Shown: piece by piece, positions 1 through 64,000 of the stretch
Position numbering within the stretch: position 1 is the first letter of the stretch
Layout of the letters: the number at the start of each line of letters is the position of its first letter
Source of the DNA: Felis catus
Lineage: Eukaryota
DNA length: 64,000 nt
Reading direction: 5' to 3'
NCBI RefSeq assembly: GCF_018350175.1
Contig: NC_058382.1
Span: 48,920,001 to 48,984,000, forward strand
The notes under the pieces: generated by a model
Database searches by the model: none
Seen by the model: only the letters and a program-made list of their open reading frames with translations
What the model was told of the DNA's origin: nothing
Position numbers and translations under genes: made by a program

Positions 1-246
1 CTCGAACGGAACTGGAGAACAAATAAACAAGAACAACCACATAACATACTGCCTCCAGTGCTTACGAAGGTCCCTGCTTGAGGGGAGAAGACGGAGTGAG
101 GGGGAGAGTGCTAGATTCATGTCAAAAACCAAGGGAACCCGCGGTTATCCCATAACAAAGTCCTCCAGCTCACGGGAGAAACCAACAGACAGACCTCCGT
201 GGGATTCGGGGAGGATAAAGAGCCAGCGCAAGACTCTGCCGTGCCA

Positions 247-461
247 GGGGGCGCCTGGGTGGTTCAGTCGGTGAAGTATCTGACTTTGGCTTCGGGCCTG
301 ATCTCATGGTTTGTAGGTTCAAGCCCCGCGTTGGGCTCTGTGCAGACAGCTCAGAGCCTGGGGCCTGCTTTGGATTCTGTGTGTGTGTGTGTCTGCCCTT
401 CCCCTGCTCACACTCTGTCTCTTTCTCTCAAAAATAAACAAACATTAAAAACACAAAAAAA
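247..461 (+). mobile_element. Carnivore SINEC (mirror copy at ~61682-61896, minus)
   Basis: GGGGCGCCTGGGTGG head, CT-rich body, A-rich tail, imperfect TSD (AAGACT...GTGCC). Confidence 0.93.
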
Positions 462-1599
462 GACTGCGGTGCCTAAGTAAGTGGGTGGAGTGAGGGAAGG
501 GAGAACACTGCAGCAGTAGTTTTGATTCATTCTGCAACGGTTAGGTCTAGTCGCTTAGCTGTGTGTGATAAGAGACTGGAAAACAATTGGAGAAAGATTC
601 CCACTATGACGTAGGAGTTTCTCAGCGTGGGGCATCGATCGGGTTGTCTGGTGAGAGCTGGTGTCCTCAAAGCAAAGAGAAAACAGAATTTGCTCAATTA
701 CACGCCACCGACATAACGGTCCGAGCGTCTCAAAGTGCTCACGTGAGCAGCAGGGAAACAGATACGATTACCTTGAAAGGGAAAAAGAAGGTTCTGAGAG
801 CCGACCACTGTCAGGTGGGAAACAGGAAGCCAGTAGCCCCGTGCTAAGCGATTCATCAGCAGATAACGTTGAGTGGCTTAACGTAAACACCCTGATGGAA
901 GGCTGCCATTAGAGCTTCAACCCAAACCCCTCGAGGAAGAGGAGGAAGAAAAGCAGGAGTTTTCAGTTTTTAAACAGACAAATTTAAAAATGAGTATTTC
1001 TTTAAGAAATAGAGCACACATACACTACGCCCCCCTCCAAATGTATAAGAAATGGTACAGGTAGGTTTCTCATTGTAAGTAAATTTTACTCCCTACCCCC
1101 TAAGAAAACAAAACCAAAAACCAAAAACTTGAAATACACATGGAACTCTAGTTAATGCTACAAAAGCTGAACTGTTTTGGAGGAGGAGGGGTCAGCTTCC
1201 ATGATGAAAGAGAATGCTTCTACCAAACTGACCTTCCAAACGGTAACAGTTACACATTTAGAACAAAATACAGAATGTAATGCCCCAGAGGAACAAAGGC
1301 AGGCAGTTTTTAGAGGTGGGTCAAACGGAGCAGCAGCCTGAGCCACGGAGCAGCTAAAACTCCAACAGTAAAACCCACCAAGCTCTGGACACCACGAAAG
1401 GCGCCTCAGAAGAACCCAGGCTGCAAGAGAGCAAAGGGGAGCCTGAGAAAGGAGGCTGTCAGAGAAGGAAGATGCTCAATTACAGTGAAAACTCACTCAA
1501 GTCTCAGGCTGGCCCTAGAAATGTGCTTTGTGGGCAAATCATTTCAGATATGCCAACCCCTAGTCCCGGGAGCCCAACTTTTCCAATCTCTACTCTCTC

Positions 1600-1660
1600 C
1601 ATCTCTCTCTCTCTCAATATATATATTGGGAGGGAGGTATATGGATATATACCCACATAC

Positions 1661-1716
<56 letters not shown>

Positions 1717-1721
1717 GTATG

Positions 1722-1761
<40 letters not shown>

Positions 1762-1870
1762 GGGAGCTTTAAAATTTTTGTATTATTTATATATAATATA
1801 TATAGATTTATATATCTATATGTATAGGTATATATATCTCCTATAGGCTCTCTCTCTCTCTTTTTATATG
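1600..1870. repeat. Compound (TA)n/(CT)n microsatellite (mirror at ~60300-60545, different length)
   Basis: Long (TA)n tracts at 1661-1758. Confidence 0.97.
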
Positions 1871-4379
1871 GTCTCTATTGGTGCCTAATCCAGAGGCGGC
1901 TCAGGAAAGCTAACATCCCAGAGTCATCCACCAAGGAAGAGGCAGTGCAGGCATTCAGACCCAGGCCAGGTCAGCTCCAAAGTTATGCTCTTGACCAAAT
2001 AGGACAGCGACCCTCTGACCTCGGACTCTGGGGGACTGAGTCAGACGATGCCCCAGATCCAAGTGCCGGAGGGCCCCTAACTCTGCAGAGGCCCCTCGAG
2101 GTGAGGACAGCAGGAAGGTAAGCGCACTTCGCTCTTTACGAAGCTGCACCAAAGAGCCTCTCCTCAGTCCCTCCCGTGCCACGGGGGCCGCATGGATTAT
2201 CACCTCTCAGGGGGAGATTTGACGAGTCTGATTTGGGTTTCTAGTTAATCCTGACTACCTGCACTCCAGATGCGGGGCTGGGAGACCCGGGAAACCTCAA
2301 TTCACGAGTCTCAGCGCCACCTACCGGTGAGTTGGTACACCCAAGGCAGAAAAGAGTCCTGTCTGCTCTCCCAGGCCACGAGGCCACGACGAAACTGCCA
2401 TTTCACAGATTGGCAAACGGAGCTCGGAGCTCGCCCTCACCGCTTTCCCTCAAGTAATCATCTGGTGGATGCAGGGCGCAGCACAAGATGGTTACGGGGA
2501 AGCCAGTCCTTTGGGAGGGACTGACACGCGAGGAGGGGAGAGGACCACGTAAAGACAGAGGCGGAGAGAGTCCAGCGGCCACACCAAAGGGAGACCAGGT
2601 GTTGTGGGGAAGGGGAGGCTTCACCGAGAGATGGTGGTGATGTGGGCTGAGGTTCTGAAATTCTGGACGGTCTGCCAGGCTGACTGGAGGGGCTTGGGGG
2701 GGGGGGCATTTGTTTCCAAATGCAGAGCTCTTCCCTGAGCACAGCGGGACAGGTGCCAGGAAGGGCATCTCAGGGAGCGAGAGATGGGTCTGGCGGGTGC
2801 GAGTGGAGAGCAGGGTGAGAGGAAAGATGAGCCGCACACACACACGGGGCAAACAGGCCAGGAATCGGGCCCCAGCGTCGCACAGTGTGTGGGCCCAGAG
2901 CGAGTTCCACCATGAGGACCGTGCTCTGCCACACGCTAAGGAGTCCGGACGCAACCTCCGCAACGACTGGAGTCATGAGGACGCGCTAAGCCAGGGAGTA
3001 CAACGATCCCACGTGTTTTGGAAAGACAGCCCTGCAGAGCGAGGACAGGGTGGGAGCAGGAGCGGGGCCATCTCTTCGGGGATCGTCATCAGAGCGAGGG
3101 ATGCTACTCTCTGAACCCCGGCAGCAGCGGCAGGAACGAGAGGCCGGAAGAGACCAGAGGTCCGGGGACACCACTCGGTCGCGCTGGGTGACGAACCGGA
3201 GGTACGGGGAGAAGCCAGCGGGGCGACCAGATGACCCCGCGGTTTCTGACCCGGCTGACCATTCGTGGACTGGAAATAAAAGGAGATTTGGATGATGAGG
3301 TCGTTCCCGACGTGTCAGCTTATGGGGTTCTCACACGTAGCGGCTCAGAAGCTGGTTAGATGAGCGGAACAAAAGACCGGTGACTCCCGAGTTCGCGGCG
3401 AGGGAAGAGTCCCTCAAGGAGACGGAGGCCCTGACTGCGTCGTTCCTGCGTGGCCACGCGGCCAGACGCCCTCTATTCGAGCCGCGAGATGGCTGCTACA
3501 CCCCAGCCCGGGACCCGGTGCGTCACAGAGCACTTGGCCTCACGCTTACGGGCCCGCAGGGGGCTGCGGTTTGGCGGGTGGCGGGTGGCCCTTGCGGGCC
3601 GGGGGGTCGGCGGGCTGGGCGTCAGGCCGGGTTCAGATCTGTTTCCCGAGTCTCCCCTCCGGTGTGATCCCATGATCCTCCAAGACACGGTGGCCGCTCA
3701 GGGCACCATCGCTGATGAAAAGCCGCACCCCGGAGGGCTACGGACGCGCGTAATTTGCCTTAGGGCCTCGCTCCGGGCCTGCACACCGCGGTCTCTGCCG
3801 ACCTTTTATAAAAGTCCTCAGGACGGCTGACACATATACTCCAACCCTTTGACGCACTGCAAGGTCACCTGGCAGACGGCACAGGGCCTGAAAAGATCCG
3901 GGGAGCACAGCTAAGTGGGGCTCCTTACTGTTACATTGCGCGCTCTTTTCTCGCTCTCTGTCCCCAGCCTCAGACGTCCTCCTGGCCACCTGCCCTATGC
4001 TACGGCGCAGATGGCTTCTGGATTCAGAACGAACACCTCGGCTCCGTCTCTAGATCTTCCCACAAGCGGCATGATCTTGGAAAAGTCACGTTACCTCTGA
4101 GCCCACATCGTCTGCTAAAACCTCACCTACTAAGATTGTCACAAGATCCAATGGGATGAGGTATGAGAAGAGCCCTGTCCTGCTCTAAGTATCTTCCTTA
4201 GGAACCAGCGAAAGTCCTTCTGAAGCCACAGAGCTTTCACAGCTACCATTTGTCCTCCGGACTGCTCAACTCTTGGCACCCAGCGGTTTCGAGACACGAG
4301 AGAGAGAGCTTCCTGGAAGCCTCTCGAGAAGTACGGGTCAGACTTCCAGCCTGGTTGATTCCAGTTCACTCAGAGGGTG

Positions 4380-5700
4380 TTGCTTTACGTGTCCCGAGAC
4401 GATTCCGAGGCACCACCGCTGGTGCCTACCGCATGCTTAGCACTTTCTTGGCTGGTTCAGTCTGTCGCGTGTTAGAGACTTAGATGTGAGTCCTCAAACC
4501 TTCAGAAGACTAAGGGAGGCTATCTGTCTCTAGCCATGCCGCCACTGCGCGGAGGGTGATGGAATGCCTGTGTGTGCTGTGCCTTGGTTTCCAAATCCTG
4601 TTTTATGCTCTGGTAACACAGGTGGATAAGGTTTTGTGTATCGTGTTTATCCTCTGTTATGGCAAATACTTAACACCCTGTCGCCAAACATGAAGCACGT
4701 TTCACAGTGGACTCAGCCAGAGTAATTAACGTGTCTGTTTATTCATTTGCAGACCCAGTCGCATGAAAAGAACACGTTAATTAAACTCCGGCTTGATGGA
4801 AGTACAGGGTAGGATGTTAATACCGCGCCCGCGGAGGCAGACGTGCTGGTCACTCTGGGCGCCTCAAGTCCCCGGAGCTCCTGTGAAAGAGCCCGTGCCC
4901 TAAAATGCCTCACGTGTCCTCAGCACCACCTGCTGTCACTACACACACACACAGAAAGGGGCTGAGCAAACTGCACATTTACAAAATGTACATTTTGTAA
5001 TACAAAATGTAAATAAGGAGTTACAGCGCTGTACGATAATTACAATGGCATTTTCCTGTATCCCAAGAGCACACCGGAGAGTGAAGCGTTAACTGTGCTG
5101 CTAGAAACCCCTTGATTGAAACAAGCCGCAGAAACTTTCTACCCAGCAGGCCAGGCCTTTGATCTGGGGAAGAGAGGCTGTGGGTGGTGGAGGGGAACCC
5201 TCAGACCGAGTGATTGACTTTCTCTTTGTCCTTCCTGTCTACACCTACCGTGGGACATTCTGGCGTAAGGCATGAGAACCGAGAACCGAGAACCGGGCTT
5301 GGAGCAGAGAGGTGCTCTGAGCTCCAGTTCCTGGTGTGCAAAGGAAATCCTGGCATGGATCTTTTGAAACAGATGCTGAAACTATCCTCCCCACCCCTGG
5401 TAATTTCAGTCCTTGCGAGACAGAAAACCAAGAAGGCAGAATGTTTGCAACGGTGAATCCAAATACCACGAGTGAAAAGTCCCGTCAAGACGTGTAATTG
5501 TGCACGGGATGGTGTGCTCTGTGAAGTATCGTACAAGAAGTCACTCTGACGTTTCGTGGAGTAGGAGAAGCCCAGAAGAGAAAACAGTCAGTCCTCCTGA
5601 AGAATAGGGCATTTGGTGGGCATGAGAGCCTAGAAAGTACAAGAACCAACGTCGACAATAAAGGAGCCGTGGGACTTAGCCTTTTATCGTGGAGATGTAA
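4380..5700 (-). repeat. Old inverted paralog of distal PDPR 3' UTR sequence (~43490-44740)
   Basis: Reverse complement shares long blocks with the 3' UTR, e.g. TTGTTTCAATCAAGGGGTTTCTAGCAGCACAGTTAAC and GGATACAGGAAAATGCCATTGTAATTAT. Ends approximate. Confidence 0.9.
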
Positions 5701-5714
5701 ATAGTGACGGTTGA

Positions 5715-5899
5715 GGGGCACCTGGGTGGCTCAGTCGGTTGAGCCTCTGACTCTTGGTTTGGGCTCAGGTCATGATCTCAGCGTTGGTGGGTCCCAGTCC
5801 TGCGTCCGGCTCTGCACTGGTGGTGCAGAGTCTGCTTGGGATCCTCTCTCTCTCTCTCCTTCTCTCTCCCTCTCTCAAAATAAATAAACATCAAAAAAT
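5715..5899 (+). mobile_element. SINEC (mirror at ~56221-56430, which retains 26 bp missing here)
   Basis: SINEC head and tail; TSD AAATAGTGA(C/T)GGTTGA. Confidence 0.93.
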
Positions 5900-6849
5900 A
5901 GTGATGGTTGACGTAAGCAGGGAGAAATGCGTACAGTGTGTTCACTACTTAACTGCACGTAAACGGAATGGAATTTACCACACCATCACTTCATTTCACC
6001 CACCGTTTCGTACAGACAACTAGGTTTCTCCCCAATTCACAAGCCTGAAAATGGCATAGGTGAAACTACTCATCAGGAAAACTTGTGAAGTTTTTCTCCC
6101 CAAACTGCCACATCTGGGACGTCCTCAAGAATACAACCTCAGATGGGTTGGTCTATTTCCTCTTCCTTTTGGGTAGTCAGGTGACACCAAGCTCTAAGCC
6201 ATTAGCTAAAATACTGAAGAATTTCTCTGCACAGAAGCGCAGAATGTCTTCAACTTTTATGCGTCAGACCAGCAAGAGGCGGAGTTTCCATCCTCAGGCA
6301 GCCGGAACCCGGTGCAATGTAGCGTGTGAGTCAACTGGCGAGTCAGTGGGTAGACAGTTGTGCAGGTTGTGGGCCGGCCTGGTGCCACCGGGGTCCCTGA
6401 GCTTTCCTGCCACCCCCTAAAATGGCAGCAGCCCTCCGGTTCTTGTGCACTGCGGAATCCCATCATCAGAGGCCATAAGGAAACGAGACTGGCTCGTGTG
6501 GCAAGACGGGCTTCAATCCCAAGACCGGGAAGTGGAGAGTGTGGCCCACCGTGCAGTGGCGGCCGTGCCCTCACAACGCTCCCCATTCAAAGAAATACTG
6601 GCTGGACCATGCGCCAAGCGCTGCTGCAAGTGCTGCCGTGCCTAAGATTGAGGTTCTGTCGACAGGGTCCGGGGCCTGCCACTGGTGGCAAAGGCAGTCA
6701 GCGAACACATACTTTAGATAGTGATGAGTTCCACGAGGGAAAGAAAACAGGGCCAAGCGATAGGAAGGGAGGACTGGACGGGAGGCTTCTCAGAAGACGG
6801 AGTGAATGACTCTGCTTCCCTCGGGCCCAGGCAAGCCAGGAAGGTGCAG

Positions 6850-8140
6850 CGTGAGATCCCGCCCAGAGCTCAGGGTCGCTAAACCCGCCTCTGAGGTCGG
6901 GCCAGGCCCGCAGACCGGATTTCAGACGCTCTGCTAGAGCCTGGCCCAAGGAAGAGCCGAGCGCCTTCCAGAGACAAGGGACTGTCGGTCCACGCCGCCC
7001 TTTTGCGCCAGGGACTAGAGTGGCTTTGAGCCGCGGACCCGCTCGGGGACAGAAGCGGCAGGGCGCCTGGAGGGCAGAGCGAAGCCCCGCGCTCCCGACA
7101 CCCCGGCAAGGCCGGCGACCCACCGCAGCGTCCCCGCTCCACTTGCACACTTCAGAAAGCAGCCTGGACCACTGGGGCGGGGGCCGAGCTCCCGGGGCGG
7201 GGCCTCGCGGGACCCAAACAAGCCCCACGTGGCAGGGGCGGGGCCGCCGCGGGGACGTCACGGCGCGCGCGTGCGCGTGTGCCGGCACGCGCGGGCGTAC
7301 CCTTGCCGGGGGCCGTAAAGCGCGGAAGGTCGCGGTCTCCCGCTTCCCCGGAACTTTTTACTCCCTCCGCCCCGCCCCCTTCCCATTCCCAGTGCCCCGT
7401 TTCTGGCGGCGGGACCCCCGGCAACTGTTGTGGCTGCTGTTCCGCTGCCGCCGGGGTGCTGCTGACGGCGGAGCCCGCGGCGGCCCGTGAGGTAAGGAGA
7501 CGGCGGCGGGGCCGCTCTGGCCTCCCCTCCGCGCGGGTCTCAGCGCCCCCCTTTTCGCTTTGGTCTTCCTCGGGGGTGGTCGCGGCCGCCCCTCGTTTCC
7601 TGTCGCTCCTGCCGGGTCGCTGGGGACTCCGGCGGCCCGGGGCGGGAGTGGGTCTGCCTCGTCTCTCTCAGTCGGTCTGCGGCTGTGCGGCGTCCGGCCG
7701 AAGGGGTCCGGGGTCCGGGCCTTGGGGCCCCGTGCACGGCTGCCCCCGGGCCTGCGCTCCTCAGCCCGATGTCCAGAGCGGCCGGGGTGCCCTCGCTTCG
7801 GGCCCCCCGCCTCGGGCTTACACAGCGCCTGGCGCGGGTTTGGCTGGTCTCGCCCGCCCTTCTCCCTCTGCAGGTGCAATCGTTTTCCCGCCTGGAGACG
7901 TGCGGTCCGCCTCTGCTTCGCTAACTTGTACGCCTGCCGCAGAGTGCGGCAAGCCGAGTTACCGGGAAAAGTGTAGGCCAGGGTGGTGAACGGTCTTCGT
8001 GATGTTTGGTCACTCGGGACCCCTGTGAAGGACATTCACATTAGATTCGGGAATCTCTGTAAGCGTGACGTCCGGGCATGCGGCCGGGGGAGGGGGGGGG
8101 GGGGGGGCAGGGGAGGAGGGGAGGGGTGCCGGTGCCGGGC
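6850..8140 (+). promoter_or_regulatory. PDPR: PDPR CpG-island promoter
   Basis: Very GC- and CpG-dense. GC boxes at ~7175-7245, E-box CACGTG 7226-7231, CRE-like GACGTCA 7254-7260, NRF1-like GCGCGTGCGC 7267-7276, ETS-like CGGAAG ~7323. No TATA box seen. This motif set is typical of nuclear-encoded mitochondrial genes. Confidence 0.9.
7340..7491 (+). other. PDPR: Probable non-coding first exon of PDPR (start approximate)
   Basis: Strong donor GAG|GTAAGG at 7491/7492 just downstream of the promoter motifs. A candidate second non-coding exon acceptor (CCCTTCTCCCTCTGCAG|) lies at 7873/7874. Confidence 0.65.
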
Positions 8141-8635
8141 CACGGGGCACACTTTTCCAGCGCTAGGGATATGTATTAATTTCTTAAACTTGCCTGATCA
8201 CCTGGTGGCACGTTTTGACAGATACACCCCCGGGACCAGCCTCTCCAGAGAAAGAGCCTGGGATAGTGTTGGGGTTTTTGTCTGTTTGAAGGAAATGTCC
8301 CAGGTGGCCCTTCTGCTGAAGCAAGAGTGGGAAGTGTGTCGGTCGAGCTCCACTCACTAGGCTTCCTTGTGACCAGCGGCCCATTTGTACACACGCTGGG
8401 ACCATACAGGGGAACAACCCAGAGGGACTTGGAGCTGTCCCTTGCTCTTCTTGTCGTAAGCAGGTGTGAGCATAACCAGTCCCGATATTGAGGTTGCCTT
8501 AGCGATTCTTCCTAGAGGGAGAGAATATTATAGGGCCATCTTAGTTTTTTGTTTTTTGTTTTTAAATATAACTTATTTTAAACCCGGCTCCACCTTTTAT
8601 TTCTTTGTCTCTGACATCTTCAGATTCTTCTCTAC

Positions 8636-8850
8636 CGGCCTGGGTGGCTCAGTTGGTTGAGTGTCCCACTCTTGGATTTGGCTCAAGTCAGGATCCCAGA
8701 GTCATGGGATGAGCCCCAGATCGGGCTTCATGCTCAGCGTGGAGCCTGCTTAAGATACTCTCTCTCCCTCTGTGGCCCCTCCCCGGCTCCTGCTGGCTCC
8801 CTTTCTCTCTCTGAAAAACAAAAAAAAACCCTGAAAACAATTTTAAAAAA
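8636..8850 (+). mobile_element. Older SINEC (mirror at ~53270-53484)
   Basis: CCTGGGTGGCTCAGTTGGTTGAG...GGAGCCTGCTTAAGAT...A-rich tail. Confidence 0.88.
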
Positions 8851-8949
8851 TTACTCTATGTGATTTAGATATCCCCTGAAATCTTGGAGCCTAGCCTCAA
8901 GATCTCAGAGTCCTCACTGAATTTTTTCCCATCTCGTTTATTGTACATT

Positions 8950-11900
8950 CTCATTCCTCCGTTGATTATATTTCCTAGGTGCCTACCCTGAATGCCGGCA
9001 GAATCACGTTGAAGTGGTAACTGGTCTCAGCTCCCAGAGAGCTCCATTGTAAGAGGAGACTAAAAACTAGCGCTTACTGAGTGCTTCTCGGGTGCCAGTT
9101 ACCATGCTTTTCCTGTATTGTCTGTATTCCTGTAGTCTTTGTGGCAACCCGGCGAGGCAGGTGTTCGTAGCTCACCTTGTGGATGAGGAGCCTGGAGCAC
9201 AGAGATGGAATGACTTGCTCAAAGCCATAGAGCTGATGAGAGGTGGGGGAGATTTTCAGACCCGTACCTGTCTGCCCCCAAAGCCTGCATTTCCAGCGGG
9301 GTCGCTGTGCCGTTTCCCTGATTGGCAAACAGGCTGTGACAGTGTGGGAGGCTCTGTGCTGGAGAAGTGCAGGGTGCTGTGGGAGAACACGGAAGAGTCA
9401 CCTGAGGCGGTATTGGGGGAGAGGGGGTCTGATAAGCTGTGAAACAGGGTGAGAGCTGAGGGGATTATCCATGTTTGGGGGGCAAGGGGGCAGGAACTAT
9501 GCCGTGTGGTTCGAAGGAACAGTGTGCCCCGATCCTGGGGGTTTCAGAGAGACTCAATGCCTGTCCTGTTGGAGGAATTATCAGTATGTCCGTCTGGCTG
9601 GAGAGGAGAGAAAGAGACCAGAGGTCAGGAATGAGCCTGATGATGAAGGATCTCGCACACTTCCTGTTCAGGACAATGCTTTTTTCCTCAGGGCGTCAGA
9701 AAGCCATTGCAGAGTTTTGAAGAGGGGTGTGAACAAGGGTTTCCTTTGAGAAGCCTCCCTCCACGCCCCTCCTCGGAAGGATTGAGGGGGGGTGGGGAGA
9801 ATGGTGTGCGGAAGCCCTGTCGGGAAGCTTCTGCCTTCATCTGAGCGGGGAGGGCGGTCTGTACTCAGGTAATGGCAGTGAGGAGGGGGAGAGGTCGATG
9901 GTCTGAGGGAAATGTCGCCTGTGGAATTGTTAGTCCATGACGGTTGGCCGCATAGAGGAGGTGAGAGAGAGGGAGGTGAGAGAGGAGGTGACACCCGGGA
10001 TTCTTGTGTATGGTGTCACTGCGGGACACAGAAGTGGAGCAGATTTGGAGATTGAGGCAGGTGGGTTTCCCTTCTGGATGTGCTCGGCGTGACCCACGGG
10101 AACCCAAGTGGACATGGCCATTGTTCAGCTCGAGGTGCAGATGTAAAGCTCGGGGCTGTTGTGGGCTTAGGCGTCAGTCTTGGTACGCGTGAAATGACCC
10201 TGGAGGGTGGCAGACTGAGAGGAGAAGCTGGTCCCAGACACCCTGAGGGACAGCAACACAGAAGGATGGGCGGGGGAGGGAAGGCGGTGTAGGTGTGACC
10301 GGGGTAGTCGGTGTCAAAATAAAACAGGGACAGAGTGCGTGAGTAGCGGGAGCGATCGGCGGTGTTCAGTGCCGTGGAGAGGGTGAGTGAGATGGGCCCG
10401 GTGTCCCTGGAAGGTGGCAACAGTGGCATTCTTGGTGAGAGCAGTATTCCGGCCTGCGGGACGGGAGCTTAACCGCTTGGGTTCGGGACGGTGGAAAGGG
10501 GGGAAAGTGACAGATACCATAGGAAGCCCTTCTTGTCAAGTGAAAAAGACAGGTTGTGACGTCATAGTAAATTTTGGTGTAGCCCGCCGGCAGACTGTGC
10601 AATCACCGAGGTGTAACAAAAAGGACTTTAAGACAGGTGGTGGCACACAGGTGGGTGTCAGGGGAGCACGTGCTGCAAGATAAATAAGTCTGGGGAAATT
10701 TCATCAGCCCTGGAATTGAGTATTTTGCATGATGGGAGATCTTAATTTCCTTCTACGTTTGTGTGGTTTACAAAGACCACAATTTTTATAATTCAGAATT
10801 TGTAAAATTAAAAATCACCATTGGAAGACTGGTACGGAGCCTTTCTTGTATTTCTTAAGTCAGTTGGGAGGGACTTGAGCATATTAAAATGCTGAGGATT
10901 GGAGGGGACACTGAAGGTACGTGGAAGGGGACAGTTGATGGAGCCGAGTCAAGGGAAGGAAGGAGAGAGAGGGATCCAGGGCACGTGGGGAGGGATCAAC
11001 TTTTGACCCTACGAGGTTGAAGGAAGAGGTGGTCGTAGATGCAGGTGGAGTTTCAGGGGTTGAGGAGACAGGTTTTGTGTTTGGAAGGAAGGAAGGAGGT
11101 GGGGTCCCAGGTTGGGAGAGGAGCAGTGTTGTGGGTTCAGAACCTGAATGTAGACAGACATCTGCCTGTGGCTGAACACGCAGTGGCCCGGGGCTCGCTA
11201 CGGGGTGCCTGCTAGTGTGAGCCATGAGGGAACAGGGTCTTTTCAAGCATGACCAAGTGGTAATGGTTCTGAAGGGAGAAGGGTGCCCGCCTCCCCCCCC
11301 TCCTGATGGCAAGGTCAGTGGGACGGGCTGGCCACGTGGCAGTGGCGTTTCCCTCAGTAGAGCTGTGTCTCTGTTGAAGCAGAGGTGGAGAGAAGCTAGG
11401 TGAAGGGCTGGGTGTTCCAGTTTGGAAAGGATGTTCTGGAGGACACGGTGGAGAGGTTTGGAGCGGAGGACAGCAGACAGAGAGAGAGAGAGAGAAAGAA
11501 AGAAAGAGAGAGAGAAATCAGTCATATGGAGATGAGATTGTGGGAAGTCTGGCTGTGGAGAAGCTTCTGTCTTGAGACGGTTTGGCGGGGACCAAGGAGG
11601 TGAGGCCTGGAGGTCACCACAAGGTGGCCAAAGTAATCAGCCCTGGTTGGATGGGATTTCCTTGGGACGCAGTGGAGGCCTGCTCGGTCTCAGTTCTGAG
11701 ATCCTGTCTGATGGATGGGCACCCACACCTTGGCCTTGGACGACCTGGGCCGTCGGGGGCCCTCCGTGGGTCCCGGGCTGGTAGCGGCGTGCTGGTGGGC
11801 GCACGGGCTGCCAGGGCTCTCCTCTGAAGTGTCGCCGTCTCCCCACACTCGGAGACCGTGCCTTCGCCCACAGGGCTGTCTGCAGTTTCTTAAAAATTGA

Positions 11901-13480
11901 ACAGTCTCTTATGCCCTTAGAGTAATTCTCCCTGGTGGCCTGAACCTGTCCGCTCCCTAGTCTACCTCATGGTGTTAGTCATCTCAGAGGGACATGCGCT
12001 TGGTCGCAGCCTGTGACTCCCGTGGTTCGTCATAAGCCTGCCATGACCGGTCCTCCCCTGCTTTCAGGAAGGGGCCGTGGGACCTGGTGTCTCCAGTCTG
12101 TGGCCTGTGCAGACGTGGGGCACGCCGTCCCTCACTGCGGCTTTGGGTTTGTTTTCTCTCTCCTCCTCCTCCTCCTCCTCCTCCTCCTCCTCCTCCTCCT
12201 CCTCCTCCTCCTCCTCCTCCTTCTCTTCTCCTTCTCTTCTCCTTCTCTTCTCCTTCTCTTCTCCCTCCCTTTCTTTCCAGGACCTCATTCTTTGTCACCG
12301 CCTCTCCTTCCTCCCCCACCTCTTTCCCTCTTCCTGGCCCTTCTCGCCAGCCCTGAAACAGTCTCCGTGGCTCCCACCTTTATAGACAAATAGCCTTGCT
12401 CCACCCCCATTCTCTCCTCCTGTCTGGGGTTTCTGCTCCCTTCCGGGCAGCACGTGAGGAAGCTGTGCACACTCCCTCATCTCCTTGCTCTTGAGCTTGC
12501 TCTAGGCCGTACTTCGTCCCTGGCACTCCCCTGGGAATGTCCTCTTTGAGGACACCAAGGACCTCTGTGTCGTCAAGTCCCAGCAGGCACCTGGCCGTCT
12601 TGCTCCATCCCTGGCCACCCTCTGTAGCGAACCATCTCCTCTCTCGGCTTCTGTGACACCTCTGCCCGGTTCCCTTTCCGCCGCTCAGCCGTTTGGACGC
12701 TCTGTGAGTCTGCCCCGGCACGCAGTCCCCCGTCCAGTACTTTCTTTCTCTTGCCAAGCTGTGCCTGCTGGGGAGCCTCAGAGTTGTTCCTCAGACTGCC
12801 GGGTCTCCGGATACCCCACGTCTTCCCCAGGCTTCAGGCCTGGTTATGTAGCTGCTTGGCACTTCCACGTGGATGCCTGCTAGGTGTCTCGCCCTGGACA
12901 CCTCGGTATGCGCGCACGCGCCCTCACCGCCTCCCTCTCCCTCTCCTTCCTGCCTCCCTCTCCCTCCCGCCTCCCTCCGCATCCCTAGTCCTTCACACCT
13001 TAGGAAGTGGCACCCGTCGTCGCTTAACCTGGAAACTTTGCCATCGTCCGTCTTTCTCCCGCTCCCCATCTTAACATCCGGTTTGTTGGCAAGTTAAGTA
13101 CTGTCATTTCACCATCCACGACAATCCAGTCATGGCTCTGACTCCACCGCCACCATCCTTGTGTGAGCCACCGTGCCCTCCCTCTTGGACTCCTGCGGTA
13201 GCTTCCTAGCCCTGCCTTTCCTCCAGTCCACTCCCCACTGTGGAGCCAGGCCGATCTTAGGAAAAGCGTATCAGATCATTTCATTCCCTGCTTTAGTATT
13301 TTCCTTTGCACTTGGAGTAAAATCCCAGCTCCTCGTGAGGCATCCAAGCGCTTGTGTCACTGCTTTCTGCCTGCCTCTCCAGCCTCGTCTCTGGCCGACT
13401 GTGCCTTGCCGTCGAGCTGTGGGCACGCTGGCCTCCCTTCTGTGCTCGGACTCCTTCAGGTGTGCCTCCCCTCAGGGCCT
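8950..13480. mobile_element. Ancient MIR/L2-like fragments in the first intron(s) (mirrored in the right arm)
   Basis: MIR-like GATGAGGAGCCTGGAGCACAGAGATGGAATGACTTGCTCAAAGCC; L2-like purine-rich and pyrimidine-rich tracts. Boundaries not resolved. Confidence 0.55.
12160..12265. repeat. (TCC)~20 plus (TTCTCTTCTCC)n polypyrimidine repeat
   Basis: Read directly. The right arm (49885-49970) has only the 11-mer array. Confidence 0.97.
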
Positions 13481-13679
13481 TTGCATGTGCTTGTGCCTCT
13501 GTCTGGATGAGGCATGATGATTATCATTCTCTGTTGCCTCCTTTTCTTTTGTCACTAACCCGGCGCACTGAGTACAGTGGAATGAAATCTGTTTGCTTTC
13601 TCTGTCTAGTTTGAATTGGGGAGAATCTCCTCTTTGGCCGAGTGGGAGCACATCTCCGAGCTGCTGACTGGCAGACGTG

Positions 13680-13903
13680 ATGTTTTCCCGGTTGCTGTCG
13701 GTGGCCCGGAGACAAAGGACCGGCCGAGGATGGCAGAACTGGTCGTCGGGGAGAAGCGGTGCGCCAGCTGCCGAGGCGCATTCTGTCGCCCTGCCTGCCC
13801 AGGCACACGTGGTCATCTGTGGCGGTGGAATCATGGGCACATCCGTGGCCTATCACCTCTCCAAGATGGGCTGGAAGGATATTGTCCTTTTGGAGCAGGG
13901 CAG
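13680..13903 (+). CDS. PDPR: PDPR coding exon 1 (mitochondrial transit peptide and FAD-binding GxGxxG motif)
   Basis: MFSRLLSVARRQR...VVICGGGIMGTSVAYHLSKMGWKDIVLLEQG. ATG at 13680, preceded by in-frame GTG. Donor CAG|GTAAGG. 224 nt. Confidence 0.95.
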
Positions 13904-15059
13904 GTAAGGACCAGACGGGACCCAGCTTGGGGCCATGTTGCACCAACTGCGTGGGCTTCCCTCACCCCCTCTGCTCCCGGTAACCTGTCCCGGCAGTGGC
14001 TAACCTGTCGCTAGGTAGCATGAGAACAGTCACGGAAAGGCGAAATCTCCTGTCCATGGTTTTGCGATGTGCGATACCCGTGTTTTTGGGCTCTGAGAGA
14101 GGTGGCAGATGCCGCGGAGCCGAGTATCCGAAGAGGCTGCGTTTTATTTCAGGGTCCAGGCACATCTTACCATCTTGTTCTCCGGGTAGGGGCCGTCAAA
14201 TGGCAACATAGACCCCGTGGCTCTGGAGCTCCCTCTATGGGCGGAAATGAAATTGGCTGCATCTGTCTTCTTTCTGTTCCTTTCTTTCCCCCCACTGAAT
14301 TAACTTATTTTAGAGCCGTGCTAGATTTACAGAACAAATGCAAAGGTTGTACCGAGTTCCCGTGTGCCTCACGCCTGTGTGCACCTGGGACTGACATCTC
14401 AGGTTGGGGTTACCGTTAAATATGATGAATCAGTATGGATACCTTATTACTGACTAAGGTTCGTACTTGGTACAAGTTGTCTCACTTTCCCTTAAAGTCC
14501 TTTTTTGTTCTATTGCCTACCAGAAATTGAATGACGTTTAACAAGTCTGTTGTAATTCTCTCCGAATAGGCAATGCATTTATACGATTCAGAATTAAAAA
14601 CTGTAAAAGAGTGTGCAGGGAAAGTCTGCTTCTCATCCCTGACTTCTAGCTGAAGTTTCCCTCGCTGGAGGCAAATTAAGTTCCTAGTGTGTCGTTGCAG
14701 ACACCCCCCGTGTATATGAGCAAACGTGTTGGTCAGTGTGTACGTGTGTACGTGGGTCTTCACTTGCTATTTTTTTCTCTTTTTTTGTACAAGTTAGTGG
14801 CATATTAAGTAGTGCTCCTCCCATGCTGTTTTCATTCGGATTCCCATATTGTTGCAGAAGAGCATTCTCGTGCCTTTTTTATGGCTGCGCGGCGTCCCGT
14901 CGTGTAGGTGAACGCCAACATTTGAGATCCCTCTCCTGTCGGGATATTTAGGTTTCCGTCTTTTGATATTACGGTCGGTGCCAGTAATGAGGGTCTTTGA
15001 ACTAGTTGCATTCACAGATATGCGAGTCTACCTAAGAGCATTTTGGATCCATCCCGCAG

Positions 15060-15193
15060 GCTGGCCGCTGGCTCTACGAGGTTCTGTGCCGGCATCCTGA
15101 GCACCGCCAGGCACTTGACCATCGAGCAGAAGATGGCAGACTATTCCAACAAACTCTACCAGCAGTTAGAGCAAGAAACAGGGATCCAAACAG
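15060..15193 (+). CDS. PDPR: PDPR coding exon 2
   Basis: LAAGSTRFCAGILSTARHLTIEQKMADYSNKLYQQLEQETGIQT; AG/GT flanks; 134 nt. Confidence 0.97.
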
Positions 15194-17341
15194 GTAAGCA
15201 GGTACTCTGCCATTTACTGGTCTGCCTGTGGCCCGGACTCTTTCACTCGGTACCACATGCGGTCCGACACCAAGCCTGCCTGGGGACTTTAGTTGAGGCT
15301 TGAGTTTCAGTCCGAGCTCTGCACTCGTCCTGGTCTTACCTCGGGCCAGTGTGTGAGCGTGTTGAGCTGTCTCCCGTTTCCTTATCTGTCGAGGGGATTC
15401 GGTCATTATCTCGGATCCTATCCAGATGCCAGAATTCCTATGATGTGAAGGTTTTCCCGTGCCATTTCCTATTTCACCCTCTGAAGTATATATTAGGTGG
15501 CCACATCTGGCTCCTGAAGGAGGAAGAGAAGGAAGTGCTTAAGTTTTGGTGCTTGACAGTGAAATCATAGTCTGAGCCACTGAATTTCACCAGTCGCGCT
15601 TAAGGATATTTGTGACTGTAAAGCTTAAGCGTACGTTACCCCTTGTGTGCGTCACCAAGGGAAAAGAACCCGGGGAATCGTGAGCCGAATACGACCGGAG
15701 CAAGTAGGACGGGGAGACCAGGCTATGGGGCGGTCCCATATGAAAACAAGTAGGAAGCAGGTCTGTCAGCTTGTCGCGAGGTGATGGACTAGCCAGAAGC
15801 CCAGGGTTGAGCCTGTGTCGTAGCTGGTGAAACTGTTTGGTGGCGGCGGGAATTGTCCTAAGCGAGTAGCTGGGCCTAGTCGCTCGTGTAGCTCAGGGCT
15901 GCTCTTCAGAACACCTGCGTGATTCAAATCACAGGGAAGTCAAGACCCCTCCTGACCAGGACGGTAGCGCGATCTGTGTGCCAGCTGAGGTGGCTCTGCC
16001 ATGTGGTCACGGGGTACGCACGGCCTGGGGCTCACTTTGCCGGCCAACTGGAAATTAGGTGGCGTATGACACAGTTTTCACTGGGGAAGGTGAGATCATA
16101 ATCATCAGAGATTCTGACGACAGACTACGGTTTTCTAGCTTTCCCTTTCATATAACTCGCACTCTGGTGAAGTGTGACCTTGTTTGTCAATTGTGGGTTA
16201 AGATGAGCGTCCTGTAACAGGATTGGGTTGATGTGGCAGTGGAGAAGGGGAGATGCCAGGAGAGGAGCTACAGGCAGGCAGGAAGAGGCTGTACGTGCTT
16301 GGGCACGTGAGCAGGGTTCCCCGGCCGGCCCTGCGCTGGCCCAGTGCTGAGAGCGGGCGCCTCAGCCACCTCGCCCTGGTCCCTGCCCGGTAGATGAGCC
16401 CGACTCCCGTGGTGTCCTCGCTCTCAGCCAGGCTTGCTTTTGAGAGGCGAGGACCCGCGAGTGAAGATGGTAAATGTGCTTGGTGCCTGCCGCTGCACCG
16501 TCTCTGGCTTCTGTTAGGGAAGATGCGGGATACGTGCAGGACAGGCGGGAAGAGTCCCTCTGGGTTGGATTCAACTTGATGGCAGCCGGTACTTGAATCG
16601 GGTATCTACCAGGGATTGAGTCAGCAGAGGGTCCGTGTAATGGGCCCAGCGCCAGAACTGCTGACTTCCGGTCCACCGGTTCAGTTCCTCGTGCTTTGCC
16701 GGGCCTTGTGGTGCTCAGCTGGTTGGGTGCTAGAGGAATCAGGTCCTAGGCCTCTTTTCCGTAAGGTAAAACAATTTCAGTTGAGTTTTGGGTCCCCTCA
16801 AAACCCTTATTAGGTCCTGTATCCCCTTGATGCTTGTGGGACAGCACGGAAGTCAGGCAAGGGAGAGTCCGGGGATCAGTCAATCCGTCACCCCCAGTGC
16901 AGTTTAGCGGTGGTGCAGTAAAAGGTGACTTGGGGTACCCCGATGGAAAATTCTGTTACCCGGCAGAATGCGCAGGTGTGTGCTACTTGGATCGCTGCCA
17001 GTCGCTGGGCTGGTTTTAAGACATTAAATGAAGACGAGTGACCTGTGTACAACCTGGACTTCACGATTAGGATACTACATGCTAATCTTCTGAAAATAGT
17101 TCATTTACGTGAGGGGTATGTTCCCTACTTAAATATTCTGACACATCAGTACTTCATGCAGTGCCTGTTCCAGACCATGTAGCCCACGCGGATCTTTTTT
17201 CTTCAAATTTTGCCTTACCTTTGTCGGTGCTGTTTATTTAACAGTTTATCATATGCTCTTTGTCCCATCTTTTTATTGGGGATTATTTCTCCACTCTGTG
17301 TTACTTTCTTGTTCCTCAAATACAGAAATATTTTTAAATAT

Positions 17342-20300
17342 ATTTTTAAACATTTATTAATTTTTGAGAGACAGAGTACAAGCGGGGGGGGGGGGGGGCT
17401 GCAGAGAGAGAGAGAGACACAGAATCCAAAGCGGCTCCGGGCTCTAAGCTGTCAGCACAGAGCCCGACGCGGGTTTTGAACTCACGAACCGTGAGATCAT
17501 GACCTGAGCCAAAGTCAGAGCTTGACTGATTGAGCCACCCCGGCGCCCCCAGAAACATTCTTAATAATAGTTAAATGAGGGGCGCCTGGGTGGCTCAGTC
17601 AGTTAAGCGTCTGACTTCGGCTCAGGTCATGATCTCGCGGTCCGTGAGTTCGAACCCCGCGTCGGGCTCTGTGCTGACTGCTCAGAGCCTGGAGCCTATT
17701 TCAGATTCTGTGTCTCTTTCTCTCTCTGATCCTCCCCCGTTCATGCTCTGTCTCTCTCTGTCTCAAAAATTAAAAAAATAAAAACGTTAAAAAAAGTAAT
17801 AGTTAAATGAACCTGTTTTATTGAGTGCTCTTCAAATCAGCTCATATAAATAACTTGTCGTCTTTGTTTATACCTGCAGAGGAATGTGCCATAGTATGTG
17901 TTGGTTTGTTTATCCATTTTCCCATTACCTGACGTTTATCGTTTCATCTTCTTTTTTTACTCTTTTTTTTAATGTTTATTTTGAGATAGAAATAGAGCAT
18001 GAGTGGGGAAGAAGCAGAAAGGAGGGGGGACACAGAATCCAAAGCAGACTCCAGGCTCTGAGCTGTCAGCCCAGAGCCCAATCCAGGGCTCGAACCCACG
18101 AACTGCAAGATCATGACCTGAGCCGAAGTGAGACACTTACCGACTGAGACACCCAGGCACCCCATAGTTTCCTCTTTTTTTTTTTTTTTTTGGTTCTAAA
18201 TAATGATGCAGTAAAGATCCTTGTCGGTATATCTTTGTTTTCTCTTGTTATTTCTAATGGATAGATTTCTAAAAGGTGGATAATTTGAGCAAAGAGTGTG
18301 TGTATTTTAAACTCTGCTAGGTATTGCCAGATCATCCTCTGAAAGGGCCACCCTCTCACCATAAGTGTTTGAGAGCAGTTATATCTTTTTAGTCTTTCAA
18401 CGCTGGGTATTATTTTTTATATTATTTTTTTCTCAAGTAATCTCTGTGCCTAACATGGGGCTCCAACTCATGACCCCGAGATCAAGAGTTGCCGGCTCTA
18501 CCCGCTGAGCCAGCTAGGCGCCCAACATTGGGTATTATTCTTTTTGCTAATCTGAGAGATGGAAGAAGTTATCAGATCCTAATTTGCATCTCTTTCTTTT
18601 AAACATTATTTTGTGGGTTTATTGGCTATTTATATTTCTTTTCTAACTCGTCTTTTAATATTAGATGTGTACTTTGTTCTTATTGAATGTAAGAGTTCTA
18701 TTTTATGGCTTCACACCTGTGACAGGAAATTTTGTGTCAGAAAGCTCTAGACCAAACTTTAAAAGTCCTCTGTGGGAAAACAACAGACCATTAATCTTGT
18801 TAACAGGTGATATGTTGTTATCATTGGTGGTTCTGTTGGGATGAGCACAATTTGACATCATGTGTGAAATGCGCTGTGTTATGTAGTTTTGTATACAGTG
18901 ACACTCTCCTCCCATGTGGGATCTTTGGTAGTAAGTAGGAAGTGACTGCTGAACCCTTTGCAGTGAGATTCAGAGTGTGATGAGCCAGTGAATTACTGGC
19001 CAGGATCACTGCACTGGTCTGGTGTAGCTACAGTTTTTATTTTTTATTAAAAAAAATTTTTTTTAATGTTTATTTTTGAAAGACAAAGTATGAGCAGGGC
19101 GGGGAGGGGGGGTAGGAGAGGGGGACAGAGGATCCGAAGCAGGCTCTGCTCATGACCTGAGCCAAAGTCGGATGCTTAACTGATGGAGCCACTGAGGCTC
19201 CCCTAGCTATAGTTTTTAAAAGCCATTCTCTGAAATTTCAGTTCTCCAAACTTAGATGGACATTCTTGTCATGTCAGGGAAGGACATATTTATCTGATGG
19301 TTTCAAAAGAGATGAGGAAAATATTTAAATGATCCTCTGGTAGTGCCTTTTTAAAAGATAGCTGAGGCATGCCTGGGTGGCTCAGTCAGTTAAGCATCCA
19401 ACTTGGGCTCAGGTAATGATCTCACAGTTTGTGAGATCTCACAGTGGGTTCGAGCCCTACATTGGGCTCTGTGCTGACAGCTCAGAGCCTACAGCCTACT
19501 TGGATTCTGTGTCTCTGTCTCTTTCTGCCCCTCCCCTGCTCATGCTGTCTGTCTCTTTCTGTCAACAATAAATAAACATTTAAAAAATTAAAAAAAAAAA
19601 ACACCAAAATGGTAGCTGATTCAGTTTTTTCATCGTTAGAACTGAGAGTCATTGCACATTAGGGGGGTCGTCACTGACCAAAGCATGATCACAGGTGTGT
19701 CATATATGTTGACTGCAAAGAGCAGGAATCAACTCTGGCCAGCGTGGGCAAAAGGAGTTTGTTGGAAGGCCCTCGGAGCCAGTGAGTTGGCAGGAGGCTG
19801 CCGGCTGGAGCAGGCAACGTGGAGGCCAAGCCGTGGGGAACCCACAACAGGTAGCCCCTCAACTGAAACGGCCGGTCTGGCCAGGACGCTGCTGCTTCCG
19901 AGATGACTGGCCTCCAGCCATTCACCCACTTGCTCCAGACCCAGTATCCCAGGGGGTCTGATTGGCTGAACTTTGGCCACATGCCCATTGGCTATGCTAG
20001 GGAAGGAAAGGGTGGGTGTAGCTCCTGGGTGCCCATGTTGTGAGTGGCCTGCATTTGGGGCCATACTCCCACCTAAACCATGAGGAGAAAACCTAAAAAG
20101 ACCAAAGAAAGAGGTGGGTTCTGGGGGTACATTCCCCTCCCAAAGGCTTTGTAGCAACAGTTATCTCTCATTTTGACTTTAAGAGTGATTATTTAAAGGG
20201 GCACCTGCGTGGCTCAGTCAGTTAAGCATCCAACGTTGGCTTAGGTCATGATCTCACGGTTTATGAGTTCGAGCACCACCTCTGGCTCTGTGCTGACAGC

Positions 20301-20405
20301 TCAGAGCCTGGAGCCTGCTTCAGATTCTGTCTCCCTCTTTCTTTGTCCCTCCCCCACTCATGCTCTGTCTCTCTCTCTCAAAAATAAACAAACATTTAAA
20401 AAAAT
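17342..20405. mobile_element. Cluster of seven SINEC elements: 17342-17550(-), 17579-17796(+), 17963-18162(-), 18421-18523(-), 19036-19204(-), 19366-19600(+), 20198-20405(+); old L1 and MLT-like fragments in between
   Basis: SINEC consensus heads and tails. TSD TAATAGTTAAATGA flanks 17579-17796 (young feline type). Confidence 0.92.
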
Positions 20406-20589
20406 AGAGTGATTATTTAAGATGTACATTAAAATCCTACTCACTCCTCCCCAAACCCCAGCTGACTATGTTTGGATGGGGCTATGCCAGGGCCGCTCAC
20501 GGGTCTTCTAACCTGTTACCTAGTGGGCTCGCCCACCCGATCCCTGTAGCTGGCCTGGTCTGCTCAGTTTGGGCTGGTTTTCCTTCCAG

Positions 20590-20671
20590 GTTACATAAGG
20601 ACAGGCTCCATCTTTCTGGCCCAAACTCAGGACCGGCTCATCTCCCTGAAGCGTATCAACTCCAGGCTGAA
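20590..20671 (+). CDS. PDPR: PDPR coding exon 3
   Basis: GYIRTGSIFLAQTQDRLISLKRINSRL; TTCCAG| acceptor and |GTATGT donor; 82 nt. Confidence 0.96.
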
Positions 20672-20767
20672 GTATGTATGAGACTAGAAGCCTGTCCTGA
20701 CACTCCTGTCAGACTGACCTCTGCCAGAGGGCCATGCATGTCATTGTCCCCTTGTGTTCTGTGGCAG

Positions 20768-20931
20768 TGTCATAGGCATCCCTTCTGAGATCATCTCCCC
20801 CAAGAAAGTGGCCGAACTTCACCCTCTCCTAAACGTGCACGACCTGGTGGGGGCCATGCATGTTCCCGAGGATGCGGTGGTGTCCTCTGCTGATGTGGCT
20901 CTTGCCCTGGCAAGTGCTGCCTCCCAAAATG
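20768..20931 (+). CDS. PDPR: PDPR coding exon 4
   Basis: VIGIPSEIISPKKVAELHPLLNVHDLVGAMHVPEDAVVSSADVALALASAASQN; 164 nt; follows a 96-nt intron. Confidence 0.97.
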
Positions 20932-21163
20932 GTAAGCATGTTTCTGGGTGAGGAGGAAAGAGGTCATGTAAGAAGGTGTCTCCCAATCGGCAGTGACCCC
21001 AACTCGGCTTCCATATTTGAACACTGGCTCTTAGAATGTTTGTTTGAATATCCTCTCTTAAGTTAATAAGTGTTTTTCCTCACGGCCACATTTTTCTTAT
21101 TAAAGTTCTAAGGAACTGCTTTTTAATAATGACCATAAGTTCAAACTTAGGGGAATTCCCCCC

Positions 21164-21197
<34 letters not shown>

Positions 21198-21634
21198 ACA
21201 GAACGTGAGAAGCTCCGAGGGCAGAAGACCTGGTGGGGACTGAGTCCGAAAGCTGGTCGTGTCCTGGGTTTGGAATGAATGAGGGGAAGACTAAGTAGTG
21301 TCCATGGTGTTCTGCACTTTGGATGAACTGATTCATGGTGTGGGTGGATTTGGATTTAAGACGCCCTATTTAACCTTCTTCTCCCCTCCCCCTTTTATGG
21401 TTCCTAGAATTGAATTGTGTACTAAACTGACCTGCTGTTTTCAGTCACGGAAGAGGCCCATGGACACTGCCCCAGGATGTGGTTCCTGGAAGTTCTTGTG
21501 TTTTTAAATTAAAGCATTGACCTGGCTTTTTCATCATTTCTCACGGGTTTAGAATCTGCTGCAGAATCTGCTGCTGCCTTAATTCTGGGCCATCCGAAGA
21601 TGGATGCACTGCCTCTTTCTTTACCTTGGAACAG

Positions 21635-21756
21635 GTGTGCAGATCTATGACCGTACAAGCGTGCTTCATGTAATGGTCAAAAAAGGCCAAGTAACCGGCG
21701 TGGAGACCGATAAAGGACAGATTGAGTGCCAGTATTTTGTCAACTGTGCTGGTCAG
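21635..21756 (+). CDS. PDPR: PDPR coding exon 5
   Basis: VQIYDRTSVLHVMVKKGQVTGVETDKGQIECQYFVNCAGQ; 122 nt; canonical splice sites. Confidence 0.96.
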
Positions 21757-22525
21757 GTAGGTTAGCAACAACACTGGGTCACTGATCTAACGTAACAACA
21801 GTCACTGCTGTGACTAGGAATAGGGACCACCTATTCCTTGTTTGGACTAGAAACCTCAGAATTCTTGTGCGCTCCATCAGAAGCCTGTAGCTAGTCCTCA
21901 AGGAAAAGCACCGTCGTGACCTTTTCCTTCCTCCACCCTGGGTTAATGCGTGCTCTCCTGGCCAGGAAGGCCACAAAAACGGTTGGGCATTGACACATCC
22001 TCGTTGTTGGGTCTTCCTGTGGTATTTCATTTTATTCTACAACCTAGCACATAAGTATTAGGCTATCTTTTGTGTCAGGAGCCTGGATTCAGTTCAGAGC
22101 ACTAAGCTGCTTCTACTTTTAAGGCATATTGGTGCCTTGCCTTCCACTCGACAATCTTCAGGTGACCTACGGGTACTTTTTGCCTCATGAAGATCACATA
22201 TGATGGTATTCGGGGTTTGTTGTCGAGGTCAGGCATTTTGTTCGAAGGGCCTCGCTTGCCCCCCACGAGCTCCTAAGTCTGTCGTTCTTTGGTATAAGAA
22301 TAATGGTTATGGTTAAAAAAAAAGAAGAATGGTTATGGTTTAACAAGCCTGGTGTTGCTCCCCCCCATGAACTGAGCTAAATAAAGCAGGCTGCAGTGTG
22401 GCTTCCCGCCCCAGACGTTGGGACAAGAGCACACATAGGCCACTTGAATTAAAATGAGCGGCTGAACTTGCTCATTTGTCTTTCTGTTCCTCTTCCCACC
22501 CACAAATCAATCCGTCCGTTTGTAG

Positions 22526-22643
22526 TGGGCATACGAGCTGGGTCTGTCCAACGAGGAGCCGGTTAGTATCCCGTTACATGCCTGCGAACACTTCTACCTT
22601 CTGACTCGCCCCTTGGAGACCCCTCTGCAGAGCAACACACCAA
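22526..22643 (+). CDS. PDPR: PDPR coding exon 6
   Basis: WAYELGLSNEEPVSIPLHACEHFYLLTRPLETPLQSNTP; 118 nt. Confidence 0.96.
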
Positions 22644-23374
22644 GTGAGGACTTACGCTTTGTCTTTAATCTCATTTCCTTGCCACTGTTCTGTCCTCTGA
22701 AAAGGAACACTTAGTGCTAAGGACAGACTCTGCTTGAGAGAGCCTTGTCTTTTCTGAAGCATGTTACAGGGAGGCGGACCCAATCCTAACTTTCCCGTAA
22801 GAACTCCTTACGAAAGGATGGATAAAATGGGCATTCCGCTGAAGCCGTGTTTTGGTTTGTTAGTTTTGTAAGCTAATTGCATTCCCAAACAGAGGTCCAA
22901 ATTGAGAATATTTGGAATATAACCTGGAGTTTTTGACTTGAATGGCATACGTTGTAGAGAGCTTATAGGTAAGCTACAGAGTCAGGTTGCTCAGGGACCC
23001 CAAGCACCACAGGAGAGGGCTTGACATCACGTGGCAGGTCTCAACCCCTAGAATGAGCTCGCCGTACCCCCTTTCTGCTAGGCTTTCACGGTCACTACAG
23101 CAGTTCCATAGTCTGGTTGTGAGGACTAGACAGAGCTTCTAGGGAACTAAGCAGGTCAGGGATAGAGAAATAGTCTCCACTGTAATCTGAGAGGGAGGAT
23201 CCTCCCCCGTCACCTTGAAAACTCTGTGTTCACTGGATGCTCTTCACTAACAGAGCCAGTAGGTGTTTTTGTTCTGCTTGTTTCTGTCCCTTTAGAAAGC
23301 TGGCTTGCTTCTAAACCTTGCTTTTCTCTTCTACCCACCCCACCCCCGACTCCCTTGTCATTTCTCTTCCTCAG

Positions 23375-23524
23375 CTGTTGTGGATGCTGATGGAAGAATT
23401 TATATCCGGAACTGGCAGGGTGGCATCTTGTCTGGGGGCTTTGAGAAGAACCCGAAGCCAATATTTACTGAGGGCAAGAACCAGCTGGAAATTCAGAATC
23501 TGCAGGAAGACTGGGATCACTTTG
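23375..23524 (+). CDS. PDPR: PDPR coding exon 7
   Basis: VVDADGRIYIRNWQGGILSGGFEKNPKPIFTEGKNQLEIQNLQEDWDHF; 150 nt. Confidence 0.97.
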
Positions 23525-24598
23525 GTGTGTGAGCTACAGGATAACTATAATGCCCTGTGTTTGTGTAAGATGCTATCTTTTTGAAAGCATTTTCAAGAAG
23601 AGATTCTTCTTTGATCTTTGTAACAGCCCCATGAGGTGCTTTCAGAAGGCAGTCCACAGGGTCTGCCTGGTCTAAGGCTGCGGTCACTGGGTACTGGATT
23701 CGGGGGATGAAAATCTTGGTTAGGGGACCCCAGGCTTATTACTTAACTAAAATCATTGCTGAAATTCTAGGCTAGGAGGAAGCCTTTTGTGTAGGACTGC
23801 ATGTAAGACTGAAGACGTTTTTAGAAAGCAGAATTGTTTTGTTAATACAGTCTTTTACTCGGTTTTTGTTTTTATTGAAGAACTGACCTACAGTACTGTA
23901 TTAGTTTCACGTGTGCCTCACAGTGATTCGCTATTTATGTTCTACTCAGTTTTGTAATAATTTTATTTACGGGATAGTTAATAAAGGCCCATGTTTCCAA
24001 ATTCAAAAGGTAAGAAACTGTCTGTAATGAAGAGTTTGCCTCCCAACCCTTGATGGACCTTTTAAAAAATAAACTTTTTATTCTGAGGCATTTTAGACTG
24101 TCAGAAGTGGAGAGAATAGTATACAGAACCTTCTGTGTACCCACCAGCCAGCTTTAGTCTGGCTTCATTTCTTACCACTGTCCCATATGATGGACTTCTT
24201 TTCAAACAGGCCAAGGTCCTGACTTCTGCAGCTTTTCCAACCGTGGAAATCCTTGCCTTTATCCTGTGTCTCCTCGAGTGTCACTGAAGAGCTTTCCACA
24301 AACAGCAGTCCCTTGGAGATCTTATCTGTAGTCACATGTATTGTGTGCCCTTCCATAGCTCCTGGCCTCTGCAAAGAAGCGTCCTTTTTCTTAGTCTTTA
24401 TGCCACGCGCTTTGTAGGTGTGTCCGTTAATTACACCGGGGTTTCTACTTTCTGATCTAGGGCCCATTTGGCTCTTCTGAGAAAACCCCTTTCAAGTGAT
24501 TTTCTGAAAGGAGAGGGAGTAGGAAAGTATAAGGAGTTGGAAGTCTTTGAATTCCCTAAAGCTGAGGACTCTATGTGGGTTTGTTTTTTATGGCTCAG

Positions 24599-24791
24599 AG
24601 CCCCTGCTGAGTTCCCTCCTGCGTCGGATGCCAGAACTGGAGACTCTGGAGATCATGAAGTTGGTCAACTGCCCCGAGACCTTCACCCCAGACATGAGGT
24701 GCATCATGGGCGAGTCTCCGGCAGTGCAGGGCTACTACGTCCTGGTGGGAATGAACTCTGCTGGCCTGTCGTTTGCAGGAGGGGCTGGAAG
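24599..24791 (+). CDS. PDPR: PDPR coding exon 8
   Basis: EPLLSSLLRRMPELETLEIMKLVNCPETFTPDMRCIMGESPAVQGYYVLVGMNSAGLSFAGGAG; 193 nt. Confidence 0.97.
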
Positions 24792-25152
24792 GTAAGTCTC
24801 TCTTGATTAGACTCTGCTTGCTGGGCTCTGCTGCGCTTCCCAGAGTTACTTGTTACTAATATGGTGTGTAGTGTGTGTATGTAATCCGGTGTGTTGATAG
24901 TAAGGAGGAGATACACCTCATTTGGGAGTTGTCCCCTTCAAAGTAATCACTGTGGGATATTCTAGCAGTGTCACTGTGCACAGGGTTTCAGTAACTCTTT
25001 TTGGAATTAGTCACGGAGCCTGTGGGATGTACTTTTCAGCTGTTTTGATCCTTTGAGTGTGCATTTGAGTTTGTAAACAGTAAGTATGGTGAGTGACACA
25101 GACGATCATGTTGAGTAGTACAAGTTTTCTTTAAAAATTACATATTGATTAT

Positions 25153-26082
25153 GGGGCACCTCTGTGGCTCGGTTGCTTGAGCTGCCGACTCTTGACTTTG
25201 GCTCAGGTCATGATCTCAAGGTTCGTGAGTTCAAGCCCCACATTGGGCTCTGCACTGACAGTGTGGAGCCTGCTTGGGATTCTTTCTCCCTTCCTCTCTG
25301 TTCTCTCTCAAAATAAACGAACAAACATGTATGTGTATATGTAATAAAAAAATCACATACTGATTAAACAAGCCAGTCAGAAAGGACGAATACTGTGTGC
25401 AGTACCATTCATGAAGACAGACAGTATCACAGTGGTTGCCAAGGCTGTGGACGGGAATGGAGAGGGACTGCTTCTCAGGTGGATGGAGTTTCAGTTTGGG
25501 AAGATGAAGAGTTCTGGGGGTGGATGGTTGTGATGGTTACACAGCAGTGTCAGTGTACTTAATGCCACTGAACCTCACAATTAGAAATGACTGAGATGGT
25601 TGATTTTATGTTCTTTGTATTTTGCCACAGTTAAAAGTTACTTTTTTTTTATCAATGAGGCAATTTTTTTTTTTTTTTTTTTAAGTTTACTAAGAGACCG
25701 GTGGGAGAGGGGCAGAGAGACAGGGAGAGAGAGAATCCCAAGCAGGTTCGGCACCATTAGTGTGGAGCCCGACACGTGGCTCAAACCACAAACCATGAGA
25801 TCATGACCTGAACCGACTGAAAAGAGTCAGAAGCTTAACCAGCCGAGCCACCCAGGCACCCCGAGGCCACTTTGTTTTTTAATTAAAAAAAATTTTTTTA
25901 ATGTTTATTTTTGAGAGAGAGAGACAGAGTGTGAGTGGGCAAGGGGTAGAGAGAGAGGGAGACATAGAATCCGAAGCAGGCTCTAGGCTGCAAGCTGTCA
26001 GCACAGAGCCCGATGCGGGGCTTGAACTCATGAACTGTGTGGTCATGACCTGAGTCGAAGTTGGAAGCTTAACCAACTGAGG
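25153..26082. mobile_element. SINEC 25153-25350(+), old L1 3' fragment ~25370-25635(+), SINECs 25665-25863(-) and 25875-26082(-)
   Basis: SINEC motifs; L1M 3' UTR-like GGAGTTTCAGTTTGGGAAGATGAAGAGTTCTGG...GTACTTAATGCCACTGAAC. Confidence 0.88.
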
Positions 26083-26476
26083 CCACTTTTCTTGAGTGAC
26101 TTGTAGAATGGTTCTGAAAACAGTCATGGAAGAGGAGTTACCAAAAGCAGAGATATGATCAGATAGATGTATAACCTCCTGAAGGTTTTCCAGAAAAAGC
26201 CCATTGGATGTATGAATAAAGTATGTTTTTCATAGATGTCACTTATGTCTTAAAACACTTTCTAGGGAACCTTATCATTAGAACTAAGATTGTCATAGCA
26301 GATTTGAGAGCAGTAGATGGATCCGTGTTTGTTTCTTCAGAAAAATTAAGGAAATGGCCCAGAATTTCTCAGCCAGTCTGTGACAAGACAGGATGTTTGA
26401 TTCTGTTGGTTCTTGTTTCCTAGTACAGTTAGGAGAGTATCCCATCTGAGGCCCAGCAACTTCCCCATCTAAACAG

Positions 26477-26601
26477 GTACCTCGCCGAATGGATGGTGCA
26501 TGGTTATCCATCAGAAAGCATCTGGGAATTGGACTTGAAACGTTTTGGAGCCCTCCAGAGCAGCCGTACCTTTCTGCGCCACCGGGTCATGGAAGTCATG
26601 C
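26477..26601 (+). CDS. PDPR: PDPR coding exon 9
   Basis: YLAEWMVHGYPSESIWELDLKRFGALQSSRTFLRHRVMEVM; 125 nt. Confidence 0.96.
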
Positions 26602-28439
26602 GTGAGTAGAGCTTGATCCCATTTGCATCTAGTCGAAGGTGTCTTCTTGGGGGCTGTTGGATCATTCAGAGGAGCAGATCTTTCCCTCAGTTATTTAAGA
26701 ATTGCTTCAAGTTGGCCTCTCGAGTTTGACTGGTAGGGGGCCCATGTTGGGGCATTAGGCCCCATGTGATATTTACATAACCGTCTCTTTAGTATGTTGT
26801 CCTTTATTTACCTCTGGGAACAGGAAAGAAGAAAAGGACTTACAGGTGGTAACTGCCATCAGACTTCCCGCAGCAGCTTCTTGTATATTCCTAGCATCGT
26901 CTGCTTTCCACTTTGCTTGGAAAGCGCCCGTGTCAGGTGAATGTTCTCTCTCCTCACTTGATCTTTGAGATTACAGTTTGCTTTCCAAGGCAGAGGATTT
27001 GGCTTGTTCTCAAAGCTTCAAGCTTCTCTGAGTGATTTTTGTCATAACTGTCACGTGCTAGCAAGATAGGAGACTACTTCTCATATAAATACAAAACATA
27101 CATTTCTGTTCTCCTCATTCCTACTTCTCTCCAGCTTCATTCTAACTTGTTACTCTACCTTACCTTTATTTTCTAGAGACAGGTTTTGTATCAAGAATTG
27201 AACCAAACCAGATTGTAATTTCATCTTCCTATACTGAGGAACTATTCTGAGACTTTGCCAAAATATATAGCTAGATACTTGGGGCATGTTTATGTTCCCA
27301 GTTGAGTTTCTACATATGCTGTGACTGGCATCCTTTAACAATGAATTGTTGGTTTAATAGCAGGCGGTCCCATTCACGGTGAGGCCTTTGAACGACCTTT
27401 AGCACCTGTGTATTCACTTTTAGCCTGTCGTAGAGAACTCTTACTGGTGGGAGACAACCCGGCAGCAGTGTGGGTGGCCGCTAAGGTTATTTTTGGCAAA
27501 TATTTTGGTTAAAATGTTGACTCGCCAGAAGTCTCAATTTCCCCAGCCATTTGTTACTTTAGAACCCGTGCAAATCATAATGGAGCTCGAGTTTCCCTGT
27601 GATGACCTGACACGCTGGGTAGCCTTCTCTGATTCTCATGTAATAGAAATGGGAGGCATGACAGGAAACGAGAAAAGGGTAAATAGAACCTAAAGTACCA
27701 GAGAAGACTGAAAAATTGTCGCAAGATAAGGCAACCAGCGTGGCTTCCTTCTCTTTAATTTCTCAGCCTCCTCCCCATTCTGATGTACCTCTTGTTTGGA
27801 ATAGTTTGAGGTCAGCTCTTCTCTTTGGAAGGGACTAGAGATCACACTCTTTCTGGCTATTTTTACTTGTTGCTGTTGCAGATTGGACATTAGGAGAAAT
27901 GAATTGTGACCCTAGCTTTGTTATGTGAATAATGTGACTGGGACAGTACTGTGCAGCCACCAAATCAAGGTATGCTATGTTCCCTTTCACCTCAGAAACG
28001 GGTTAAATGTTAGAGAGGAAATGTGTCTAACAGTCCTGAGATCCCAGCAACACAGGCACTGTAAAGAAGCAAGTGCCATGTTTTCACACTCTGCTCCTCA
28101 GATACAGTCTTCGTCTCTGCTGTGGGACTTAGCAAGGTTTACAAGCATGACCTTTCTCCCATTGTTTCTGCCTACTAACTTGAAACAGTCATTGAGAACA
28201 GAAACTTGGAGTTGTTAACCTGACTCACGGCCCTGTAACTCTGTGGAAAGATCAGGGCAGCTCTTGCAACATCATTCTTTCTTCCGGAGCCTGCCTGTTA
28301 TACTGGGAACTGTTTGCACATTAGGTCCCGTTAGCCTGGAAAAGCATGCTCTTTTGAACAGGAGCGACTCCCGAATCTAGAGATGCTGTGTTCTCGGCTC
28401 GGTGGTTTGGGTTTGCAGAGACTGTTATTTCTGTTCTAG

Positions 28440-28595
28440 CTCTGCTGTATGATCTGAAGGTTCCCCGTTGGGACTTCCAGACCGGGAGGCAGTTGCGCAC
28501 ATCTCCCCTCTATGACCGGCTGGACGCACAAGGAGCCAGGTGGATGGAAAAACATGGATTTGAGAGGCCGAAGTACTTCGTGCCACCAGACAAGG
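28440..28595 (+). CDS. PDPR: PDPR coding exon 10
   Basis: LLYDLKVPRWDFQTGRQLRTSPLYDRLDAQGARWMEKHGFERPKYFVPPDK; 156 nt. Confidence 0.97.
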
Positions 28596-28790
28596 GTAAG
28601 AAGGCCCGTTCTCATGTTTATTCTTTTGTTGCCTTGAGAACTAATAAAACCCATTTTTAAATGTATTACACTTAGAATGTGTTCCTGGAGGAATAAAGAA
28701 AAACCTGTCACACTATACTAATCCACATGGGGAGAGTCCTCAACATAAATGTCCTTTTCTCTTTTTCTTTTGTTGTTTGCCGGTCTGTAG

Positions 28791-28924
28791 ACCTCCTGGC
28801 ATTGGAGCAGAGCAAGACTTTCTATAAGCCAGACTGGTTTGACATTGTGGAGTCTGAAGTCAAGTGCTGTAAGGAAGCTGTGTGTGTCATTGACATGTCC
28901 TCTTTCACAAAGTTCGAAATAACA
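28791..28924 (+). CDS. PDPR: PDPR coding exon 11
   Basis: LLALEQSKTFYKPDWFDIVESEVKCCKEAVCVIDMSSFTKFEIT; 134 nt. Confidence 0.97.
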
Positions 28925-29142
28925 GTAAGTGCTTGAGAAACCCAAATAATAGATTAGAAACTTCTGAATATTTGTTGAATGTCTCCTTTTTTATCTGCCA
29001 CTTCAAAACCAATTTTGTAAGACCTCTGGTATGTTTTAGTGTTTTACTAAACTGTAATACATTTTTCTGAAGTTTTAGCTCTTTGTTTCTGGGTTTTAAT
29101 CTGCTTGTAGAGGCCCACTTACCATTAGAATCAAGAGCCAGT

Positions 29143-29366
29143 TGGGGCGCCTGGGTGGCTCAGTCACTTAAGCGTCCAACCTTGGCTCAGGTCATGATCT
29201 CGCGGTCTGTGAGTTTGAGCCCCGCGTCGGGCTCTGTGCTGACAGCTCAGAGCCTGGAACCTGCTTCGGATTCTGTGTCTCCCTCTCTTTCTGCCCCTCC
29301 CCCACTCATGCTGTCTTCTCTGTGTCTCAAAAATAAGTAAACAGTAAAAAGAAAACGAACAAAAAC
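29143..29366 (+). mobile_element. SINEC
   Basis: Full-length feline-type SINEC with A-rich tail. Confidence 0.93.
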
Positions 29367-29553
29367 AACGAGCTTTCTTTGGAGCTTCTCACAGCGGAGT
29401 AAATCCGCAGATACTGTTGCTAAATCCGCAGATACTGTTGCAGTTGGGAACTGGCTAATTGAATTGCCTCAGGGGGTCACACTGCTCGGCGACTGTGTTA
29501 CCAACCAGCTGTTCTTGTGCTCACTCTCTCTGCTTTCTTCCCTCCCCCTCCAG

Positions 29554-29702
29554 TCCACCGGGGACCAGGCATTGGAAATTCTTCAGTACCTCTTCTCCAA
29601 TGACCTCGATGTACCCGTGGGCCACATTGTGCACACCGGCATGCTCAATGAGGGTGGAGGGTATGAAAACGACTGTAGCATAGCGCGGCTCAGCAAGCGC
29701 AG
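29554..29702 (+). CDS. PDPR: PDPR coding exon 12 (GcvT/aminomethyltransferase-like domain)
   Basis: STGDQALEILQYLFSNDLDVPVGHIVHTGMLNEGGGYENDCSIARLSKR; 149 nt. Confidence 0.97.
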
Positions 29703-30194
29703 GTAAGGCTGGCTGCCGCCCTGCCCCCGACCCCCCAACCCCTGCAGTGCGCTGCCTCCTGGAGGTGTCCTCGCAGAGCAGAGCGTCCGGCTCACGGTCC
29801 GGGAAACCATGACCGTACTGAGGACAAAAAGACATTTCGGTAACTCCTGGCCAGTTCCTTAGCAATGCAGTGCAAATAGAAGCCACGGGGGAAAATGGGG
29901 AAGAAACATACCCGATTATATACAAATCGATGTGGAAATAACAGTCCCCCTACTGGGAAAAAGTGTTCTGGTGTGTCAGTAGGTCTGTATATCTTGGCAC
30001 TAACAGGAAGCCGGGATCTTCGGTGCTTATGTGGTATATCCTAGAATTATGTGCCCCTGGCCTCCTCTGAAGGCAAAGAGGTCATTTGCCAGTATTCTGC
30101 TCATTCATTGGCTGCTTTGAAACGAGTTAACTTGACTGCTTCCTGAGGCTTTTTCTGCTGCCTGGCTTACATTACTTTCCGGTCTCCCTTTCAG

Positions 30195-30307
30195 TTTCTT
30201 CATGATTTCCCCAACTGACCAGCAGGTCCACTGTTGGGCCTGGCTTAAGAAACACATGCCAGAGGACAGCAACCTGCTTCTGGAGGATGTCACCTGGAAA
30301 TACACCG
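30195..30307 (+). CDS. PDPR: PDPR coding exon 13
   Basis: FFMISPTDQQVHCWAWLKKHMPEDSNLLLEDVTWKYT; 113 nt. Confidence 0.97.
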
Positions 30308-31387
30308 GTAAGCCGGCCCTCCAGGCTCAGCTGCACAAGAGGCCAGCCTGTCCAGATACGTCTTCTCCATCTGCCTTCTTTATAGCTGACATTCAGAAAT
30401 GGGGGTCAGAGTGAGAAGCGTGCTGGAGGCGCCCTGGTCATAGAACACTGATCCCTGATATGTCCCTGCATTTTTGCAAGTGAGGGGTGAGTTGTGCTTC
30501 AGTCCGTTTGTCTTGTTTCCCGCTGTGCCCCCTCCAGCCAGGATGGAGGAGTGCAAATATTGGCTGAATGAGTGAAAATTACTTCGAAAATACATTTTTA
30601 AACCTACTACCTAAATATTGTTTTCTTCAAAATTTCTCAACTTTTTTTAAGTGAGTGAATAATTCTTGAGGAGGACTTAATTTCCTGATGATCTACCTCT
30701 TCCTCAGCAGTCTTGTCAGGGAGCAGCCCCTTCCCTCACCTCCTCATTCCAGCTTTAATGCTTGCCTATCCCCCACTTCACTGCCCCTCACCCCCAACAT
30801 GTCCTCGTGGCCAGTTCATCACAGCAGCAGATCTGTTTGGCTGTTTGCTACCAGACTGGCAAACTACACAATCTTACTGAACCAAAGTTGTTTCCTAGCC
30901 CAAGAGGGTGTTTGGGGTATAATTTCCACGGGCTGCTGTGCCAGGACGGAACCTGGGCTGGTTGGGCCGCTCTCACCATATAGCAACAGTGGGAGGAAGG
31001 AGGCGATGGGAACCGTGTGGGAGGTTTGTGGCCGGCCCTGGAAGTGGGCTCCCATCGCCCCGGCCAGGACGCGCTCTCACGTTCCCGGTCTAACCACAAA
31101 GGCGGCTATGGGATGTTGTTTCCCCGTGTCCCCGGGAAGAGGAAACACGCTGGCCAGGCTGTCTCTGGCCAGCAGTCAGCAGTGCATGCATTTACCAGGC
31201 CTGTCAGGAGAGGTGTCTGCCTGACTTGGGGCGTTCTGTGTCCATCCTGGGATTGCCTAAGCAGAGAGGCGCTTTCGTGGGCTTATCACCCAGGCCTGGC
31301 CGTGAGAGAGCAAGTCCCAAACAGACTTTTCCCTTTGGCTCAGCGGTGACTGGACTGGCCAGACATCTCTTGTTCTTTTCTGTTTAG

Positions 31388-31482
31388 CCCTCAATCTGAT
31401 TGGCCCTCGAGCTGTGGATGTGCTGTCCGAGTTGTCCTATGCCCCTATGACTCCAGACCACTTCCCAAGTCTGTTCTGCAAG
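31388..31482 (+). CDS. PDPR: PDPR coding exon 14
   Basis: LNLIGPRAVDVLSELSYAPMTPDHFPSLFCK; 95 nt. Confidence 0.96.
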
Positions 31483-32539
31483 GTGGGTGCTAATTAAGTT
31501 CTAGTTTTTAAATGGACAGGGAATATTTCTTTTATAGGGATAGCAATTACACAGTTTCACTACAGCGTTAATGTCCACAGAACAAGGTGTTGGGGCTTTT
31601 ATGGAGCAAATAAAATGTCCCAATAAATTCATCCCTTTATTTTTCACCTTTCTAGGTCTCCTTATTTAATAAGCATTAGGATATCTTTGAAGTGGATTTA
31701 ACTTCTCTGAATATCAGTCCTTTCTATTTACTGCTTTTTGTAGCAGTGGATTACATGTGTAAATTAAAGGATTAGGACACTAACGCCAAAAAATGCCAAT
31801 TAAGGTCGGGTTCCTTCTCTCCATGCAGTGCTTCTCCTTTTCCATTCACAGAGTCACTTCTGTGTGTAGTATCTCCAGGTAAGAGATGTTCAGGTGAAGC
31901 CCTAAACAACTTACATAAGTTTCTTATATTTGGCAGCAGTGGCATCTTGGAACTGAGTAAAAGAAGTAGTAACAATACTGATAAGAGAGGTGCAAACAGA
32001 CTAGTGTTTTGACAACCTGTAGCAAAACAGCTGTGGGGCAGCTACTGACTGATGGAGGCTCTTTGAAGTTCAAACCTAAGCTGAGATCCACGTACTCATT
32101 GTACAGTGTCCCTTTTTCTCCGTGGCAGAGTGAAAGCAACAGAACAGTCTCACCGTTAGCCATCAGCAACCCTTCCCTGCATGGCCTTGGGTTCTGGAAC
32201 GAATGATGCACCTATGTGAGCCTACAGGGTAGCAAGTTATGTTGGGCTTCCTGTGGGAACAGTTTGCTCCAGTGCCTTCTGGGACTTAACCACTTGCCAT
32301 TATAGGAACAGGGATTGTGTCAGAGGCCTGTTAGGTAACTGAGCTGCTGTAAACACATTTTGAATTAGAAGCCTAATCTCTGACCCCAGGGTAGCAGGTG
32401 CACCATGTTCTGTGGTCATCAGGCATCCTCTTTTGTAGGGCAGGTGCCCTGGACTTGCCTGCCAGATGCCCCAGAGAAGACACAGGCCTGGTCTTTGTTG
32501 CTCTTGACACTCTTGACTGAAATCTTTTTAAGGTTCTTT

Positions 32540-32699
32540 CTTTATTTTTAGAGACAGTGCACAAGTGGGGTGGGGCAGAAAGAGAGGGAGAGAGAATTCC
32601 AATCAAGCTCTGCACTGGGGCTCAATCCCACGAACCCTGAAATCATGACTTGAGCCATAATTAAGAGACGCTTAGCCGACTGAGCCACTCGGGCGCCCC
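32540..32699 (-). mobile_element. SINEC
   Basis: Reverse-complement head ...GACTGAGCCACTCGGGCGCCCC. Confidence 0.9.
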
Positions 32700-33035
32700 T
32701 AAAACAAACCCTTAGGAGGACTTTGCGAAAAGACATGTTTCACGATTGTAAAGACTTCGCCTCCACTTCCCGCCAGCAGCTTGGCTAGTGCTCCTGAAAC
32801 GGTGATGTCTCATGAGAAGAGTGTAAAGACCGTGCTCCGTTTCTGGTGACCCCAGTACTCGGAAACAGACCACTCTGGGGATGAATTTCTCTCAGGCACA
32901 TGGCTCTGCCGTAGGGTCGAAGGGTGCGGAGCTGATAAGAGGTTTACCTCAGGTGTTCGTTCCTTTAACACACATGTTGAGCGCTCACTTCCTCTGGAGA
33001 CTCTCCGTGCTGACCTCCTCCCTTTGCTTCCACAG

Positions 33036-33125
33036 GAGATGAGTGTGGGCTACGCAAATGGGATCAGGGTGATGAGCATGACTCACACAGGAGAGCCGGG
33101 ATTCATGCTCTACATCCCCATAGAG
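33036..33125 (+). CDS. PDPR: PDPR coding exon 15
   Basis: EMSVGYANGIRVMSMTHTGEPGFMLYIPIE; 90 nt. Confidence 0.96.
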
Positions 33126-33299
33126 GTGAGCCCCGCGGAGGAAGGTGGCCGGCTTTCGCACCCCTGCCGGGCACTGGCAGAGTTAGAGAGCCAGATCTGA
33201 CTGGGCCTCGGGAACGGAGGCAGGCTGCATTAGGGGCACTTTAACATTTTGGACTAAGTTACTTACTGTTTTGAATAGGAAATACGTTTATGTGGTTTA

Positions 33300-35700
33300 A
33301 AACCTATGGAAAGTATTTAGTGCCACCCGACCAGTTCCCATCAACCACTACCAGTGATACAACTATTAGTATTTGAAGGTCATGTCAGAGATTTTTGTGC
33401 ATATGCGAGCCAAGTTCAAAGACATTCTTAGTCCCGTTTTAGAAACATAGATGGAAGCATACTGCTGTCCTTTATCTCTTCACCAATTGATGGTATAGAT
33501 CTGCCCTGTCAGTCCCTAAAGAGGAAGCACTTCCGGTTTCTTTTTTTAACAGCAGGATAGTGTTCTGTCAGATCGTTGAATCATTAGGCTGGTACTAAGA
33601 GGCATTTCCGGTTGTAGGCCTTTGCTGTTATAAACAGTTCCGTGTACAAGAGCATCTCTTTCCTTGTACGTGTGTGCGTGTACCAGTACGGGGTTTTCAC
33701 ACTTTGGGCTGACAGAGAATTGTCAGTGCAGTTGTAATTTTCTTTATATGTGGGATGAAGCAACTTTTTGTAAAAGGCGAAAGATTTATGCGATCTGAAG
33801 AGAAACCAGAGTATGAAGCAACTTTTTGGAATGCATTTCCAAGGAAAAGCTCTTCTATAGGACCTGCACACTCCTGCCTGCCCGTCCGCCACCCTGTTCT
33901 GATGTGATCCTACCTTCTCTACCTGTCCCGCTACTTGCTTGTCCCTGAATGTGCTCCTGTTCCTTCCCCGGGGCCTTTGCATTTCCTCTCCCTCTCCTGG
34001 CTCGTCCTCCTCCCCCCCCCCCCCCCCCCCCCCCCCCCGACTCTCGCAGCTGTGCCTGCTTCAGGTCTTATTTGAGTGGTATCTGCTGGATGAGGCCCCA
34101 TCCCCGGTTCCCCCGCTCCTCCTTCCCACTTTCTTTTTCTCTGTAGTGCCTACCACTGTCCGATAAAATCTGTTTTATTTTGTTCGGCAAGTTATCCTTG
34201 TTTAAGTGTCAGTTCTCCGAAGGCAGGAATATTTGCCTGTCTTAGCTTTTATTTCCCCAGCACCTAGAGAAGTATTTGGCACATAGTAAATGTTTAAGAA
34301 ATGTTGCATAACTGAATGTTCCGGTCATACCTTTGTACATTTTTGTATTGAATGATTGGTCTGTTTACCAGTTTCTGAGCATTGTCTGAGTCAGATAGTC
34401 CTTGCTGTTGAGTTATAAGTTTTTTTCCCAGTTTGTCATTTGTCTTTTCATTTATTGTCATGTAGAAGGTTTTTTTAAAAAATCAGGAAAATGTTTCATA
34501 TGTTGCAGAAGATTTTTTGATTTTTATTGTAATTGAGTTGATCGGTCTTTTGTGCCTTCTAGAGTTTGATATATAAAAGGGACTTCTCCACTCCAGGCTT
34601 ATAAAATTTTCCCAGTTTTCTTCCATTACTTTTACAGTTAGTGGTGTTGCTGAGTATGGGTTTGTGGTTTTGTGTTTAATTTTTTTAAATCTTTTGAGAG
34701 AGAGAGACAAGAGTGCGAGCGGGGAAGGAACAGAGAAGGAGACAGAATCCAAAGTAGGCTCCAGGCTCTGAGATGTCAGCACAGAACCCAATGAGGGGCT
34801 CAAACTCATAAGCTGTGAGATCATGACCTGAGCCGAAGTTGGACGCTTAGTGGGTTCACTAAGCCACACAGGCGCCCCTGTGTTTTTTTTAAATATTTAA
34901 ATGCTCCATCCTTTTGCAGTGTCTGTTGCTGTACTTGATGAGCTATGGATCACACATGTTTCCACATGGATGACCAATTGCTTTCACATCGTACCCTTAC
35001 CAGATACTAAATTCTTGTATGTATTCAGGTTTATTTCTGGACCTTTATTCTGTTCCCTTGGTTTATCTGTTCATGATCCAGGATTATGCTATTTTAATTA
35101 TGGAGTCTTTATTATATATTTTAATACCTTTTAGTACTTATTGTCCCTTATAGCTGGCAAACTCTGGAAAAAAATAATTCCTGTTTCCTTATTTCCCTTT
35201 GGAAACTTTATAATTATCTAGTATAATTATACTGCTGCTGGTATTTTTTGGATTATGTTACATTTATATATTAGGGAGAATTGATGAAATATGTTAAATC
35301 TTACAAAGAATGCCTTTTAGTTTTACTCAAGTTTTTTGGTGACCTTAAGAGGTATTTTGAAGTTTTCCTTATATATACATTACACATTTTTTAAGTTTAC
35401 TTGAATAACATTTTGTTGTCGCTAGTTGTGAGTGGGAAGGGTGTCTTTGTTCCATTGTCTTTTAAGTGATTATGATTTTTGAAAGCTATTTTTTCTAGTC
35501 TATATCTCTTTACTAATTTATCTTACTATAGTTGTTTTTTAGTTGAGTACCTGGAATTTTCAGGGTTCAGTCTTAATCATAGAGACAGTAATGGTTCTTC
35601 TTCTTTCTTAAGTTTAATTCCTACAATTTCTTTCTCTTGTCCAGTTGTGACAAGGAGTAGGGATTGTAGGCATCTTTCTTGTTCCTGATAATTAGTTATA
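33300..35700 (-). mobile_element. Degraded old L1 fragments interrupted by an L2-like piece (~33880-34310) and a SINEC (34680-34878, minus)
   Basis: T-rich antisense L1-like text. The SINEC is clear; L1 and L2 family calls are by resemblance only. Confidence 0.6.
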
Positions 35701-36087
35701 TTACTTTTACGGGGTTAGGCTTTCTTATAGTTACTAACTGAAGCACAAATTTACTAGCCCATGAAATTCCATATGCTTGTCGAGACAACTGTAACAACAC
35801 TAAGATGAAGGGATTATTCGCAATTTGAGAAGAGTTGCTACAAATGTAGCTGATCTGCTGTCCCTGTACAGGTAGGGGCTGGTTCTGAAATGTCACCTGG
35901 GTGCCCTTGTCATGAATTCACTGAACTCGATCAAGAGTGGCTCCAGCAGGTTTGTTACTTGAGGCCTTGGATTCTACTTCTCATTTTCCTGGGCTGCTCT
36001 TGTTTTTATGATTTTCAGTGAGTCCACAAGGTGGTTTGTGCCCTGCCTGGGTTCTTTACAAGCTGGCTCCTGTCCTCAAGAAGGGTA

Positions 36088-36365
36088 TACAGCTGCCCCT
36101 GGCATAACACTCAGTCAAAGCTCCACATAGAACTTTTGACTCCTCAAAAACCTTAACTGCTAATAGCCTACCATCGACTGCAAGCCTTACTGTTAATAGA
36201 CGTTTTGTGTGCTACACGTGTTGTATATTCTTCTAATACAGTGAGCTAGAGAAAACAAAATGTTATTAAAATCATATGGAAAATACATTTACAGTCATGT
36301 ACTGTACTTACTGAAAACTCCACATCGAAGTGAGACACACATAGTTCAAACCCATGTTAACTGTA
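36088..36365 (+). mobile_element. Tigger2/MER8-like DNA transposon relic
   Basis: AACTTTTGACTCCTCAAAAACCTTAACTGCTAATAGCCTAC resembles the Tigger2 family; TA-CAG...CTG-TA ends. Confidence 0.7.
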
Positions 36366-36864
36366 CTTGTCTCTTTGAGGGGAAACAAAAACATCCCCCA
36401 AAACATGGGGACAGATGGCAGGTTCTTGTTTGGCTCACACTAAATCCCCAACAGCTAGAAAAGGAATATATGATGGGGACCTGCTTTTCTCATCTAATCC
36501 AAGACTAGTTACCTGCTTCAAATCTTTATTCCCTGGCCTTCCTCTTAACGATTCAATTGGAGACACTGAAGCAGTGAGTGCAACGGAGATACTGGCTTTT
36601 GATTATTCTCGTTTCCTGTCCATCCCCATGGGCCTCCTGCCCCCACCGTTGCTCATTCAGGTGTGTCACTTGCACGGGGGCCACACAGTGTATGGATTCA
36701 ATAGCACAGGTTCTGTTTTTCTACAACTCTTTTCAAGTTGTCCTGACCACCGTGGCCATTCAGTAGATGCCTCTTTGGCTGCAGGAGAGCAACACGCAGG
36801 GCAGCAGACCCAGCCAGGGTACAGAACTGCAACACCAGTGAAACCAGTTTCTTTTCCATCCTTC

Positions 36865-37460
36865 CAGTTTTATTGAGATATAACTGACATATATCACTGT
36901 ACAAGTTTAAGGTGCACAGAATGATGGATTGACATGCCCTGTGACATGACTGCCGTGGTAAGTTTCATTTTGCACCATTTATGTCTCATAGATTCGTGTG
37001 TCCTAGATCCTTGTGGGGCACAGGATGGCTCAGTGGGTTAAGCATCTGAGTCTTGATTTCGGCTCACCTTACCATCTCAATTTGTGAGTTCGAGCCCACA
37101 GCATGGAGCCTGCTTGGAATTCTGTCTGCCCCACCCAGGCTAGGTCTCTCAAAAATAAACATTGTTAAAAAGCTTTTCTCCTTGGGATGAAGACACTTAG
37201 GATTTACTCTTGTAACAACTTGTGTTACTTGTCACACAGCAGTGTCTGCTGCGGACATCAGGTTGGGTATTCCATACCTAGTTCTCGTTTGTCTGGTAAC
37301 TGAAAGTTTGTACCTTCTGCCTCCCTTCCTCCAGTCCCCACTTTCCTCTCCCCACCTCTGCCAACAACAACTCCAGCCTCTTTTTCTGCAGATTTGGGTC
37401 ATGTTGTTTGCGATTGTACACGTAAATGCGATCATGAGACGTTTCTCTAATTAATTTCTC
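36865..37460 (-). mobile_element. L1 3' end fragment with nested SINEC (37015-37170, plus)
   Basis: TTTTATTGAGATATAACTGACATAT...GTAACTGAAAGTTTGTACC L1 3' UTR motif. Confidence 0.78.
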
Positions 37461-38195
37461 TTGTCATTTTGTCTTTTTAGTTATTAAAGCTAATAATGTA
37501 GTCTGGTACTAGGCTTTAGACATCACAGAATACGTTTAAACATCACACAGTAGGAGTATCTGCCTTCAGTTGAGGAAACTTTATTTAGGGTGTCTGACAC
37601 TTACAGTTTCCAGAACCAAGAATAACATGAGAGGCTGGCCATTGTGGGACACGGGTAGGGTGCGCCGCCTTCCTGGCTCAGTCACTTGAGCGGGGTGGGG
37701 GGGGGGGGACGCGGGTCTCTGAGATGTGCCATCTGTGGAAAAAACAGACATTGCCCATGGGGTCCTGTGTGACACACATTTCCCAGCACGGGCAATGCAC
37801 GTGAGGATGGGGTGGGGAGTTGGGGCGAGAGCAGAGCCGCGGTGGCTGAGCGGACTGAGAGGCACTTGTGGGCCTGGCCGTTGATGGGGTGGTGAGAGTG
37901 TGTGTAGGATTCTCATTTGAGGACTGCTGTGTGCTTGGCTCCCTGTCCCAGGCTCCACAGAGAAGGGAAAGCTATGGATCTTGCTTCCATGGAGTGTAAG
38001 TCGGGTTAGGGTGACCCTGGCTCATTACTCCTGGGTAGTGATGCTTCAGTTGCTCGAGGATGAGACGACCTGAGAATTTCATACACCCTCCTCGCTTGTT
38101 GAGGTTCACGGTGTCCCCCATTGGGTGCTGCCAGACACACTCCGTGTTGAATTCGGAAGGTGTGCGGGCTGCTGACCTCTCGTTTCTCCCTCTAG

Positions 38196-38378
38196 TATGC
38201 CCTCCATGTGTACAACGAAGTGATGAGTGTTGGGCAGAAATACGGAATCCGGAATGCTGGCTATTATGCTCTTCGTAGTCTTCGAATCGAGAAGTTCTTT
38301 GCTTTCTGGGGTCAGGATTTAAACACCCTCACCACACCCCTGGAATGTGGACGAGAATCTCGGGTGAAACTGGACAAG
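38196..38378 (+). CDS. PDPR: PDPR coding exon 16
   Basis: YALHVYNEVMSVGQKYGIRNAGYYALRSLRIEKFFAFWGQDLNTLTTPLECGRESRVKLDK; 183 nt. Confidence 0.97.
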
Positions 38379-38937
38379 GTACGGTATCGGCACGTTCTGC
38401 CCTAGCAAGGAAGGGCTGAAGTGGAGGCCCGCGAAGGGCCTCAGGTGGACGAAGACAGTGAGGAGTCCTCAGGATGAAAAGTGTGTCCGGCCTGATAGGA
38501 AAACATGGTATGTGGAGAACACTGGTTCTGAGCACCTGGCTTGCTCTTTGAACCGGACCACCGTGAGGCTGGAGTTGCTCCACCAACTGCGGCAGCCGTG
38601 TGCCCCACTCGGCTCCCTTTTAGATTGGCACTTTCAGGGAAGTTTTTCCAAGAACGTGCCACAGACATTTGTAAAAATCAATCTTCCATTCAACAGACTT
38701 TTTTTCCCCCAGAGTAAATAGGAACATCATTTTTTATAAAGTCCTAGGTCAAGAGGATGTTAGTGACAAGTCTCTTTCCCACCTCTGAAGCCCAGCAAAC
38801 TGCACTACCGGCTGCAGCAGCTTGTCTCTGCTTCGAGAACTCTTGAGTATGCAAACACACAAGCGAACGCTTTCCCCTCTTGAACCTGGATGGCTGGGCA
38901 CCACACGCCTGCTGTATTATTGCACCTTTTTGTTTTG

Positions 38938-39527
38938 GATGTTTATTTTAGAGAGAGAGAGAGAGAAAGCATGAGTGGAGGAAGGGTAGAGAGAGAGGGA
39001 GACCCAGGATTTGAAGCAGGCTCCAGGCTCTGAGCTATCAGCACAGAGACCAACATGGCGCTCGAACTCACGAGCCAGGAGATCATGACCTGAGTTAAAG
39101 TCAGACTCTTAACCAACTGAGCCACCCAGGCGCCCCACACCTTGTTTTTTTAGGTTAAACCTAACAAAATACCTTAGCAGTACAAAATACCCCTATCAGT
39201 ACAGGAGATTTCTAGTTGTCTTTGTGAGCAATTACAGATCACTTTTTCTCTCAGGTATAAAAGTAATGAATACTAAATTTTGGAAAATAGGGAAAAATAT
39301 GAAGAAAATTAAGAATCATCTATTTTATAAGTTTTTTTTTTTTTTAATGCTTATTTTTAAGAGAAAGAGTGTGACCAGGGGAGGGACAGAGAGGGAGACA
39401 GAATCTGAAACAGGCTCCAGGCTCTGAGATGAGGGCAGCAAGCCTGACACAGGGCTCGAACTTAACAAGCCAGGAGATCATAACCTGGGTCGAAGCTGGA
39501 CACTTAACCGAGATGCCAGGTGCCCCC
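38938..39527 (-). mobile_element. Two SINECs (38938-39136, 39332-39527)
   Basis: Reverse-complement SINEC heads with T-rich tails. Confidence 0.92.
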
Positions 39528-39953
39528 CAAATCACCTATTTTATCTGTACATAATCAAGAGTTTTTTTTTTTACCCTGCTCATGTTTCTCGCACATTCAA
39601 ATACATACATGTGTGGGCTTTCTCTTGAGATTATCTAAAAACATGGTTTTTTGAAAACAATTATAGCAAGTATTTTTGAATTTTTCTTCCTATTTTTTTT
39701 CTGTGTGGTCTTGTGGTTGAAATCTATGTTTACAAAAGAGAAAAATGTACACCTGTGTTACAGAAATTTTCTGAGTAGGTCTTCTATATTGTGAATGCAG
39801 TTTTTTCACAAGGTGGAAAATCTACATTTTCCCCAAATCTGGGGAGTGGGGCCCTGCTCCCATGGCAGGGACATCAGGGGACCCTACCCACCGCCCCTTC
39901 TGCGCCCAGCATCAGCATGTCAGCCTGCTTTCAGCATTGCCGTTCTCTCCTAG

Positions 39954-40358
39954 GGGATGGATTTCATTGGCCGGGATGCCCTGCTGCAGCAGAAACAGAA
40001 CGGGGTGTACAAACGCCTAACTATGTTCATTCTGGACGATCACGACACCGATCTGGACCTCTGGCCCTGGTGGGGAGAACCCATTTACCGCAACGGGCAG
40101 TACGCAGGCAAGACCACCAGCAGCGCCTACAGCTACACCCTGGAGCGCCACGTTTGCCTGGGCTTCGTGCACAATTTTTCCGAAGACACTGGGGAAGAAC
40201 AGGTTGTGACGGCAGATTTCATCAACCGGGGAGAGTATGAGATTGACATCGCGGGACACCGGTTCCAGGCCAAGGCCAAGCTCTACCCTGTCACCTCCCT
40301 CTTTACCCACAAGCGCCGAAAGGATGATGTGGAGCTAAGTGACTTGCATGGAAAGTAA
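39954..40358 (+). CDS. PDPR: PDPR coding exon 17 (last)
   Basis: GMDFIGRDALLQQKQNGVYKRL...RRKDDVELSDLHGK-TAA; 405 nt. The 17 exon lengths sum to 2637 nt with no frameshift. Confidence 0.97.
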   Translation, partial: GMDFIGRDALLQQKQNGVYKRLTMFILDDHDTDLDLWPWWGEPIYRNGQYAGKTTSSAYSYTLERHVCLGFVHNFSEDTGEEQVVTADFINRGEYEIDIAGHRFQAKAKLYPVTSLFTHKRRKDDVELSDLHGK

Positions 40359-43300
40359 TGCCGGGCTCCCCTCCAGTCCCAACCCTCTGCTTCCCATCTT
40401 TTACCTCCCGGATAGGATTTTAAGCTTCACCTGCTTTAAACCTTTTGCTTTGCAACCTCTCTTCTCCTTCCACCTTCCCTCCTCCCTTTTGCAGTGCAGT
40501 TAACCATCTAATACTCCCTCTGGGCTGTTCTTCCAGCCCCCCACTCCACCCCTCTCAGATCCTCATGGTGACACAAAGCATGTGTGACAGGCAGGACAGG
40601 TAAAGACTGCACTCGTGGAAGTGGGGAGCCAGGGGTCTGATTTCTCTGGCTGTGTCTAGAAGCAGGGGAAGCTGGTGGTATGCAGGCTGCAGGGCAAGAG
40701 TCCAGCTCTGTGAGGCTGACTTTTCTCCGAATAACCTGCTCATCTTGGCGGGTTGCTGTGGATCCGAGGCAGCCCCTTGCGAGAGCCCGTGCTGGGGGTT
40801 GGCACCGATCCCTCTACAAGAGGATGACCATCTACCTCATTCACGAGCGGCACCATGTGCATGTTCTTTGGTCTGTAGCAAACAGCCGGCCTGGGACATC
40901 CCAGCCTCCCTACTGACCCAGTTACTAGATTTGCGGATCAGGGCCACCCTCCTAACATTTCCTTCACGTCTTGCTGATCTCTAGAAGAGGGTCTGGGGGC
41001 CTGAGTAAACAAGCCAGTGTTTGAAAGGGAAAGACCATGTTGCCTTTTGTATTGATCTTCTTGGAAAATGTACCGCACAGAGGTGGTTTGCTGCTGTCTG
41101 AACAGTGCTGCTGCTTTCAGCTGCTCAAAGCTCACTCTTCCCATCTTGACCATCCTCTTCTCCAGGTGCATCTTTGTCCCCTCTCCTTACCTGCCCCTTC
41201 TGCAGCAGGCCCACTCGGCAAACACTGCTGTCCCTTTGGAACAGGGAGGGTGTGTGGTCCTGGGGAGGAACTAAATCATGCTGGCCGTGCAGAGTTCAAG
41301 AGCTACTGGACTCTCAAGTTTTGCTTCCTCGGGCACAGAACAGACAGATCTGCACAGAGATGACCCTCAGGAGTCTGGGGAGGGTCCTGTGAGAGTCTGC
41401 TCTTCATCCAGCCATCTCTCTGTAGCTCTGGAAGAGAAAATGACTGGGCCCTCCACTCTCTTACGCAGTGTCTGTCTGCTAACGGTGAGGCTGGGCTGTC
41501 AGAAACTTGTCCACCCTTTGCACTTAAAGTCCAGTGGGGGCAGTTTATACACAAAGTGCTGTCACAGATTTGAATGAACTGTTGTCTTGATATCTTGGAA
41601 GCGTTAGCTCTGACGAGTCTGTCAGTCCATTATAGAAGGGCCTTTTGTTCTCCGTGAGCAGCTTAGAACTCTCACGTGTGTCTGCCTGCTCTGGCGTTTC
41701 TTTGGGATCTCGGTTTACCCCCTTCATCTGATAGATTCCCTATAGAAACTTCTTGTCCTCTGCCTAGCCAGACAGTTCCTACTTGATTACTGATTGTAGT
41801 GTCCATTTTTTAAAAGAGGTCTTCGTTGATTTATTAAGGGAGTATGTGGTTACAACTGTTAGGGCCTCACTATGTGATGGGCTGAGAGATGCTGCTGCAA
41901 GGATGGGGGAGAGGTGTCACCTCGTAGGACAGGGCGCAGCAGCTGTGACACATGGGGGAGAGCAGGAATCAGGCACCTGCTCAACACAGGTGTTAGCAGC
42001 AGGGGCCCAAGTGACCAAGAAAGCTGGAAACAGGCACTGTAGAGCTAAAGGTATCCCCTGCCCTGTACCACTCTCGTCTTTGAAGAATTTAAAAGAAGTT
42101 CTAGATTTATGTGTAAATTACATCTTGTCCATAAATAGGGGCACACTTTTAAGACTCGGGCAAGATGTATTTATTGAGTGCCCTGACACACACACTCAGC
42201 TTTTGGCACTTTAAAATTCACCCTGGAAATCTTTCTTGGTTAACAATGTGAATCTGGCACTTGTCTCTCTTTGGTCCTAACCCTGAAGTGGGTGACTCGT
42301 TCCTGACTTCAGCATACCTGACAGAACATCCTGCAATCTGTCGTTCCCATCATGGGTTTGCCTTGTGTGTCTGCTCCTCTGTCCCTAGAGATTCAAAGGA
42401 TCTGGATGCTTTGTGAATGCGTGGCGGGACTTGGGTTTCAGATGGCTGGTACTTTTTTCTCTGTGAAATGATCCTTCATCACTTCTTATGGTCTCTTGAG
42501 GGAGGGGCTCTGTGTTCTTCTGTCTTGTCCACATATTCAACTGGACAATCTTGTTTTATCTGGAAACAGAAAGCGTGCCAGCCTCAGACGAACACAGAGC
42601 AAAAAGGGACAAGATCTACCTGCTTGGATAGCCTACCTGATGTCCTGTGCCCGGCTGGGGGGCCCTGTACCCCCAAATACAAGAGATGCTGTTCAGAACA
42701 GGGGCCCAGAGACCGTTAAGCTCAGTGAGTAACCTTAGTTATCCCGTTTCTGCAGGAGGAGAGTCCTGCTACTTGGACTCTCACCAGGAGACATGCTGTC
42801 CCTGGATTCTACCTTCTTAAACACACCAACAGTTTTACCTCTTTCCGTTCTAAAAGTGGAAAGTAACTCCACCTTTCTCCCTTACCCTGCCTCTGAATGC
42901 ATTTGAAACGTTAACCCCGCCTCCCCACCATGGAAGTGGCAGGAATGACAGTTTTCTAAAAGCGGTTTTGCTTCACTGAAGCGAGAACCCACCACCTTGA
43001 TTTCTGGCTCTTCTTATCCTCTGCCTGATGAACGCACGTGCTGGCATCTGAGTCTTCACCATCCTCTGACAACCTAAGGGAGATAAAAGGGAATCTTCCA
43101 TAAGCTGTAGTCCGGGTTCTGACCCCAGAAGGCTGTGTCCTGGTACAACTGCACTGGCTTTGCTTTCAAGGGTTAGCGACCGGGTTCAGTGTTTTGCATC
43201 TTTGCAGCTGCATGGTCAGTATCATCAGCAAGGGTCCCCTTTAGCATCTGAGGTAGGGGTTTGGTCACTAGTGCTTAGTATTGAAGAACTTTCCATGGTT

Positions 43301-45010
43301 TTCATTTCCTTTCTGCACACCACCCTTAACCCACATCCCTCCCAAACTTGCCAGGAGCAGCTTTTCATCAGCATGAAAAAGGGAAAATTTGCACGAGTCA
43401 AGAATTGTCAGAGGGGATGACAGGGTAGGTGACAGAGTCTGGGAGCAAGCTCTGGGTCTCCTGGCTGTGCCTCTCCCCGCGACCCCCACCCTGGCCTCCA
43501 TGTTAAGGTGCTGAGTTGTAAGGCTCCTCCATCACCCGTACAGGACCTGGGTTCACACTCCCTCATCACTACAGATGCACTATTTTTCAAGAGAACTATT
43601 TTTGTATGTCTTTGCCTTCTCTTTGTCCATTAAACACCAGAGTTTAGTCCTTGTATAATATGATTCTTGACTTCTGAGCAGAGAATCTGCATCCCTTGGA
43701 GAATTCCACGTTTCTTCATGGGCTTTCTTCCTCATATTTAGATGTACCTATTTTTATCCTTTGCCAACCTTCTGCCTTCTTGGTTTTCTGTCTCTAAAGG
43801 ACAGAAATTACAAGGGGTGGGGAAGGTATTTTTAGTATCTGTTTCAAAAGATCTGTGCCAGGATTTCCTTTGCACACCCGGAACTGGAGCTTGGAGCACC
43901 TTTCTCCAAGCCCGGTTCTCGTGCCTTACACCAGAATGTCCCATGGTAGGTGTAGACAGGAAGGATGAAAAGAAACTTCGCTCAGTCTGAGGGTTTCCCC
44001 AGCCACCCCCCATAGCTTCCCTTCCCCATATCAAACAGGGATAGAAAGTTTCCACAGCTTGTTTCAATCAAGGGGTTTCTAGCAGCACAGTTAACACTTC
44101 ACTCTCCGGTCTACTCTTAGGATACAGGAAAATGCCATTGTAATTATTGTACAGTGCTGTAACTCCTCCTTTACATCTGTAAATATGCAGTTTGCTCAGG
44201 CCCTTAGTGTGCAGTGACAGGTGCTGCTGAGGACATGTGAGGCACTTTAGGGCATGGGATCTTTCTCAGGAGCCCTGGTGACTTTAGGTACCCAGGGTGA
44301 CTGAGCACTTCTGCCTCTATGAATGCGGTATTAACATCATGCCCTGTATTTCTTTCAAGCCAGATTCCAATTAAGATGTTCTCTTCATGTTATTAAGTTT
44401 GTAAATGAATAAAGAGACATTTTAATAACTCTGGTCATAGCAACTTGTGAAATGTTCTTCATCTCTAGCAACTTGATGTATTTGCCATCACAAGGGGTAA
44501 GCACTCCCCATAAAACCATTTATACCAAAGCATAAAAAAAAAAAAAAGAATGTGGAAACCAAGGTAAGACATAAGCATTATGTTACCCTTTGTGTAGGGC
44601 TGACAGGTGTAGAGAAAGTCCCCAATTATCTGAAGTTACGGTCTCAGTCACTGGATCTGACCGCCCATCCTGCCTTACGGTTGATTGCACAGTAAGGAAC
44701 CTGGCACTTGAAATATCCCCCATCCATGTGAAAGCCCACGCTGGCATGGAAAAATGGGCTCTCTATATATTCTTGCACACACAGTAGGAAGAGAAGAAAA
44801 TGGAGAGGAGCACCCAGTGATCTTTCCCTGTAATCTAAAAATGTAGTCACTGGTCTTTGTTTACTGACCTATTGTTGAGCAGCTACAATCTGTGAATTGA
44901 GATAGGCAAACATGTCTCTAATAATCGCATGAATCTGTCTTCCAAAACCACTTGCTAAATTTCCAGATCATCGAATGATCAACATTAAATACAAAAGTAC
45001 ATCCCACAGG
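40359..45010 (+). other. PDPR: Probable long PDPR 3' UTR (end uncertain)
   Basis: SINE-free stretch after the stop codon. First clear AATAAA seen at 44408-44413, plus ATTAAA at 44984-44989. Confidence 0.6.
44408..44413 (+). terminator. Candidate polyadenylation signal
   Basis: AATAAA about 4 kb after the PDPR stop. Also retained in both paralogous copies (4738-4743 minus, 57424-57429 plus). Confidence 0.55.
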
Positions 45011-45026
45011 CTCTGTGGTAATTCTG

Positions 45027-48000
45027 AAATAAGGGTTCCTGAAACCCTGTGCACAGTGACATTGCTAGAATATCCCACAATGATTCCTTGAAGGGGACAA
45101 CTCTCAAATGATGTGTATCTCCTCCTTACTATCAATACACCGGATTATACACACATTCCACACCATATTAGTAACGAGCAACTCTAGGAAGCAGAGCAGA
45201 GCCCAGCAAGCAGAATCTAAGCAAAAAGACTTACCTTCAAGCCCCTCCTCCAAACGACAGGCCAGCAGAGTTCACTCCCACTAGGACATAGTAGCCCTGC
45301 ACTGCAGGAGACTCGCCCATGATGCACCTCATGTCTGGGGTGCAGGTCTCGAGGCAGGTGACCAACTTCACGATCTCCAGAGTCTCCAGTTCTGGCATCC
45401 GACGCAGGAGGGAACTCAGCAGGGGCTCTGAGCCATAAAAACAAGGCCCGGCAAAGCACAAGGAACTGAACCGGTGGACCGGAAGTCAGCAGTTCTGGCG
45501 CTGGGCCCATTACACGGACCCTCTGCTGACTCAATCCCTGGTAGATACCCGATTCAAGTACCGGCTGCCATCAAGTTAAATCCAACCCAGAGGGACTCTT
45601 CCCGCCTGTCCTGCACGTATCCCGCATCTTCCCTAACAGAAGCCAGAGACGGTGCAGCGGCAGGCACCAAGCACATTTACCATCTTCACTCGCGGGTCCT
45701 CGCCTCTCAAAAGCAAGCCTGGCCGAGAGCGAGGACACCACGGGAGTCGGGCTCATCTACCGGGCAGGGACCAGGGCGAGGCGGCTGAGGCGCCCGCTCT
45801 CAGCACTGGGCCAGCGCAGGGCCGGCCGGGGAACCCTGCTCACGTGCCCAAGCACGTACAGCCTCTTCCTGCCTGCCTGTAGCTCCTCTCCTGGCATCTC
45901 CCCTTCTCCACTGCCACATCAACCCAATCCTGTTACAGGACGCTCATCTTAACCCACAATTGACAAACAAGGTCACACTTCACCAGAGTGCGAGTTATAT
46001 GAAAGGGAAAGCTAGAAAACCGTAGTCTGTCGTCAGAATCTCTGATGATTATGATCTCACCTTCCCCAGTGAAAACTGTGTCATTCGCCACCTAATTTCC
46101 AGTTGGCCGGCAAAGTGAGCCCCAGGCCGTGCGTACCCCGTGACCACATGGCAGAGCCACCTCAGCTGGCACACAGATCGCGCTACCGTCCTGGTCAGGA
46201 GGGGTCTTGACTTCCCTGTGATTTGAATCACGCAGGTGTTCTGAAGAGCAGCCCTGAGCTACACGAGCGACTAGGCCCAGCTACTCGCTTAGGACAATTC
46301 CCGCCGCCACCAAACGGTTTCACCAGCTACGACACAGGCTCAACCCTGGGCTTCCGGCTAGTCCATCACCTCGCGACAAGCTGACAGACCTGCTTCCTAC
46401 TTGTTTTCATATGGGACCGCCCCATAGCCTGGTCTCCCCGTCCTACTTGCTCCGGTCGTATTCGGCTCACGATTCCCCGGGTTCTTTTCCCTTGGTGACG
46501 CACACAAGGGGTAACATACGCTTAAGCTTTACAGTCACAAATATCCTTAAGCGGGACTGGTGAAATTCAGTGGCTCAGACTATGATTTCACTGTCAAGCA
46601 CCAAAACTTAAGCACTTCCTTCTCTTCCTCCTTCAGGAGCCAGATGTGGCCACCTAATATATACTTCAGAGGGTGAAATAGGAAATGGCACAGGAAAACC
46701 TTCACATCATAGGAATTCTGGCATCTGGATAGGATCCGAGATAATGACCGAATCCCCTCGACAGATAAGGAAACGGGAGACAGCTCGACACGCTCACACA
46801 CTGGCCCGAGGTAAGACCAGGACGAGTGCAGAGCTCGGACTGAAACTCAAGCCTCAACTAAAGTCCCCAGGCAGGCTTGGTGTCGGACCGCATGTGGTAC
46901 CGAGTGAAAGAGTCCGGGCCACAGGCAGACCAGTAAATGGCAGAGTACCTGCTTACCTGTTTGGATCCCTGTTTCTTGCTCTAACTGCTGGTAGAGTTTG
47001 TTGGAATAGTCTGCCATCTTCTGCTCGATGGTCAAGTGCCTGGCGGTGCTCAGGATGCCGGCACAGAACCTCGTAGAGCCAGCGGCCAGCCTGCGGGATG
47101 GATCCAAAATGCTCTTAGGTAGACTCGCATATCTGTGAATGCAACTAGTTCAAAGACCCTCATTACTGGCACCGACCGTAATATCAAAAGACGGAAACCT
47201 AAATATCCCGACAGGAGAGGGATCTCAAATGTTGGCGTTCACCTACACGACGGGACGCCGCGCAGCCATAAAAAAGGCACGAGAATGCTCTTCTGCAACA
47301 ATATGGGAATCCGAATGAAAACAGCATGGGAGGAGCACTACTTAATATGCCACTAACTTGTACAAAAAAAGAGAAAAAAATAGCAAGTGAAGACCCACGT
47401 ACACACGTACACACTGACCAACACGTTTGCTCATATACACGGGGGGTGTCTGCAACGACACACTAGGAACTTAATTTGCCTCCAGCGAGGGAAACTTCAG
47501 CCAGAAGTCAGGGATGAGAAGCAGACTTTCCCTGCACACTCTTTTACAGTTTTTAATTCTGAATCGTATAAATGCATTGCCTATTCGGAGAAAATTACAA
47601 CGGACTTGTTAAACGTCATTCAATTTCTGGTAGGCAATAGAACAAAAAAGGACTTTAAGGGAAAGTGAGACAACTTGTACCAAGTACGAACCTTAGTCAG
47701 TAATAAGGTATCCATATTGATTCATCATATTTAACGGTAACCCCAACCTGAGATGTCAGTCCCAGGTGCACACAGGCGTGAGGCACACGGGAACTCGGTA
47801 CAACCTTTGCATTTGTTCTGTAAATCTAGCACGGCTCTAAAATAAGTTAATTCAGTGGGGGGAAAGAAAGGAACAGAAAGAAGACAGATGCAGCCAATTT
47901 CATTTCCGCCCATAGAGGGAGCTCCAGAGCCACGGGGTCTATGTTGCCATTTGACGGCCCCTACCCGGAGAACAAGATGGTAAGATGTGCCTGGACCCTG

Positions 48001-51000
48001 AAATAAAACGCAGCCTCTTCGGATACTCGGCTCCGCGGCATCTGCCACCTCTCTCAGAGCCCAAAAACACGGGTATCGCACATCGCGAAACCATGGACAG
48101 GAGATTTCGCCTTTCCGTGACTGTTCTCATGCTACCTAGCGACAGGTTAGCCACTGCCGGGACAGGTTACCGGGAGCAGAGGGGGTGAGGGAAGCCCACG
48201 CAGTTGGTGCAACATGGCCCCAAGCCGGGTCCCGTCTGGTCCTTACCTGCCCTGCTCCAAAAGGACAATATCCTTCCAGCCCATCTTGGAGAGGTGATAG
48301 GCCACGGATGTGCCCATGATTCCACCGCCACAGATGACCACGTGTGCCTGGGCAGGCAGGGCGACAGAATGCGCCTCGGCAGCTGGCGCACCGCTTCTCC
48401 CCGACGACCAGTTCTGCCATCCTCGGCCGGTCCTTTGTCTCCGGGCCACCGACAGCAACCGGGAAAACATCACGTCTGCCAGTCAGCAGCTCGGAGATGT
48501 GCTCCCACTCGGCCAAAGAGGAGATTCTCCCCAATTCAAACTAGACAGAGAAAGCAAACAGATTTCATTCCACTGTACTCAGTGCGCCGGGTTAGTGACA
48601 AAAGAAAAGGAGGCAACAGAGAATGATAATCATCGTGCCTCATCCAGACAGAGGCACAAGCACATGCAAAGGCCCTGAGGGGAGGCACACCTGAAGGAGT
48701 CCGAGCACAGAAGGGAGGCCAGCGTGCCCACAGCTCGACGGCAAGGCACAGTCGGCCAGAGACGAGGCCGGAGAGGCAGGCAGAAAGCAGTGACACAAGC
48801 GCTTGGATGCCTCACGAGGAGCTGGGATTTTACTCCAAGTGCAAAGGAAAATACTAAAGCAGGGAATGAAATGATCTGATACGCTTTTCCTAAGATCGGC
48901 CTGGCTCCACAGTGGGGAGTGGACTGGAGGAAAGGCAGGGCTAGGAAGCTACCGCAGGAGTCCAAGAGGGAGGGCACGGTGGCTCACACAAGGATGGTGG
49001 CGGTGGAGTCAGAGCCATGACTGGATTGTCGTGGATGGTGAAATGACAGTACTTAACTTGCCAACAAACCGGATGTTAAGATGGGGAGCGGGAGAAAGAC
49101 GGACGATGGCAAAGTTTCCAGGTTAAGCGACGACGGGTGCCACTTCCTAAGGTGTGAAGGACTAGGGATGCGGAGGGAGGCGGGAGGGAGAGGGAGGCAG
49201 GAAGGAGAGGGAGAGGGAGGCGGTGAGGGCGCGTGCGCGCATACCGAGGTGTCAAGGGCGAGACACCTAGCAGGCATCCACGTGGAAGTGCCAAGCAGCT
49301 ACATAACCAGGCCTGAAACCTGGGGAAGACGTGGGGTATCCGGAGACCCGGCAGTCTGAGGAACAACTCTGAGGCTCCCCAGCAGGCACAGCTTGGCAAG
49401 AGAAAGAAAGTACTGGACGGGGGACTGCGCGCCGGGGCAGACTCACAGAGCGTCCAAACGGCTGAGCGGCGGAAAAGGAACCGGGCAGAGGTGTCCCAGA
49501 AGCCGAGAGAGGAGATGGTTCGCTACAGAGGGTGGCCAGGGATGGAGCAAGACGGCCAGGTGCCTGCTGGGACTTGACGACACAGAGGTCCTTGGTGTCC
49601 TCAAAGAGGACATTCCCAGGGGAGTGCCAAGGACGAAGTATGGACTACAGCAAGCTCAAGAGCAAGGAGATGAGGGAGTGTGCACAGCTTCCTCACGTGC
49701 TGCCCGGAAGGGAGCAGAAACCCCAGACAGGAGGAGAGAATGGGGGTGGAGCAAGGCTATTTGTCTATAAAGGTGGGAGCCACGGAGACTGTTTCAGGGC
49801 TGGCGAGAAGGGCCAGGAAGAGGGAAAGAGGTGGGGGAGGAAGGAGAGGCGGTGACAAAGAATGAGGTCCTGGAAAGGAAGGGAGAGGGAGAAGAGAAGG
49901 AGAAGAGAAGGAGAAGAGAAGGAGAAGAGAAGGAGAAGAGAAGGAGAAGAGAAGGAGAAGAGAAGAGAGAGAAAACAAACCCAAAGCCGCAGTGAGGGAC
50001 GGCGTGCCCCGCGTCTGCACAGGCCACAGACTGGAGACACCAGGTCCCACGGCCCCTTCCTGAAAGCAGGGGAGGACCGGTCATGGCAGGCTTATGACGA
50101 ACCACGGGAGTCACAGGCTGCGACCAAGCGCATGTCCCTCTGAGATGACTAACACCATGAGGTAGACTAGGGAGCGGACAGGTTCAGGCCACCAGGGAGA
50201 ATTACTCTAAGGGCATACTGTTCAATTTTTAAGAAACTGCAGACAGCCCTGTGGGCGAAGGCACGGTCTCCGAGTGTGGGGAGACGGCGACACTTCAGAG
50301 GAGAGCCCTGGCAGCCCGTGCGCCCACCAGCACGCCGCTACCAGCCCGGGACCCACGGAGGGCCCCCGACGGCCCAGGTCGTCCAAGGCCAAGGTGTGGG
50401 TGCCCATCCATCAGACAGGATCTCAGAACTGAGACCGAGCAGGCCTCCACTGCGTCCCAAGGAAATCCCATCCAACCAGGGCTGATTACTTTGGCCACCT
50501 TGTGGTGACCTCCAGGCCTCACCTCCTTGGTCCCCGCCAAACCGTCTCAAGACAGAAGCTTCTCCACAGCCAGACTTCCCACAATCTCATCTCCATATGA
50601 CTGATTTCTCTCTCTCTTTCTTTCTTTCTCTCTCTCTCTCTCTGTCTGCTGTCCTCCGCTCCAAACCTCTCCACCGTGTCCTCCAGAACATCCTTTCCAA
50701 ACTGGAACACCCAGCCCTTCACCTAGCTTCTCTCCACCTCTGCTTCAACAGAGACACAGCTCTACTGAGGGAAACGCCACTGCCACGTGGCCAGCCCGTC
50801 CCACTGACCTTGCCATCGGGGGGGGGGGGAGGCGGGCACCCTTCTCCCTTCAGAACCATTACCACTTGGTCATGCTTGAAAAGACCCTGTTCCCTCATGG
50901 CTCACACTAGCAGGCACCCCGTAGCGAGCCCCGGGCCACTGCGTGTTCAGCCACAGGCAGATGTCTGTCTACATTCAGGTTCTGAACCCACAACACTGCT

Positions 51001-54000
51001 CCTCTCCCAACCTGGGACCCCACCTCCTTCCTTCCTTCCAAACACAAAACCTGTCTCCTCAACCCCTGAAACTCCACCTGCATCTACGACCACCTCTTCC
51101 TTCAACCTCGTAGGGTCAAAAGTTGATCCCTCCCCACGTGCCCTGGATCCCTCTCTCTCCTTCCTTCCCTTGACTCGGCTCCATCAACTGTCCCCTTCCA
51201 CGTACCTTCAGTGTCCCCTCCAATCCTCAGCATTTTAATATGCTCAAGTCCCTCCCAACTGACTTAAGAAATACAAGAAAGGCTCCGTACCAGTCTTCCA
51301 ATGGTGATTTTTAATTTTACAAATTCTGAATTATAAAAATTGTGGTCTTTGTAAACCACACAAACGTAGAAGGAAATTAAGATCTCCCATCATGCAAAAT
51401 ACTCAATTCCAGGGCTGATGAAATTTCCCCAGACTTATTTATCTTGCAGCACGTGCTCCCCTGACACCCACCTGTGTGCCACCACCTGTCTTAAAGTCCT
51501 TTTTGTTACACCTCGGTGATTGCACAGTCTGCCGGCGGGCTACACCAAAATTTACTATGACGTCACAACCTGTCTTTTTCACTTGACAAGAAGGGCTTCC
51601 TATGGTATCTGTCACTTTCCCCCCTTTCCACCGTCCCGAACCCAAGCGGTTAAGCTCCCGTCCCGCAGGCCGGAATACTGCTCTCACCAAGAATGCCACT
51701 GTTGCCACCTTCCAGGGACACCGGGCCCATCTCACTCACCCTCTCCACGGCACTGAACACCGCCGATCGCCCCCGCTACTCACGCACTCTGTCCCTGTTT
51801 TATTTTGACACCGACTACCCCGGTCACACCTACACCGCCTTCCCTCCCCCGCCCATCCTTCTGTGTTGCTGTCCCTCAGGGTGTCTGGGACCAGCTTCTC
51901 CTCTCAGTCTGCCACCCTCCAGGGTCATTTCACGCGTACCAAGACTGACGCCTAAGCCCACAACAGCCCCGAGCTTTACATCTGCACCTCGAGCTGAACA
52001 ATGGCCATGTCCACTTGGGTTCCCGTGGGTCACGCCGAGCACATCCAGAAGGGAAACCCACCTGCCTCAATCTCCAAATCTGCTCCACTTCTGTGTCCCG
52101 CAGTGACACCATACACAAGAATCCCGGGTGTCACCTCCTCTCACCTCCCTCTCTCTCACCTCCTCTATGCGGCCAACCGTCATGGACTAACAATTCCACA
52201 GGCGACATTTCCCTCAGACCATCGACCTCTCCCCCTCCTCACTGCCATTACCTGAGTACAGACCGCCCTCCCCGATCAGATGAAGGCAGAAGCTTCCCGA
52301 CAGGGCTTCCGCACACCATTCTCCCCACCCCCCCTCAATCCTTCCGAGGAGGGGCGTGGAGGGAGGCTTCTCAAAGGAAACCCTTGTTCACACCCCTCTT
52401 CAAAACTCTGCAATGGCTTTCTGACGCCCTGAGGAAAAAAGCATTGTCCTGAACAGGAAGTGTGCGAGATCCTTCATCATCAGGCTCATTCCTGACCTCT
52501 GGTCTCTTTCTCTCCTCTCCAGCCAGACGGACATACTGATAATTCCTCCAACAGGACAGGCATTGAGTCTCTCTGAAACCCCCAGGATCGGGGCACACTG
52601 TTCCTTCGAACCACACGGCATAGTTCCTGCCCCCCTGCCCCCCAAACATGGATAATCCCCTCAGCTCTCACCCTGTTTCACAGCTTATCAGACCCCCTCT
52701 CCCCCAATACCGCCTCAGGTGACTCTTCCGTGTTCTCCCACAGCACCCTGCACTTCTCCAGCACAGAGCCTCCCACACTGTCACAGCCTGTTTGCCAATC
52801 AGGGAAACGGCACAGCGACCCCGCTGGAAATGCAGGCTTTGGGGGCAGACAGGTACGGGTCTGAAAATCTCCCCCACCTCTCATCAGCTCTATGGCTTTG
52901 AGCAAGTCATTCCATCTCGGTGCTCCAGGCTCCTCATCCACAAGGTGAGCTACGAACACCTGCCTCGCCGGGTTGCCACAAAGACTACAGGAATACAGAC
53001 AATACAGGAAAAGCATGGTAACTGGCACCCGAGAAGCACTCAGTAAGCGCTAGTTTTTAGTCTCCTCTTACAATGGAGCTCTCTGGGAGCTGAGACCAGT
53101 TACCACTTCAACGTGATTCTGCCGGCATTCAGGGTAGGCACCTAGGAAATATAATCAACGGAGGAATGAGAATGTACAATAAACGAGATGGGAAAAAATT
53201 CAGTGAGGACTCTGAGATCTTGAGGCTAGGCTCCAAGATTTCAGGGGATATCTAAATCACATAGAGTAATTTTTTAAAATTGTTTTCAGGGGTTTTTTTT
53301 GTTTTTCAGAGAGAGAAAGGGAGCCAGCAGGAGCCGGGGAGGGGCCACAGAGGGAGAGAGAGTATCTTAAGCAGGCTCCACGCTGAGCATGAAGCCCGAT
53401 CTGGGGCTCATCCCATGACTCTGGGATCCTGACTTGAGCCAAATCCAAGAGTGGGACACTCAACCAACTGAGCCACCCAGGCCGGTAGAGAAGAATCTGA
53501 AGATGTCAGAGACAAAGAAATAAAAGGTGGAGCCGGGTTTAAAATAAGTTATATTTAAAAACAAAAAACAAAAAACTAAGATGGCCCTATAATATTCTCT
53601 CCCTCTAGGAAGAATCGCTAAGGCAACCTCAATATCGGGACTGGTTATGCTCACACCTGCTTACGACAAGAAGAGCAAGGGACAGCTCCAAGTCCCTCTG
53701 GGTTGTTCCCCTGTATGGTCCCAGCGTGTGTACAAATGGGCCGCTGGTCACAAGGAAGCCTAGTGAGTGGAGCTCGACCGACACACTTCCCACTCTTGCT
53801 TCAGCAGAAGGGCCACCTGGGACATTTCCTTCAAACAGACAAAAACCCCAACGCTATCCCAGGCTCTTTCTCTGGAGAGGCTGGTCCCGGGGGTGTATCT
53901 GTCAAAACGTGCCACCAGGTGATCAGGCAAGTTTAAGAAATTAATACATATCCCTAGCGCTGGAAAAGTGTGCCCCGTGGCCCGGCACCGGCACCCCTCC

Positions 54001-54780
54001 CCTCCTCCCCCCCCCCCCCCCTCCCCCGGCCGCATGCCCGGACGTCACGCTTACAGAGATTCCCGAATCTAATGTGAATGTCCTTCACAGGGGTCCCGAG
54101 TGACCAAACATCACGAAGACAGTTCACCACCCTGGCCTACACTTTTCCCGGTAACTCGGCTTGCCGCACTCTGCGGCAGGCGTACAAGTTAGCGAAGCAG
54201 AGGCGGACCGCACGTCTCCAGGCGGGAAAACGATTGCACCTGCAGAGGGAGAAGGGCGGGCGAGACCAGCCAAACCCGCGCCAGGCGCTGTGCAAGCCCG
54301 AGGCGGGGGGCCCGAAGCGAGGGCACCCCGGCCGCTCTGGACATCGGGCTGAGGAGCGCAGGCCCGGGGGCAGCCGTGCACGGGGCCCCAAGGCCCGGAC
54401 CCCGGACCCCTTCGGCCGGACGCCGCACAGCCGCAGACCGACTGAGAGAGACGAGGCAGACCCACTCCCGCCCCGGGCCGCCGGAGTCCCCAGCGACCCG
54501 GCAGGAGCGACAGGAAACGAGGGGCGGCCGCGACCACCCCCGAGGAAGACCAAAGCGAAAAGGGGGGCGCTGAGACCCGCGCGGAGGGGAGGCCAGAGCG
54601 GCCCCGCCGCCGTCTCCTTACCTCACGAGCCGCCGCGGGCTCCGCCGTCAGCAGCACCCCGGCGGCAGCGGGACAGCAGCCACAACAGTTGCCGGGGGTC
54701 CCGCCGCCAGAAACGGGGCACTGGGAATGGGAAGGGGGCGGGGCGGAGGGAGTAAAAAGTTCCGGGGAAGCGGGAGACCG
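45027..54780 (-). pseudogene. Partial inverted PDPR duplicate: exon 1, coding exons 1-2 (48470-48247, 47090-46957) and a diverged coding exon 8 (45427-45235) with premature TGA
   Basis: Coding exons 1-2 translate identically to the parent. The exon 8 copy has 10 substitutions in 193 nt, including GGA>TGA at 45239-45237. All splice dinucleotides are intact. Exons 3-7 and 9-17 are absent. Confidence 0.92.
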
Positions 54781-55265
54781 CGACCTTCCGCGCTTTACGG
54801 CCCCCGGCAAGGGTACGCCCGCGCGTGCCGGCACACGCGCACGCGCGCGCCGTGACGTCCCCGCGGCGGCCCCGCCCCTGCCACGTGGGGCTTGTTTGGG
54901 TGCCGCGAGGCCCCGCCCCGGGAGCTCGGCCCCCGCCCCAGTGGTCCAGGCTGCTTTCTGATGTGTGCAAGTGGAGCGGGGACGCTGCGGTGGGTCGCCG
55001 GCCTTGCCTTGCCGGGGTGTCGGGAGCGCGGGGCTTCGCTCTGCCCTCCAGGCGCCCTGCCGCTTCTGTCCCCGAGCGGGTCCGCGGCTCAAAGCCACTC
55101 TAGTCCCTGGCGCAAAAGGGCGGCGTGGACCGACAGTCCCTTGTCTCTGGAAGGCGCTCGGCTCTTCCTTGGGCCAGGCTCTAGCAGAGCGTCTGAAATC
55201 CGGTCTGCGGGCCTGGCCCGACCTCGGAGGCGGGTTTAGCGACCCTGAGCTCTGGGCGGGATCTC
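53975..55265 (-). promoter_or_regulatory. Duplicate PDPR CpG-island promoter, pointing back toward the PDPR 3' end
   Basis: Mirror of 6850-8140 with GC boxes, E-box, CRE-like, NRF1-like and ETS-like motifs and the exon 1 donor (~54621) retained. Confidence 0.88.
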
Positions 55266-56444
55266 ACGCTGCACCTTCCGGGCTTGCCTGGGCCCGAGGG
55301 AAGCAGAGTCATTCACTCCGTCTTCTGAGAAGCCTCCCGTCCAGTCCTCCCTTCCTATCGCTTGGCCCTGTCTTCTTTCCCTCGTGGAACTCATCACTAT
55401 CTAAAGTATGTGTTCGCTGACTGCCTTTGCCACCAGTGGCAGGCCCCGGACCCTGTCGACAGAACCTCAATCTTAGGCACGGCAGCACTTGCAGCAGCGC
55501 TTGGCGCATGGTCCAGCCAGTATTTCTTTGAATGGGGAGCGTTCTGAGGGCACGGCCGCCACTGCACGGTGGGCCACACTCTCCACCTCCCGGTCTTGGG
55601 ATTGAAGCCCGTCTTGCCACACGAGCCAGTCTCGTTTCCTTATGGCCTCTGATGATGGGATTCCGCAGTGCACAAGAACCGGAGGGCTGCTGCCATTTTA
55701 GGGGGTGGCAGGAAAGCTCAGGGACCCCGGTGGCACCAGGCCGGCCCACAACCTGCACAACTGTCTACCCACTGACTCGCCAGTTGACTCACACGCTACA
55801 TTGCACCGGGTTCTGGCTGCCTGAGGATGGAAACTCCGCCTCTTGCTGGTCTGACGCATAAAAGTTGAAGACATTCTGCGCTTCTGTGCAGAGAAATTCT
55901 TCAGTATTTTAGCTATAATGGCTTAGAGCTTGGTGTCACCTGACTACCCAAAAGGAAGAGGAAATAGACCAACCCATCTGAGGTTGTATTCTTGAGGACG
56001 TCCCAGATGTGGCAGTTTGGGGAGAAAAACTTCACAAGTTTTCCTGATGAGTAGTTTCACCTATGCCATTTTCAGGCTTGTGAATTGGGGAGAAACCTAG
56101 TTGTCTGTACGAAACGGTGGGTGAAATGAAGTGATGGTGTGGTAAATTCCATTCCGTTTACGTGCAGTTAAGTAGTGAACACACTGTACGCATTTCTCCC
56201 TGCTTACGTCAACCATCACTATTTTTTGATGTTTATTTATTTTGAGAGAGGGAGAGAGAACAAGCAGGGGAGAGGGGCAGAGAGAGAAGGAGAGAGAGAG
56301 AGGATCCCAAGCAGACTCTGCACCACCAGTGCAGAGCCGGACGCAGGACTGGGACCCACCAACGCTGAGATCATGACCTGAGCCCAAACCAAGAGTCAGA
56401 GGCTCAACCGACTGAGCCACCCAGGTGCCCCTCAACCGTCACTA

Positions 56445-57790
56445 TTTACATCTCCACGATAAAAGGCTGAGTCCCACGGCTCCTTTATTGTCGACGTTGG
56501 TTCTTGTACTTTCTAGGCTCTCATGTCCACCAAATGCCCTATTCTTCAGGAGGACTGACTGTTTTCTCTTCCGGGCTTCTCCTACTCCACGAAACGTCAG
56601 AGTGACTTCTTGTACGATACTTCACAGAGCACACCGTCCCGTGCACAATTACACGTCTTGACGGGACTTTTCACTCGTGGTATTTGGATTCACCGTTGCA
56701 AACATTCTGCCTTCTTGGTTTTCTGTCTCGCAAGGACTGAAATTACCAGGGGTGGGGAGGATAGTTTCAGCATCTGTTTCAAAAGATCCATGCCAGGATT
56801 TCCTTTGCACACCAGGAACTGGAGCTCGGAGCACCTCTCTGCTCCAAGCCCGGTTCTCGGTTCTCGGTTCTCATGCCTTACGCCAGAATGTCCCACGGTA
56901 GGTGTAGACAGGAAGGACAAAGAGAAAGTCAATCACTCGGTCTGAGGGTTCCCCTCCACCCCCCACAGCCTCTCTTCCCCAGATCAAAGGCCTGGCCTGC
57001 TGGGTAGAAAGTTTCTGCGGCTTGTTTCAATCAAGGGGTTTCTAGCAGCACAGTTAACGCTTCACTCTCCGGTGTGCTCTTGGGATACAGGAAAATGCCA
57101 TTGTAATTATCGTACAGCGCTGTAACTCCTTATTTACATTTTGTATTACAAAATGTACATTTTGTATTACAAAATGTACATTTTGTAAATGTGCAGTTTG
57201 CTCAGCCCCTTTCTGTGTGTGTGTGTAGTGACAGCAGGTGGTGCTGAGGACACGTGAGGCATTTTAGGGCACGGGCTCTTTCACAGGAGCTCCGGGGACT
57301 TGAGGCGCCCAGAGTGACCAGCACGTCTGCCTCCGCGGGCGCGGTATTAACATCCTACCCTGTACTTCCATCAAGCCGGAGTTTAATTAACGTGTTCTTT
57401 TCATGCGACTGGGTCTGCAAATGAATAAACAGACACGTTAATTACTCTGGCTGAGTCCACTGTGAAACGTGCTTCATGTTTGGCGACAGGGTGTTAAGTA
57501 TTTGCCATAACAGAGGATAAACACGATACACAAAACCTTATCCACCTGTGTTACCAGAGCATAAAACAGGATTTGGAAACCAAGGCACAGCACACAGGCA
57601 TTCCATCACCCTCCGCGCAGTGGCGGCATGGCTAGAGACAGATAGCCTCCCTTACTCTTCTGAAGGTTTGAGGACTCACATCTAAGTCTCTAACACGCGA
57701 CAGACTGAACCAGCCAAGAAAGTGCTAAGCATGCGGTAGGCACCAGCGGTGGTGCCTCGGAATCGTCTCGGGACACGTAAAGCAACACCC
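56445..57790 (+). repeat. Right-arm copy of the 3' UTR paralog (direct repeat of ~43490-44740)
   Basis: Same blocks; ORFs 43742..43990 and 56677..56901 show related translations. Confidence 0.9.
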
Positions 57791-60434
57791 TCTGAGTGAA
57801 CTGGAATCAACCAGGCTGGAAGTCTGACCCGTACTTCTCGAGAGGCTTCCAGGAAGCTCTCTCTCTCGTGTCTCGAAACCGCTGGGTGCCAAGAGTTGAG
57901 CAGTCCGGAGGACAAATGGTAGCTGTGAAAGCTCTGTGGCTTCAGAAGGACTTTCGCTGGTTCCTAAGGAAGATACTTTGAGCAGGACAGGGCTCTTCTC
58001 ATACCTCATCCCATTGGATCTTGTGACAATCTTAGTAGGTGAGGTTTTAGCAGACGATGTGGGCTCAGAGGTAACGTGACTTTTCCAAGATCACGCCGCT
58101 TGTGGGAAGATCTAGAGACGGAGCCGAGGTGTTCGTTCTGAATCCAGAAGCCATCTGCGCCGTAGCATAGGGCAGGTGGCCAGGAGGACGTCTGAGGCTG
58201 GGGACAGAGAGCGAGAAAAGAGCACGCAATGTAACAGTAAGGAGCCCCACTTAGCTGTGCTCCCCGGATCTTTTCAGGCCCTGTGCCGTCTGCCAGGTGA
58301 CCTTGCAGTGCGTGAAAGGGTTGGAGTATATGTGTCAGCCGTCCTGAGGACTTTTACAAAAGGTCGGCAGAGACCGCGGTGTGCAGGCCCGGAGCGAGGC
58401 CCTAAGGCAAATTACGCGCGTCCGTAGCCCTCCGGGGTGCGGCTTTTCATCAGCGATGGTGCCCTGAGCGGCCACCGTGTCTTGGAGGATCATGGGATCA
58501 CACCGGAGGGGAGACTCGGGAAACAGATCTGAACCCGGCCTGACGCCCAGCCCGCCGACCCCGCGGCCCGCAAGGGCCACCCGCCATCCGCCAAACCGCA
58601 GCCCCCTGCGGGCCCGTAAGCGTGAGGCCAAGTGCTCTGTGACGCACCGGGTCCCGGGCTGGGGTGTAGCAGCCATCTCGCGGCTCGAATAGAGGGCGTC
58701 TGGCCGCGTGGCCACGCAGGAACGACGCAGTCAGGGCCTCCGTCTCCTTGAGGGACTCTTCACTCGCCGCGAACTCGGGAGTCACCGGTCTTTTGTTCCG
58801 CTCATCTAACCAGCTTCTGAGCCGCTACGTGTGAGAACCCCATAAGCTGACACGTCGGGAACGACCTCATCATCCAAATCTCCTTTTATTTCCAGTCCAC
58901 GAATGGTCAGCCAGGTCAGAAACCGCGGGGTCATCTGGTCGCCCCGCTGGCTTCTCCCCGTACCTCCGGTTCGTCACCCAGCGCGACCGAGTGGTGTCCC
59001 CGGACCTCTGGTCTCTTCCGGCCTCTCGTTCCTGCCGCTGCTGCCGGGGTTCAGAGAGTAGCATCCCTCGCTCTGATGACGATCCCCGAAGAGATGGCCC
59101 CGCTCCTGCTCCCACCCTGTCCTCGCTCTGCAGGGCTGTCTTTCCAAAACACGTGGGATCGTTGTACTCCCTGGCTTAGCGCGTCCTCATGACTCCAGTC
59201 GTTGCGGAGGTTGCGTCCGGACTCCTTAGCGTGTGGCAGAGCACGGTCCTCATGGTGGAACTCGTTCTGGGCCCACACACTGTGCGACGCTGGGGCCCGA
59301 TTCCTGGCCTGTTTGCCCCGTGTGTGTGTGCGGCTCATCTTTCCTCTCACCCTGCTCTCCACTCGCACCCGCCAGACCCATCTCTCGCTCGCTGAGATGC
59401 CCTTCCTGGCACCTGTCCCGCTGTGCTCGGGGAAGAGCTCTGCATTTGGAATCAAATGCCCCCCCCCCCCCAAGCCCCTCCAGTCAGCCTGGCAGACCGT
59501 CCAGAATTTCAGAACCTCAGCCCACATCACCACCATCTCTCGGTGAAGCCTCCCCTTCCCCACAACACCTGGTCTCCCTTTGGTGTGGCCGCTGGACTCT
59601 CTCCGCCTCTGTCTTTACGTGGTCCTCTCCCCTCCTCGCGTGTCAGTCCCTCCCAAGAGGACTGGCTTCCCCGTAACCACCTTGTGCTGCGCCCTGCATC
59701 CGCCAGATGATTACTTGAGGGAAAGCGGTGAGGGCGAGCTCCGAGCTCCGTTTGCCAATCTGTGAAATGGCAGTTTCGTCGTGGCCTCGTGGCCTGGGAG
59801 AGCAGACAGGACTCTTTTCTGCCTTGGGTGTACCAACTCACCGGTAGGTGGCGCTGAGACTCGTGAATTGAGGTTTCCCGGGTCTCCCAGCCCCGCATCT
59901 GGAGTGCAGGTAGTCAGGATTAACTAGAAACCCAAATCAGACTCGTCAAATCTCCCCCTGAGAGGTGATAATCCATGCGGCCCCCGTGGCACGGGAGGGA
60001 CTGAGGAGAGGCTCTCTGGTGCAGCTTCGTAAAGAGCGAAGTGCGCTTACCTTCCTGCTGTCCTCACCTCGAGGGGCCTCTGCAGAGTTAGGGGCCCTCA
60101 GACACTTGGATCTGGGGCATCGTCTGACTCAGTCCCCCAGAGTCCGGGGTCAGAGGGTCGCTGTCCTATTTGGTCAAGAGCATAACTTTGGAGCTGACCT
60201 GGCCTGGGTCTGAATGCCTGCACTGCCTCTTCCTTGGCGGATGACTCTGGGATGTTAGCTTTCCTGAGCCGCCTCTGGATTAGGCACCAATAGAGACCAT
60301 ATAAAAAGAGAGAGAGCCTATAGGAGATATATATACCTATACATATAGATATATAAATCTATATATATTATATATAGATAATACAAAAATTTTAAAGCTC
60401 CCCTCATATATATATATATATATATATATGAGCA

Positions 60435-60486
<52 letters not shown>

Positions 60487-62627
60487 TGTGGGTATATATC
60501 CATATACCTCCCTCCCAATATATATATTGAGAGAGAGAGAGATGGAGAGAGTAGAGATTGGAAAAGTTGGGCTCCCGGGACTAGGGGTTGGCATATCTGA
60601 AATGATTTGCCCACAAAGCACATTTCTAGGGCCAGCCTGAGACTTGAGTGAGTTTTCACTGTAATTGAGCATCTTCCTTCTCTGACAGCCTCCTTTCTCA
60701 GGCTCCCCTTTGCTCTCTTGCAGCCTGGGTTCTTCTGAGGCGCCTTTCGTGGTGTCCAGAGCTTGGTGGGTTTTACTGTTGGAGTTTTAGCTGCTCCGTG
60801 GCTCAGGCTGCTGCTCCGTTTGACCCACCTCTAAAAACTGCCTGCCTTTGTTCCTCTGGGGCATTACATTCTGTATTTTGTTCTAAATGTGTAACTGTTA
60901 CCGTTTGGAAGGTCAGTTTGGTAGAAGCATTCTCTTTCATCATGGAAGCTGACCCCTCCTCCTCCAAAACAGTTCAGCTTTTGTAGCATTAACTAGAGTT
61001 CCATGTGTATTTCAAGTTTTTGGTTTTTGGTTTTGTTTTCTTAGGGGGTAGGGAGTAAAATTTACTTACAATGAGAAACCTACCTGTACCATTTCTTATA
61101 CATTTGGGGGGGGCGTAGTGTATGTGTGCTCTATTTCTTAAAGAAATACTCATTTTTAAATTTGTCTGTTTAAAAACTGAAAACTCCTGCTTTTCTTCCT
61201 CCTCTTCCTCGAGGGGTTTGGGTTGAAGCTCTAATGGCAGCCTTCCATCAGGGTGTTTACGTTAAGCCACTCAACGTTATCTGCTGATGAATCGCTTAGC
61301 ACGGGGCTACTGGCTTCCTGTTTCCCACCTGACAGTGGTCGGCTCTCAGAACCTTCTTTTTTCCTTTCAAGGTAATCGTATCTGTTTCCCTGCTGCTCAC
61401 GTGAGCACTTTGAGACGCTCGGACCGTTATGTCGGTGGCGTGTAATTGAGCAAATTCTGTTTTCTCTTTGCTTTGAGGACACCAGCTCTCACCAGACAAC
61501 CCGATCGATGCCCCACGCTGAGAAACTCCTACGTCATAGTGGGAATCTTTCTCCAATTGTTTTCCAGTCTCTTATCACACACAGCTAAGCGACTAGACCT
61601 AACCGTTGCAGAATGAATCAAAACTACTGCTGCAGTGTTCTCCCTTCCCTCACTCCACCCACTTACTTAGGCACCGCAGTCTTTTTTTGTGTTTTTAATG
61701 TTTGTTTATTTTTGAGAGAAAGAGACAGAGTGTGAGCAGGGGAAGGGCAGACACACACACACACAGAATCCAAAGCAGGCCCCAGACTCTGAGCTGTCTG
61801 CACAGAGCCCAACGCGGGGCTTGAACCTACAAACCATGAGATCAGGCCCGAAGCCAAAGTCAGATACTTCACCGACTGAACCACCCAGGCGCCCCCTGGC
61901 ACGGCAGAGTCTTGAGCTGGCTCTTTATCCTCCCCGAATCCCACGGAGGTTTGTCTGTTGGTTTCTCCCGTGAGCTGGAGGACTTTGTTATGGGATAACC
62001 GCGGGTTCCCTTGGTTTTTGACAAGAATCTAGCACTCTCCCCCTCACTCCGTCTTCTCCCCTCAAGCAGGGACCTTCGTAAGCACTGGAGGCAGTATGTT
62101 ATGTGGTTGTTCTTGTTTATTTGTTCTCCAGTTCCGTTCGAGGTGTGGACTCTTCAGGGAGAAGGGCACTGGTGGAAAATCGGGAGCCTGCGGAGCCTGT
62201 ACCACTGCGGACCCGGGACGTGGCCTTGCCCCTCCCCATCTAGGCTCCCCAAGAGCACAGCCCCTCCCCTCCTCCACAGCTGTGTAACTTTCTAGAATTT
62301 AGTCGTTTGTGGGACACTTGGGTTGAATTTCTGTAAGGCCAGCAGGAGGGAGACTGTGGCGTGACCACGGTCAGGAAACCGAGCCCTGACCAGCGGCCCT
62401 TGGTCACAAATGGAATATCTGGTAGAAACGAATGAGAGCCTCAAGTCACCTGTAAATGGGATAAAAATGTGTATGTGGCACACAATATAGCATATTTAAA
62501 TTTTTATTGATAATTGGAATGTATTAATCTTCTTAAAATTTATTAAAATGTGGATTACAATTTTAAAACAATAGAGATAATACAAAAATTTTAAAGCTCC
62601 CCAAATTCTGCATTAAAAAGTGATTCC

Positions 62628-63308
62628 TGGGTGCCTGGGTGGCTCAGTCAGTGAAACATGTGACTTTGGCTAGGGTCATGATTTCACGGTTCATGACTTC
62701 GAGCCCTGCATTGGGCTCTGGACTGTCAGCGCAGAGCCTGCTTGGGATTCTCTCCGCCCCCCGCCCCCTCTCTCTGCCCCTCTCCCACTTACGCATTTTT
62801 TCTCTCCCTCTCTCAAAATAAATAACACAAACTTAAAAAAAGGTTATTCCCCACCCTTGTTTTCCTTCCAAAGTAATTAATTTGTTACCTGCTGTATCAC
62901 AGGATAAGTGTTACTAGTGTTAATAGCTGCTATTTATCAGGGACTCACTTTGTGTCAGAACGGTGCCTTATAACATCCCCACGTATTCACCCTGTTCGGT
63001 AGACAGCCTTAACCCTGTTTTGGGGGGCAAGAAGCAGGCTCAGAGGGATAGAACATTTGCCTGGCAATACATGCCCTAAAAGGAGAGAATCCAGACTTTA
63101 AATCATTTTTTTTAATGTTTATTTTTGAGAGAGAGACAGAGCGCAAGCAGGGGAGGGGCAGAGAGAGAGGGAGACACAGAATCTAAAGCAGGCTCTGGGC
63201 TCTGAGCTGTCAGCACAGAGCCCAACGCCGGGCTTGAACCCAAGAACTGTGAGATCATGACGGGAGCCGAAGTCGGATGCTTAACCAACTGAGCCACCCA
63301 GGCGCCCC
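62628..63308. mobile_element. SINEC 62628-62840(+), MIR-like ~62930-63100, SINEC 63106-63308(-)
   Basis: SINEC consensus; AGAGA(A/G)TCCAGA TSD-like repeat around the second element. Confidence 0.88.
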
Positions 63309-63546
63309 AGAGAGAGTCCAGATTTTAAAACCCCAAGCCATCCCATGTTTGGAAATTGCCTAGACCAATCAATATTAACTCATCCGACCCACACACCTGA
63401 GGCCTTTCCACCAGGAGCTGGGCAGACAAGCTCCCTGGGAGAGAATGAGGGAGAGCGTTTTTATATCCATACGGCCATCAGACAATGCTGGTAAAAATAA
63501 CAGCAGCAGGTGCCAGGCTAAGTCGGCTAAGTTCTTGCCATGGATC

Positions 63547-64000
63547 ATTTTATTTATTAATTTATTTATTTTTAGATTTTTTTTTTTAGTTTATTATTTT
63601 TTTTATTTTTTTAAATTACATTCAAGTTAGTTAGCCTATAGTGCAACAATGATTTCAGGAGTAGGTTCCTTAGTGCCCCTTCCCCATTTAGCCCATCCCC
63701 CCTCCCACAACCCCTCCAGCCACCCTCGGTTTGTTCTCCATATTTAAGAGTCTCTTCTGTTTTGTCCCCTCTCTCTGTTTTTATGTTATTTTTGCTTCCC
63801 TTCCCTTACGTTCCTCTGTTTTGTATCTTAAAGTCCTCCTATGAGTGAAGTCCTATGATATTTGTCTTTCTCTGGCTGACTACTTGCACTTAGCATAATA
63901 CCCTCTAGTTCCATCCATGTGGTTGCAAACGGCAAGATTTCATTCTCTTTGATGGCCGAGTAATGCTCCATTGTACATACGTACCACATCTTCTTTATCC
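63547..64000 (-). mobile_element. Feline/carnivore L1 3' end
   Basis: T-rich tail, then CAAGTTAGTTAGC...CCCTCTAGTTCCATCCATGTGGTTGCAAACGGCAAGATTTCATTC. Confidence 0.9.

Follow-up and report, generated by a model that had tools for sequence, protein, structure and literature searches.

A probably old inverted segmental duplication at PDPR in the cat, with arms that appear to be homogenised by gene conversion

To our knowledge, conserved palindromes with converting arms have been documented mainly on sex chromosomes, and well-characterised autosomal cases that lasted over tens of millions of years are few. The gene considered here is PDPR, which we take to lie with AARS1 in human band 16q22.1, and of which PDPR2P is presumably a human duplicate. 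According to the available text of PMC8327919, human X palindromes have arms of 8-140 kb and spacers from 77 bp to 358 kb; in primates, their persistence has been documented to 25 million years, and the identity of their arms was ascribed to gene conversion (Jackson et al. 2021, PMC8327919). The inverted repeats at FLNA/EMD, human X palindrome P24, are cited in the same text for an inversion polymorphism of the spacer (PMC8327919). For the gene pairs BMP8A/B (inverted), DDX19A/B, and TUBG1/2, the portion of PMC2720389 at hand reports paralogs whose exons and introns have both remained over 97% similar during tens of millions of years, and it places DDX19A/B in human band 16q22.1. A human PDPR duplicate is named 'PDPR_2' in the accessible part of PMC13639854. 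When the literature on PDPR duplication, palindrome, or inversion in the cat or Carnivora was searched, no paper on the structure described below was found.

Self-blastn of the window, the whole stretch of 64,000 nucleotides of Felis catus that was analysed, aligned 1-16709 with 62142-45441 in inverted orientation at 98.76% identity over 16,768 columns (83 mismatches and 36 gap openings), which bears out the near-identical inverted arms noticed in the first-pass annotation. The repeat search of the window recovered the same arms as 13 collinear pieces with 98-100% identity. The arms are cut off by the window edges, and the full structure exceeds the earlier description. When 50 kb of flank on each side of the window was included in the comparison that set the arm limits, the main arms ran over -3382..16709 and 65522..45441 (20,153 columns, 127 mismatches, and 40 gap openings), and an outer arm piece of 826 bp paired -4207..-3382 with 74903..74078 at 98.7% identity. 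The main arm and this outer piece are split by a segment of 8,555 bp (65523-74077) that is present in the right arm only. The arms have about 20.9 kb of sequence in common (-4207..16709 versus 45441..74903, minus the 8.6-kb insert), and this sequence was found at exactly two places in the whole genome. No ambiguous bases (N) occurred in the window or in the surrounding 164 kb.

The arm identity was 99.35% on substitutions (131 mismatches in about 20,020 columns, with 15 misaligned microsatellite positions dropped) and 98.7% once indel columns were counted (20.1 kb plus 0.8 kb). The ratio of transitions to transversions between the arms was 110:36 for all 146 mismatches. The density of mismatches was uneven along the arms, with an index of dispersion of 3.4 (P = 2e-7). 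This pattern fits patchy conversion, and variation of the mutation rate could also give it. The outermost kilobase of the arms held 23 mismatches, a hint that divergence rises toward the outer edge.

As shown in Table 1, the left arm and the spacer together form a PDPR gene with 17 coding exons. The left arm contains the PDPR upstream region, CpG islands, and coding exons 1-2, while the right arm contains the same upstream region, islands, and exons (1'-2'), all inverted. The plus strand of the spacer carries the remainder of PDPR intron 2, coding exons 3-17, and the 3' region, and its minus strand carries the exon 8' piece and the tail exons of a truncated copy. The Pfam scan of the plus strand detected, in this order, DAO in 5 ORFs, FAO_M in 2, and GCV_T in 3. 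No other Pfam domains were detected in 84 arm ORFs of at least 70 aa or in plus-strand ORFs of at least 50 aa from 6064 onward, and the Rfam scan of the window gave 0 matches at gathering thresholds. Residues 1-878 of Talpa PDPR matched in 16 collinear plus-strand pieces, and the cat UniRef PDPR entry matched at 100% in most exons. In a whole-genome search with the cat PDPR protein, which used a stricter first pass, all 18 of 18 matches fell at the locus, 15 on the plus strand and 3 on the minus strand.

Table 1. Coordinates of the arms, the spacer, PDPR, and the truncated copy in the window
Feature	Position	Strand	Remark
Left arm	1..16709	+	extends 4,207 bases left of the window, to contig position 48,915,794
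Right arm	45441..64000	-	extends to window coordinate 74903; inverted copy of the PDPR 5' part
Spacer	16710..45440	.	28,731 bp
CpG island	6451..8200	+	mirror of 53901-55650
PDPR coding exon 1	13680..13904	+	start codon, presequence, GGGIMG FAD-binding motif
PDPR coding exon 2	15058..15192	+	protein match
PDPR coding exons 3-17	20589..40358	+	DAO, FAO_M, GCV_T domains
PDPR exon 8	24598-24792	+	
PDPR last coding exon	39954-40355	+	stop codon next
Tail exon B	42451..42559	-	matches felid, canid, otariid tails; cetacean tails weakly; canonical splice sites
Tail exon A	42992..43075	-	matches felid, mustelid, canid PDPR-like tails; canonical AG and GT
Exon 8 region copy	44993..45444	-	diverged; directly adjoins the right arm
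Exon 8'	45428-45234	-	AG acceptor, GT donor, premature TGA two codons before the donor
Exon 2'	46958..47092	-	no difference from exon 2; GT donor at end
Exon 1'	48246..48470	-	translation equals exon 1 in 75/75 residues
CpG island	53901..55650	-	first exons of annotated model LOC102902613

The mapping of exon coordinates on both strands confirmed that coding exons 1 and 2 are present in both arms, as had been noted at first. The earlier statement that each arm holds the whole CpG promoter stands as far as the mirroring is concerned, and the main island is now placed at 6451-8200 and 53901-55650. The structural reading of an inverted PDPR 5' end, with two promoter-carrying arms pointing toward each other, was confirmed. 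Judged by its mirror copy, the left island is probably the promoter and 5' non-coding exon region of PDPR. Smaller CpG islands surround the ATG exon. Residues 100-313 of the LOC102902613 protein (P0001) matched 55260-54619 at 99.5%, compared to 97.6% on the left arm. AARS1-like and EXOSC6-like exons are the left neighbours of the structure and GLG1-like Cys-rich repeats the right neighbour, and because of this arrangement the right arm is taken as the inserted copy. CLEC18 is presumably a PDPR neighbour as well; no CLEC18-type domains were detected in the Pfam scan of flank ORFs of at least 85 aa.

The right arm is a truncated, inward-facing minus-strand copy of the start of PDPR. Its set of coding exons is incomplete and consists of exons 1', 2', and a diverged exon 8' with a premature TGA. 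Exons 3-17 had been described as single-copy, which holds except for exon 8: a 454-bp piece around it (24585-25036) recurs in inverted orientation at 45441-44993 (91.4-91.5% identity), and this second copy probably accounts for the junction that had been flagged at ~45027. The bases 45441-45444 (TTGT) are common to the arm end and the exon 8' piece, and this 4-bp microhomology is a deletion junction. Exon 8' differed from exon 8 by 10 mismatches in 198 exon columns, 7 of which alter the amino acid, among them GGA to TGA. The adjoining intron flank had 26 mismatches and 5 gap columns in 255 (10-12% diverged), and the arm divergence of 0.65% was about 17 times below that of this flank. Past exon 8', beyond 44993, no homology of the copy was detected at E <= 1e-3.

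The two tail exons are antisense to the stretch between the PDPR stop (40358) and the first plus-strand poly(A) hexamer at 43629, and on sequence grounds tail exon B is likely antisense to the PDPR 3'UTR. LOC102902613 reads exon 8' out of frame, and its recovery in a protein search does not show it to be a real protein-coding gene. In RNA data, the share of sampled words recovered was 0.61-0.95 in four metatranscriptomes and 0.11-0.12 in two others. These shares provide no evidence of expression, because intron words were recovered as well.

The same exon 1-2-8'(-tail) structure was recognised as short RefSeq 'PDPR-like' proteins in felids, canids, ursids, mustelids, phocids, and otariids. Separate loci of this kind are annotated in Lynx (2 species), Panthera, Prionailurus, Vulpes, Nyctereutes, Canis aureus, Ursus, Mustela, Mirounga, Leptonychotes, Halichoerus, Zalophus, and Callorhinus, as well as in four further felid-type entries. 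The tails of these carnivore proteins align with 43075-42992 and 42559-42451 on the minus strand of the cat, and 7 of 7 felid models of 182/183 aa terminate at the codon that is TGA in the cat. Since both felids and caniforms have exon 1'-2'-8'-tail models, exons 1'-2' would have stood upstream of exon 8', on one strand with it, before their split. The copy therefore appears to be common to all carnivores, and not a recent event in the cat only. An independent local duplication in the cat lineage, as initially proposed, is not supported, given the presence of this odd structure in the models of both carnivoran suborders, and a lineage-specific event is also disfavoured by the contrast between the 10-12% divergence of the exon 8' intron flank and the 0.65% of the arms.

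Several other models were considered. Two cetaceans among the listed proteins have exon-8'-plus-tail models; their putative link to the carnivore copy draws on a short tail similarity (E = 0.003 to cat DNA) and a visual likeness to canid tails. The PDPR-like model of Lutra lutra joins exons 1-8 to the tail, which does not fit a carnivore-wide deletion of exons 3-7, unless conversion restored these exons or the model is chimeric. Bat PDPR-like models were rejected as the same event: in Eptesicus exons 1-2 are followed directly by exon 5, and the Myotis models end in different tails. The short models of camel, sheep, goat, horse, and Pteropus were left uncounted; they comprise exons 1-8 or parts of them, lack a GRF-type tail, and may simply be PDPR isoforms.

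The relationship between the two paralogs was then compared at the protein level, using annotated models of 119 and 63 residues from automatic pipelines. In each of the 4 same-species pairs compared (cat, Panthera, Mirounga, and Nyctereutes), PDPR and PDPR-like agreed in every residue of exons 1-2, and both Tyr2, which is specific to Nyctereutes, and His43, which is specific to the cat, were present in both paralogs. The family-specific residues of exon 8 were likewise common to both paralogs in felids, canids, and arctoids, and the exon 8' sequences grouped by family, not by paralog. In a tree of 28 rows and 63 columns, canid PDPR and the canid copy joined with a support of 98/97, and the AU test rejected a single clade for the 17 exon 8' copies (p = 0.0007). 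Among 8 felid copies, departures from the consensus were found in 1 of 952 cells of exons 1'-2' versus 15 of 504 cells of exon 8' (Fisher P = 1.2e-6). As exons 1'-2' occur in both suborders and the exon 8' flank is diverged to the extent given above, the identity of the arms is better read as conversion than as youth. Arm-to-arm gene conversion appears, from these sequence comparisons, to keep the copy near-identical to the working gene. The divergence of the exon 8' intron is itself below the expectation for an event of more than 55 million years without some later conversion.

Compared with the primate X palindromes, as far as the available text of PMC8327919 describes them, the cat structure likewise has inverted arms of tens of kb with ~99% identity, a gene-holding spacer, and persistence across species. 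Its arms of 20.9 kb exceed the lower bound of 8 kb, and the spacer of 28,731 bp lies inside the human X range (PMC8327919). The arm identity reaches ~99% on substitutions and is borderline with gaps, and the paralogs are more alike within species at the protein level. However, the cat structure is autosomal, on a contig that also carries AARS1-, EXOSC6-, and GLG1-like genes, and one of its genes runs from the arm into the spacer. Its arms hold just the PDPR 5' flank and exons 1-2, the 5' part of one broadly needed gene, instead of the complete and often testis-biased gene families of the X palindromes in that source. The identity of 99.35% is at the low end for the X palindromes described there, and the implied age (at least the carnivoran radiation, judged from protein models) exceeds the 25 million years given for them.

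The FLNA/EMD repeats, as cited in the same text, resemble the cat locus in having broadly expressed spacer genes, and in both cases NAHR of the two arms should turn the spacer around and leave its genes intact. In contrast to FLNA/EMD, cat PDPR crosses the boundary between arm and spacer, and a flip would swap the arm that supplies the promoter and exons 1-2. The pairs BMP8A/B, DDX19A/B, and TUBG1/2 offer another parallel, as conversion leaves the paralogs closer than the orthologs (available portion of PMC2720389). Those are complete functional pairs, whereas the cat partner is truncated and pseudogene-like, and the putative conversion in the cat covers ~21 kb of mostly non-coding sequence. 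The locus also has the properties of a segmental duplication, since the copies exceed 1 kb at more than 90% identity and are not an interspersed repeat. Like the human PDPR duplicates in the accessible part of PMC13639854, it involves partial or near-complete extra copies of the same gene in segmental duplications, with copies that are transcribed or, in the cat, predicted to be. The human and ape 'PDPR-like' proteins among the matches listed are near-full-length (491-799 aa), and unlike the cat copy they have no exon 2-to-8 junction and no GRF-type tail.

We consider it likely that the locus is a real and old inverted segmental duplication at PDPR, which arose before the carnivore radiation and was homogenised by gene conversion. 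Assemblies are known to go wrong by introducing high-identity duplicates of tens of kb, and the 8.6 kb found in just one arm might represent a heterozygous insertion, so an artefact in which a second haplotype or a mis-joined contig was placed downstream of PDPR had to be weighed; we regard it as very improbable. The sequence runs without N across 164 kb, and the right arm adjoins, through a microhomology junction, a relic of exon 8 with 91% identity, a contact that the joining of haplotypes would not make. The divergence of 0.65% with a 3:1 excess of transitions resembles real mutation, the cat RefSeq model LOC102902613 uses sequence specific to the right arm, and equivalent gene models are present in many independent carnivore assemblies. 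Moreover, 14 DNA-like cat runs from 10 studies contained 0.98-0.99 of 645 sampled words of 42400-48600, a region where 15.0% of the 31-mers are specific to the right copy; 6 of these 14 runs (4 studies) were not flagged as a possible source, some of the runs may share the origin of the assembly, and shares of this kind do not resolve the ~3 words at the junction. Gaps or joins at the junctions, a difference no larger than heterozygosity, and absence from independent data, each a mark of a false duplication, were not found.

A duplication or re-duplication within Felis or the felid lineage, a few million years old and perhaps laid over an older exon 8 relic, would explain the low divergence of the arms relative to the exon 8' flank and their sharp ends at 16709/45441, and the long arms are known from cat DNA alone. 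We nevertheless find it quite unlikely, since it would have had to remake the same breakpoint beside the old relic. It is also at odds with the exon 1'-2'-8'-tail models in both carnivoran suborders, whose tail exons are homologous to cat 43075-42451(-), and with the derived EIV, GVN, and stop that felid copies have and felid PDPR does not. A different proposal concerns what keeps the second copy: a selected function, either as a protein of ~182-213 aa with a FAD-binding motif or as an antisense RNA, convergent over the PDPR 3'UTR, that tunes PDPR expression. We judge it unlikely. The premature stop in exon 8' is common to felids, amino-acid changes have accumulated there (15/504 versus 1/952 cells, and 7 of 10 cat substitutions are non-synonymous), and the tails are read in different frames in the models of different species. 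These observations have to be set against the persistence of the copy across Carnivora with a conserved splice structure, the frame that runs without a stop across the join of exons 2' and 8', and in caniforms on into the tail, and the position of the tail exons antisense to the stretch after the PDPR stop codon. For conserved X-chromosome palindromes, too, selection on the genes they carry has been put forward as the reason for their maintenance (available text of PMC8327919).

Under the favoured reading of an old, converted duplication, the ancestral event would have duplicated exons 1-8 of PDPR along with the 5' flank (window coordinates -4207..25036 at the minimum), and the copy would have been inserted in inverted orientation between the PDPR 3' end and GLG1. 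It may later have lost 7.9 kb (16710-24584, exons 3-7) through a deletion with 4 bp of microhomology, and gained, farther downstream, two tail exons that lie on the other strand from the PDPR 3' region. Intrachromosomal gene conversion would repeatedly have homogenised the ~21-kb arms, still contiguous with parent sequence, with the functional gene, and for this reason the arms would differ by only 0.65%. The exon 8' piece past the deletion breakpoint would rarely be converted and would decay, with 5% divergence in the exon, 10-12% in the intron flank, and a felid-wide stop. Selection on the real PDPR 5' end together with conversion may thus keep the second arm intact, as a working-looking promoter that would drive a truncated transcript (LOC102902613 in the cat) convergently into the PDPR 3' region.

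The structure has practical consequences. Short reads from PDPR exons 1-2 and the promoter map ambiguously in carnivores, and the RefSeq 'PDPR-like' or 'uncharacterized' models in many annotations are best read as the truncated copy. The inverted arms predict spacer inversions that flip the orientation of PDPR in some assemblies or individuals. The locus is also a natural experiment with an internal control, since across species the part inside the arm matches the functional gene while the part past the breakpoint decays with a stop; this contrast allows the limits of conversion tracts, the bias of conversion, and the protection by a selected donor to be measured. We further put forward, as an idea that is rather doubtful, that an autosomal palindrome with long converting arms has existed since before the carnivoran radiation, possibly since an ancestor shared with whales, that it persists through the PDPR 5' end, and that it tolerates flips. 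If so, it would be older than any documented sex-chromosome palindrome, and the indispensable PDPR 5' end in one arm would let conversion continually repair the other. NAHR of the two arms would turn the spacer around and place exons 3-17 under the other promoter, and both orientations may coexist in populations. The promoter that does not drive exons 3-17 would then produce a convergent transcript that crosses the PDPR 3'UTR and might damp PDPR, and such damping could influence the control of pyruvate dehydrogenase.

The comparison of the window with itself by blastn paired 1-16709 with 62142-45441 at 98.76% identity over 16,768 columns (83 mismatches and 36 gap openings), and in a repeat search these arms came out in 13 collinear pieces, in agreement with the inverted arms proposed in the first-pass annotation. 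The window edge cuts the left arm. With the flanks added (negative coordinates and those above 64000), the arms extend over -3382..16709 and 65522..45441 (20,153 columns, 127 mismatches). An outer piece of 826 bp (-4207..-3382 versus 74903..74078) lies, on the right, beyond a segment of 8,555 bp that is absent from the left arm. This segment has 44% GC and L1-like text near one end; it contained no ORF longer than 224 aa, and no target-site duplication was apparent. It is either a right-side insertion or a left-side deletion. The window spans 48,920,001-48,984,000 of contig C39 in a source genome of 2.43 Gb and 71 contigs. The locus was assembled as the window plus ten 10-kb flanks (164 kb), with no N bases in the window or across the 164 kb. 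The arm sequence occupies only two places genome-wide.

In the MAFFT alignment, the core arms differed by 146 mismatches (110 transitions and 36 transversions) and 20 indel events totaling 132 bases, mostly in microsatellites. Removal of 15 positions misaligned in a CT repeat left 131 mismatches, a divergence of 0.65%. The mismatch distribution across 1-kb bins was uneven (index of dispersion 3.4, chi-square P = 2e-7), with 23 in the outermost kb. A 21-base indel at 57187 (right) opposite 4979 (left) is a near-perfect small palindrome, suggesting fold-back or templated insertion. Other indels lie in AT, CT, CCT, and TG microsatellites, e.g., at 1670-1725, 11905, and 12189. Interspersed repeats were located at 4690-5453, 17330-17810, 43758-44462, and 56693-57139. 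The element of ~460 bp at 17.3-17.8 kb occurs well over a hundred times in the genome at 75-85% identity, many copies matching on both strands, and one repeat at 78-84% identity is common to the arms and the spacer.

The Pfam pieces DAO, FAO_M, and GCV_T follow in that order on plus-strand ORFs, and the best-named relatives in the protein search were PDPR of many mammals (114 matches among 242 candidates). Residues 1-878 of mole PDPR aligned in 16 collinear pieces, representing 17 coding exons from 13680 to 40355 on the plus strand, and the cat UniRef PDPR entry matched most exons at 100%. The left arm contains coding exons 1 and 2, and the spacer all others. In a stricter first look, all 18 genome-wide matches of cat PDPR fell at this locus, 15 on the plus and 3 on the minus strand. 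As had been proposed, exons 1 and 2 are also present in the right arm, where they begin a truncated minus-strand copy of the gene (exons marked with primes in the table). Exons 1' and 2' show no coding difference from their counterparts, and the closest arm difference lies 20 bp inside intron 1. No further Pfam domains were found in the arms, and no Rfam families in the window.

Features of the palindrome and its flanks (L009 to L018 are 10-kb flank stretches)
Feature	Coordinates	Strand	Remarks
tRNA_SAD exon (AARS1-like) and RNase_PH ORF (EXOSC6-like)	L009:168-488 and L009:4548-5684	+	Left flank; Pfam
CpG island, left	6451-8200		Mirror of right island
Tail exon	42559-42451	-	Prionailurus 100%, Vulpes 56% (other frame), Zalophus, Kogia (weak, E = 0.003)
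Tail exon	43075-42992	-	Prionailurus 93%, Mustela 65%, Canis aureus (short)
First AATAAA/ATTAAA past PDPR stop	43629	+	
Exon 8 region copy (contains exon 8')	45441-44993	-	Directly inside arm boundary; versus 24585-25036
Exon 2'	47092-46958	-	Right arm
Exon 1'	48470-48246	-	Right arm
LOC102902613, best fit	55874-55509, 55260-54619, 48672-48244, 47093-46938, 45429-45232		Right arm
CpG island, right	53901-55650		
8,555-bp segment	65523-74077 (L014:1523 to L015:77)		Right arm only
V-set immunoglobulin domain, open 169-aa frame	74685-75191 (L015:685-1191)	+	Pfam E = 2.4e-12
Four Cys_rich_FGFR repeats (GLG1-like)	L016 and L018	-	Right flank; Pfam

Four bases, TTGT, are common to the arm end and the sequence upstream of exon 8. 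The boundary between the arm and the exon 8 region copy is a microhomology junction at which the equivalent of 16710-24584, with exons 3-7, is removed. Exon 8' has its AG acceptor and GT donor intact. Of its 198 positions, 10 depart from exon 8, and 7 of these changes alter the protein, among them GGA to TGA two codons ahead of the donor. The adjacent intron shows 26 differences and 5 gap columns in 255, and no PDPR homology was found past 44993. The cat RefSeq model LOC102902613 (P0001, 524 aa) is mostly an out-of-frame reading of GC-rich sequence. Its piece at 55260-54619 matched the right arm at 99.5% and the left at 97.6%. By this mapping, the right-hand transcript has its 5' exons in the right CpG island, which is mirrored by the left one; the two promoter regions therefore face each other, as had been suggested earlier. 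Around the ATG exons there are smaller islands.

Two protein searches returned many short proteins named “PDPR, mitochondrial-like” by RefSeq. The cluster listings contained PDPR-like entries from felids (Lynx canadensis, L. rufus, Panthera, Prionailurus, and Herpailurus/Puma), canids (Vulpes, Nyctereutes, and Canis aureus), ursids (three Ursus entries), mustelids (Mustela and Lutra), seals and sea lions (Mirounga, Leptonychotes, Halichoerus, Neomonachus, Zalophus, Callorhinus, and Eumetopias), and cetaceans (Kogia and Balaenoptera). These sequences pass from exons 1-2 straight to the exon 8 peptide and then to a non-PDPR tail, apart from a few variants with read-through or a frame shift. On the cat minus strand, the tails align downstream of exon 8', both tail exons are bounded by canonical splice sites, and the felid 182/183-aa models (7/7) end at the codon of the cat TGA. 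The shared exon 1-2-8'-tail models indicate that the truncated convergent copy is older than the feliform/caniform split. With the same exon structure and mapped tails in felids and caniforms, the independent duplication in the cat lineage supposed in the first-pass annotation was not borne out.

The cetacean models P0191, P0190, and P0187 (Kogia) and P0194 (Balaenoptera), named “PDPR-like” or “sarcosine dehydrogenase-like,” begin at the exon 8 peptide without exons 1-2 and have a tail like that of canids and bears. They hint that the exon 8' relic is older than Carnivora, and the truncated copy perhaps also predates the carnivore/cetacean split. Unlike Mustela and every other carnivore examined, the Lutra lutra PDPR-like models P0231 and P0046 have exons 1-8 (or 2-8) ahead of the carnivore tail exons. 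Possible explanations are restoration of the deleted 7.9 kb by conversion, a chimeric model, a deletion that is not universal, or a different arrangement. The short models of camel, sheep, goat, Pteropus, and horse were ambiguous. In the bat models P0121, P0130, and P0122 (Eptesicus and Myotis), exons 1-2 are joined to exon 5 or other tails; these look like a different event, perhaps a partial duplication of their own or alternative splicing of the same gene.

There is strong indirect evidence against the palindrome being an assembly artefact. The right arm joins an old exon 8 relic at the junction, the mutation spectrum between the arms is natural, the cat's own gene model contains right-arm-specific sequence, and equivalent models come from many independent assemblies. 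Furthermore, 14 DNA-like runs (10 studies) contained 0.98-0.99 of 645 sampled words of 42400-48600; 6 of these runs (4 studies) were unflagged as a possible source, the independence of the runs is uncertain, and the shares are too coarse for the few junction words. Within this stretch, 15.0% of the 31-mers occur in the right copy only, with 8.0% from arm variants, 6.5% from the exon 8' piece, and 0.5% from the junction.

At the level of protein sequence, PDPR and its copy have evolved in concert. Their exons 1-2 were identical in all four species for which both were available (cat, Panthera, Mirounga, and Nyctereutes), and the Nyctereutes-specific Tyr2 and the cat-specific His43 each occur in both paralogs. 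Family-specific residues of exon 8 are likewise found in both paralogs (felid SPAVQGYYVLVG; canid ELDTLEIM...CILGESPLV...AGISF; arctoid MPDLETLEIL), and the felid copies have EIV, GVN, and the stop as extra common features. In the maximum likelihood tree of exon 8 (LG+G4, 28 rows x 63 columns), a short alignment with most branches unresolved, canid PDPR and the canid copy joined at 98/97 and the felid copies grouped at 84/94. A single clade of the 17 copies was rejected by the AU test (lnL difference 51.3, p = 0.0007). Among 8 felid copies, departures from consensus numbered 1/952 cells in the arm-borne exons 1'-2' versus 15/504 in exon 8', just beyond the arm (Fisher P = 1.2e-6, the cells not being independent events). 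The simplest account is that gene conversion has acted repeatedly across the arms, with the selected PDPR 5' end as its source; in the exon 8' island, conversion would have been rarer and older, after the family splits and before crown felids. At literature mutation rates of about 1.2-2.2e-9 per site per year, the 0.65% arm divergence would mean that the arms last matched roughly 1.5-3 million years ago. The exon 8' flank, with a divergence of about 11%, would give roughly 25-47 million years; both figures are rough.

The gene order in mouse is AARS1-EXOSC6-CLEC18A-PDPR-GLG1. By comparison with it, the right arm is the derived element, inserted where PDPR and GLG1 have their 3' ends towards each other. 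Among ORFs of at least 85 aa, the stretch from EXOSC6 to PDPR yielded no CLEC18-type domain. The V-set frame sits by the outer edge of the right arm (74903) and is closest to antibody lambda light-chain V regions in PDB (best E = 1.5e-26); from its sequence it appears to be a solitary Ig light-chain V-like exon in the interval from PDPR to GLG1.

The structure, junctions, exon content, shared gene model, and concerted evolution at the protein level are what the analysis shows. The arms would be kept alike by intrachromosomal conversion, as known for inverted repeats, with the left arm as the effective donor through selection on the PDPR promoter and exons 1-2. An inversion of the spacer by NAHR between the arms would pass exons 3-17 to the other arm with the gene unbroken, so the spacer orientation may vary between individuals or species. 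The right promoter would give a truncated RNA whose tail exons are antisense to the region from the PDPR stop (40358) to the first plus-strand hexamer, with a probable tail-to-tail overlap of the two transcripts. The protein product of the copy is probably not conserved: felids have a stop codon, exon 8' has an excess of amino-acid changes, and the reading frame of the tail shifts. A regulatory RNA role is possible.

The cat structure lies within the arm size, identity, and spacer criteria used for primate X palindromes (PMC8327919), but it is autosomal and its arms carry just the 5' end of a gene. Long-lived concerted evolution of mammalian paralogs, one inverted pair included, is documented (PMC2720389). 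We found no literature on this PDPR-locus structure. The palindrome is real, and both older and more instructive than the first-pass annotation held, but it is of a kind already known and brings no new principle.

What the first reader, a model, noticed from the sequence alone, without database searches (positions are those of the whole stretch)
4380..5700. Directional AT-to-GC skew in arm sequence: signature of GC-biased gene conversion
Seen: where the arm paralog (56445-57790) differs from its spacer counterpart, the arm usually has G/C, often forming CpG. Arm vs spacer: ACGCCAGAATGTCCCACGG vs ACACCAGAATGTCCCATGG; TTATCGTACAGCGCTG vs TTATTGTACAGTGCTG; CTCCGCGGGCGCGG vs CTCTATGAATGCGG; CCCTCCGCGCAG vs CCCTTTGTGTAG. 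Arm introns and intergenic DNA look CpG-rich throughout, unlike most of the spacer. Known: gene conversion favours G/C alleles in mammals. Inference: long-term arm-to-arm conversion.
Basis: partly seen in the sequence, partly recalled or inferred. Interest (0 to 1): 0.75.

Follow-up and report, generated by a model that had tools for sequence, protein, structure and literature searches.

The report
GC skew in PDPR palindrome arms
A mirror-image duplication around the start of the PDPR gene in a carnivore-like genome is richer in G, C and CpG than an old copy of the same sequence nearby, and copy-to-copy repair that favours G and C probably explains only part of this.

Summary
The arm segment 4582-5453 (mirror 56693-57585) has an old paralog in the spacer at 43758-44564. 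Where they differ, the arm has G/C and the spacer A/T at 87 sites, against 36 the other way (p=5e-6). CpG dinucleotides: 25 arm-only, 2 spacer-only, 4 shared.

The setting is a real palindrome. The arms are about 20 kb and differ by 0.73%; the spacer is 28.7 kb. It carries the promoter and first exons of PDPR.

Long-term arm-to-arm conversion is supported. A 450-bp piece that a 7.9-kb deletion cut off from the right arm is only 91.4% identical to its partner, against 99.3% for the arms.

GC bias is only suggested. SINE copies compared with their consensus give weak-to-strong:strong-to-weak changes of 40:34 in the arms, 48:95 in the spacer and 70:98 in the flank (p=0.005-0.1, depending on filter; 6 arm SINEs).

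About half the skew is CpG-linked, and biased conversion explains that half poorly. Arm SINEs lose CpGs as fast as other SINEs (24 of 94 kept against 123 of 480). The arm copy lies between two CpG islands.

No outgroup could be obtained. This is a known phenomenon in a new, autosomal, carnivore example.

The parts
1..16709 (.). Left palindrome arm. It continues outside the window to -3382, with a further outer piece from -4207 to -3383.
   Evidence: Inverted repeat with 45441-65522, 98.7% identity including indels. There are 146 substitutions in about 20.0 kb (0.73%) and 20 indels.
45441..64000 (.). Right palindrome arm. It continues to 65522, followed by an 8.5-kb insertion and the outer piece 74078-74903.
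16710..45440 (.). Spacer, 28.7 kb, holding the rest of the PDPR gene.
   Evidence: GC 0.462, CpG o/e 0.36.
4582..5453 (-). Arm copy of the old paralog, in the left arm. This is the segment of the finding (4380-5700).
   Evidence: BLAST against the spacer copy: 76% over 877 columns. Alignment.
56693..57585 (+). Arm copy of the old paralog, in the right arm.
   Evidence: 97% identical to the left copy. Alignment.
43758..44564 (+). Spacer copy of the paralog, about 3.4-4.2 kb downstream of the PDPR stop codon. It is probably the end of the PDPR 3' UTR (inference).
   Evidence: An AATAAA is shared at spacer 44408, right arm 57424 and left arm 4743 (minus strand). Identity is 86-93% before it and about 64% after it.
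24585..25036 (+). Former arm sequence, left partner: a PDPR exon (DAO domain) plus intron.
   Evidence: 91.4% identical to 45441-44993 in inverted orientation. Pfam DAO hit on 24523-24792.
44993..45441 (-). Former arm sequence, right partner, directly abutting the right arm.
   Evidence: The junction shows a clean deletion of left 16710-24584 in the right copy.
16710..24584 (+). 7,875 bp present only on the left side. It includes two PDPR exons and six SINEs.
   Evidence: GC 0.454 and CpG o/e 0.355 after SINE masking.
13668..40355 (+). PDPR coding exons. 13668-13904 and 15001-15300 lie in the left arm. Exons from 20718 to 39954-40355 lie in the spacer.
   Evidence: Pfam DAO, FAO_M, GCV_T and GCV_T_C hits appear in order along the + strand. 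The last exon is 99% identical to carnivore PDPR proteins.
3001..4000 (.). CpG-island-like segment on the outer side of the arm paralog.
   Evidence: GC 0.632, CpG o/e 0.84.
7001..8000 (.). CpG island upstream of the PDPR exons, probably the PDPR promoter (inference).
   Evidence: GC 0.729, CpG o/e 0.93.
248..448 (+). Arm SINE used for polarised counts. The others within the window are 5715-5877 and 8638-8826. Three more lie at -3219, -1166 and -683.

Best explanation
The skew is real and has at least two causes, acting on sequence that was already GC-rich.

(1) Shown. The window holds an old inverted duplication of the PDPR promoter and 5' exons, placed tail-to-tail just beyond the PDPR 3' end. 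Its arms have been kept about 99.3% identical by arm-to-arm gene conversion, while a cut-off piece of the same duplication has drifted to 91.4%.

(2) Inferred. About half of the arm-versus-spacer skew (29 against 2 sites, roughly 3.4 GC points) is CpG in the arm against TpG/CpA in the spacer. The best reading is methylation-driven CpG decay in the spacer copy, which lies in the gene body or 3' UTR, with retention in the arm copy, which lies between two CpG islands.

(3) Suggested, not proven. The other half (58 against 34 non-CpG sites, roughly 3.0 GC points) matches a general shift in the substitution process. Arm sequence fixes weak-to-strong changes more often and strong-to-weak changes less often than spacer or flank, as expected if mismatches formed during arm-to-arm conversion are repaired towards G:C.

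Biased conversion therefore probably contributes, but it is not the main cause of the CpG pattern or of the 7-9 point GC excess of the inner arm.
For: Palindrome and conversion. Arms differ by 146 substitutions in about 20.0 kb. The ex-arm piece is 91.4% identical, and the switch happens exactly at the deletion junction. Arm-arm differences are patchy: variance/mean is 3.5 in 500-bp bins, 0 of 2000 simulations reach that value, and KS p=0.001.

Polarised SINE test. The consensus came from 51 genome copies. 43 of 48 local hits were usable; 37 remained after dropping the 6 right-arm duplicates. Non-CpG W>S:S>W is 40:34 in the arms, 48:95 in the spacer, 70:98 in the left flank and 32:37 in the right-arm insertion. 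Fisher tests give p=0.0054 for arms against spacer and p=0.028 against all non-arm copies. A copy-level permutation gives p=0.014. The four outer-arm SINEs, in a region with GC of only 0.445, give 24:20.

The per-site rates predict an arm-S:spacer-S ratio of (0.093+0.091)/(0.071+0.051)=1.5 at non-CpG sites. The observed ratio is 58:34=1.7.

The GC* values (0.57 against 0.36-0.44) resemble those published for primate X palindromes, 60.9% in arms against 39.9% in flanks (PMC8981503, passages read).

In the contiguous left copy, the best compositional change point over 8001-26000 lies at 17010 for GC and 17070 for CpG, about 300 bp from the arm end at 16709.

CpG part. 18 of the 25 arm-only CpGs face TG, CA or TA in the spacer. 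CpG sites in the arms are hypermutable: 3.0% differ between the arms against 0.48% of other sites, a 6.4-fold ratio.
Against: There is no outgroup. Nothing here shows which paralog changed.

The SINE test rests on 6 arm copies. After removing changes shared among copies, the direction stays the same but p rises to 0.017-0.11 against the spacer and 0.066-0.35 against all non-arm copies.

There is no GC step at the outer arm boundary (log-likelihood gain 0.0 at -4207).

Arm SINEs show no CpG protection: 24 of 94 dinucleotides kept against 123 of 480. New CpGs are not significantly more frequent: 10 of 988 against 30 of 5098, p=0.13.

SINEs may be methylated regardless of their surroundings, so they do not measure methylation of the unique arm sequence.

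Published simulations give less than 1 GC point from biased conversion in 29 million years. The 7-9 point excess of the inner arm must therefore be mostly inherited or have another cause.

The step near 16709 could be a coincidence, about 600 in 17000 positions, or could reflect where the deletion happened to break.
Confidence: 0.5

Rival explanations
1. One reading: GC-biased arm-to-arm conversion is the main cause of the whole skew, the CpG excess included. It would act by restoring CpG whenever one arm mutates to TpG and by fixing new G/C alleles.
For: Conversion between the arms is real. Arm CpGs mutate 6.4 times faster than other sites, yet arm CpG o/e stays at 0.53-0.60. The skew runs 87:36 in the predicted direction. 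The SINE-polarised counts also lean this way.
Against: Assuming no gains, retention is 4 of 6 for the arm copy and 4 of 29 for the spacer copy. That means decay about five times slower in the arm. A 70% bias gives only about 0.6 times the rate (my arithmetic from the bias value). Arm SINEs, which see the same conversion, keep CpGs no better than others, 0.26 in both groups. The outer 6 kb of the arm is not GC-enriched. Published simulations give less than 1 GC point in 29 million years.
Confidence: 0.15
2. Biased conversion plays no role. The two paralogs simply sit in different chromatin and mutation environments. The arm copy lies in a promoter-proximal region between two CpG islands, with low germline methylation and possibly an allelic recombination hotspot. 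The spacer copy lies in a methylated gene body or 3' UTR and decays towards A/T. On this view the arms are GC-rich because they are the 5' end of a gene.
For: The arm copy lies between segments with GC 0.63-0.73 and CpG o/e 0.84-0.93. CpG differences between arms are rarer inside those segments (4 of 334 and 6 of 268 sites) than in the outer arm (10 of 119). SINE CpG decay is equal inside and outside the arms. There is no GC step at the outer boundary. Two flank SINEs also show high W>S shares, 7:1 and 7:3. The SINE test loses significance under some filters.
Against: All six arm SINEs fall in the upper half of the W>S ranking, and five of the six have a W>S share of at least 0.5. This includes the four in the GC-poor outer arm. 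The non-CpG skew of 58:34 needs a difference in process, not only CpG decay. The composition steps within about 300 bp of the arm end inside one continuous intron. A SINE 260 bp from the arm copy kept only 2 of its 15 CpGs, so the neighbourhood is not generally protected.
Confidence: 0.3
3. Selection. The arm copy is a functional element, for example the terminal exon or a regulatory part of a transcript divergent from PDPR, and its CpGs are kept by purifying selection.
For: A 450-bp core is 86-93% identical between paralogs whose flanks are only 64-75% identical. Both copies keep an AATAAA at the same aligned position.
Against: Conservation of the core is shared by both copies, yet only the spacer copy lost its CpGs. 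There is no expression evidence. No Rfam family matches at the gathering threshold, and no Pfam family matches any ORF of at least 60 aa overlapping the segment, at an E-value cut-off of 0.01.
Confidence: 0.05

Closest known systems
Primate X-chromosome palindromes with GC-biased arm-to-arm gene conversion (Jackson et al. 2021, PMC8981503; passages read)
   Same: Inverted arms over 99% identical around a unique spacer. Arms are richer in GC than spacer or flank. Estimated GC* is about 0.57-0.61 in arms and 0.36-0.44 outside. Part of the spacer was once arm sequence. That paper also concludes that biased conversion explains only a minority of the GC excess.
   Different: Here the palindrome appears to be autosomal: the contig is 62 Mb, and the gene is PDPR, which I recall as autosomal in human. 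It is in a carnivore-like genome. The arms hold the promoter and first exons of a housekeeping metabolic gene, not testis genes. Arm divergence is higher (0.73%). Polarisation here comes from SINE consensus, not from sister species.
Human Y-chromosome palindrome P6 and other Y palindromes (Hallast et al. 2013, PMC3723533; Skov et al. 2017, PMC5591018; titles and abstract starts seen in the listing)
   Same: Arm-to-arm conversion with a reported GC bias.
   Different: Those studies counted conversion events on a known genealogy of many chromosomes. No population data could be laid here.
Methylation-dependent CpG decay and CpG-island maintenance in mammals (general knowledge, recalled)
   Same: CpG facing TpG/CpA between old duplicates. 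CpG o/e of 0.16 in the gene-body copy. CpG sites 6.4 times more variable than others between the arms.
   Different: Decay alone does not explain the non-CpG skew of 58:34, nor the SINE-polarised shift in the arms.
Non-allelic gene conversion between autosomal duplicates (preprint 10.1101/135152; listing only)
   Same: Concerted evolution of autosomal duplicated segments.
   Different: I did not read the paper. Any statement in it about GC bias is not verified here.

Membership tests
Palindrome kept alike by arm-to-arm gene conversion | Two long inverted arms of high identity around a unique spacer | tested here: met
   Arms -3382 to 16709 and 45441 to 65522, differing by 0.73% in substitutions; spacer 28.7 kb.
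Palindrome kept alike by arm-to-arm gene conversion | Arm identity far above what the age of the duplication would allow | tested here: met
   The cut-off piece of the same duplication is 91.4% identical, with about 11% divergence in its intron part. The arms are 99.3% identical up to the junction.
Palindrome kept alike by arm-to-arm gene conversion | The structure is real and not an assembly artefact | tested here: met
   Arms differ by 146 substitutions, 20 indels, an 8.5-kb insertion and a 7.9-kb deletion. 20 of 24 listed runs, from 12 studies, hold 96-99% of the sampled words of 43001-53000, which spans the junction.
Palindrome kept alike by arm-to-arm gene conversion | Conversion events seen among individuals or species | not testable with these tools
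   The read-laying run returned no data. All listed runs are of one species.
GC-biased gene conversion signature | Excess of weak-to-strong over strong-to-weak among polarised substitutions in arms relative to flanks | tested here: inconclusive
   SINE-polarised counts are 40:34 in arms, 48:95 in spacer and 70:98 in flank. p ranges from 0.005 to 0.35 depending on the comparison and filter. Only 6 arm SINEs.
GC-biased gene conversion signature | GC higher in arms than in flanking sequence | tested here: inconclusive
   After SINE masking the inner arm (2000-16709) has GC 0.54-0.59, against 0.474 and 0.516 in the two flanks. The outer 6 kb of the arm has 0.445. Promoter CpG islands confound the comparison.
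GC-biased gene conversion signature | Bias acts on all mismatches, CpG transitions included | tested here: not met
   CpG dinucleotide retention in arm SINEs is 24 of 94, against 123 of 480 outside the arms. A modest effect of about 0.8-fold is still within the error.
GC-biased gene conversion signature | Outgroup polarisation of the arm-versus-spacer paralog differences | not testable with these tools
   No third copy exists in the genome. Two metagenome scans gave none and then 6 chance matches of 18-21 bases. No vertebrate genome collection is on hand.

The most novel reading that the evidence does not exclude
An autosomal palindrome that duplicated the PDPR promoter and first exons in convergent orientation has been homogenised for tens of millions of years. 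Conversion-coupled mismatch repair has given its arms a substitution equilibrium near 57% GC. In unique sequence, it has also preferentially restored CpG after deamination. The arm copy would then be a rare case where non-allelic conversion, and not hypomethylation, maintains CpG density next to a housekeeping promoter.
Probability: 0.12. Interest if true: 0.6.

Novelty: new member of a known kind. Interest (0 to 1): 0.35.

Why it matters
GC-biased conversion in palindrome arms has been described for primate sex chromosomes. This locus would extend it to an apparently autosomal, gene-embedded palindrome in a carnivore-like genome.

The locus also offers two internal controls that most palindromes lack. 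One is a cut-off piece of the original duplication, which shows how far the arms would have diverged without conversion. The other is an old paralog pair with one member inside the arms and one outside.

It is also a caution. CpG-against-TpG differences between duplicates look like biased conversion but are produced by ordinary methylated-CpG decay, so CpG sites have to be set aside before biased conversion is claimed.

Tried and rejected
Outgroups:
- Searching the genome for a third copy of the paralog found only the two arm copies and the spacer copy.
- Two metagenome scans with conserved words of the paralog gave 0 hits, then 6 hits that align over only 18-21 bases. These are chance matches.
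- The run search returned 24 runs, all of the same species.
- The read-laying run returned no data. The population test remains open: which allele wins at arm-arm differences in other individuals.

Further polarisable repeats in the arms:
- Genome scans with 8900-16709 and 460-5700 found only simple-repeat matches, so SINEs are the only usable family.
- Polarising arm-arm differences inside SINEs gave 5 W>S, 5 S>W (2 at CpG) and 1 unpolarised out of 11. That is too few to use.

Context test: the spacer-T/arm-C difference is 16 of 92 in TG context and 26 of 242 in other contexts (p=0.14). This does not separate loss from gain.

Other searches:
- Rfam: no family at the gathering threshold in the window.
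- Pfam on ORFs of at least 60 aa in 1-13000: nothing. The gene, if any, that owns the arm copy is unidentified.
- Pfam on 150 of 165 flank ORFs of at least 75 aa: one V-set exon above its cut-off, and one DUF3923 match below its cut-off.
- Earlier notes of this scan: none for this genome or this sequence. A word search returned only other genomes.

The right-hand step at 45441 (change points at 45240 and 45350) was rejected as evidence, because the right arm is a copy of the left and inherits its composition.

Full report
WHAT IS THERE

The window lies at 48.92-48.98 Mb of a 62-Mb contig in a 2.43-Gb assembly. It is dominated by one large palindrome. Within the window the arms are 1-16709 and 45441-62142. 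With 20 kb of flank fetched on each side, they extend to -3382 and 65522. A further outer piece (-4207 to -3383, matching 74078-74903) is separated on the right by an 8.5-kb insertion. The spacer is 16710-45440.

The arms differ by 146 substitutions in about 20.0 kb (0.73%) and by 20 indels. Of the substitutions, 128 are between a weak (A/T) and a strong (G/C) base, 110 are transitions and 53 touch a CpG. The G/C allele is in the left arm 65 times and in the right arm 63 times.

These differences, the insertion and the deletion described below rule out an assembly artefact. In addition, 20 of 24 listed sequencing runs from 12 studies hold 96-99% of the sampled words across the right junction.

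GENE CONTENT

ORFs on the + strand hit Pfam DAO, FAO_M, GCV_T and GCV_T_C in order, from 13668 (left arm) to 40355 (spacer). The last exon is 99% identical to carnivore PDPR proteins.

The left arm therefore holds a CpG island (7001-8000, GC 0.73, CpG o/e 0.93) and the first coding exons of the working PDPR gene. The right arm holds an inverted, truncated copy facing the PDPR 3' end.

The abundant 200-bp repeat is a tRNA-derived SINE of the carnivore type. The family name is from recall.

THE PARALOG PAIR

The arm segment of the finding aligns to the spacer at 43758-44564, in the orientation of the right-arm copy 56693-57585. There is no third copy in the genome.

Identity is 86-93% over a 450-bp core. 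It falls to 71-80% up to an AATAAA shared at spacer 44408, right arm 57424 and left arm 4743. Beyond that it is about 64%. The spacer copy lies 3.4-4.2 kb past the PDPR stop codon. I infer that it is the end of the PDPR 3' UTR and that the arm copy is an old duplicate of it. There is no expression evidence.

CHECK OF THE OBSERVATION

All four quoted string pairs are in the alignment. Of 803 aligned columns, 144 differ.
- The arm is G/C and the spacer A/T at 87 sites, against 36 the reverse (p=4.8e-6).
- CpG-linked sites: 29 against 2.
- Non-CpG sites: 58 against 34 (p=0.016).
- Away from gaps: 73 against 28, and 45 against 27 for non-CpG sites.
- CpG dinucleotides: 4 shared, 25 arm-only, 2 spacer-only. 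18 of the 25 arm-only CpGs face TG, CA or TA in the spacer.

In GC points the skew is (87-36)/803=6.4. About 3.4 of these points are CpG-linked and 3.0 are not.

IS THERE LONG-TERM CONVERSION? YES

The right copy lacks left 16710-24584, which contains two PDPR exons, so this is a deletion in the right copy. Homology resumes exactly at the junction: 24585-25036 pairs with 45441-44993 at 91.4% identity. By my count on the alignment, that is about 5.6% divergence in the exon part and about 11% in the intron part.

The last 710 bp of the arms, on the other side of the same junction, are 99.3% identical. One duplication, with two very different divergences on either side of a heterology, is what concerted evolution of the arms predicts.

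Arm-arm differences are also patchy: variance/mean is 3.5 in 500-bp bins, 0 of 2000 simulations reach that value, and KS p=0.001. This fits repeated tracts better than a single event. With recalled mammalian neutral rates of 1-2.2e-9 per site per year, 11% pairwise divergence means tens of millions of years.

IS THE CONVERSION VISIBLY GC-BIASED? SUGGESTED ONLY

No outgroup could be had (see Tried and rejected). Instead I polarised substitutions in SINE copies against a consensus of 51 genome copies.

Of 48 local hits, 43 covered at least 140 consensus positions; 5 short hits were dropped. The 6 right-arm copies duplicate the left ones and were left out of the tests, leaving 37 copies. Non-CpG changes were:

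| Region | W>S:S>W | GC* |
|---|---|---|
| Arms | 40:34 | 0.57 |
| Spacer | 48:95 | 0.36 |
| Left flank | 70:98 | 0.44 |
| Right-arm insertion | 32:37 | 0.50 |

Fisher tests give p=0.0054 for arms against spacer, 0.093 against flank and 0.028 against all non-arm copies. A permutation over copies gives p=0.014.

When changes shared by several copies are removed, the direction holds at every threshold. However, p becomes 0.017-0.11 against the spacer and 0.066-0.35 against all non-arm copies.

The per-site rates predict a non-CpG skew of 1.5:1 between an arm copy and a spacer copy. The paralogs show 1.7:1. The GC* values are close to those published for primate X palindromes, 60.9% against 39.9% (PMC8981503).

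COMPOSITION STEPS

With SINEs masked, the values are as follows:

| Segment | GC | CpG o/e |
|---|---|---|
| Left arm 8001-16709 | 0.544 | 0.53 |
| 16710-24580 (same intron, continuing) | 0.454 | 0.355 |

The maximum-likelihood change point over 8001-26000 is at 17010 for GC and 17070 for CpG. That is about 300 bp from the arm end. The log-likelihood gains are 71 and 35, against 67 and 33 at 16709 itself.

At the outer boundary there is no GC step, and only a weak CpG step (gain 4.0). The outer 6 kb of the arm has GC 0.445 and CpG o/e 0.43, against 0.474 and 0.28 in the flank.

The right-hand step is uninformative, because that arm is a copy of the left.

WHY THE CpG HALF IS NOT GOOD EVIDENCE FOR BIASED CONVERSION

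CpG sites in the arms are hypermutable. 3.0% of them differ between the arms, against 0.48% of other sites. The rate is lower inside the two CpG-island segments.

Arm SINEs keep 24 of 94 consensus CpG dinucleotides. Non-arm SINEs keep 123 of 480. Both are 0.26. Conversion acts on any sequence, so a bias strong enough to explain the paralog pattern should show up in arm SINEs, and it does not. In the paralogs, retention is about 4 of 6 in the arm copy against 4 of 29 in the spacer copy, assuming no gains.

Differences in methylation are sequence-specific. Under that view the arm copy, lying between two CpG-island segments, keeps its CpGs, while SINEs and the gene-body copy lose theirs. A modest protective effect of about 0.8-fold is not excluded by the SINE counts.

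MAGNITUDE

The SINE-derived rates imply roughly +1 GC point in the arms and -2 in the spacer over a SINE lifetime at non-CpG sites. Published simulations give less than 1 point in 29 million years. The 7-9 point excess of the inner arm must therefore mostly reflect what the arms are, namely a promoter and 5' gene region.

VERDICT

Long-term arm-to-arm conversion is supported. A GC-biased component is plausible and quantitatively consistent, but it rests on a small polarised sample. The CpG pattern is better explained by differential CpG decay.

The phenomenon is known from primate sex-chromosome palindromes. My searches found no paper on a PDPR palindrome: the terms were PDPR, segmental duplication and CLEC18, and inverted duplication, GC-biased gene conversion, autosomal, concerted evolution and palindrome. 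This is a new member of a known kind.

Noticed in passing
L007 (window coordinates 65523-74077, outside the window): An 8.5-kb insertion is present only in the right arm. It has GC 0.44 and holds six SINE hits, four of them long enough for the counts. No Pfam family matched its ORFs of at least 75 aa.
   Followed up: partly
L008:685-1191 (window coordinates about 74685-75191): An ORF with an immunoglobulin V-set domain (E=2.4e-12) starts almost exactly at the outer end of the palindrome (74903).
   Followed up: no
window 17349-20396: Six SINE insertions lie in about 3 kb immediately inside the left arm boundary. The 20.9-kb arm holds only six in all, and every one of them is present in both arms.
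   Followed up: partly
window 43758-44211 and 56693-57180: A 450-bp core of the paralog pair is 86-93% identical, while its surroundings are 64-75% identical. Either both copies are constrained, or the core was exchanged more recently than the rest.
   Followed up: no
window 4979 (left arm) against about 57150-57200 (right arm): The arms differ by a 21-bp tandem duplication inside the paralog segment. Other arm-arm indels of 5-26 bp lie at 1670, 1725, 5859, 7104, 8103, 11905 and 12189.
   Followed up: no
window 10618-12617 and -3382 to -2383: There are two clusters of arm-arm differences: 19 in the 2-kb bin from 10618, and 23 in the 1-kb bin from -3382. The typical rate is 1-9 per kb. The first cluster lies next to a long low-complexity tract at about 12100-12300.
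   Followed up: partly
window 45441-55000, minus strand: The right arm carries an inverted copy of the PDPR CpG-island promoter and first coding exons, pointing at the 3' end of the intact gene. If that copy is active, the two would be transcribed convergently.
   Followed up: no

Follow-up and report, generated by a model that had tools for sequence, protein, structure and literature searches.

Palindromes of primate X chromosomes are the closest described counterparts of the locus considered here. According to the excerpted account of Jackson et al. 2021 (PMC8327919), their arms exceed 8 kb and are more than 99% identical around a unique, gene-capable spacer; arm divergence is lower within than between species, which is read as ongoing gene conversion, and structural changes and deletions concentrate at the spacer and inner arm. 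On the human Y chromosome, arm-to-arm gene conversion keeps the inverted repeats of palindromes P1-P8 alike (PMC8600007, PMC3723533, in excerpt). The inverted repeats at FLNA/EMD flank essential genes in many mammals, and an age of more than 100 My has been suggested for them (Caceres et al. 2007, as relayed in the excerpt of PMC8327919). Outside the sex chromosomes, one abstract describes how duplicates within segmental duplications of autosomes exchange sequence by interlocus gene conversion (PMC3790853), and another reports that mouse chromosome 12 carries a palindromic segmental duplication (PMC13688818). These two systems concern other loci and other species, neither abstract mentions PDPR or a boundary remnant, and a paper on a carnivore PDPR palindrome was absent from the best-ranked full-text literature matches.

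The window, i.e., the whole 64,000-bp stretch of Felis catus DNA that was analysed, contains a palindrome built around PDPR. It differs from the primate X palindromes in apparently lying on an autosome, as judged from what is presumably chromosome-16 synteny of PDPR, and in holding a housekeeping mitochondrial regulator where those hold a testis gene family. It resembles them in its long, near-identical arms around a gene-holding spacer and in the inner-arm position of its 7.9-kb deletion; its arm identity of ~99.4% stands against a divergence below 0.2% in the X palindromes, it is probably older than the 25 My shown for them, going back to the cat-dog split or beyond, and the excerpted account (PMC8327919) mentions no counterpart among them to its stranded, dated remnant at the inner boundary.

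Homogenised inverted repeats are common to the PDPR palindrome and human Y P1-P8, and a steady-state argument is applicable to both. For the human Y, Rozen et al. in 2003 reportedly described a steady state in which the conversion rate is approximately the mutation rate divided by the arm divergence, and the Y palindrome conversion rate is said to be 2.2e-4. The same formula gives 0.86e-8 / 0.0057 = 1.5e-6 per base per generation for the PDPR arms, which is about two orders below the figure quoted for the Y; the PDPR arms do not lie on a non-recombining chromosome. With FLNA/EMD, as portrayed in the excerpt of PMC8327919, the PDPR locus shares the question of whether one old, homogenised origin or repeated independent duplications account for the repeats. 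It is unlike FLNA/EMD in that one arm contains the gene's own working 5' end and in that spliced transcripts of the truncated copy provide a shared-architecture argument for a single origin.

Arms, spacer and gene content of the palindrome

Self-comparison of the window resolves two inverted arms. The left arm (1..16709, plus strand) carries the PDPR promoter region together with coding exons 1 (13680-13904) and 2 (15058-15195), both on the plus strand. The right arm (45441..64000, minus strand), of which 45441-62142 pairs with 1-16709, carries exon 1' (48246-48470) and exon 2' (46955-47092), both on the minus strand and identical in DNA to their left counterparts. A blastn comparison of the window with itself aligns 1-16709 and 62142-45441 in 16,768 columns at 98.718% identity and counts 90 mismatches and 20 gap openings between them; MAFFT gives 102 mismatches and 16 gap events for the same pair, about 17 of the mismatches being a misaligned CCT microsatellite at 12160-12220. 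Arm substitutions amount to ~0.6% (98.7% identity counting gaps), and the 16.7 kb of arm inside the window contains no indel larger than 26 bp in the MAFFT alignment, compared with ~12 SINEs in the 28.7-kb spacer.

The arms extend past the window to ~20.1 kb each plus an 826-bp outer block. On the left, ~3.4 kb more lies upstream of the window start and is followed by the outer block; on the right, the arm continues to 65522, with 8.5 kb of extra unique DNA and then the outer block to 74903 (window-based coordinates). The full arm pair spans 20,153 aligned columns at 98.7% identity with gaps counted, contains 131 substitutions in ~19,960 bp and encloses a spacer of 28.7 kb, an arrangement of many-kilobase inverted arms that are ~99% identical around unique DNA. 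With the outermost kilobase excluded, 108 mismatches remain in 18,960 bp (core divergence 0.57%); the outermost kilobase itself diverges by 2.3%, and the outer block behind the 8.5-kb indel by 1.3% (Fisher p = 0.029 versus the arm). The dispersion index across all 1-kb arm bins is 3.55 (p = 2e-7), and divergence is near-even once the outermost kilobase is left out (chi-square ~27 on 18 df, p ~0.08, summed by hand). Strong-base sites among the arm differences are symmetric (54 left, 59 right), a count that speaks neither for nor against GC-biased fixation. An ORF scan of 1-13600 (at least 70 aa), inspected by eye for a further gene in the arms, yielded nothing gene-like, and a search for diverged homology past the outer arm edge returned SINE matches only. 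Leaving aside the SINE-like repeats embedded in it, the 8.5-kb extra piece of the right arm has no second copy in the genome; a transposon insertion was considered for this piece and rejected, as it has neither terminal repeats nor an ORF of reverse-transcriptase size.

The complete functional PDPR coding region occupies 13680..40358 (plus strand), every exon being found by tblastn with carnivore PDPR proteins, and exons 3 to the last lie within the spacer. Two downstream exons on the minus strand, N1 (42992-43075) and N2 (42388-42564), are joined by truncated-copy transcripts in annotated relatives. Protein searches with these exons (P0024 residues 207-263; P0121 residues 104-186) retrieved 2 cat sequences each, the word index being coarse for exons so short and fast-evolving, and tblastn of gene models against the window was used instead.

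The exon 8 remnant and the deletion junction

Next to the right arm lies a stranded remnant of 449 bp (44993..45441, minus strand), which consists of the last 14 nt of intron 7, exon 8' (45235-45427, minus strand) and the equivalent of 245 bp of intron 8. Its functional partner (24585..25036, plus strand) comprises the 3' end of intron 7, PDPR coding exon 8 (24599-24791, plus strand, 193 nt) and the first 245 bp of intron 8, and 25036 is the original duplication boundary. In exon 8', a TGA at 45237-45239 replaces GGA. The blastn alignment of 24585-25036 with 45441-44993 spans 454 columns at 91.4% identity and contains 32 mismatches and 5 gaps. The differences are distributed unevenly: 0 of 14 bases in the intron 7 stretch at the junction, 10 of 193 in the exon (5 transitions and 5 transversions, K2P 0.054), and 26 of 241 (10.8%, K2P 0.118) together with 4 gap events in the intron 8 fragment (24792-25036). 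The step at the arm boundary is sharp, with 7 mismatches per 1000 bp in the last kilobase of the arm against 32 in the 449 bp of the remnant (Fisher p = 3.5e-11); divergence leaps from ~0.6% to ~10% within 1 bp where the deletion made an island. The exon 8 region has only 2 copies in the 2.43-Gb assembly, the remaining query matches being SINE. The longest perfect match between remnant and functional copy is 70 bp and the next 36 bp. The 70-bp run, which lies at the start of the remnant, was evaluated as a possible signal, and since its p is an estimated ~0.1-0.2 once the number of intervals is allowed for, nothing is drawn from it.

The segment present in the left copy only (16710..24584, plus strand) measures 7,875 bp and holds PDPR coding exons 3-7 (20589-20933, 21631-21756, 22526-22645 and on to 23523) as well as five SINE copies. 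A deletion from the right copy, as opposed to an insertion into the left, follows from this content, because the segment contains PDPR exons 3-7 along with five separate SINEs. At the junction in the right copy (45441..45444), the arm and remnant alignments overlap without filler bases. With the breakpoint marked by a slash, the arm reads ...GGGCCTTGT/GG, the pre-exon sequence ...GGGTTTGT/TTTTTATGG and the right copy ...GGGCCTTG/TTTTTATGG; microhomology of 1 bp (T) is certain, and TTGT (4 bp) applies only if the T run later lost one T. The absence of filler and the few bases common to both breakpoints are the marks of a microhomology-associated deletion. Exons 2' and 8' now lie ~1.5 kb apart, with GT and AG sites present. 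A processed (retro-copied) pseudogene was rejected as a description of the right copy, in which the intron between exons 1' and 2' is retained and ~17 kb of upstream non-coding DNA is copied too.

These measurements largely coincide with a sequence-only reading made earlier from the window. That reading had put the arm right of 45441 at about 99% identity to its partner, as blastn and MAFFT both find; its counts of 10 in 193 exonic and roughly 10% of intronic differences were exact, and its 7.9-kb deletion is the 7,875-bp segment whose exons 3-7 occur in the left copy only, with a clean junction. The far end of the remnant is 44993 and not 45027, where the reading had begun it.

Truncated copies across carnivores

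The cross-species comparison covered 63 residues of exon 8 and 120 of exons 1-2, taken from automatic gene models. Eleven cat truncated-copy sequences were available, namely the window itself, one identical to it and nine distinct from it that come from other cats; the eight full-length sequences among these nine join exons 1 and 2 to a remnant-type exon 8. Two derived changes from M to V (V19 and V51) occur in all 11 cat truncated-copy sequences versus none of the 4 cat functional sequences, and position 63 is an end or a stop in 10 of the 11, the eleventh being spliced out earlier. To judge from these gene models, the right arm and the remnant would together predate the living cat radiation. 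A cat-specific CAC (His) at 13806-13808 is present in both arms, and the Felis catus entry likewise has His; the full-length truncated-copy models of other cats and the 'Felidae n=3' PDPR have Gln at this site. This Q>H change is the only site with a lineage-specific state in both arms. Together with the low mismatch level and the lack of large indels, it suggests that the present likeness of the arms is younger than the cat radiation.

Family-specific derived residues of exon 8 are common to truncated and functional copies in cats, dogs, bears, seals and mustelids: Y46/V49 in cats, D14/L36/L41/I56 in dogs, and D12/L19, S41 and R43 in arctoids. Both paralogs carry them in all of the sequences compared (15/15 cat, 4/4 dog-family and 12/12 arctoid). 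The splice architecture is shared as well. Truncated copies of bear, jackal, seal and otter splice to homologues of 43075-42992 and 42564-42388 on the minus strand (E 7.7e-5 to 7e-3 versus the window), and cat and caniform truncated copies use the same downstream minus-strand exons. In two otter models (P0143 and P0048), exons 3-7 are retained before exon 8' and N1, which is consistent with an ancestral copy without the deletion. Splicing of exon 2 to exon 8' also occurs in dog, bear, seal and Mustela models, and the deletion may therefore be older than assumed; given these caniform models, the island may occasionally have been reset although out of register. Carnivore 'PDPR-like' proteins of 150-220 residues are, on this pattern, the predicted products of the truncated inverted copy and should not be taken as functional paralogues on annotation alone.

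Among cats, residue 59 shows a G/A swap, which, with ORF P0135, hints at a later exchange involving the remnant. In ORF P0135 the upstream residues are of the junction type and the exon 8 that comes after them is of the functional type; the ORF is treated as a lead only, because a conversion-reset remnant and a short-read chimera formed through the same 70-bp identical stretch at the start of the remnant explain it equally. Model tails from Kogia, Ovis and Pteropus map in antisense to the 3' part of PDPR or to DNA downstream of it (E 9e-5 to 9e-4 versus the window); a pre-carnivore origin was considered on this basis and set aside, as the matches are too weak for such a claim.

History, age and competing explanations

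Under the proposed history, an inverted duplication would have copied the 5' region of PDPR tail-to-tail, a few kilobases downstream of the gene. The duplicated unit would have run from upstream DNA through coding exons 1-8 to a point 245 bp into intron 8, with a palindrome holding the remaining PDPR in its spacer as the outcome. In the cat lineage, a 7,875-bp deletion in the right copy would have taken exons 3'-7' and left a 449-bp island, with exon 8' and a short piece of intron 8, directly abutting the shortened arm. Conversion tracts of the arm could not enter the island because it is short and 7.9 kb out of register, and with perfect matches of only 70 bp and then 36 bp after divergence, further exchange should be suppressed. 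Displacement alone need not stop exchange, unless the indel is young, because the outer 826-bp block is displaced by 8.5 kb and is still 98.7% identical. The divergence of the island's intron (K2P 0.118) would mark the time of its last homogenisation, likeliest the deletion, ~26 My ago. The explanation as a whole, i.e., an old PDPR palindrome with homogenised arms, an island cut off by a deletion and a remnant that dates its last homogenisation, has an estimated probability of about two in three. It is built on direct observations of the structure and its identity step, of the exons within the deleted segment, and of shared derived states and splice architecture; the conversion mechanism, the sequence of events and their dates are reconstructed from these.

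The duplication is older than the cat radiation and very probably older than the cat-dog split. Exon 8' would still have been homogenised after the suborder split, because family residues occur in both paralogs and the same downstream exons are used in both suborders. For the intron 8 fragment, K2P 0.118 / (2 x 2.26e-9 per year) gives ~26 My, based on the domestic cat pedigree mutation rate (10.1101/2021.04.06.438608, in excerpt). A second rough clock in exon 8' counts 3 shared stem changes against a mean of ~1.7 lineage-specific changes since the crown, and the two rough clocks agree on timing. What the remnant dates is its last homogenisation, most likely the deletion, which probably fell tens of millions of years after the duplication, and for the palindrome it provides a minimum age only. 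The sequence-only reading accordingly survives in part. Its single old inverted duplication is upheld by arm and remnant lying in the same order and on the same strand, as parts of one inverted copy of PDPR exons 1-8, and its homogenised arms and deletion stand with it; relatives with the remnant and no right arm, which would have spoken for two events, were not encountered, since nine truncated copies from other cats include eight that join exons 1, 2 and 8'. On this genome alone, its repeated homogenisation of the arm, as against one recent round, and its free ageing of the remnant are possible readings only. Its proposal that the remnant dates the palindrome is unsupported in view of the family-specific residues in both copies of exon 8 and the downstream exons common to both suborders. 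The wider caution for the dating of duplications is that a 'fossil' remnant times only the last homogenisation.

That proposal would hold if the remnant had never been homogenised after a single duplication, with its 5-11% divergence dating the palindrome and the caniform truncated copies being separate events. Taken alone, the cat data fit: V19, V51 and the stop are common to cats, Y46/V49 could predate the duplication on the cat stem, and the ~26 My become ~54 My at half the pedigree rate, nearing the base of Carnivora. Caniform truncated copies nevertheless match the cat copy in exon composition and run into homologues of N1 and N2, and with separate events at least four families would each have needed an identical inverted duplication that broke off after exon 8 and landed at an identical site; if there was instead a single old origin, about ten family-specific substitutions in both paralogs must each be parallel. 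Such an account is quite unlikely. Rather unlikely, too, is a one-off homogenisation, by one long conversion tract or by break-induced replication, that ran across an already old and diverged palindrome ~1-3 My ago, without ongoing conversion. Taken by itself, this genome fits such a recent event spanning the whole arm no worse than it fits repeated short tracts, considering the rather even core divergence of 0.57% and the lack of private SINEs or large indels in the window's portion of the arms. Such an event would not yield the 2.3% of the outermost kilobase and the 1.3% of the outer block; the dispersion across 1-kb bins speaks against it too, and the family pattern of exon 8 demands separate homogenisations on several lineages.

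The identity step itself could also arise if an exon 8/intron 8 fragment had strayed there long ago and a recent, unrelated 20-kb inverted duplication had by chance stopped next to it. This is very improbable: the fragment matches the same gene copy in orientation and order, abuts the arm without filler, and is joined to exons 1' and 2' in the gene models of other cats, from which it follows that the arm predates the split of those species, much too early to be compatible with a divergence of 0.6%. Long-read assembly is known to go wrong at near-identical inverted repeats, and a false inverted duplication or a chimeric join could mimic the whole structure. In that case the junction and the paralog-specific words should be missing from independent data. 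Both are present: ORF P0133 (74 aa), from a different public assembly, is an exact translation through the junction and the remnant, and 20 of the 24 listed runs (12 studies, one organism), with 8 of these 20 possibly being the source sample, carry at least 96% (0.96-0.98) of 317 sampled 31-mers of 44400-47400. Homologous truncated genes are, moreover, annotated in many carnivore assemblies, and an artefact is extremely improbable.

Returning to the preferred reading of an old, homogenised palindrome with a severed island, the PDPR locus offers a natural experiment on the limits of gene conversion between duplicates. If the palindrome is common to all carnivores, deep palindrome conservation extends from primate sex chromosomes to an apparently autosomal housekeeping locus. 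A broader version, put forward tentatively and at somewhat less than even odds, envisages one PDPR palindrome for all Carnivora, maybe from early Laurasiatheria, with a stepwise-shrinking conversion domain, datable strata and a flippable spacer; the whale, sheep and bat models may be faint hints of the earlier origin. If true, the palindrome would be at least 55 My old and among the oldest known in mammals, on an apparent autosome. Since both arms have identical promoter regions and exons 1-2, the spacer could flip by arm-arm recombination harmlessly to PDPR, and this is a possible selective reason for keeping both arms intact.

Divergence at the locus is graded (core 0.57%, outermost kilobase 2.3%, outer block 1.3%, remnant 7-11%, and 23% in a third, much older copy, X3), consistent with conversion plus loss at the edges. 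With a shrinking domain, these levels may represent escape strata, each of them datable: the core at 0.6%, the outer edge at 1.3-2.3%, the exon 8 island at 11% and X3 at 23-28%. X3 (43496..44618, plus strand) is a copy of the arm segment 4524-5626 / 56452-57641, with 23% mismatches and a K2P of 0.28. Its orientation is direct relative to the right arm, 375 bp separate it from the remnant, and its family comprises 3 copies only in the whole genome.

The PDPR palindrome and its stranded exon

The gene at this carnivore locus is PDPR (pyruvate dehydrogenase phosphatase regulatory subunit), as identified by a protein search with the translated exon 24601-24789, in which 143 of 159 candidate proteins matched at E <= 0.001; nearly all are labelled PDPR with Pfam PF01266, and a lion entry is the best full match (98%). 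The window occupies positions 48,920,001-48,984,000 of a 62-Mb contig. In tblastn alignments of carnivore PDPR proteins, the complete coding region spans 13680-40355 of the plus strand, with coding exon 1 at 13680-13904, exon 2 at 15058-15195, exons 3-7 within 20589-23523 and exon 8 at 24599-24791, the last of which had been numbered correctly from sequence alone. Identity between the palindrome arms that hold the 5' region of the gene (1-16709 and 62142-45441) is 98.7% in an alignment of 16,768 columns, with 90 mismatches and 20 gap openings; once the flanks are included, the paired arms span -3382..16709 and 65522..45441 (20,153 aligned columns). Excluding the outermost kilobase, they differ by 108 substitutions in 18,960 bp (0.57%), and the DNA of exons 1 and 2 is identical. 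The largest indel within the window's 16.7 kb of arm is at most 26 bp, in contrast to the 28.7-kb spacer with its roughly one dozen SINEs; the embedded SINEs presumably resemble the carnivore tRNA-derived family. Differences between the arms are mainly in microsatellite length, including a CCT run (25 bp) and AT/AC runs (10 bp, twice), together with a short 21-bp insertion that duplicates a local palindromic motif and another of 26 bp; the sites include 1670-1735/60430-60475, 4979/57187, 5859/56286 and 12160-12220/49940-49965.

At 45441 this identity falls abruptly, exactly as the sequence-only reading had described, to 91.4%. The remnant directly to the left (44993-45441), consisting of the copied exon 8 (exon 8') and a scrap of intron 8, differs from 24585-25036 by 32 mismatches and 5 gaps, compared with 7 mismatches in the last kilobase of the arm (32 in 449 bp; Fisher p = 3.5e-11). 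Its intron 7 tail shows no difference in 14 bases, while the two proportions previously proposed are both recovered: 10 of 193 exonic bases, and about 10% of intron 8 (26 of 241 bases, K2P 0.118, with four gap events). Across the 2.43-Gb genome, no copy of the exon-8 region exists besides these two. Seven of the ten exonic differences change the protein and three are silent; polarized against other carnivores, six of the seven lie on the remnant side, and a TGA at 45237-45239 replaces the GGA of the functional exon. The remnant exon appears to be decaying neutrally, which would explain why exon divergence is half that of the intron. Three residue changes (N>T, P>L, F>C) are clustered within 16 bp (24668-24683/45343-45358) and, among the cat sequences compared, occur only in the remnant of this genome.

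The left-copy stretch between arm end and exon 8 (16710-24584; 7,875 bp) encompasses coding exons 3-7 of PDPR, along with five distinct SINE copies. It is thus ancestral gene sequence that was lost from the right copy, which substantiates the suggested 7.9-kb deletion; an insertion into the left copy is ruled out by the same contents. The junction is clean: the arm side reads ...GGGCCTTGT|GG, the pre-exon side ...GGGTTTGT|TTTTTATGG and the right copy ...GGGCCTTG|TTTTTATGG, with 1 bp of certain microhomology, or 4 bp (TTGT) only given the later loss of one T from a run. As a result of the deletion, the 5' portion of intron 2 runs directly into the final 14 nt of intron 7, with the AG acceptor of exon 8' intact, and the splice from exon 2' (the right-arm copy of exon 2) to exon 8' is in frame in annotated relatives. 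The truncated copy (48470-45235, minus strand) retains an open 182-codon frame through exons 1', 2' and 8' up to the TGA, with intact GT/AG sites, and is collinear with 182-aa 'PDPR-like' models from other cats; in relatives, its transcripts run on into 43075-42388 (minus strand), where two exons converge on the PDPR 3' end. Many short proteins annotated as 'PDPR-like' in carnivores derive from this truncated copy.

Divergence strata and proposed conversion between the arms

Divergence is stratified along the locus. Compared with 0.57% in the arm core, the outermost arm kilobase (-3382..-2383, in flanking piece L005, versus 65522..64520) carries 23 scattered substitutions (2.3%), and an 826-bp outer block (-4207..-3382 versus 74903..74078) has 11 mismatches (98.7% identity; 1.3% divergence, p = 0.029 versus the arm); in the remnant, exon and intron divergence reach 5% and 11%, respectively. 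This edge gradient is present at the outer boundary and absent at the inner one. The outer block is displaced by 8.5 kb of unique right-arm DNA missing from the left arm (65523-74077, flanking pieces L006/L007), in which no terminal repeats or long ORF were found and which contains old SINEs; this second displaced block looks far younger than the exon-8 remnant. Outside its edge, the flanks share no homology but SINE matches. The most diverged layer is X3 (43496-44618), a third copy of the arm segment 4524-5626/56452-57641 in direct orientation to the right arm, located 375 bp from the remnant, with 23% mismatches (K2P 0.28) and a better conserved core of ~700 bp. With only three copies in the genome, the segment does not represent a transposon family, and X3 points to a duplication layer older than the remnant at this locus. 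The last exon of one seal gene model maps to X3 (44523-44491, E 0.005).

Assembly error has been considered as the origin of palindrome and junction. It is argued against by P0133, a 74-residue ORF from another public assembly that is an exact translation across the junction and remnant, by the recovery of 96-98% of 317 sampled 31-mers of 44400-47400 in 20 runs spanning 12 studies, out of 24 listed (eight of these 20 run rows may be the source sample), and by the annotated homologous truncated genes in many carnivore assemblies. Divergence climbs toward the outer edge, a pattern that fits conversion reaching the edges less often and speaks against arm identity being due solely to one duplication or one whole-arm event.

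It is proposed that non-allelic gene conversion operates between the inverted arms, either within a chromatid or between sister chromatids, and would be confined to contiguous homology, with large heterologies stopping the tracts. The 449-bp island would offer little room for exchange to initiate. Mammalian recombination needs roughly 130-230 bp of uninterrupted homology; in the remnant, the two longest stretches of perfect identity measure 70 and 36 bp, versus 949 bp in the arms, so the island may now lie below this need and its isolation would be self-reinforcing. At steady state, the conversion rate approximates the mutation rate divided by divergence, which implies about 1.5e-6 conversions per base per generation in the arms; the figure for human Y palindromes is approximately a hundredfold higher.

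The closest known systems are the primate X palindromes, with Y palindromes and the FLNA/EMD inverted repeats also close. Primate X palindromes are described as having arms > 8 kb and genes in both arms and spacers, and a single versus multiple origin of the FLNA/EMD repeats is debated (PMC8327919). Judged by its sequence, the PDPR locus shares the structural features of such palindromes and appears to work like these systems. None of the top literature matches listed describes a carnivore PDPR palindrome. The locus provides a tidy natural experiment and a useful caution on dating.

Truncated copies shared across cats

The cat truncated-copy set, drawn from the protein database and 90% clusters, comprises 11 sequences: that of the window, the identical P0133 and nine others, including Lynx canadensis, Lynx rufus and Prionailurus iriomotensis, with five models lacking a full species name counted as cat-type on the basis of N-termini identical to named ones. 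V19 and V51 are present in all 11, versus M at both positions in 4/4 functional sequences; position 63 is the end, or the site of a stop, in ten of the 11, and the remaining one is spliced out shortly ahead of that position. In the eight full-length models, exons 1 and 2 are joined straight to the remnant-type exon 8; in lion and tiger models, exons 1' and 2' are spliced to the downstream minus-strand exons N1 and N2. The right arm and remnant therefore predate the divergence of living cats, ~11 My ago. Both arms carry CAC (His) at 13806-13808, where full-length truncated-copy models of other cats and a functional entry labelled 'Felidae n=3' have Gln; this His and the Ala at exon-8 residue 59 match Felis catus entry P0132, unlike most other cat entries, which marks the genome as that of a cat closest to the domestic one. 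The idea of one old duplication with young arms is thereby supported, as the truncated copy is shared across cats yet the arms have hardly diverged, and the pattern agrees with the predicted grouping of arms within species and remnants across species, the arm side resting on one site and the divergence argument.

Age of the remnant and age of the palindrome

Truncated copies also exist in caniforms (bear P0138, golden jackal P0162, seal P0155, otter P0143), where exon 8' splices to homologues of the minus-strand segments 43075-42992 and 42564-42388 (E 7.7e-5 to 7e-3 versus the window), the same two exons N1 and N2 as in cats. That an inverted, exon-8-truncated copy arose independently in both suborders is very unlikely, given that both read into the same downstream DNA. 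Polarized against primate and other mammalian PDPR, each family's derived exon-8 residues are common to truncated copy and functional gene: Y46 and V49 in cats (15/15 sequences), D14, L36, L41 and I56 in the dog family (4/4), D12 and L19 in arctoids (12/12), S41 in seals and mustelids (9/9) and R43 in mustelids (4/4). Without exchange, about ten parallel changes would be needed; homogenization of exons 8' and 8 therefore continued after the suborders split. The shared downstream exons and family residues speak against the earlier proposal that the remnant dates the palindrome. Remnant-specific states differ by family (I29 in bears; M3C4 in 3/4 seals), and isolation thus followed later, separately in each lineage. 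In otter, models P0143 and P0048 include exons 3-7, then exon 8' with a private change, then N1, suggesting that an undeleted copy is still present in at least one carnivore. A pan-carnivore age of the palindrome, if true, would make the locus more interesting still.

On the simplest reading, ancestral arms would have extended through exon 8 and been homogenized as one whole until a cat-stem deletion stranded exon 8', whose divergence would then give the age of the deletion event. A domestic cat pedigree rate of 0.86e-8 per generation, at 3.8 years per generation, is given in 10.1101/2021.04.06.438608; with this rate, K2P 0.118 corresponds to about 26 My, and with half the rate to about 54 My. 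A second, cruder clock, comparing 3 shared stem changes with the lineage-specific residue changes that exon 8' has accumulated since the crown (mean ~1.7), agrees with the pedigree-based estimate. A direct splice from exon 2 to exon 8' is also seen in the dog, bear, seal and Mustela models, so the deletion may be older and the island occasionally reset by ectopic conversion. At residue 59 (24776/45250), the functional copy has Ala here and in the 'Felidae n=3' entry and Gly in lion; in the remnant, Gly is found here and in lynxes but Ala in three other cat sequences, a swap suggesting exchange or recurrent mutation. P0135, an ENA ORF of 76 aa on a 1,452-bp contig, combines upstream residues of the deletion-junction type (one change) with an exon 8 identical to the cat functional exon and lacking the stop; it may represent a remnant that conversion has reset in some cat genome, or else a chimera of short reads formed through the 70-bp stretch identical in both copies, the product of which would look the same. 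Displacement alone is no proof of isolation, since the outer block is displaced yet remains 98.7% identical.

In the non-carnivore models P0039 (Kogia), P0040 (Ovis) and P0034 (Pteropus), PDPR also ends at exon 8, and their tails map antisense, downstream of or within the PDPR 3' part here (E 9e-5 to 9e-4), a hint that the inverted, exon-8-truncated copy may predate carnivores.

Follow-up and report, generated by a model that had tools for sequence, protein, structure and literature searches.

The locus analysed here raises the question of whether a truncated, inverted copy of the PDPR gene can give rise to a small protein of its own. An earlier note on this DNA, the 64,000-nucleotide stretch of Felis catus sequence called here the window, had proposed that the first two coding exons of the copy can be spliced in frame to a remnant of coding exon 8, with a 182-aa mini-PDPR as the product. 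The answer depends on how the copy is built, on what follows the remnant, and on how the sequence has been changing.

The window contains an inverted duplication of about 21 kb, placed tail-to-tail with the intact PDPR gene. Its parts, and those of the parental gene that matter for the comparison, are the following:

1..16709, plus strand: left arm, comprising the upstream region and the 5′ exons of the parental PDPR gene (self-BLAST and arm comparison)
24585..25036, plus strand: parental coding exon 8 (24598-24792) and flanking sequence, from which the remnant was copied (self-BLAST and tblastn)
40356..44990, plus strand: region from the parental stop codon (40356-40358) to the candidate poly(A) signals, likely a long 3′ UTR, its extent being estimated from signal motifs only
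44993..45234, minus strand: start of intron 8 as copied, with which the duplicated material ends on its inner side, homology stopping at 44993
45441..45444, minus strand: deletion junction, where intron 3 (parental 16709) is fused to the last ~14 nt of intron 7 (parental 24585), with TTGT microhomology
45441..62142, minus strand: right arm, 98.7% identical to window positions 1-16709 by self-BLAST

What the right arm duplicates is the PDPR upstream region, the CpG islands, the region of non-coding exon 1, the ATG exon, coding exon 2 and a portion of intron 3. The arm runs past the window to about +65522, and a separate 826-bp block lies farther out. With the flanks included, the arm alignment has 20,153 columns, and the identity by self-BLAST is 98.7% over 20.2 kb. 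The parental counterparts of the two copied coding exons are at 13680-13903 and 15058-15191 (tblastn with seal PDPR), and candidate poly(A) signals of the parental gene are found at 43629, 44408 and 44984, with none ahead of 43629 in the region past the stop codon. A three-way sequence comparison revealed a deletion of ~7.9 kb in the copy, from which coding exons 3-7 are gone. What is found is thus an intron-containing partial copy with lost exons, as in a non-processed truncated paralogue, and with one change that disables the parental frame, GGA to TGA at exon codon 64. Transcription and splicing of the duplicate in the cat are presumed, with indirect support from the multi-isoform gene models of other species.

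All this makes it likely that the locus represents the 3′ half of a PDPR paralogue that is truncated, retains introns and is of the non-processed (duplicated) kind. According to this explanation, an inverted duplication would have taken the PDPR promoter region and 5′ exons, originally through intron 8, and the copy would have been inserted tail-to-tail immediately past the parental 3′ end. A 7.9-kb deletion in the copy would then have removed coding exons 3-7 and made the hybrid acceptor that precedes the remnant of exon 8, here called exon 8′. The exon borders so brought together would share phase 1 by chance, so transcripts from the copied promoter joining coding exon 2 to exon 8′ would keep the frame. 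In the cat family, the GGA-to-TGA change, two codons ahead of the exon end, would shut the frame at 182 aa.

Palindromic layouts are a known failure mode of assemblers, and the near identity of the arms (98.7%) could be taken to mean that the inverted duplicate is itself an assembly artefact, for instance a mis-joined haplotype. This is hardly credible, since a deletion junction, a 9%-diverged exon-8′ piece and downstream exons all belong to the copy alone, the same truncated gene appears in models from many carnivore genomes that were assembled independently, and, of the words sampled from the 449 bp specific to the remnant, at least half are present in each of 20 sequencing runs from 11 studies. 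The exon-8 piece occurs in only two copies in the whole 2.43-Gb assembly.

The exons that make up the proposed reading frame are:

48247..48470, minus strand: coding part of the ATG exon of the duplicate, 224 nt, with the presequence and the GxGxxG motif and 0 differences from the parental exon
46957..47090, minus strand: coding exon 2 of the duplicate, 134 nt, ending in phase 1 and identical to the parental exon
45235..45427, minus strand: exon 8′ remnant, 193 nt, with the TGA at 45239-45237 and the donor GT at 45234-45233

Joined on the minus strand, 48470-48247, 47090-46957 and 45427-45237 (224, 134 and 191 nt) form an in-frame ORF of 549 nt, translated into 182 aa and a TGA with no internal stop. 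The first two segments amount to 358 nt, i.e., 119 codons plus 1 nt, so that the junction has phase 1 on either side. AG acceptors or GT donors are present at all three segments, and 2 nt separate the TGA from the donor, exon 8′ ending at 45235. The coordinates, phase, stop and donor of the splice proposed in the earlier note were thus all confirmed, as were the identities assigned to coding exon 2 (47090-46957) and coding exon 8, by tblastn with full-length seal PDPR. The pyrimidine tract and CAG that had been described at the acceptor are also there, the sequence ahead of 45427 being ...TTGTTTTTATGGCTCAG|, with the refinement that this acceptor is a hybrid of intron 3 and intron 7: only the last 13-17 nt (T-run and CAG) come from parental intron 7, and everything upstream comes from intron 3. 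A second in-frame acceptor within exon 8′, which would start the exon at 45391, is suggested by models P0251 and P0249. The in-frame junction exceeds chance only in part. A phase match has a prior of about 1 in 3 and 63 open codons are unremarkable at ~5% divergence, so the frame alone is no evidence of selection.

The 182-aa ORF is already known, inasmuch as public models of it exist for other cats. In these models the junction is that of exon 3 with exon 8′, exon 3 being our coding exon 2 (the ATG exon is counted as exon 2, with non-coding exon 1 upstream). This junction was found in 26 of 266 collected proteins, all of them NCBI or UniRef models, from felids, canids, bears, mustelids and seals, and most bear the name "PDPR, mitochondrial-like". 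Seven distinct felid sequences of 182–183 aa are among the 26, and the product proposed for the window equals such predictions, e.g., XP_030153616.1 of Lynx canadensis (182 aa); RefSeq/Gnomon models of the same kind are XP_046934714.1 of Lynx rufus (182 aa), XP_025848825.2 of Vulpes vulpes (213 aa) and XP_057170228.1 of Ursus arctos (212 aa). The carnivore models share with the window the exon-3 to exon-8′ junction, exons A and B (see below) and an ATG exon with 99% identity, and in the felid models the stop comes after ...GGGA as it does in the window. They differ in that the window copy has H43, while every felid model compared has Q43, and in that the exon 8′ of the window carries three private missense changes (N24T, P26L and F29C). 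A model of the product of the window itself did not turn up, except for a 53-aa ORF without source (P0277). Longer product forms occur in foxes, bears, mustelids and seals; caniform versions read through ...GGGAGR into exon A or B, which makes the TGA felid-specific. As judged from the protein models, a single origin with identical breakpoints across carnivores is suggested.

The fate of a transcript containing exon 8′ would depend on the exons that follow it. Those identified on the minus strand are:

42996..43073, minus strand: exon A, 78 nt, with AG acceptor and GT donor, antisense to the region past the parental stop codon
42150..42559, minus strand: exon B, with its acceptor at 42559 and a provisional 3′ end
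37560..37732, minus strand: alternative terminal exon, with AATAAA at 37585, located in an intron of the parental gene, past the last exon of that gene

The felid isoform X3 and the tails of models from mink, badger and Iriomote cat match exon A. Exon B, near which there are minus-strand AATAAA signals at 42175 and 41835, is matched by fox, bear, sea-lion and badger tails; with fruit-bat and pangolin tails it scored higher than all 300 shuffles and than 299 of 300, respectively. The downstream exons are moderately conserved, with 48–65% amino acid identity in tblastn matches. The terminal exon at 37.7 kb, which in the Panthera-type isoform X2 is spliced straight to coding exon 2, is 86% identical over 51 aa to model P0004. 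Exon 8′ is correspondingly optional in the models: it is skipped in X3, replaced by the 37.7-kb exon in X2 and shortened in P0251, and in P0002 intron 3 is read through. Most likely, the copied promoter would give a mixture of low-value transcripts, with exon 8′ included, skipped or shortened, with intron 3 retained in some, and with three alternative 3′ ends, all of them running antisense into the parental 3′ region.

A stop codon less than about 50–55 nt upstream of the last exon-exon junction allows escape from nonsense-mediated decay (NMD). The earlier note had expected escape if at most one more exon followed, a situation that does not hold generally, because exons A and B both exist and felid isoform models join A to B, while bear and fox models join 8′ to B. 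In a 2-3-8′-A-B transcript the stop is 80 nt upstream of the last junction; in an 8′-to-B transcript it is within the limit for escape. NMD escape therefore varies by isoform: of these, only the 8′-to-B form modelled in bear and fox would escape, and the form with A and B would be an NMD target.

Concerning the product itself, it had been said to keep the mitochondrial leader and, besides the GxGxxG motif, the glycine-rich motif that comes later. All three are indeed present in the sequence, with mitochondrial import being a prediction, and the exons for residues 1-119 do not differ from the parental ones; even so, the statement claims more than is left of the protein. In a Pfam search, the felid 182-aa form P0230 matched DAO (PF01266) at profile positions 2-82 of 353 only, and full PDPR (P0015) at 2-353, while FAO_M, GCV_T (folate-binding) and GCV_T_C, present in P0015, were absent from P0230 and P0240. 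The product lacks 212 FAD-domain residues (coding exons 4-7) and the helix that follows the glycine-rich loop. The AlphaFold prediction for the natural felid 182-aa form had a mean pLDDT of 42 and a pTM of 0.28, against 77 and 0.79 for full-length PDPR run as a control with the same 49-sequence alignment. Confidence from an alignment of that size says little about cellular stability; an autonomous, confidently predicted fold was not obtained for the 182-aa form. The parent is a clear member of the DMGDH/SARDH family of flavoproteins (solved structures 5l46, 4pab, 4p9s and 1pj5), with a phmmer E value of 4e-113 to human DMGDH and a TM score of 0.80–0.87 between the full PDPR model and DMGDH. 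The mini-ORF resembles that family in retaining the N-terminal beta-alpha-beta GxGxxG unit, and differs in the loss of most of DAO and of any GCV_T part, which precludes functional membership. If made at all, the 182-aa product is probably an unstable fragment without flavoprotein function.

The pattern of divergence within the duplicate is uneven. Over 16.7 kb the arms differ by 102 substitutions (0.6%) plus 125 gap columns, and exons 2 and 3 of the duplicate are identical to the parent. The 449-bp exon-8 piece diverges by ~9%: between exon 8′ and parental coding exon 8 there are 10 changes in 195 positions (5.1%), and the intron 8 head differs from parental 24793-25036 by 26 substitutions in 240 aligned bases (10.8%) plus 5 gap columns. 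The arms are thus far more alike than the adjacent co-duplicated sequence. Moreover, the remnants share residues specific to the parent gene of their own lineage, four of four in the fox (canid-specific), two of two in the pangolin and two of three in felids (Y47 and V50), which points to long-running gene conversion as the process that homogenises the arms. Gene conversion would hold the arms near the parental sequence, with the small exon-8′ piece rarely converted and otherwise drifting.

The changes in exon 8′ look neutral. The earlier note had counted seven of ten as missense or nonsense, and our comparison gives the same figure (6 missense, 1 nonsense and 3 synonymous); its caveat of neutral decay also stands, with a dN/dS of 0.68 and a nonsynonymous share of 6/9 versus 0.74 expected (p = 0.70 against neutrality), small counts of only nine codon changes with which weak purifying selection is compatible too. 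Five of the six missense changes fall at residues unchanged in the parent of the window. The window-only changes N24T, P26L and F29C (exon numbering) are all in the NCPETF motif, which 12 of the 14 aligned parental sequences from other mammals keep unaltered, the residues N24, P26 and F29 being invariant in all 14. Each other cat bears private changes, including one frameshift (P0233) and one scrambled C-terminus (P0227).

It could nevertheless be thought that the mini-PDPR is a functional mitochondrial protein, either a small fragment that binds FAD or PDP1, or one with a dominant-negative effect. The open frame with an unaltered N-terminal part, the stop so close to the donor that 8′-to-B transcripts would escape NMD, the models in at least seven felid sequences and the longer open forms of caniforms speak for it. 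Considering the neutral pattern, the damage to a conserved motif in the window and the private lesions of other cats, together with the missing FAD-domain residues, the low fold confidence and the optional use of exon 8′, this is quite improbable. The ORF looks like a decaying by-product rather than a working protein. On the other hand, the open exon-8′ frame kept across many caniform lineages could reflect constraint besides conversion.

Truncated PDPR copies have precedents. Segmental duplication at human 16q22.1 has likewise produced partial, intron-containing PDPR copies, among them the pseudogene LOC283922 (PDPR2P), at a locus structurally unstable like that of carnivores (10.1101/2020.12.13.422502); the human CNV tied to LOC283922 lacks the first three exons and lies 4 Mb away, within LCR16a-driven duplications (same source). 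Another paper mentions PDPR_2, a duplicated gene whose exon use is altered (PMC13639854). Unlike the human copy, that of carnivores retains the 5′ exons and exon 8 and is directly tail-to-tail with the parent, and it looks like the result of an independent event.

The large inverted repeats (palindromes) of mammalian sex chromosomes are homogenised by arm-to-arm gene conversion. The present locus resembles them in its arms of ~21 kb with 98.7% identity around a 28.7-kb spacer, in the much more diverged segment just beyond the arm, and in the greater GC and CpG content of the arms. It differs in that one arm is the 5′ end of a working gene, and in that conversion is deduced here from divergence contrasts and lineage-specific residues.

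A last alternative is that the main product of the locus is RNA. The copied promoter would drive convergent transcription across the 3′ UTR, last exon and last intron of the parent, and PDPR output would be tuned by antisense action or by interference with transcription; in that case the ORF would be a side effect, and it is for its RNA role that the locus would have been kept. In agreement with this, exons A, B and the 37.7-kb terminal exon are all antisense to the parental 3′ region, which is free of poly(A) signals before 43629, and the promoter has kept its CpG-island character in both copies (o/e 0.92-0.93; left-arm coordinates 7001-8000). The architecture is found in every carnivore family sampled, and the fruit bat and pangolin may share it, their exon B tails being equalled by 0 and 1 of 300 shuffles. 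In man, PDPR dosage matters for serum pyruvate (10.1101/2020.12.13.422502). Against it, gene conversion with the parent and the lack of any cost can account for persistence, and any constraint on downstream exons of such modest identity may belong to the overlapping parental UTR. We regard an RNA role as unlikely, and a decaying truncated paralogue remains the preferred explanation.

The most far-reaching interpretation, which we consider distinctly unlikely, is that the duplicate is an ancient regulatory partner of PDPR, whose promoter, renewed by conversion, gives rise to convergent transcripts that cross the PDPR 3′ UTR and last exon and in this way control the dosage of the gene, perhaps along with a protein in caniforms. 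If this were true, the duplicate would be at least as old as Carnivora and might also be present in pangolins and fruit bats; the caniform frame, open to ~200–240 aa, may add a small mitochondrial protein, and cats would have lost the protein and kept the RNA.

The mini-ORF is the 182-aa frame that joins the ATG exon, coding exon 2 and exon 8′ (the remnant of parental coding exon 8) in the partial, minus-strand copy of PDPR. Joined by coordinate, its minus-strand segments of 224, 134 and 191 nt gave 549 nt, with 182 uninterrupted codons closed by a TGA at 45239-45237; exon 8′ ends at 45235 and GTAAGT comes directly after it. The first two segments amount to 358 nt, so the new junction is in phase 1 on both sides, and all the splice borders of the segments are canonical. 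Over 195 nt, exon 8′ departs from coding exon 8 of the parent (24598-24792) at 10 positions; six of these changes are missense, three are synonymous and one is nonsense (GGA to TGA). The earlier note had proposed that the duplicate can splice in frame to a mini-PDPR; when segments, phase, stop, donor and change counts were re-derived, its description of the ORF proved right in all checkable details, and its interpretation was supported in part. The open frame as such was rejected as a sign of selection, since one junction in three is expected a priori to be in phase, and an exon of 63 codons at about 5% divergence is often open.

Concerning the origin of the truncation, self-comparison of the window showed that 1-16709 (plus strand) equals 62142-45441 (minus strand) at 98.7% identity, while 24585-25036 (plus) equals 45441-44993 (minus) at only 91.4%. 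The arm ends were traced with 20 kb of extra flank on each side of the window. With flanks, the arms comprise 20,153 aligned columns and have, by self-comparison, the following limits:

Window -3382 to 16709, plus strand: left arm, flank included
Window 65522 to 45441, minus strand: right arm, flank included

Beyond the window, a segment of 8.5 kb that exists on the right side only (window coordinates 65522-74078) breaks the inverted repeat, and a further 826-bp inverted-repeat block lies past it. The right-only segment, which was either inserted in the copy or lost upstream of the parent, contained no ORF longer than 224 aa. In tblastn with full-length seal PDPR (protein model P0009), the intact parental gene was located on the plus strand at 13680-40358, while the matches on the minus strand were limited to the ATG exon and coding exons 2 and 8. 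The copy lacks about 7.9 kb including coding exons 3-7; at the boundary, intron 3 is joined to the final 13-17 nt of intron 7, with a TTGT microhomology at 45444-45441. The acceptor of exon 8′, described earlier as new, does carry a T-run and CAG, but it is a hybrid in which only these two elements are native to exon 8. Exon 8 occurs in two copies in the 2.43-Gb assembly, those of the parent and the remnant only. The locus is of a known kind, a truncated, intron-containing paralogue within an inverted segmental duplication.

No Rfam family reached its gathering score across the whole window, and the ORF search of the arm upstream of PDPR gave GC-rich spurious frames only, with no second gene recognised. 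A dispersed repeat of about 0.8-0.9 kb is found in three copies of 74-79% identity (4582-5453, 43758-44579 and 56693-57602), the second of them between exon 8′ and exon A, a downstream exon of the transcript models of the copy, adjoining the inner end of the duplication. There are also many copies of a SINE of about 200 bp across the PDPR introns.

Models of this truncated ORF already exist for other cats, and it is in the public annotation of many carnivores. The ATG-exon peptide was 99% identical to ‘PDPR, mitochondrial-like’ of Lynx canadensis (182 aa), Herpailurus and Panthera. In the cluster listings there were seven different felid sequences, 182-183 aa long, that share this junction and likewise end after ...GGGA; one further felid form, of 189 aa (P0233), is frameshifted. 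The forms are longer in fox (213 and 239 aa), in bears (212 and 213 aa) and in seals (200 aa), and those of mink and ferret have 206 and 184 aa; the forms of all these animals read ...GGGAGR and then continue. As the caniform forms go on past this point while those of felids stop, the TGA is a cat-family mutation in an older gene.

The protein collection was searched for the exon-3|exon-8′ junction among proteins of near, longer and shorter length. It was found in 26 of the 266 proteins collected, all of them from NCBI or UniRef; further proteins from the length-class search, inspected by eye, gave none with the junction, which is weak negative evidence. The Logan- and ENA-derived matches examined were unspliced or genomic, with exon 8 after intron 7 or with exon run-through into the intron. 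A search of sequencing runs with the remnant-specific 449 bp returned no RNA run as a holder, and for 14 rows the RNA label was only a guess. Contigs in which exons 2-3-4 are spliced but an intron is retained were also present in public assemblies. Other combinations of exons were seen in truncated ‘PDPR-like’ models or transcripts from vespertilionid bats, from Pteropus, and from a rhinoceros and a whale (P0013, P0049, P0023/P0024, P0258, P0016/P0019 and P0271). Within the literature collection searched, there was no paper on the carnivore locus or on a ‘PDPR-like’ gene. Human PDPR duplications and a pseudogene, LOC283922, are described in 10.1101/2020.12.13.422502; the duplications at human 16q22 resemble the present locus in being partial PDPR copies. 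Partial 5′ copies of PDPR, or aberrant isoforms, may be recurrent across mammals, with human 16q22 as one instance.

The non-PDPR tails of the carnivore models mapped onto the minus strand of the window, where they delimit the downstream exons of the copy:

43073-42996, minus strand: exon A, 78 nt
From 42559, minus strand: exon B, with AATAAA at 42175 and 41835
From 37732, minus strand: alternative terminal exon, with AATAAA at 37585

Splice order varied among the models. Coding exon 2 leads to A and then to B in felid isoform X3 (six sequences), the order is 8′-A-B in the Iriomote-cat model P0122, and exon 8′ goes straight to B in bear and fox models. P0251 and P0249 use an acceptor, also in frame, that lies 36 nt into exon 8′, and P0002 reads through intron 3. 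In the 8′-A-B transcript the stop lies 80 nt upstream of the last junction, so under the 50-55-nt rule this form is a predicted target of NMD. The claim that the transcript would escape NMD if at most one more exon follows is therefore isoform-dependent: it holds for the 8′-to-B form and fails for 8′-A-B. The tails of the fruit-bat and pangolin exon-8 models also matched exon B, above 300/300 and 299/300 shuffles, a weak hint from proteins that the architecture may predate Carnivora.

Exons A and B and the terminal exon at 37732 are all antisense to the 3′ region of the parent; past the parental stop codon, poly(A) signals on the plus strand first occur at 43629, 44408 and 44984. It could be interpreted that the copy acts on PDPR as an antisense partner at the RNA level, although we consider such a role improbable.

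Over 16.7 kb, 102 substitutions and 125 gap columns separate the two arms, with no differences in either the ATG exon or coding exon 2. The sole hotspot, with 26 substitutions and 27 gap columns, is in 12001-13000, because of a CTC/GAG-type polypyrimidine-polypurine microsatellite located in both arms (12160-12258, plus strand, and 49883-49973) some 1.4 kb upstream of the ATG exon. When the 65 residues encoded by exon 8 were aligned, the remnant of the fox proved to have 4 of 4 canid parent-specific residues and the pangolin remnant 2 of 2 pangolin ones. Y47 and V50 of the felid parent are also in felid remnants, and parental A60 is in some of them but absent from that of the window. These shared residues could mean that the copy arose independently in each lineage, but this is less likely given that neither the exon composition nor the downstream exons A and B vary. 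It is simpler to interpret that the copy exchanges sequence with its parent by gene conversion, which would work efficiently over the long arms and seldom reach the isolated 449-bp piece. At codon 43 of the ATG exon (13806-13808 and 48344-48342) both copies encode H, as does a fox model, versus Q in all the retrieved felid models; the identity of H43 in both arms fits a recent conversion between them.

The observed/expected CpG ratio was 0.61-0.62 in the arms (1-16709 and 45442-62142) versus 0.36 in the single-copy spacer (16710-44992). The arms are also higher in GC, and the CpG excess holds even in introns at 46% GC. GC-biased gene conversion might explain these excesses, as might long-term hypomethylation. 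In the right copy the CpG drop coincides with the arm boundary (45.5 kb), and CpG sites differing between the arms were retained 22 times on the right and 7 times on the left.

With respect to constraint on exon 8′, Nei-Gojobori counts, which leave out the stop codon pair, gave a dN/dS of 0.68 (6 nonsynonymous and 3 synonymous changes), and the nonsynonymous share did not differ from the neutral value of 0.74 (p=0.70). Five of the six missense changes were on the remnant side. M20V and M52V are common to all cats, and N24T, P26L and F29C are private to this genome and fall inside the NCPETF motif. Among 14 aligned parental sequences from other mammals, 12 keep this motif intact, and in the remaining two, opossum and platypus, S replaces T. 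The remnants of other cats carry private changes of their own. Divergence of the exon-8 piece was 5.1% in the exon versus 10.8% in the intron-8 head (Fisher p=0.036). Given the strong conservation of the parental exon, pairwise divergence in the exon should come to roughly half that in the intron if the copy drifts neutrally, and the ratio would fit such a copy.

The natural 182-aa cat sequence P0230, with four residues different, was used as a stand-in for the product of the window. Pfam recognised in it only positions 2-82 of the 353 of the DAO profile, with FAO_M, GCV_T and GCV_T_C all absent, while full PDPR has all the domains. AlphaFold2 with a 49-sequence alignment gave P0230 a mean pLDDT of 42 and a pTM of 0.28, versus 77 and 0.79 for full-length PDPR with the same sequences; the GxGxxG unit scored 53-59 in the mini-form versus 93-94 in the full-length model. 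No solved PDPR structure was found, the nearest being DMGDH (E 4e-113), whose structures the full-length model matches at TM 0.80-0.87. The models make it unlikely that the 182-aa fragment is an autonomous fold, although instability is not proven. As a protein, the mini-ORF would matter little, as it looks neutral and structurally incomplete.

Judging from sequence, the copy is probably transcribed but decaying, with its 5′ part kept fresh by gene conversion. The architecture of the locus perhaps deserves mention: a partial copy, some 21 kb long and about 99% identical to the 5′ end of a metabolic gene, has been retained through carnivore evolution and points head-on at the 3′ end of PDPR. It would also serve as a clean natural case of conversion halting at a deletion junction. 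Human pyruvate levels respond to PDPR dosage (10.1101/2020.12.13.422502), so a built-in antisense partner would be a testable regulator.
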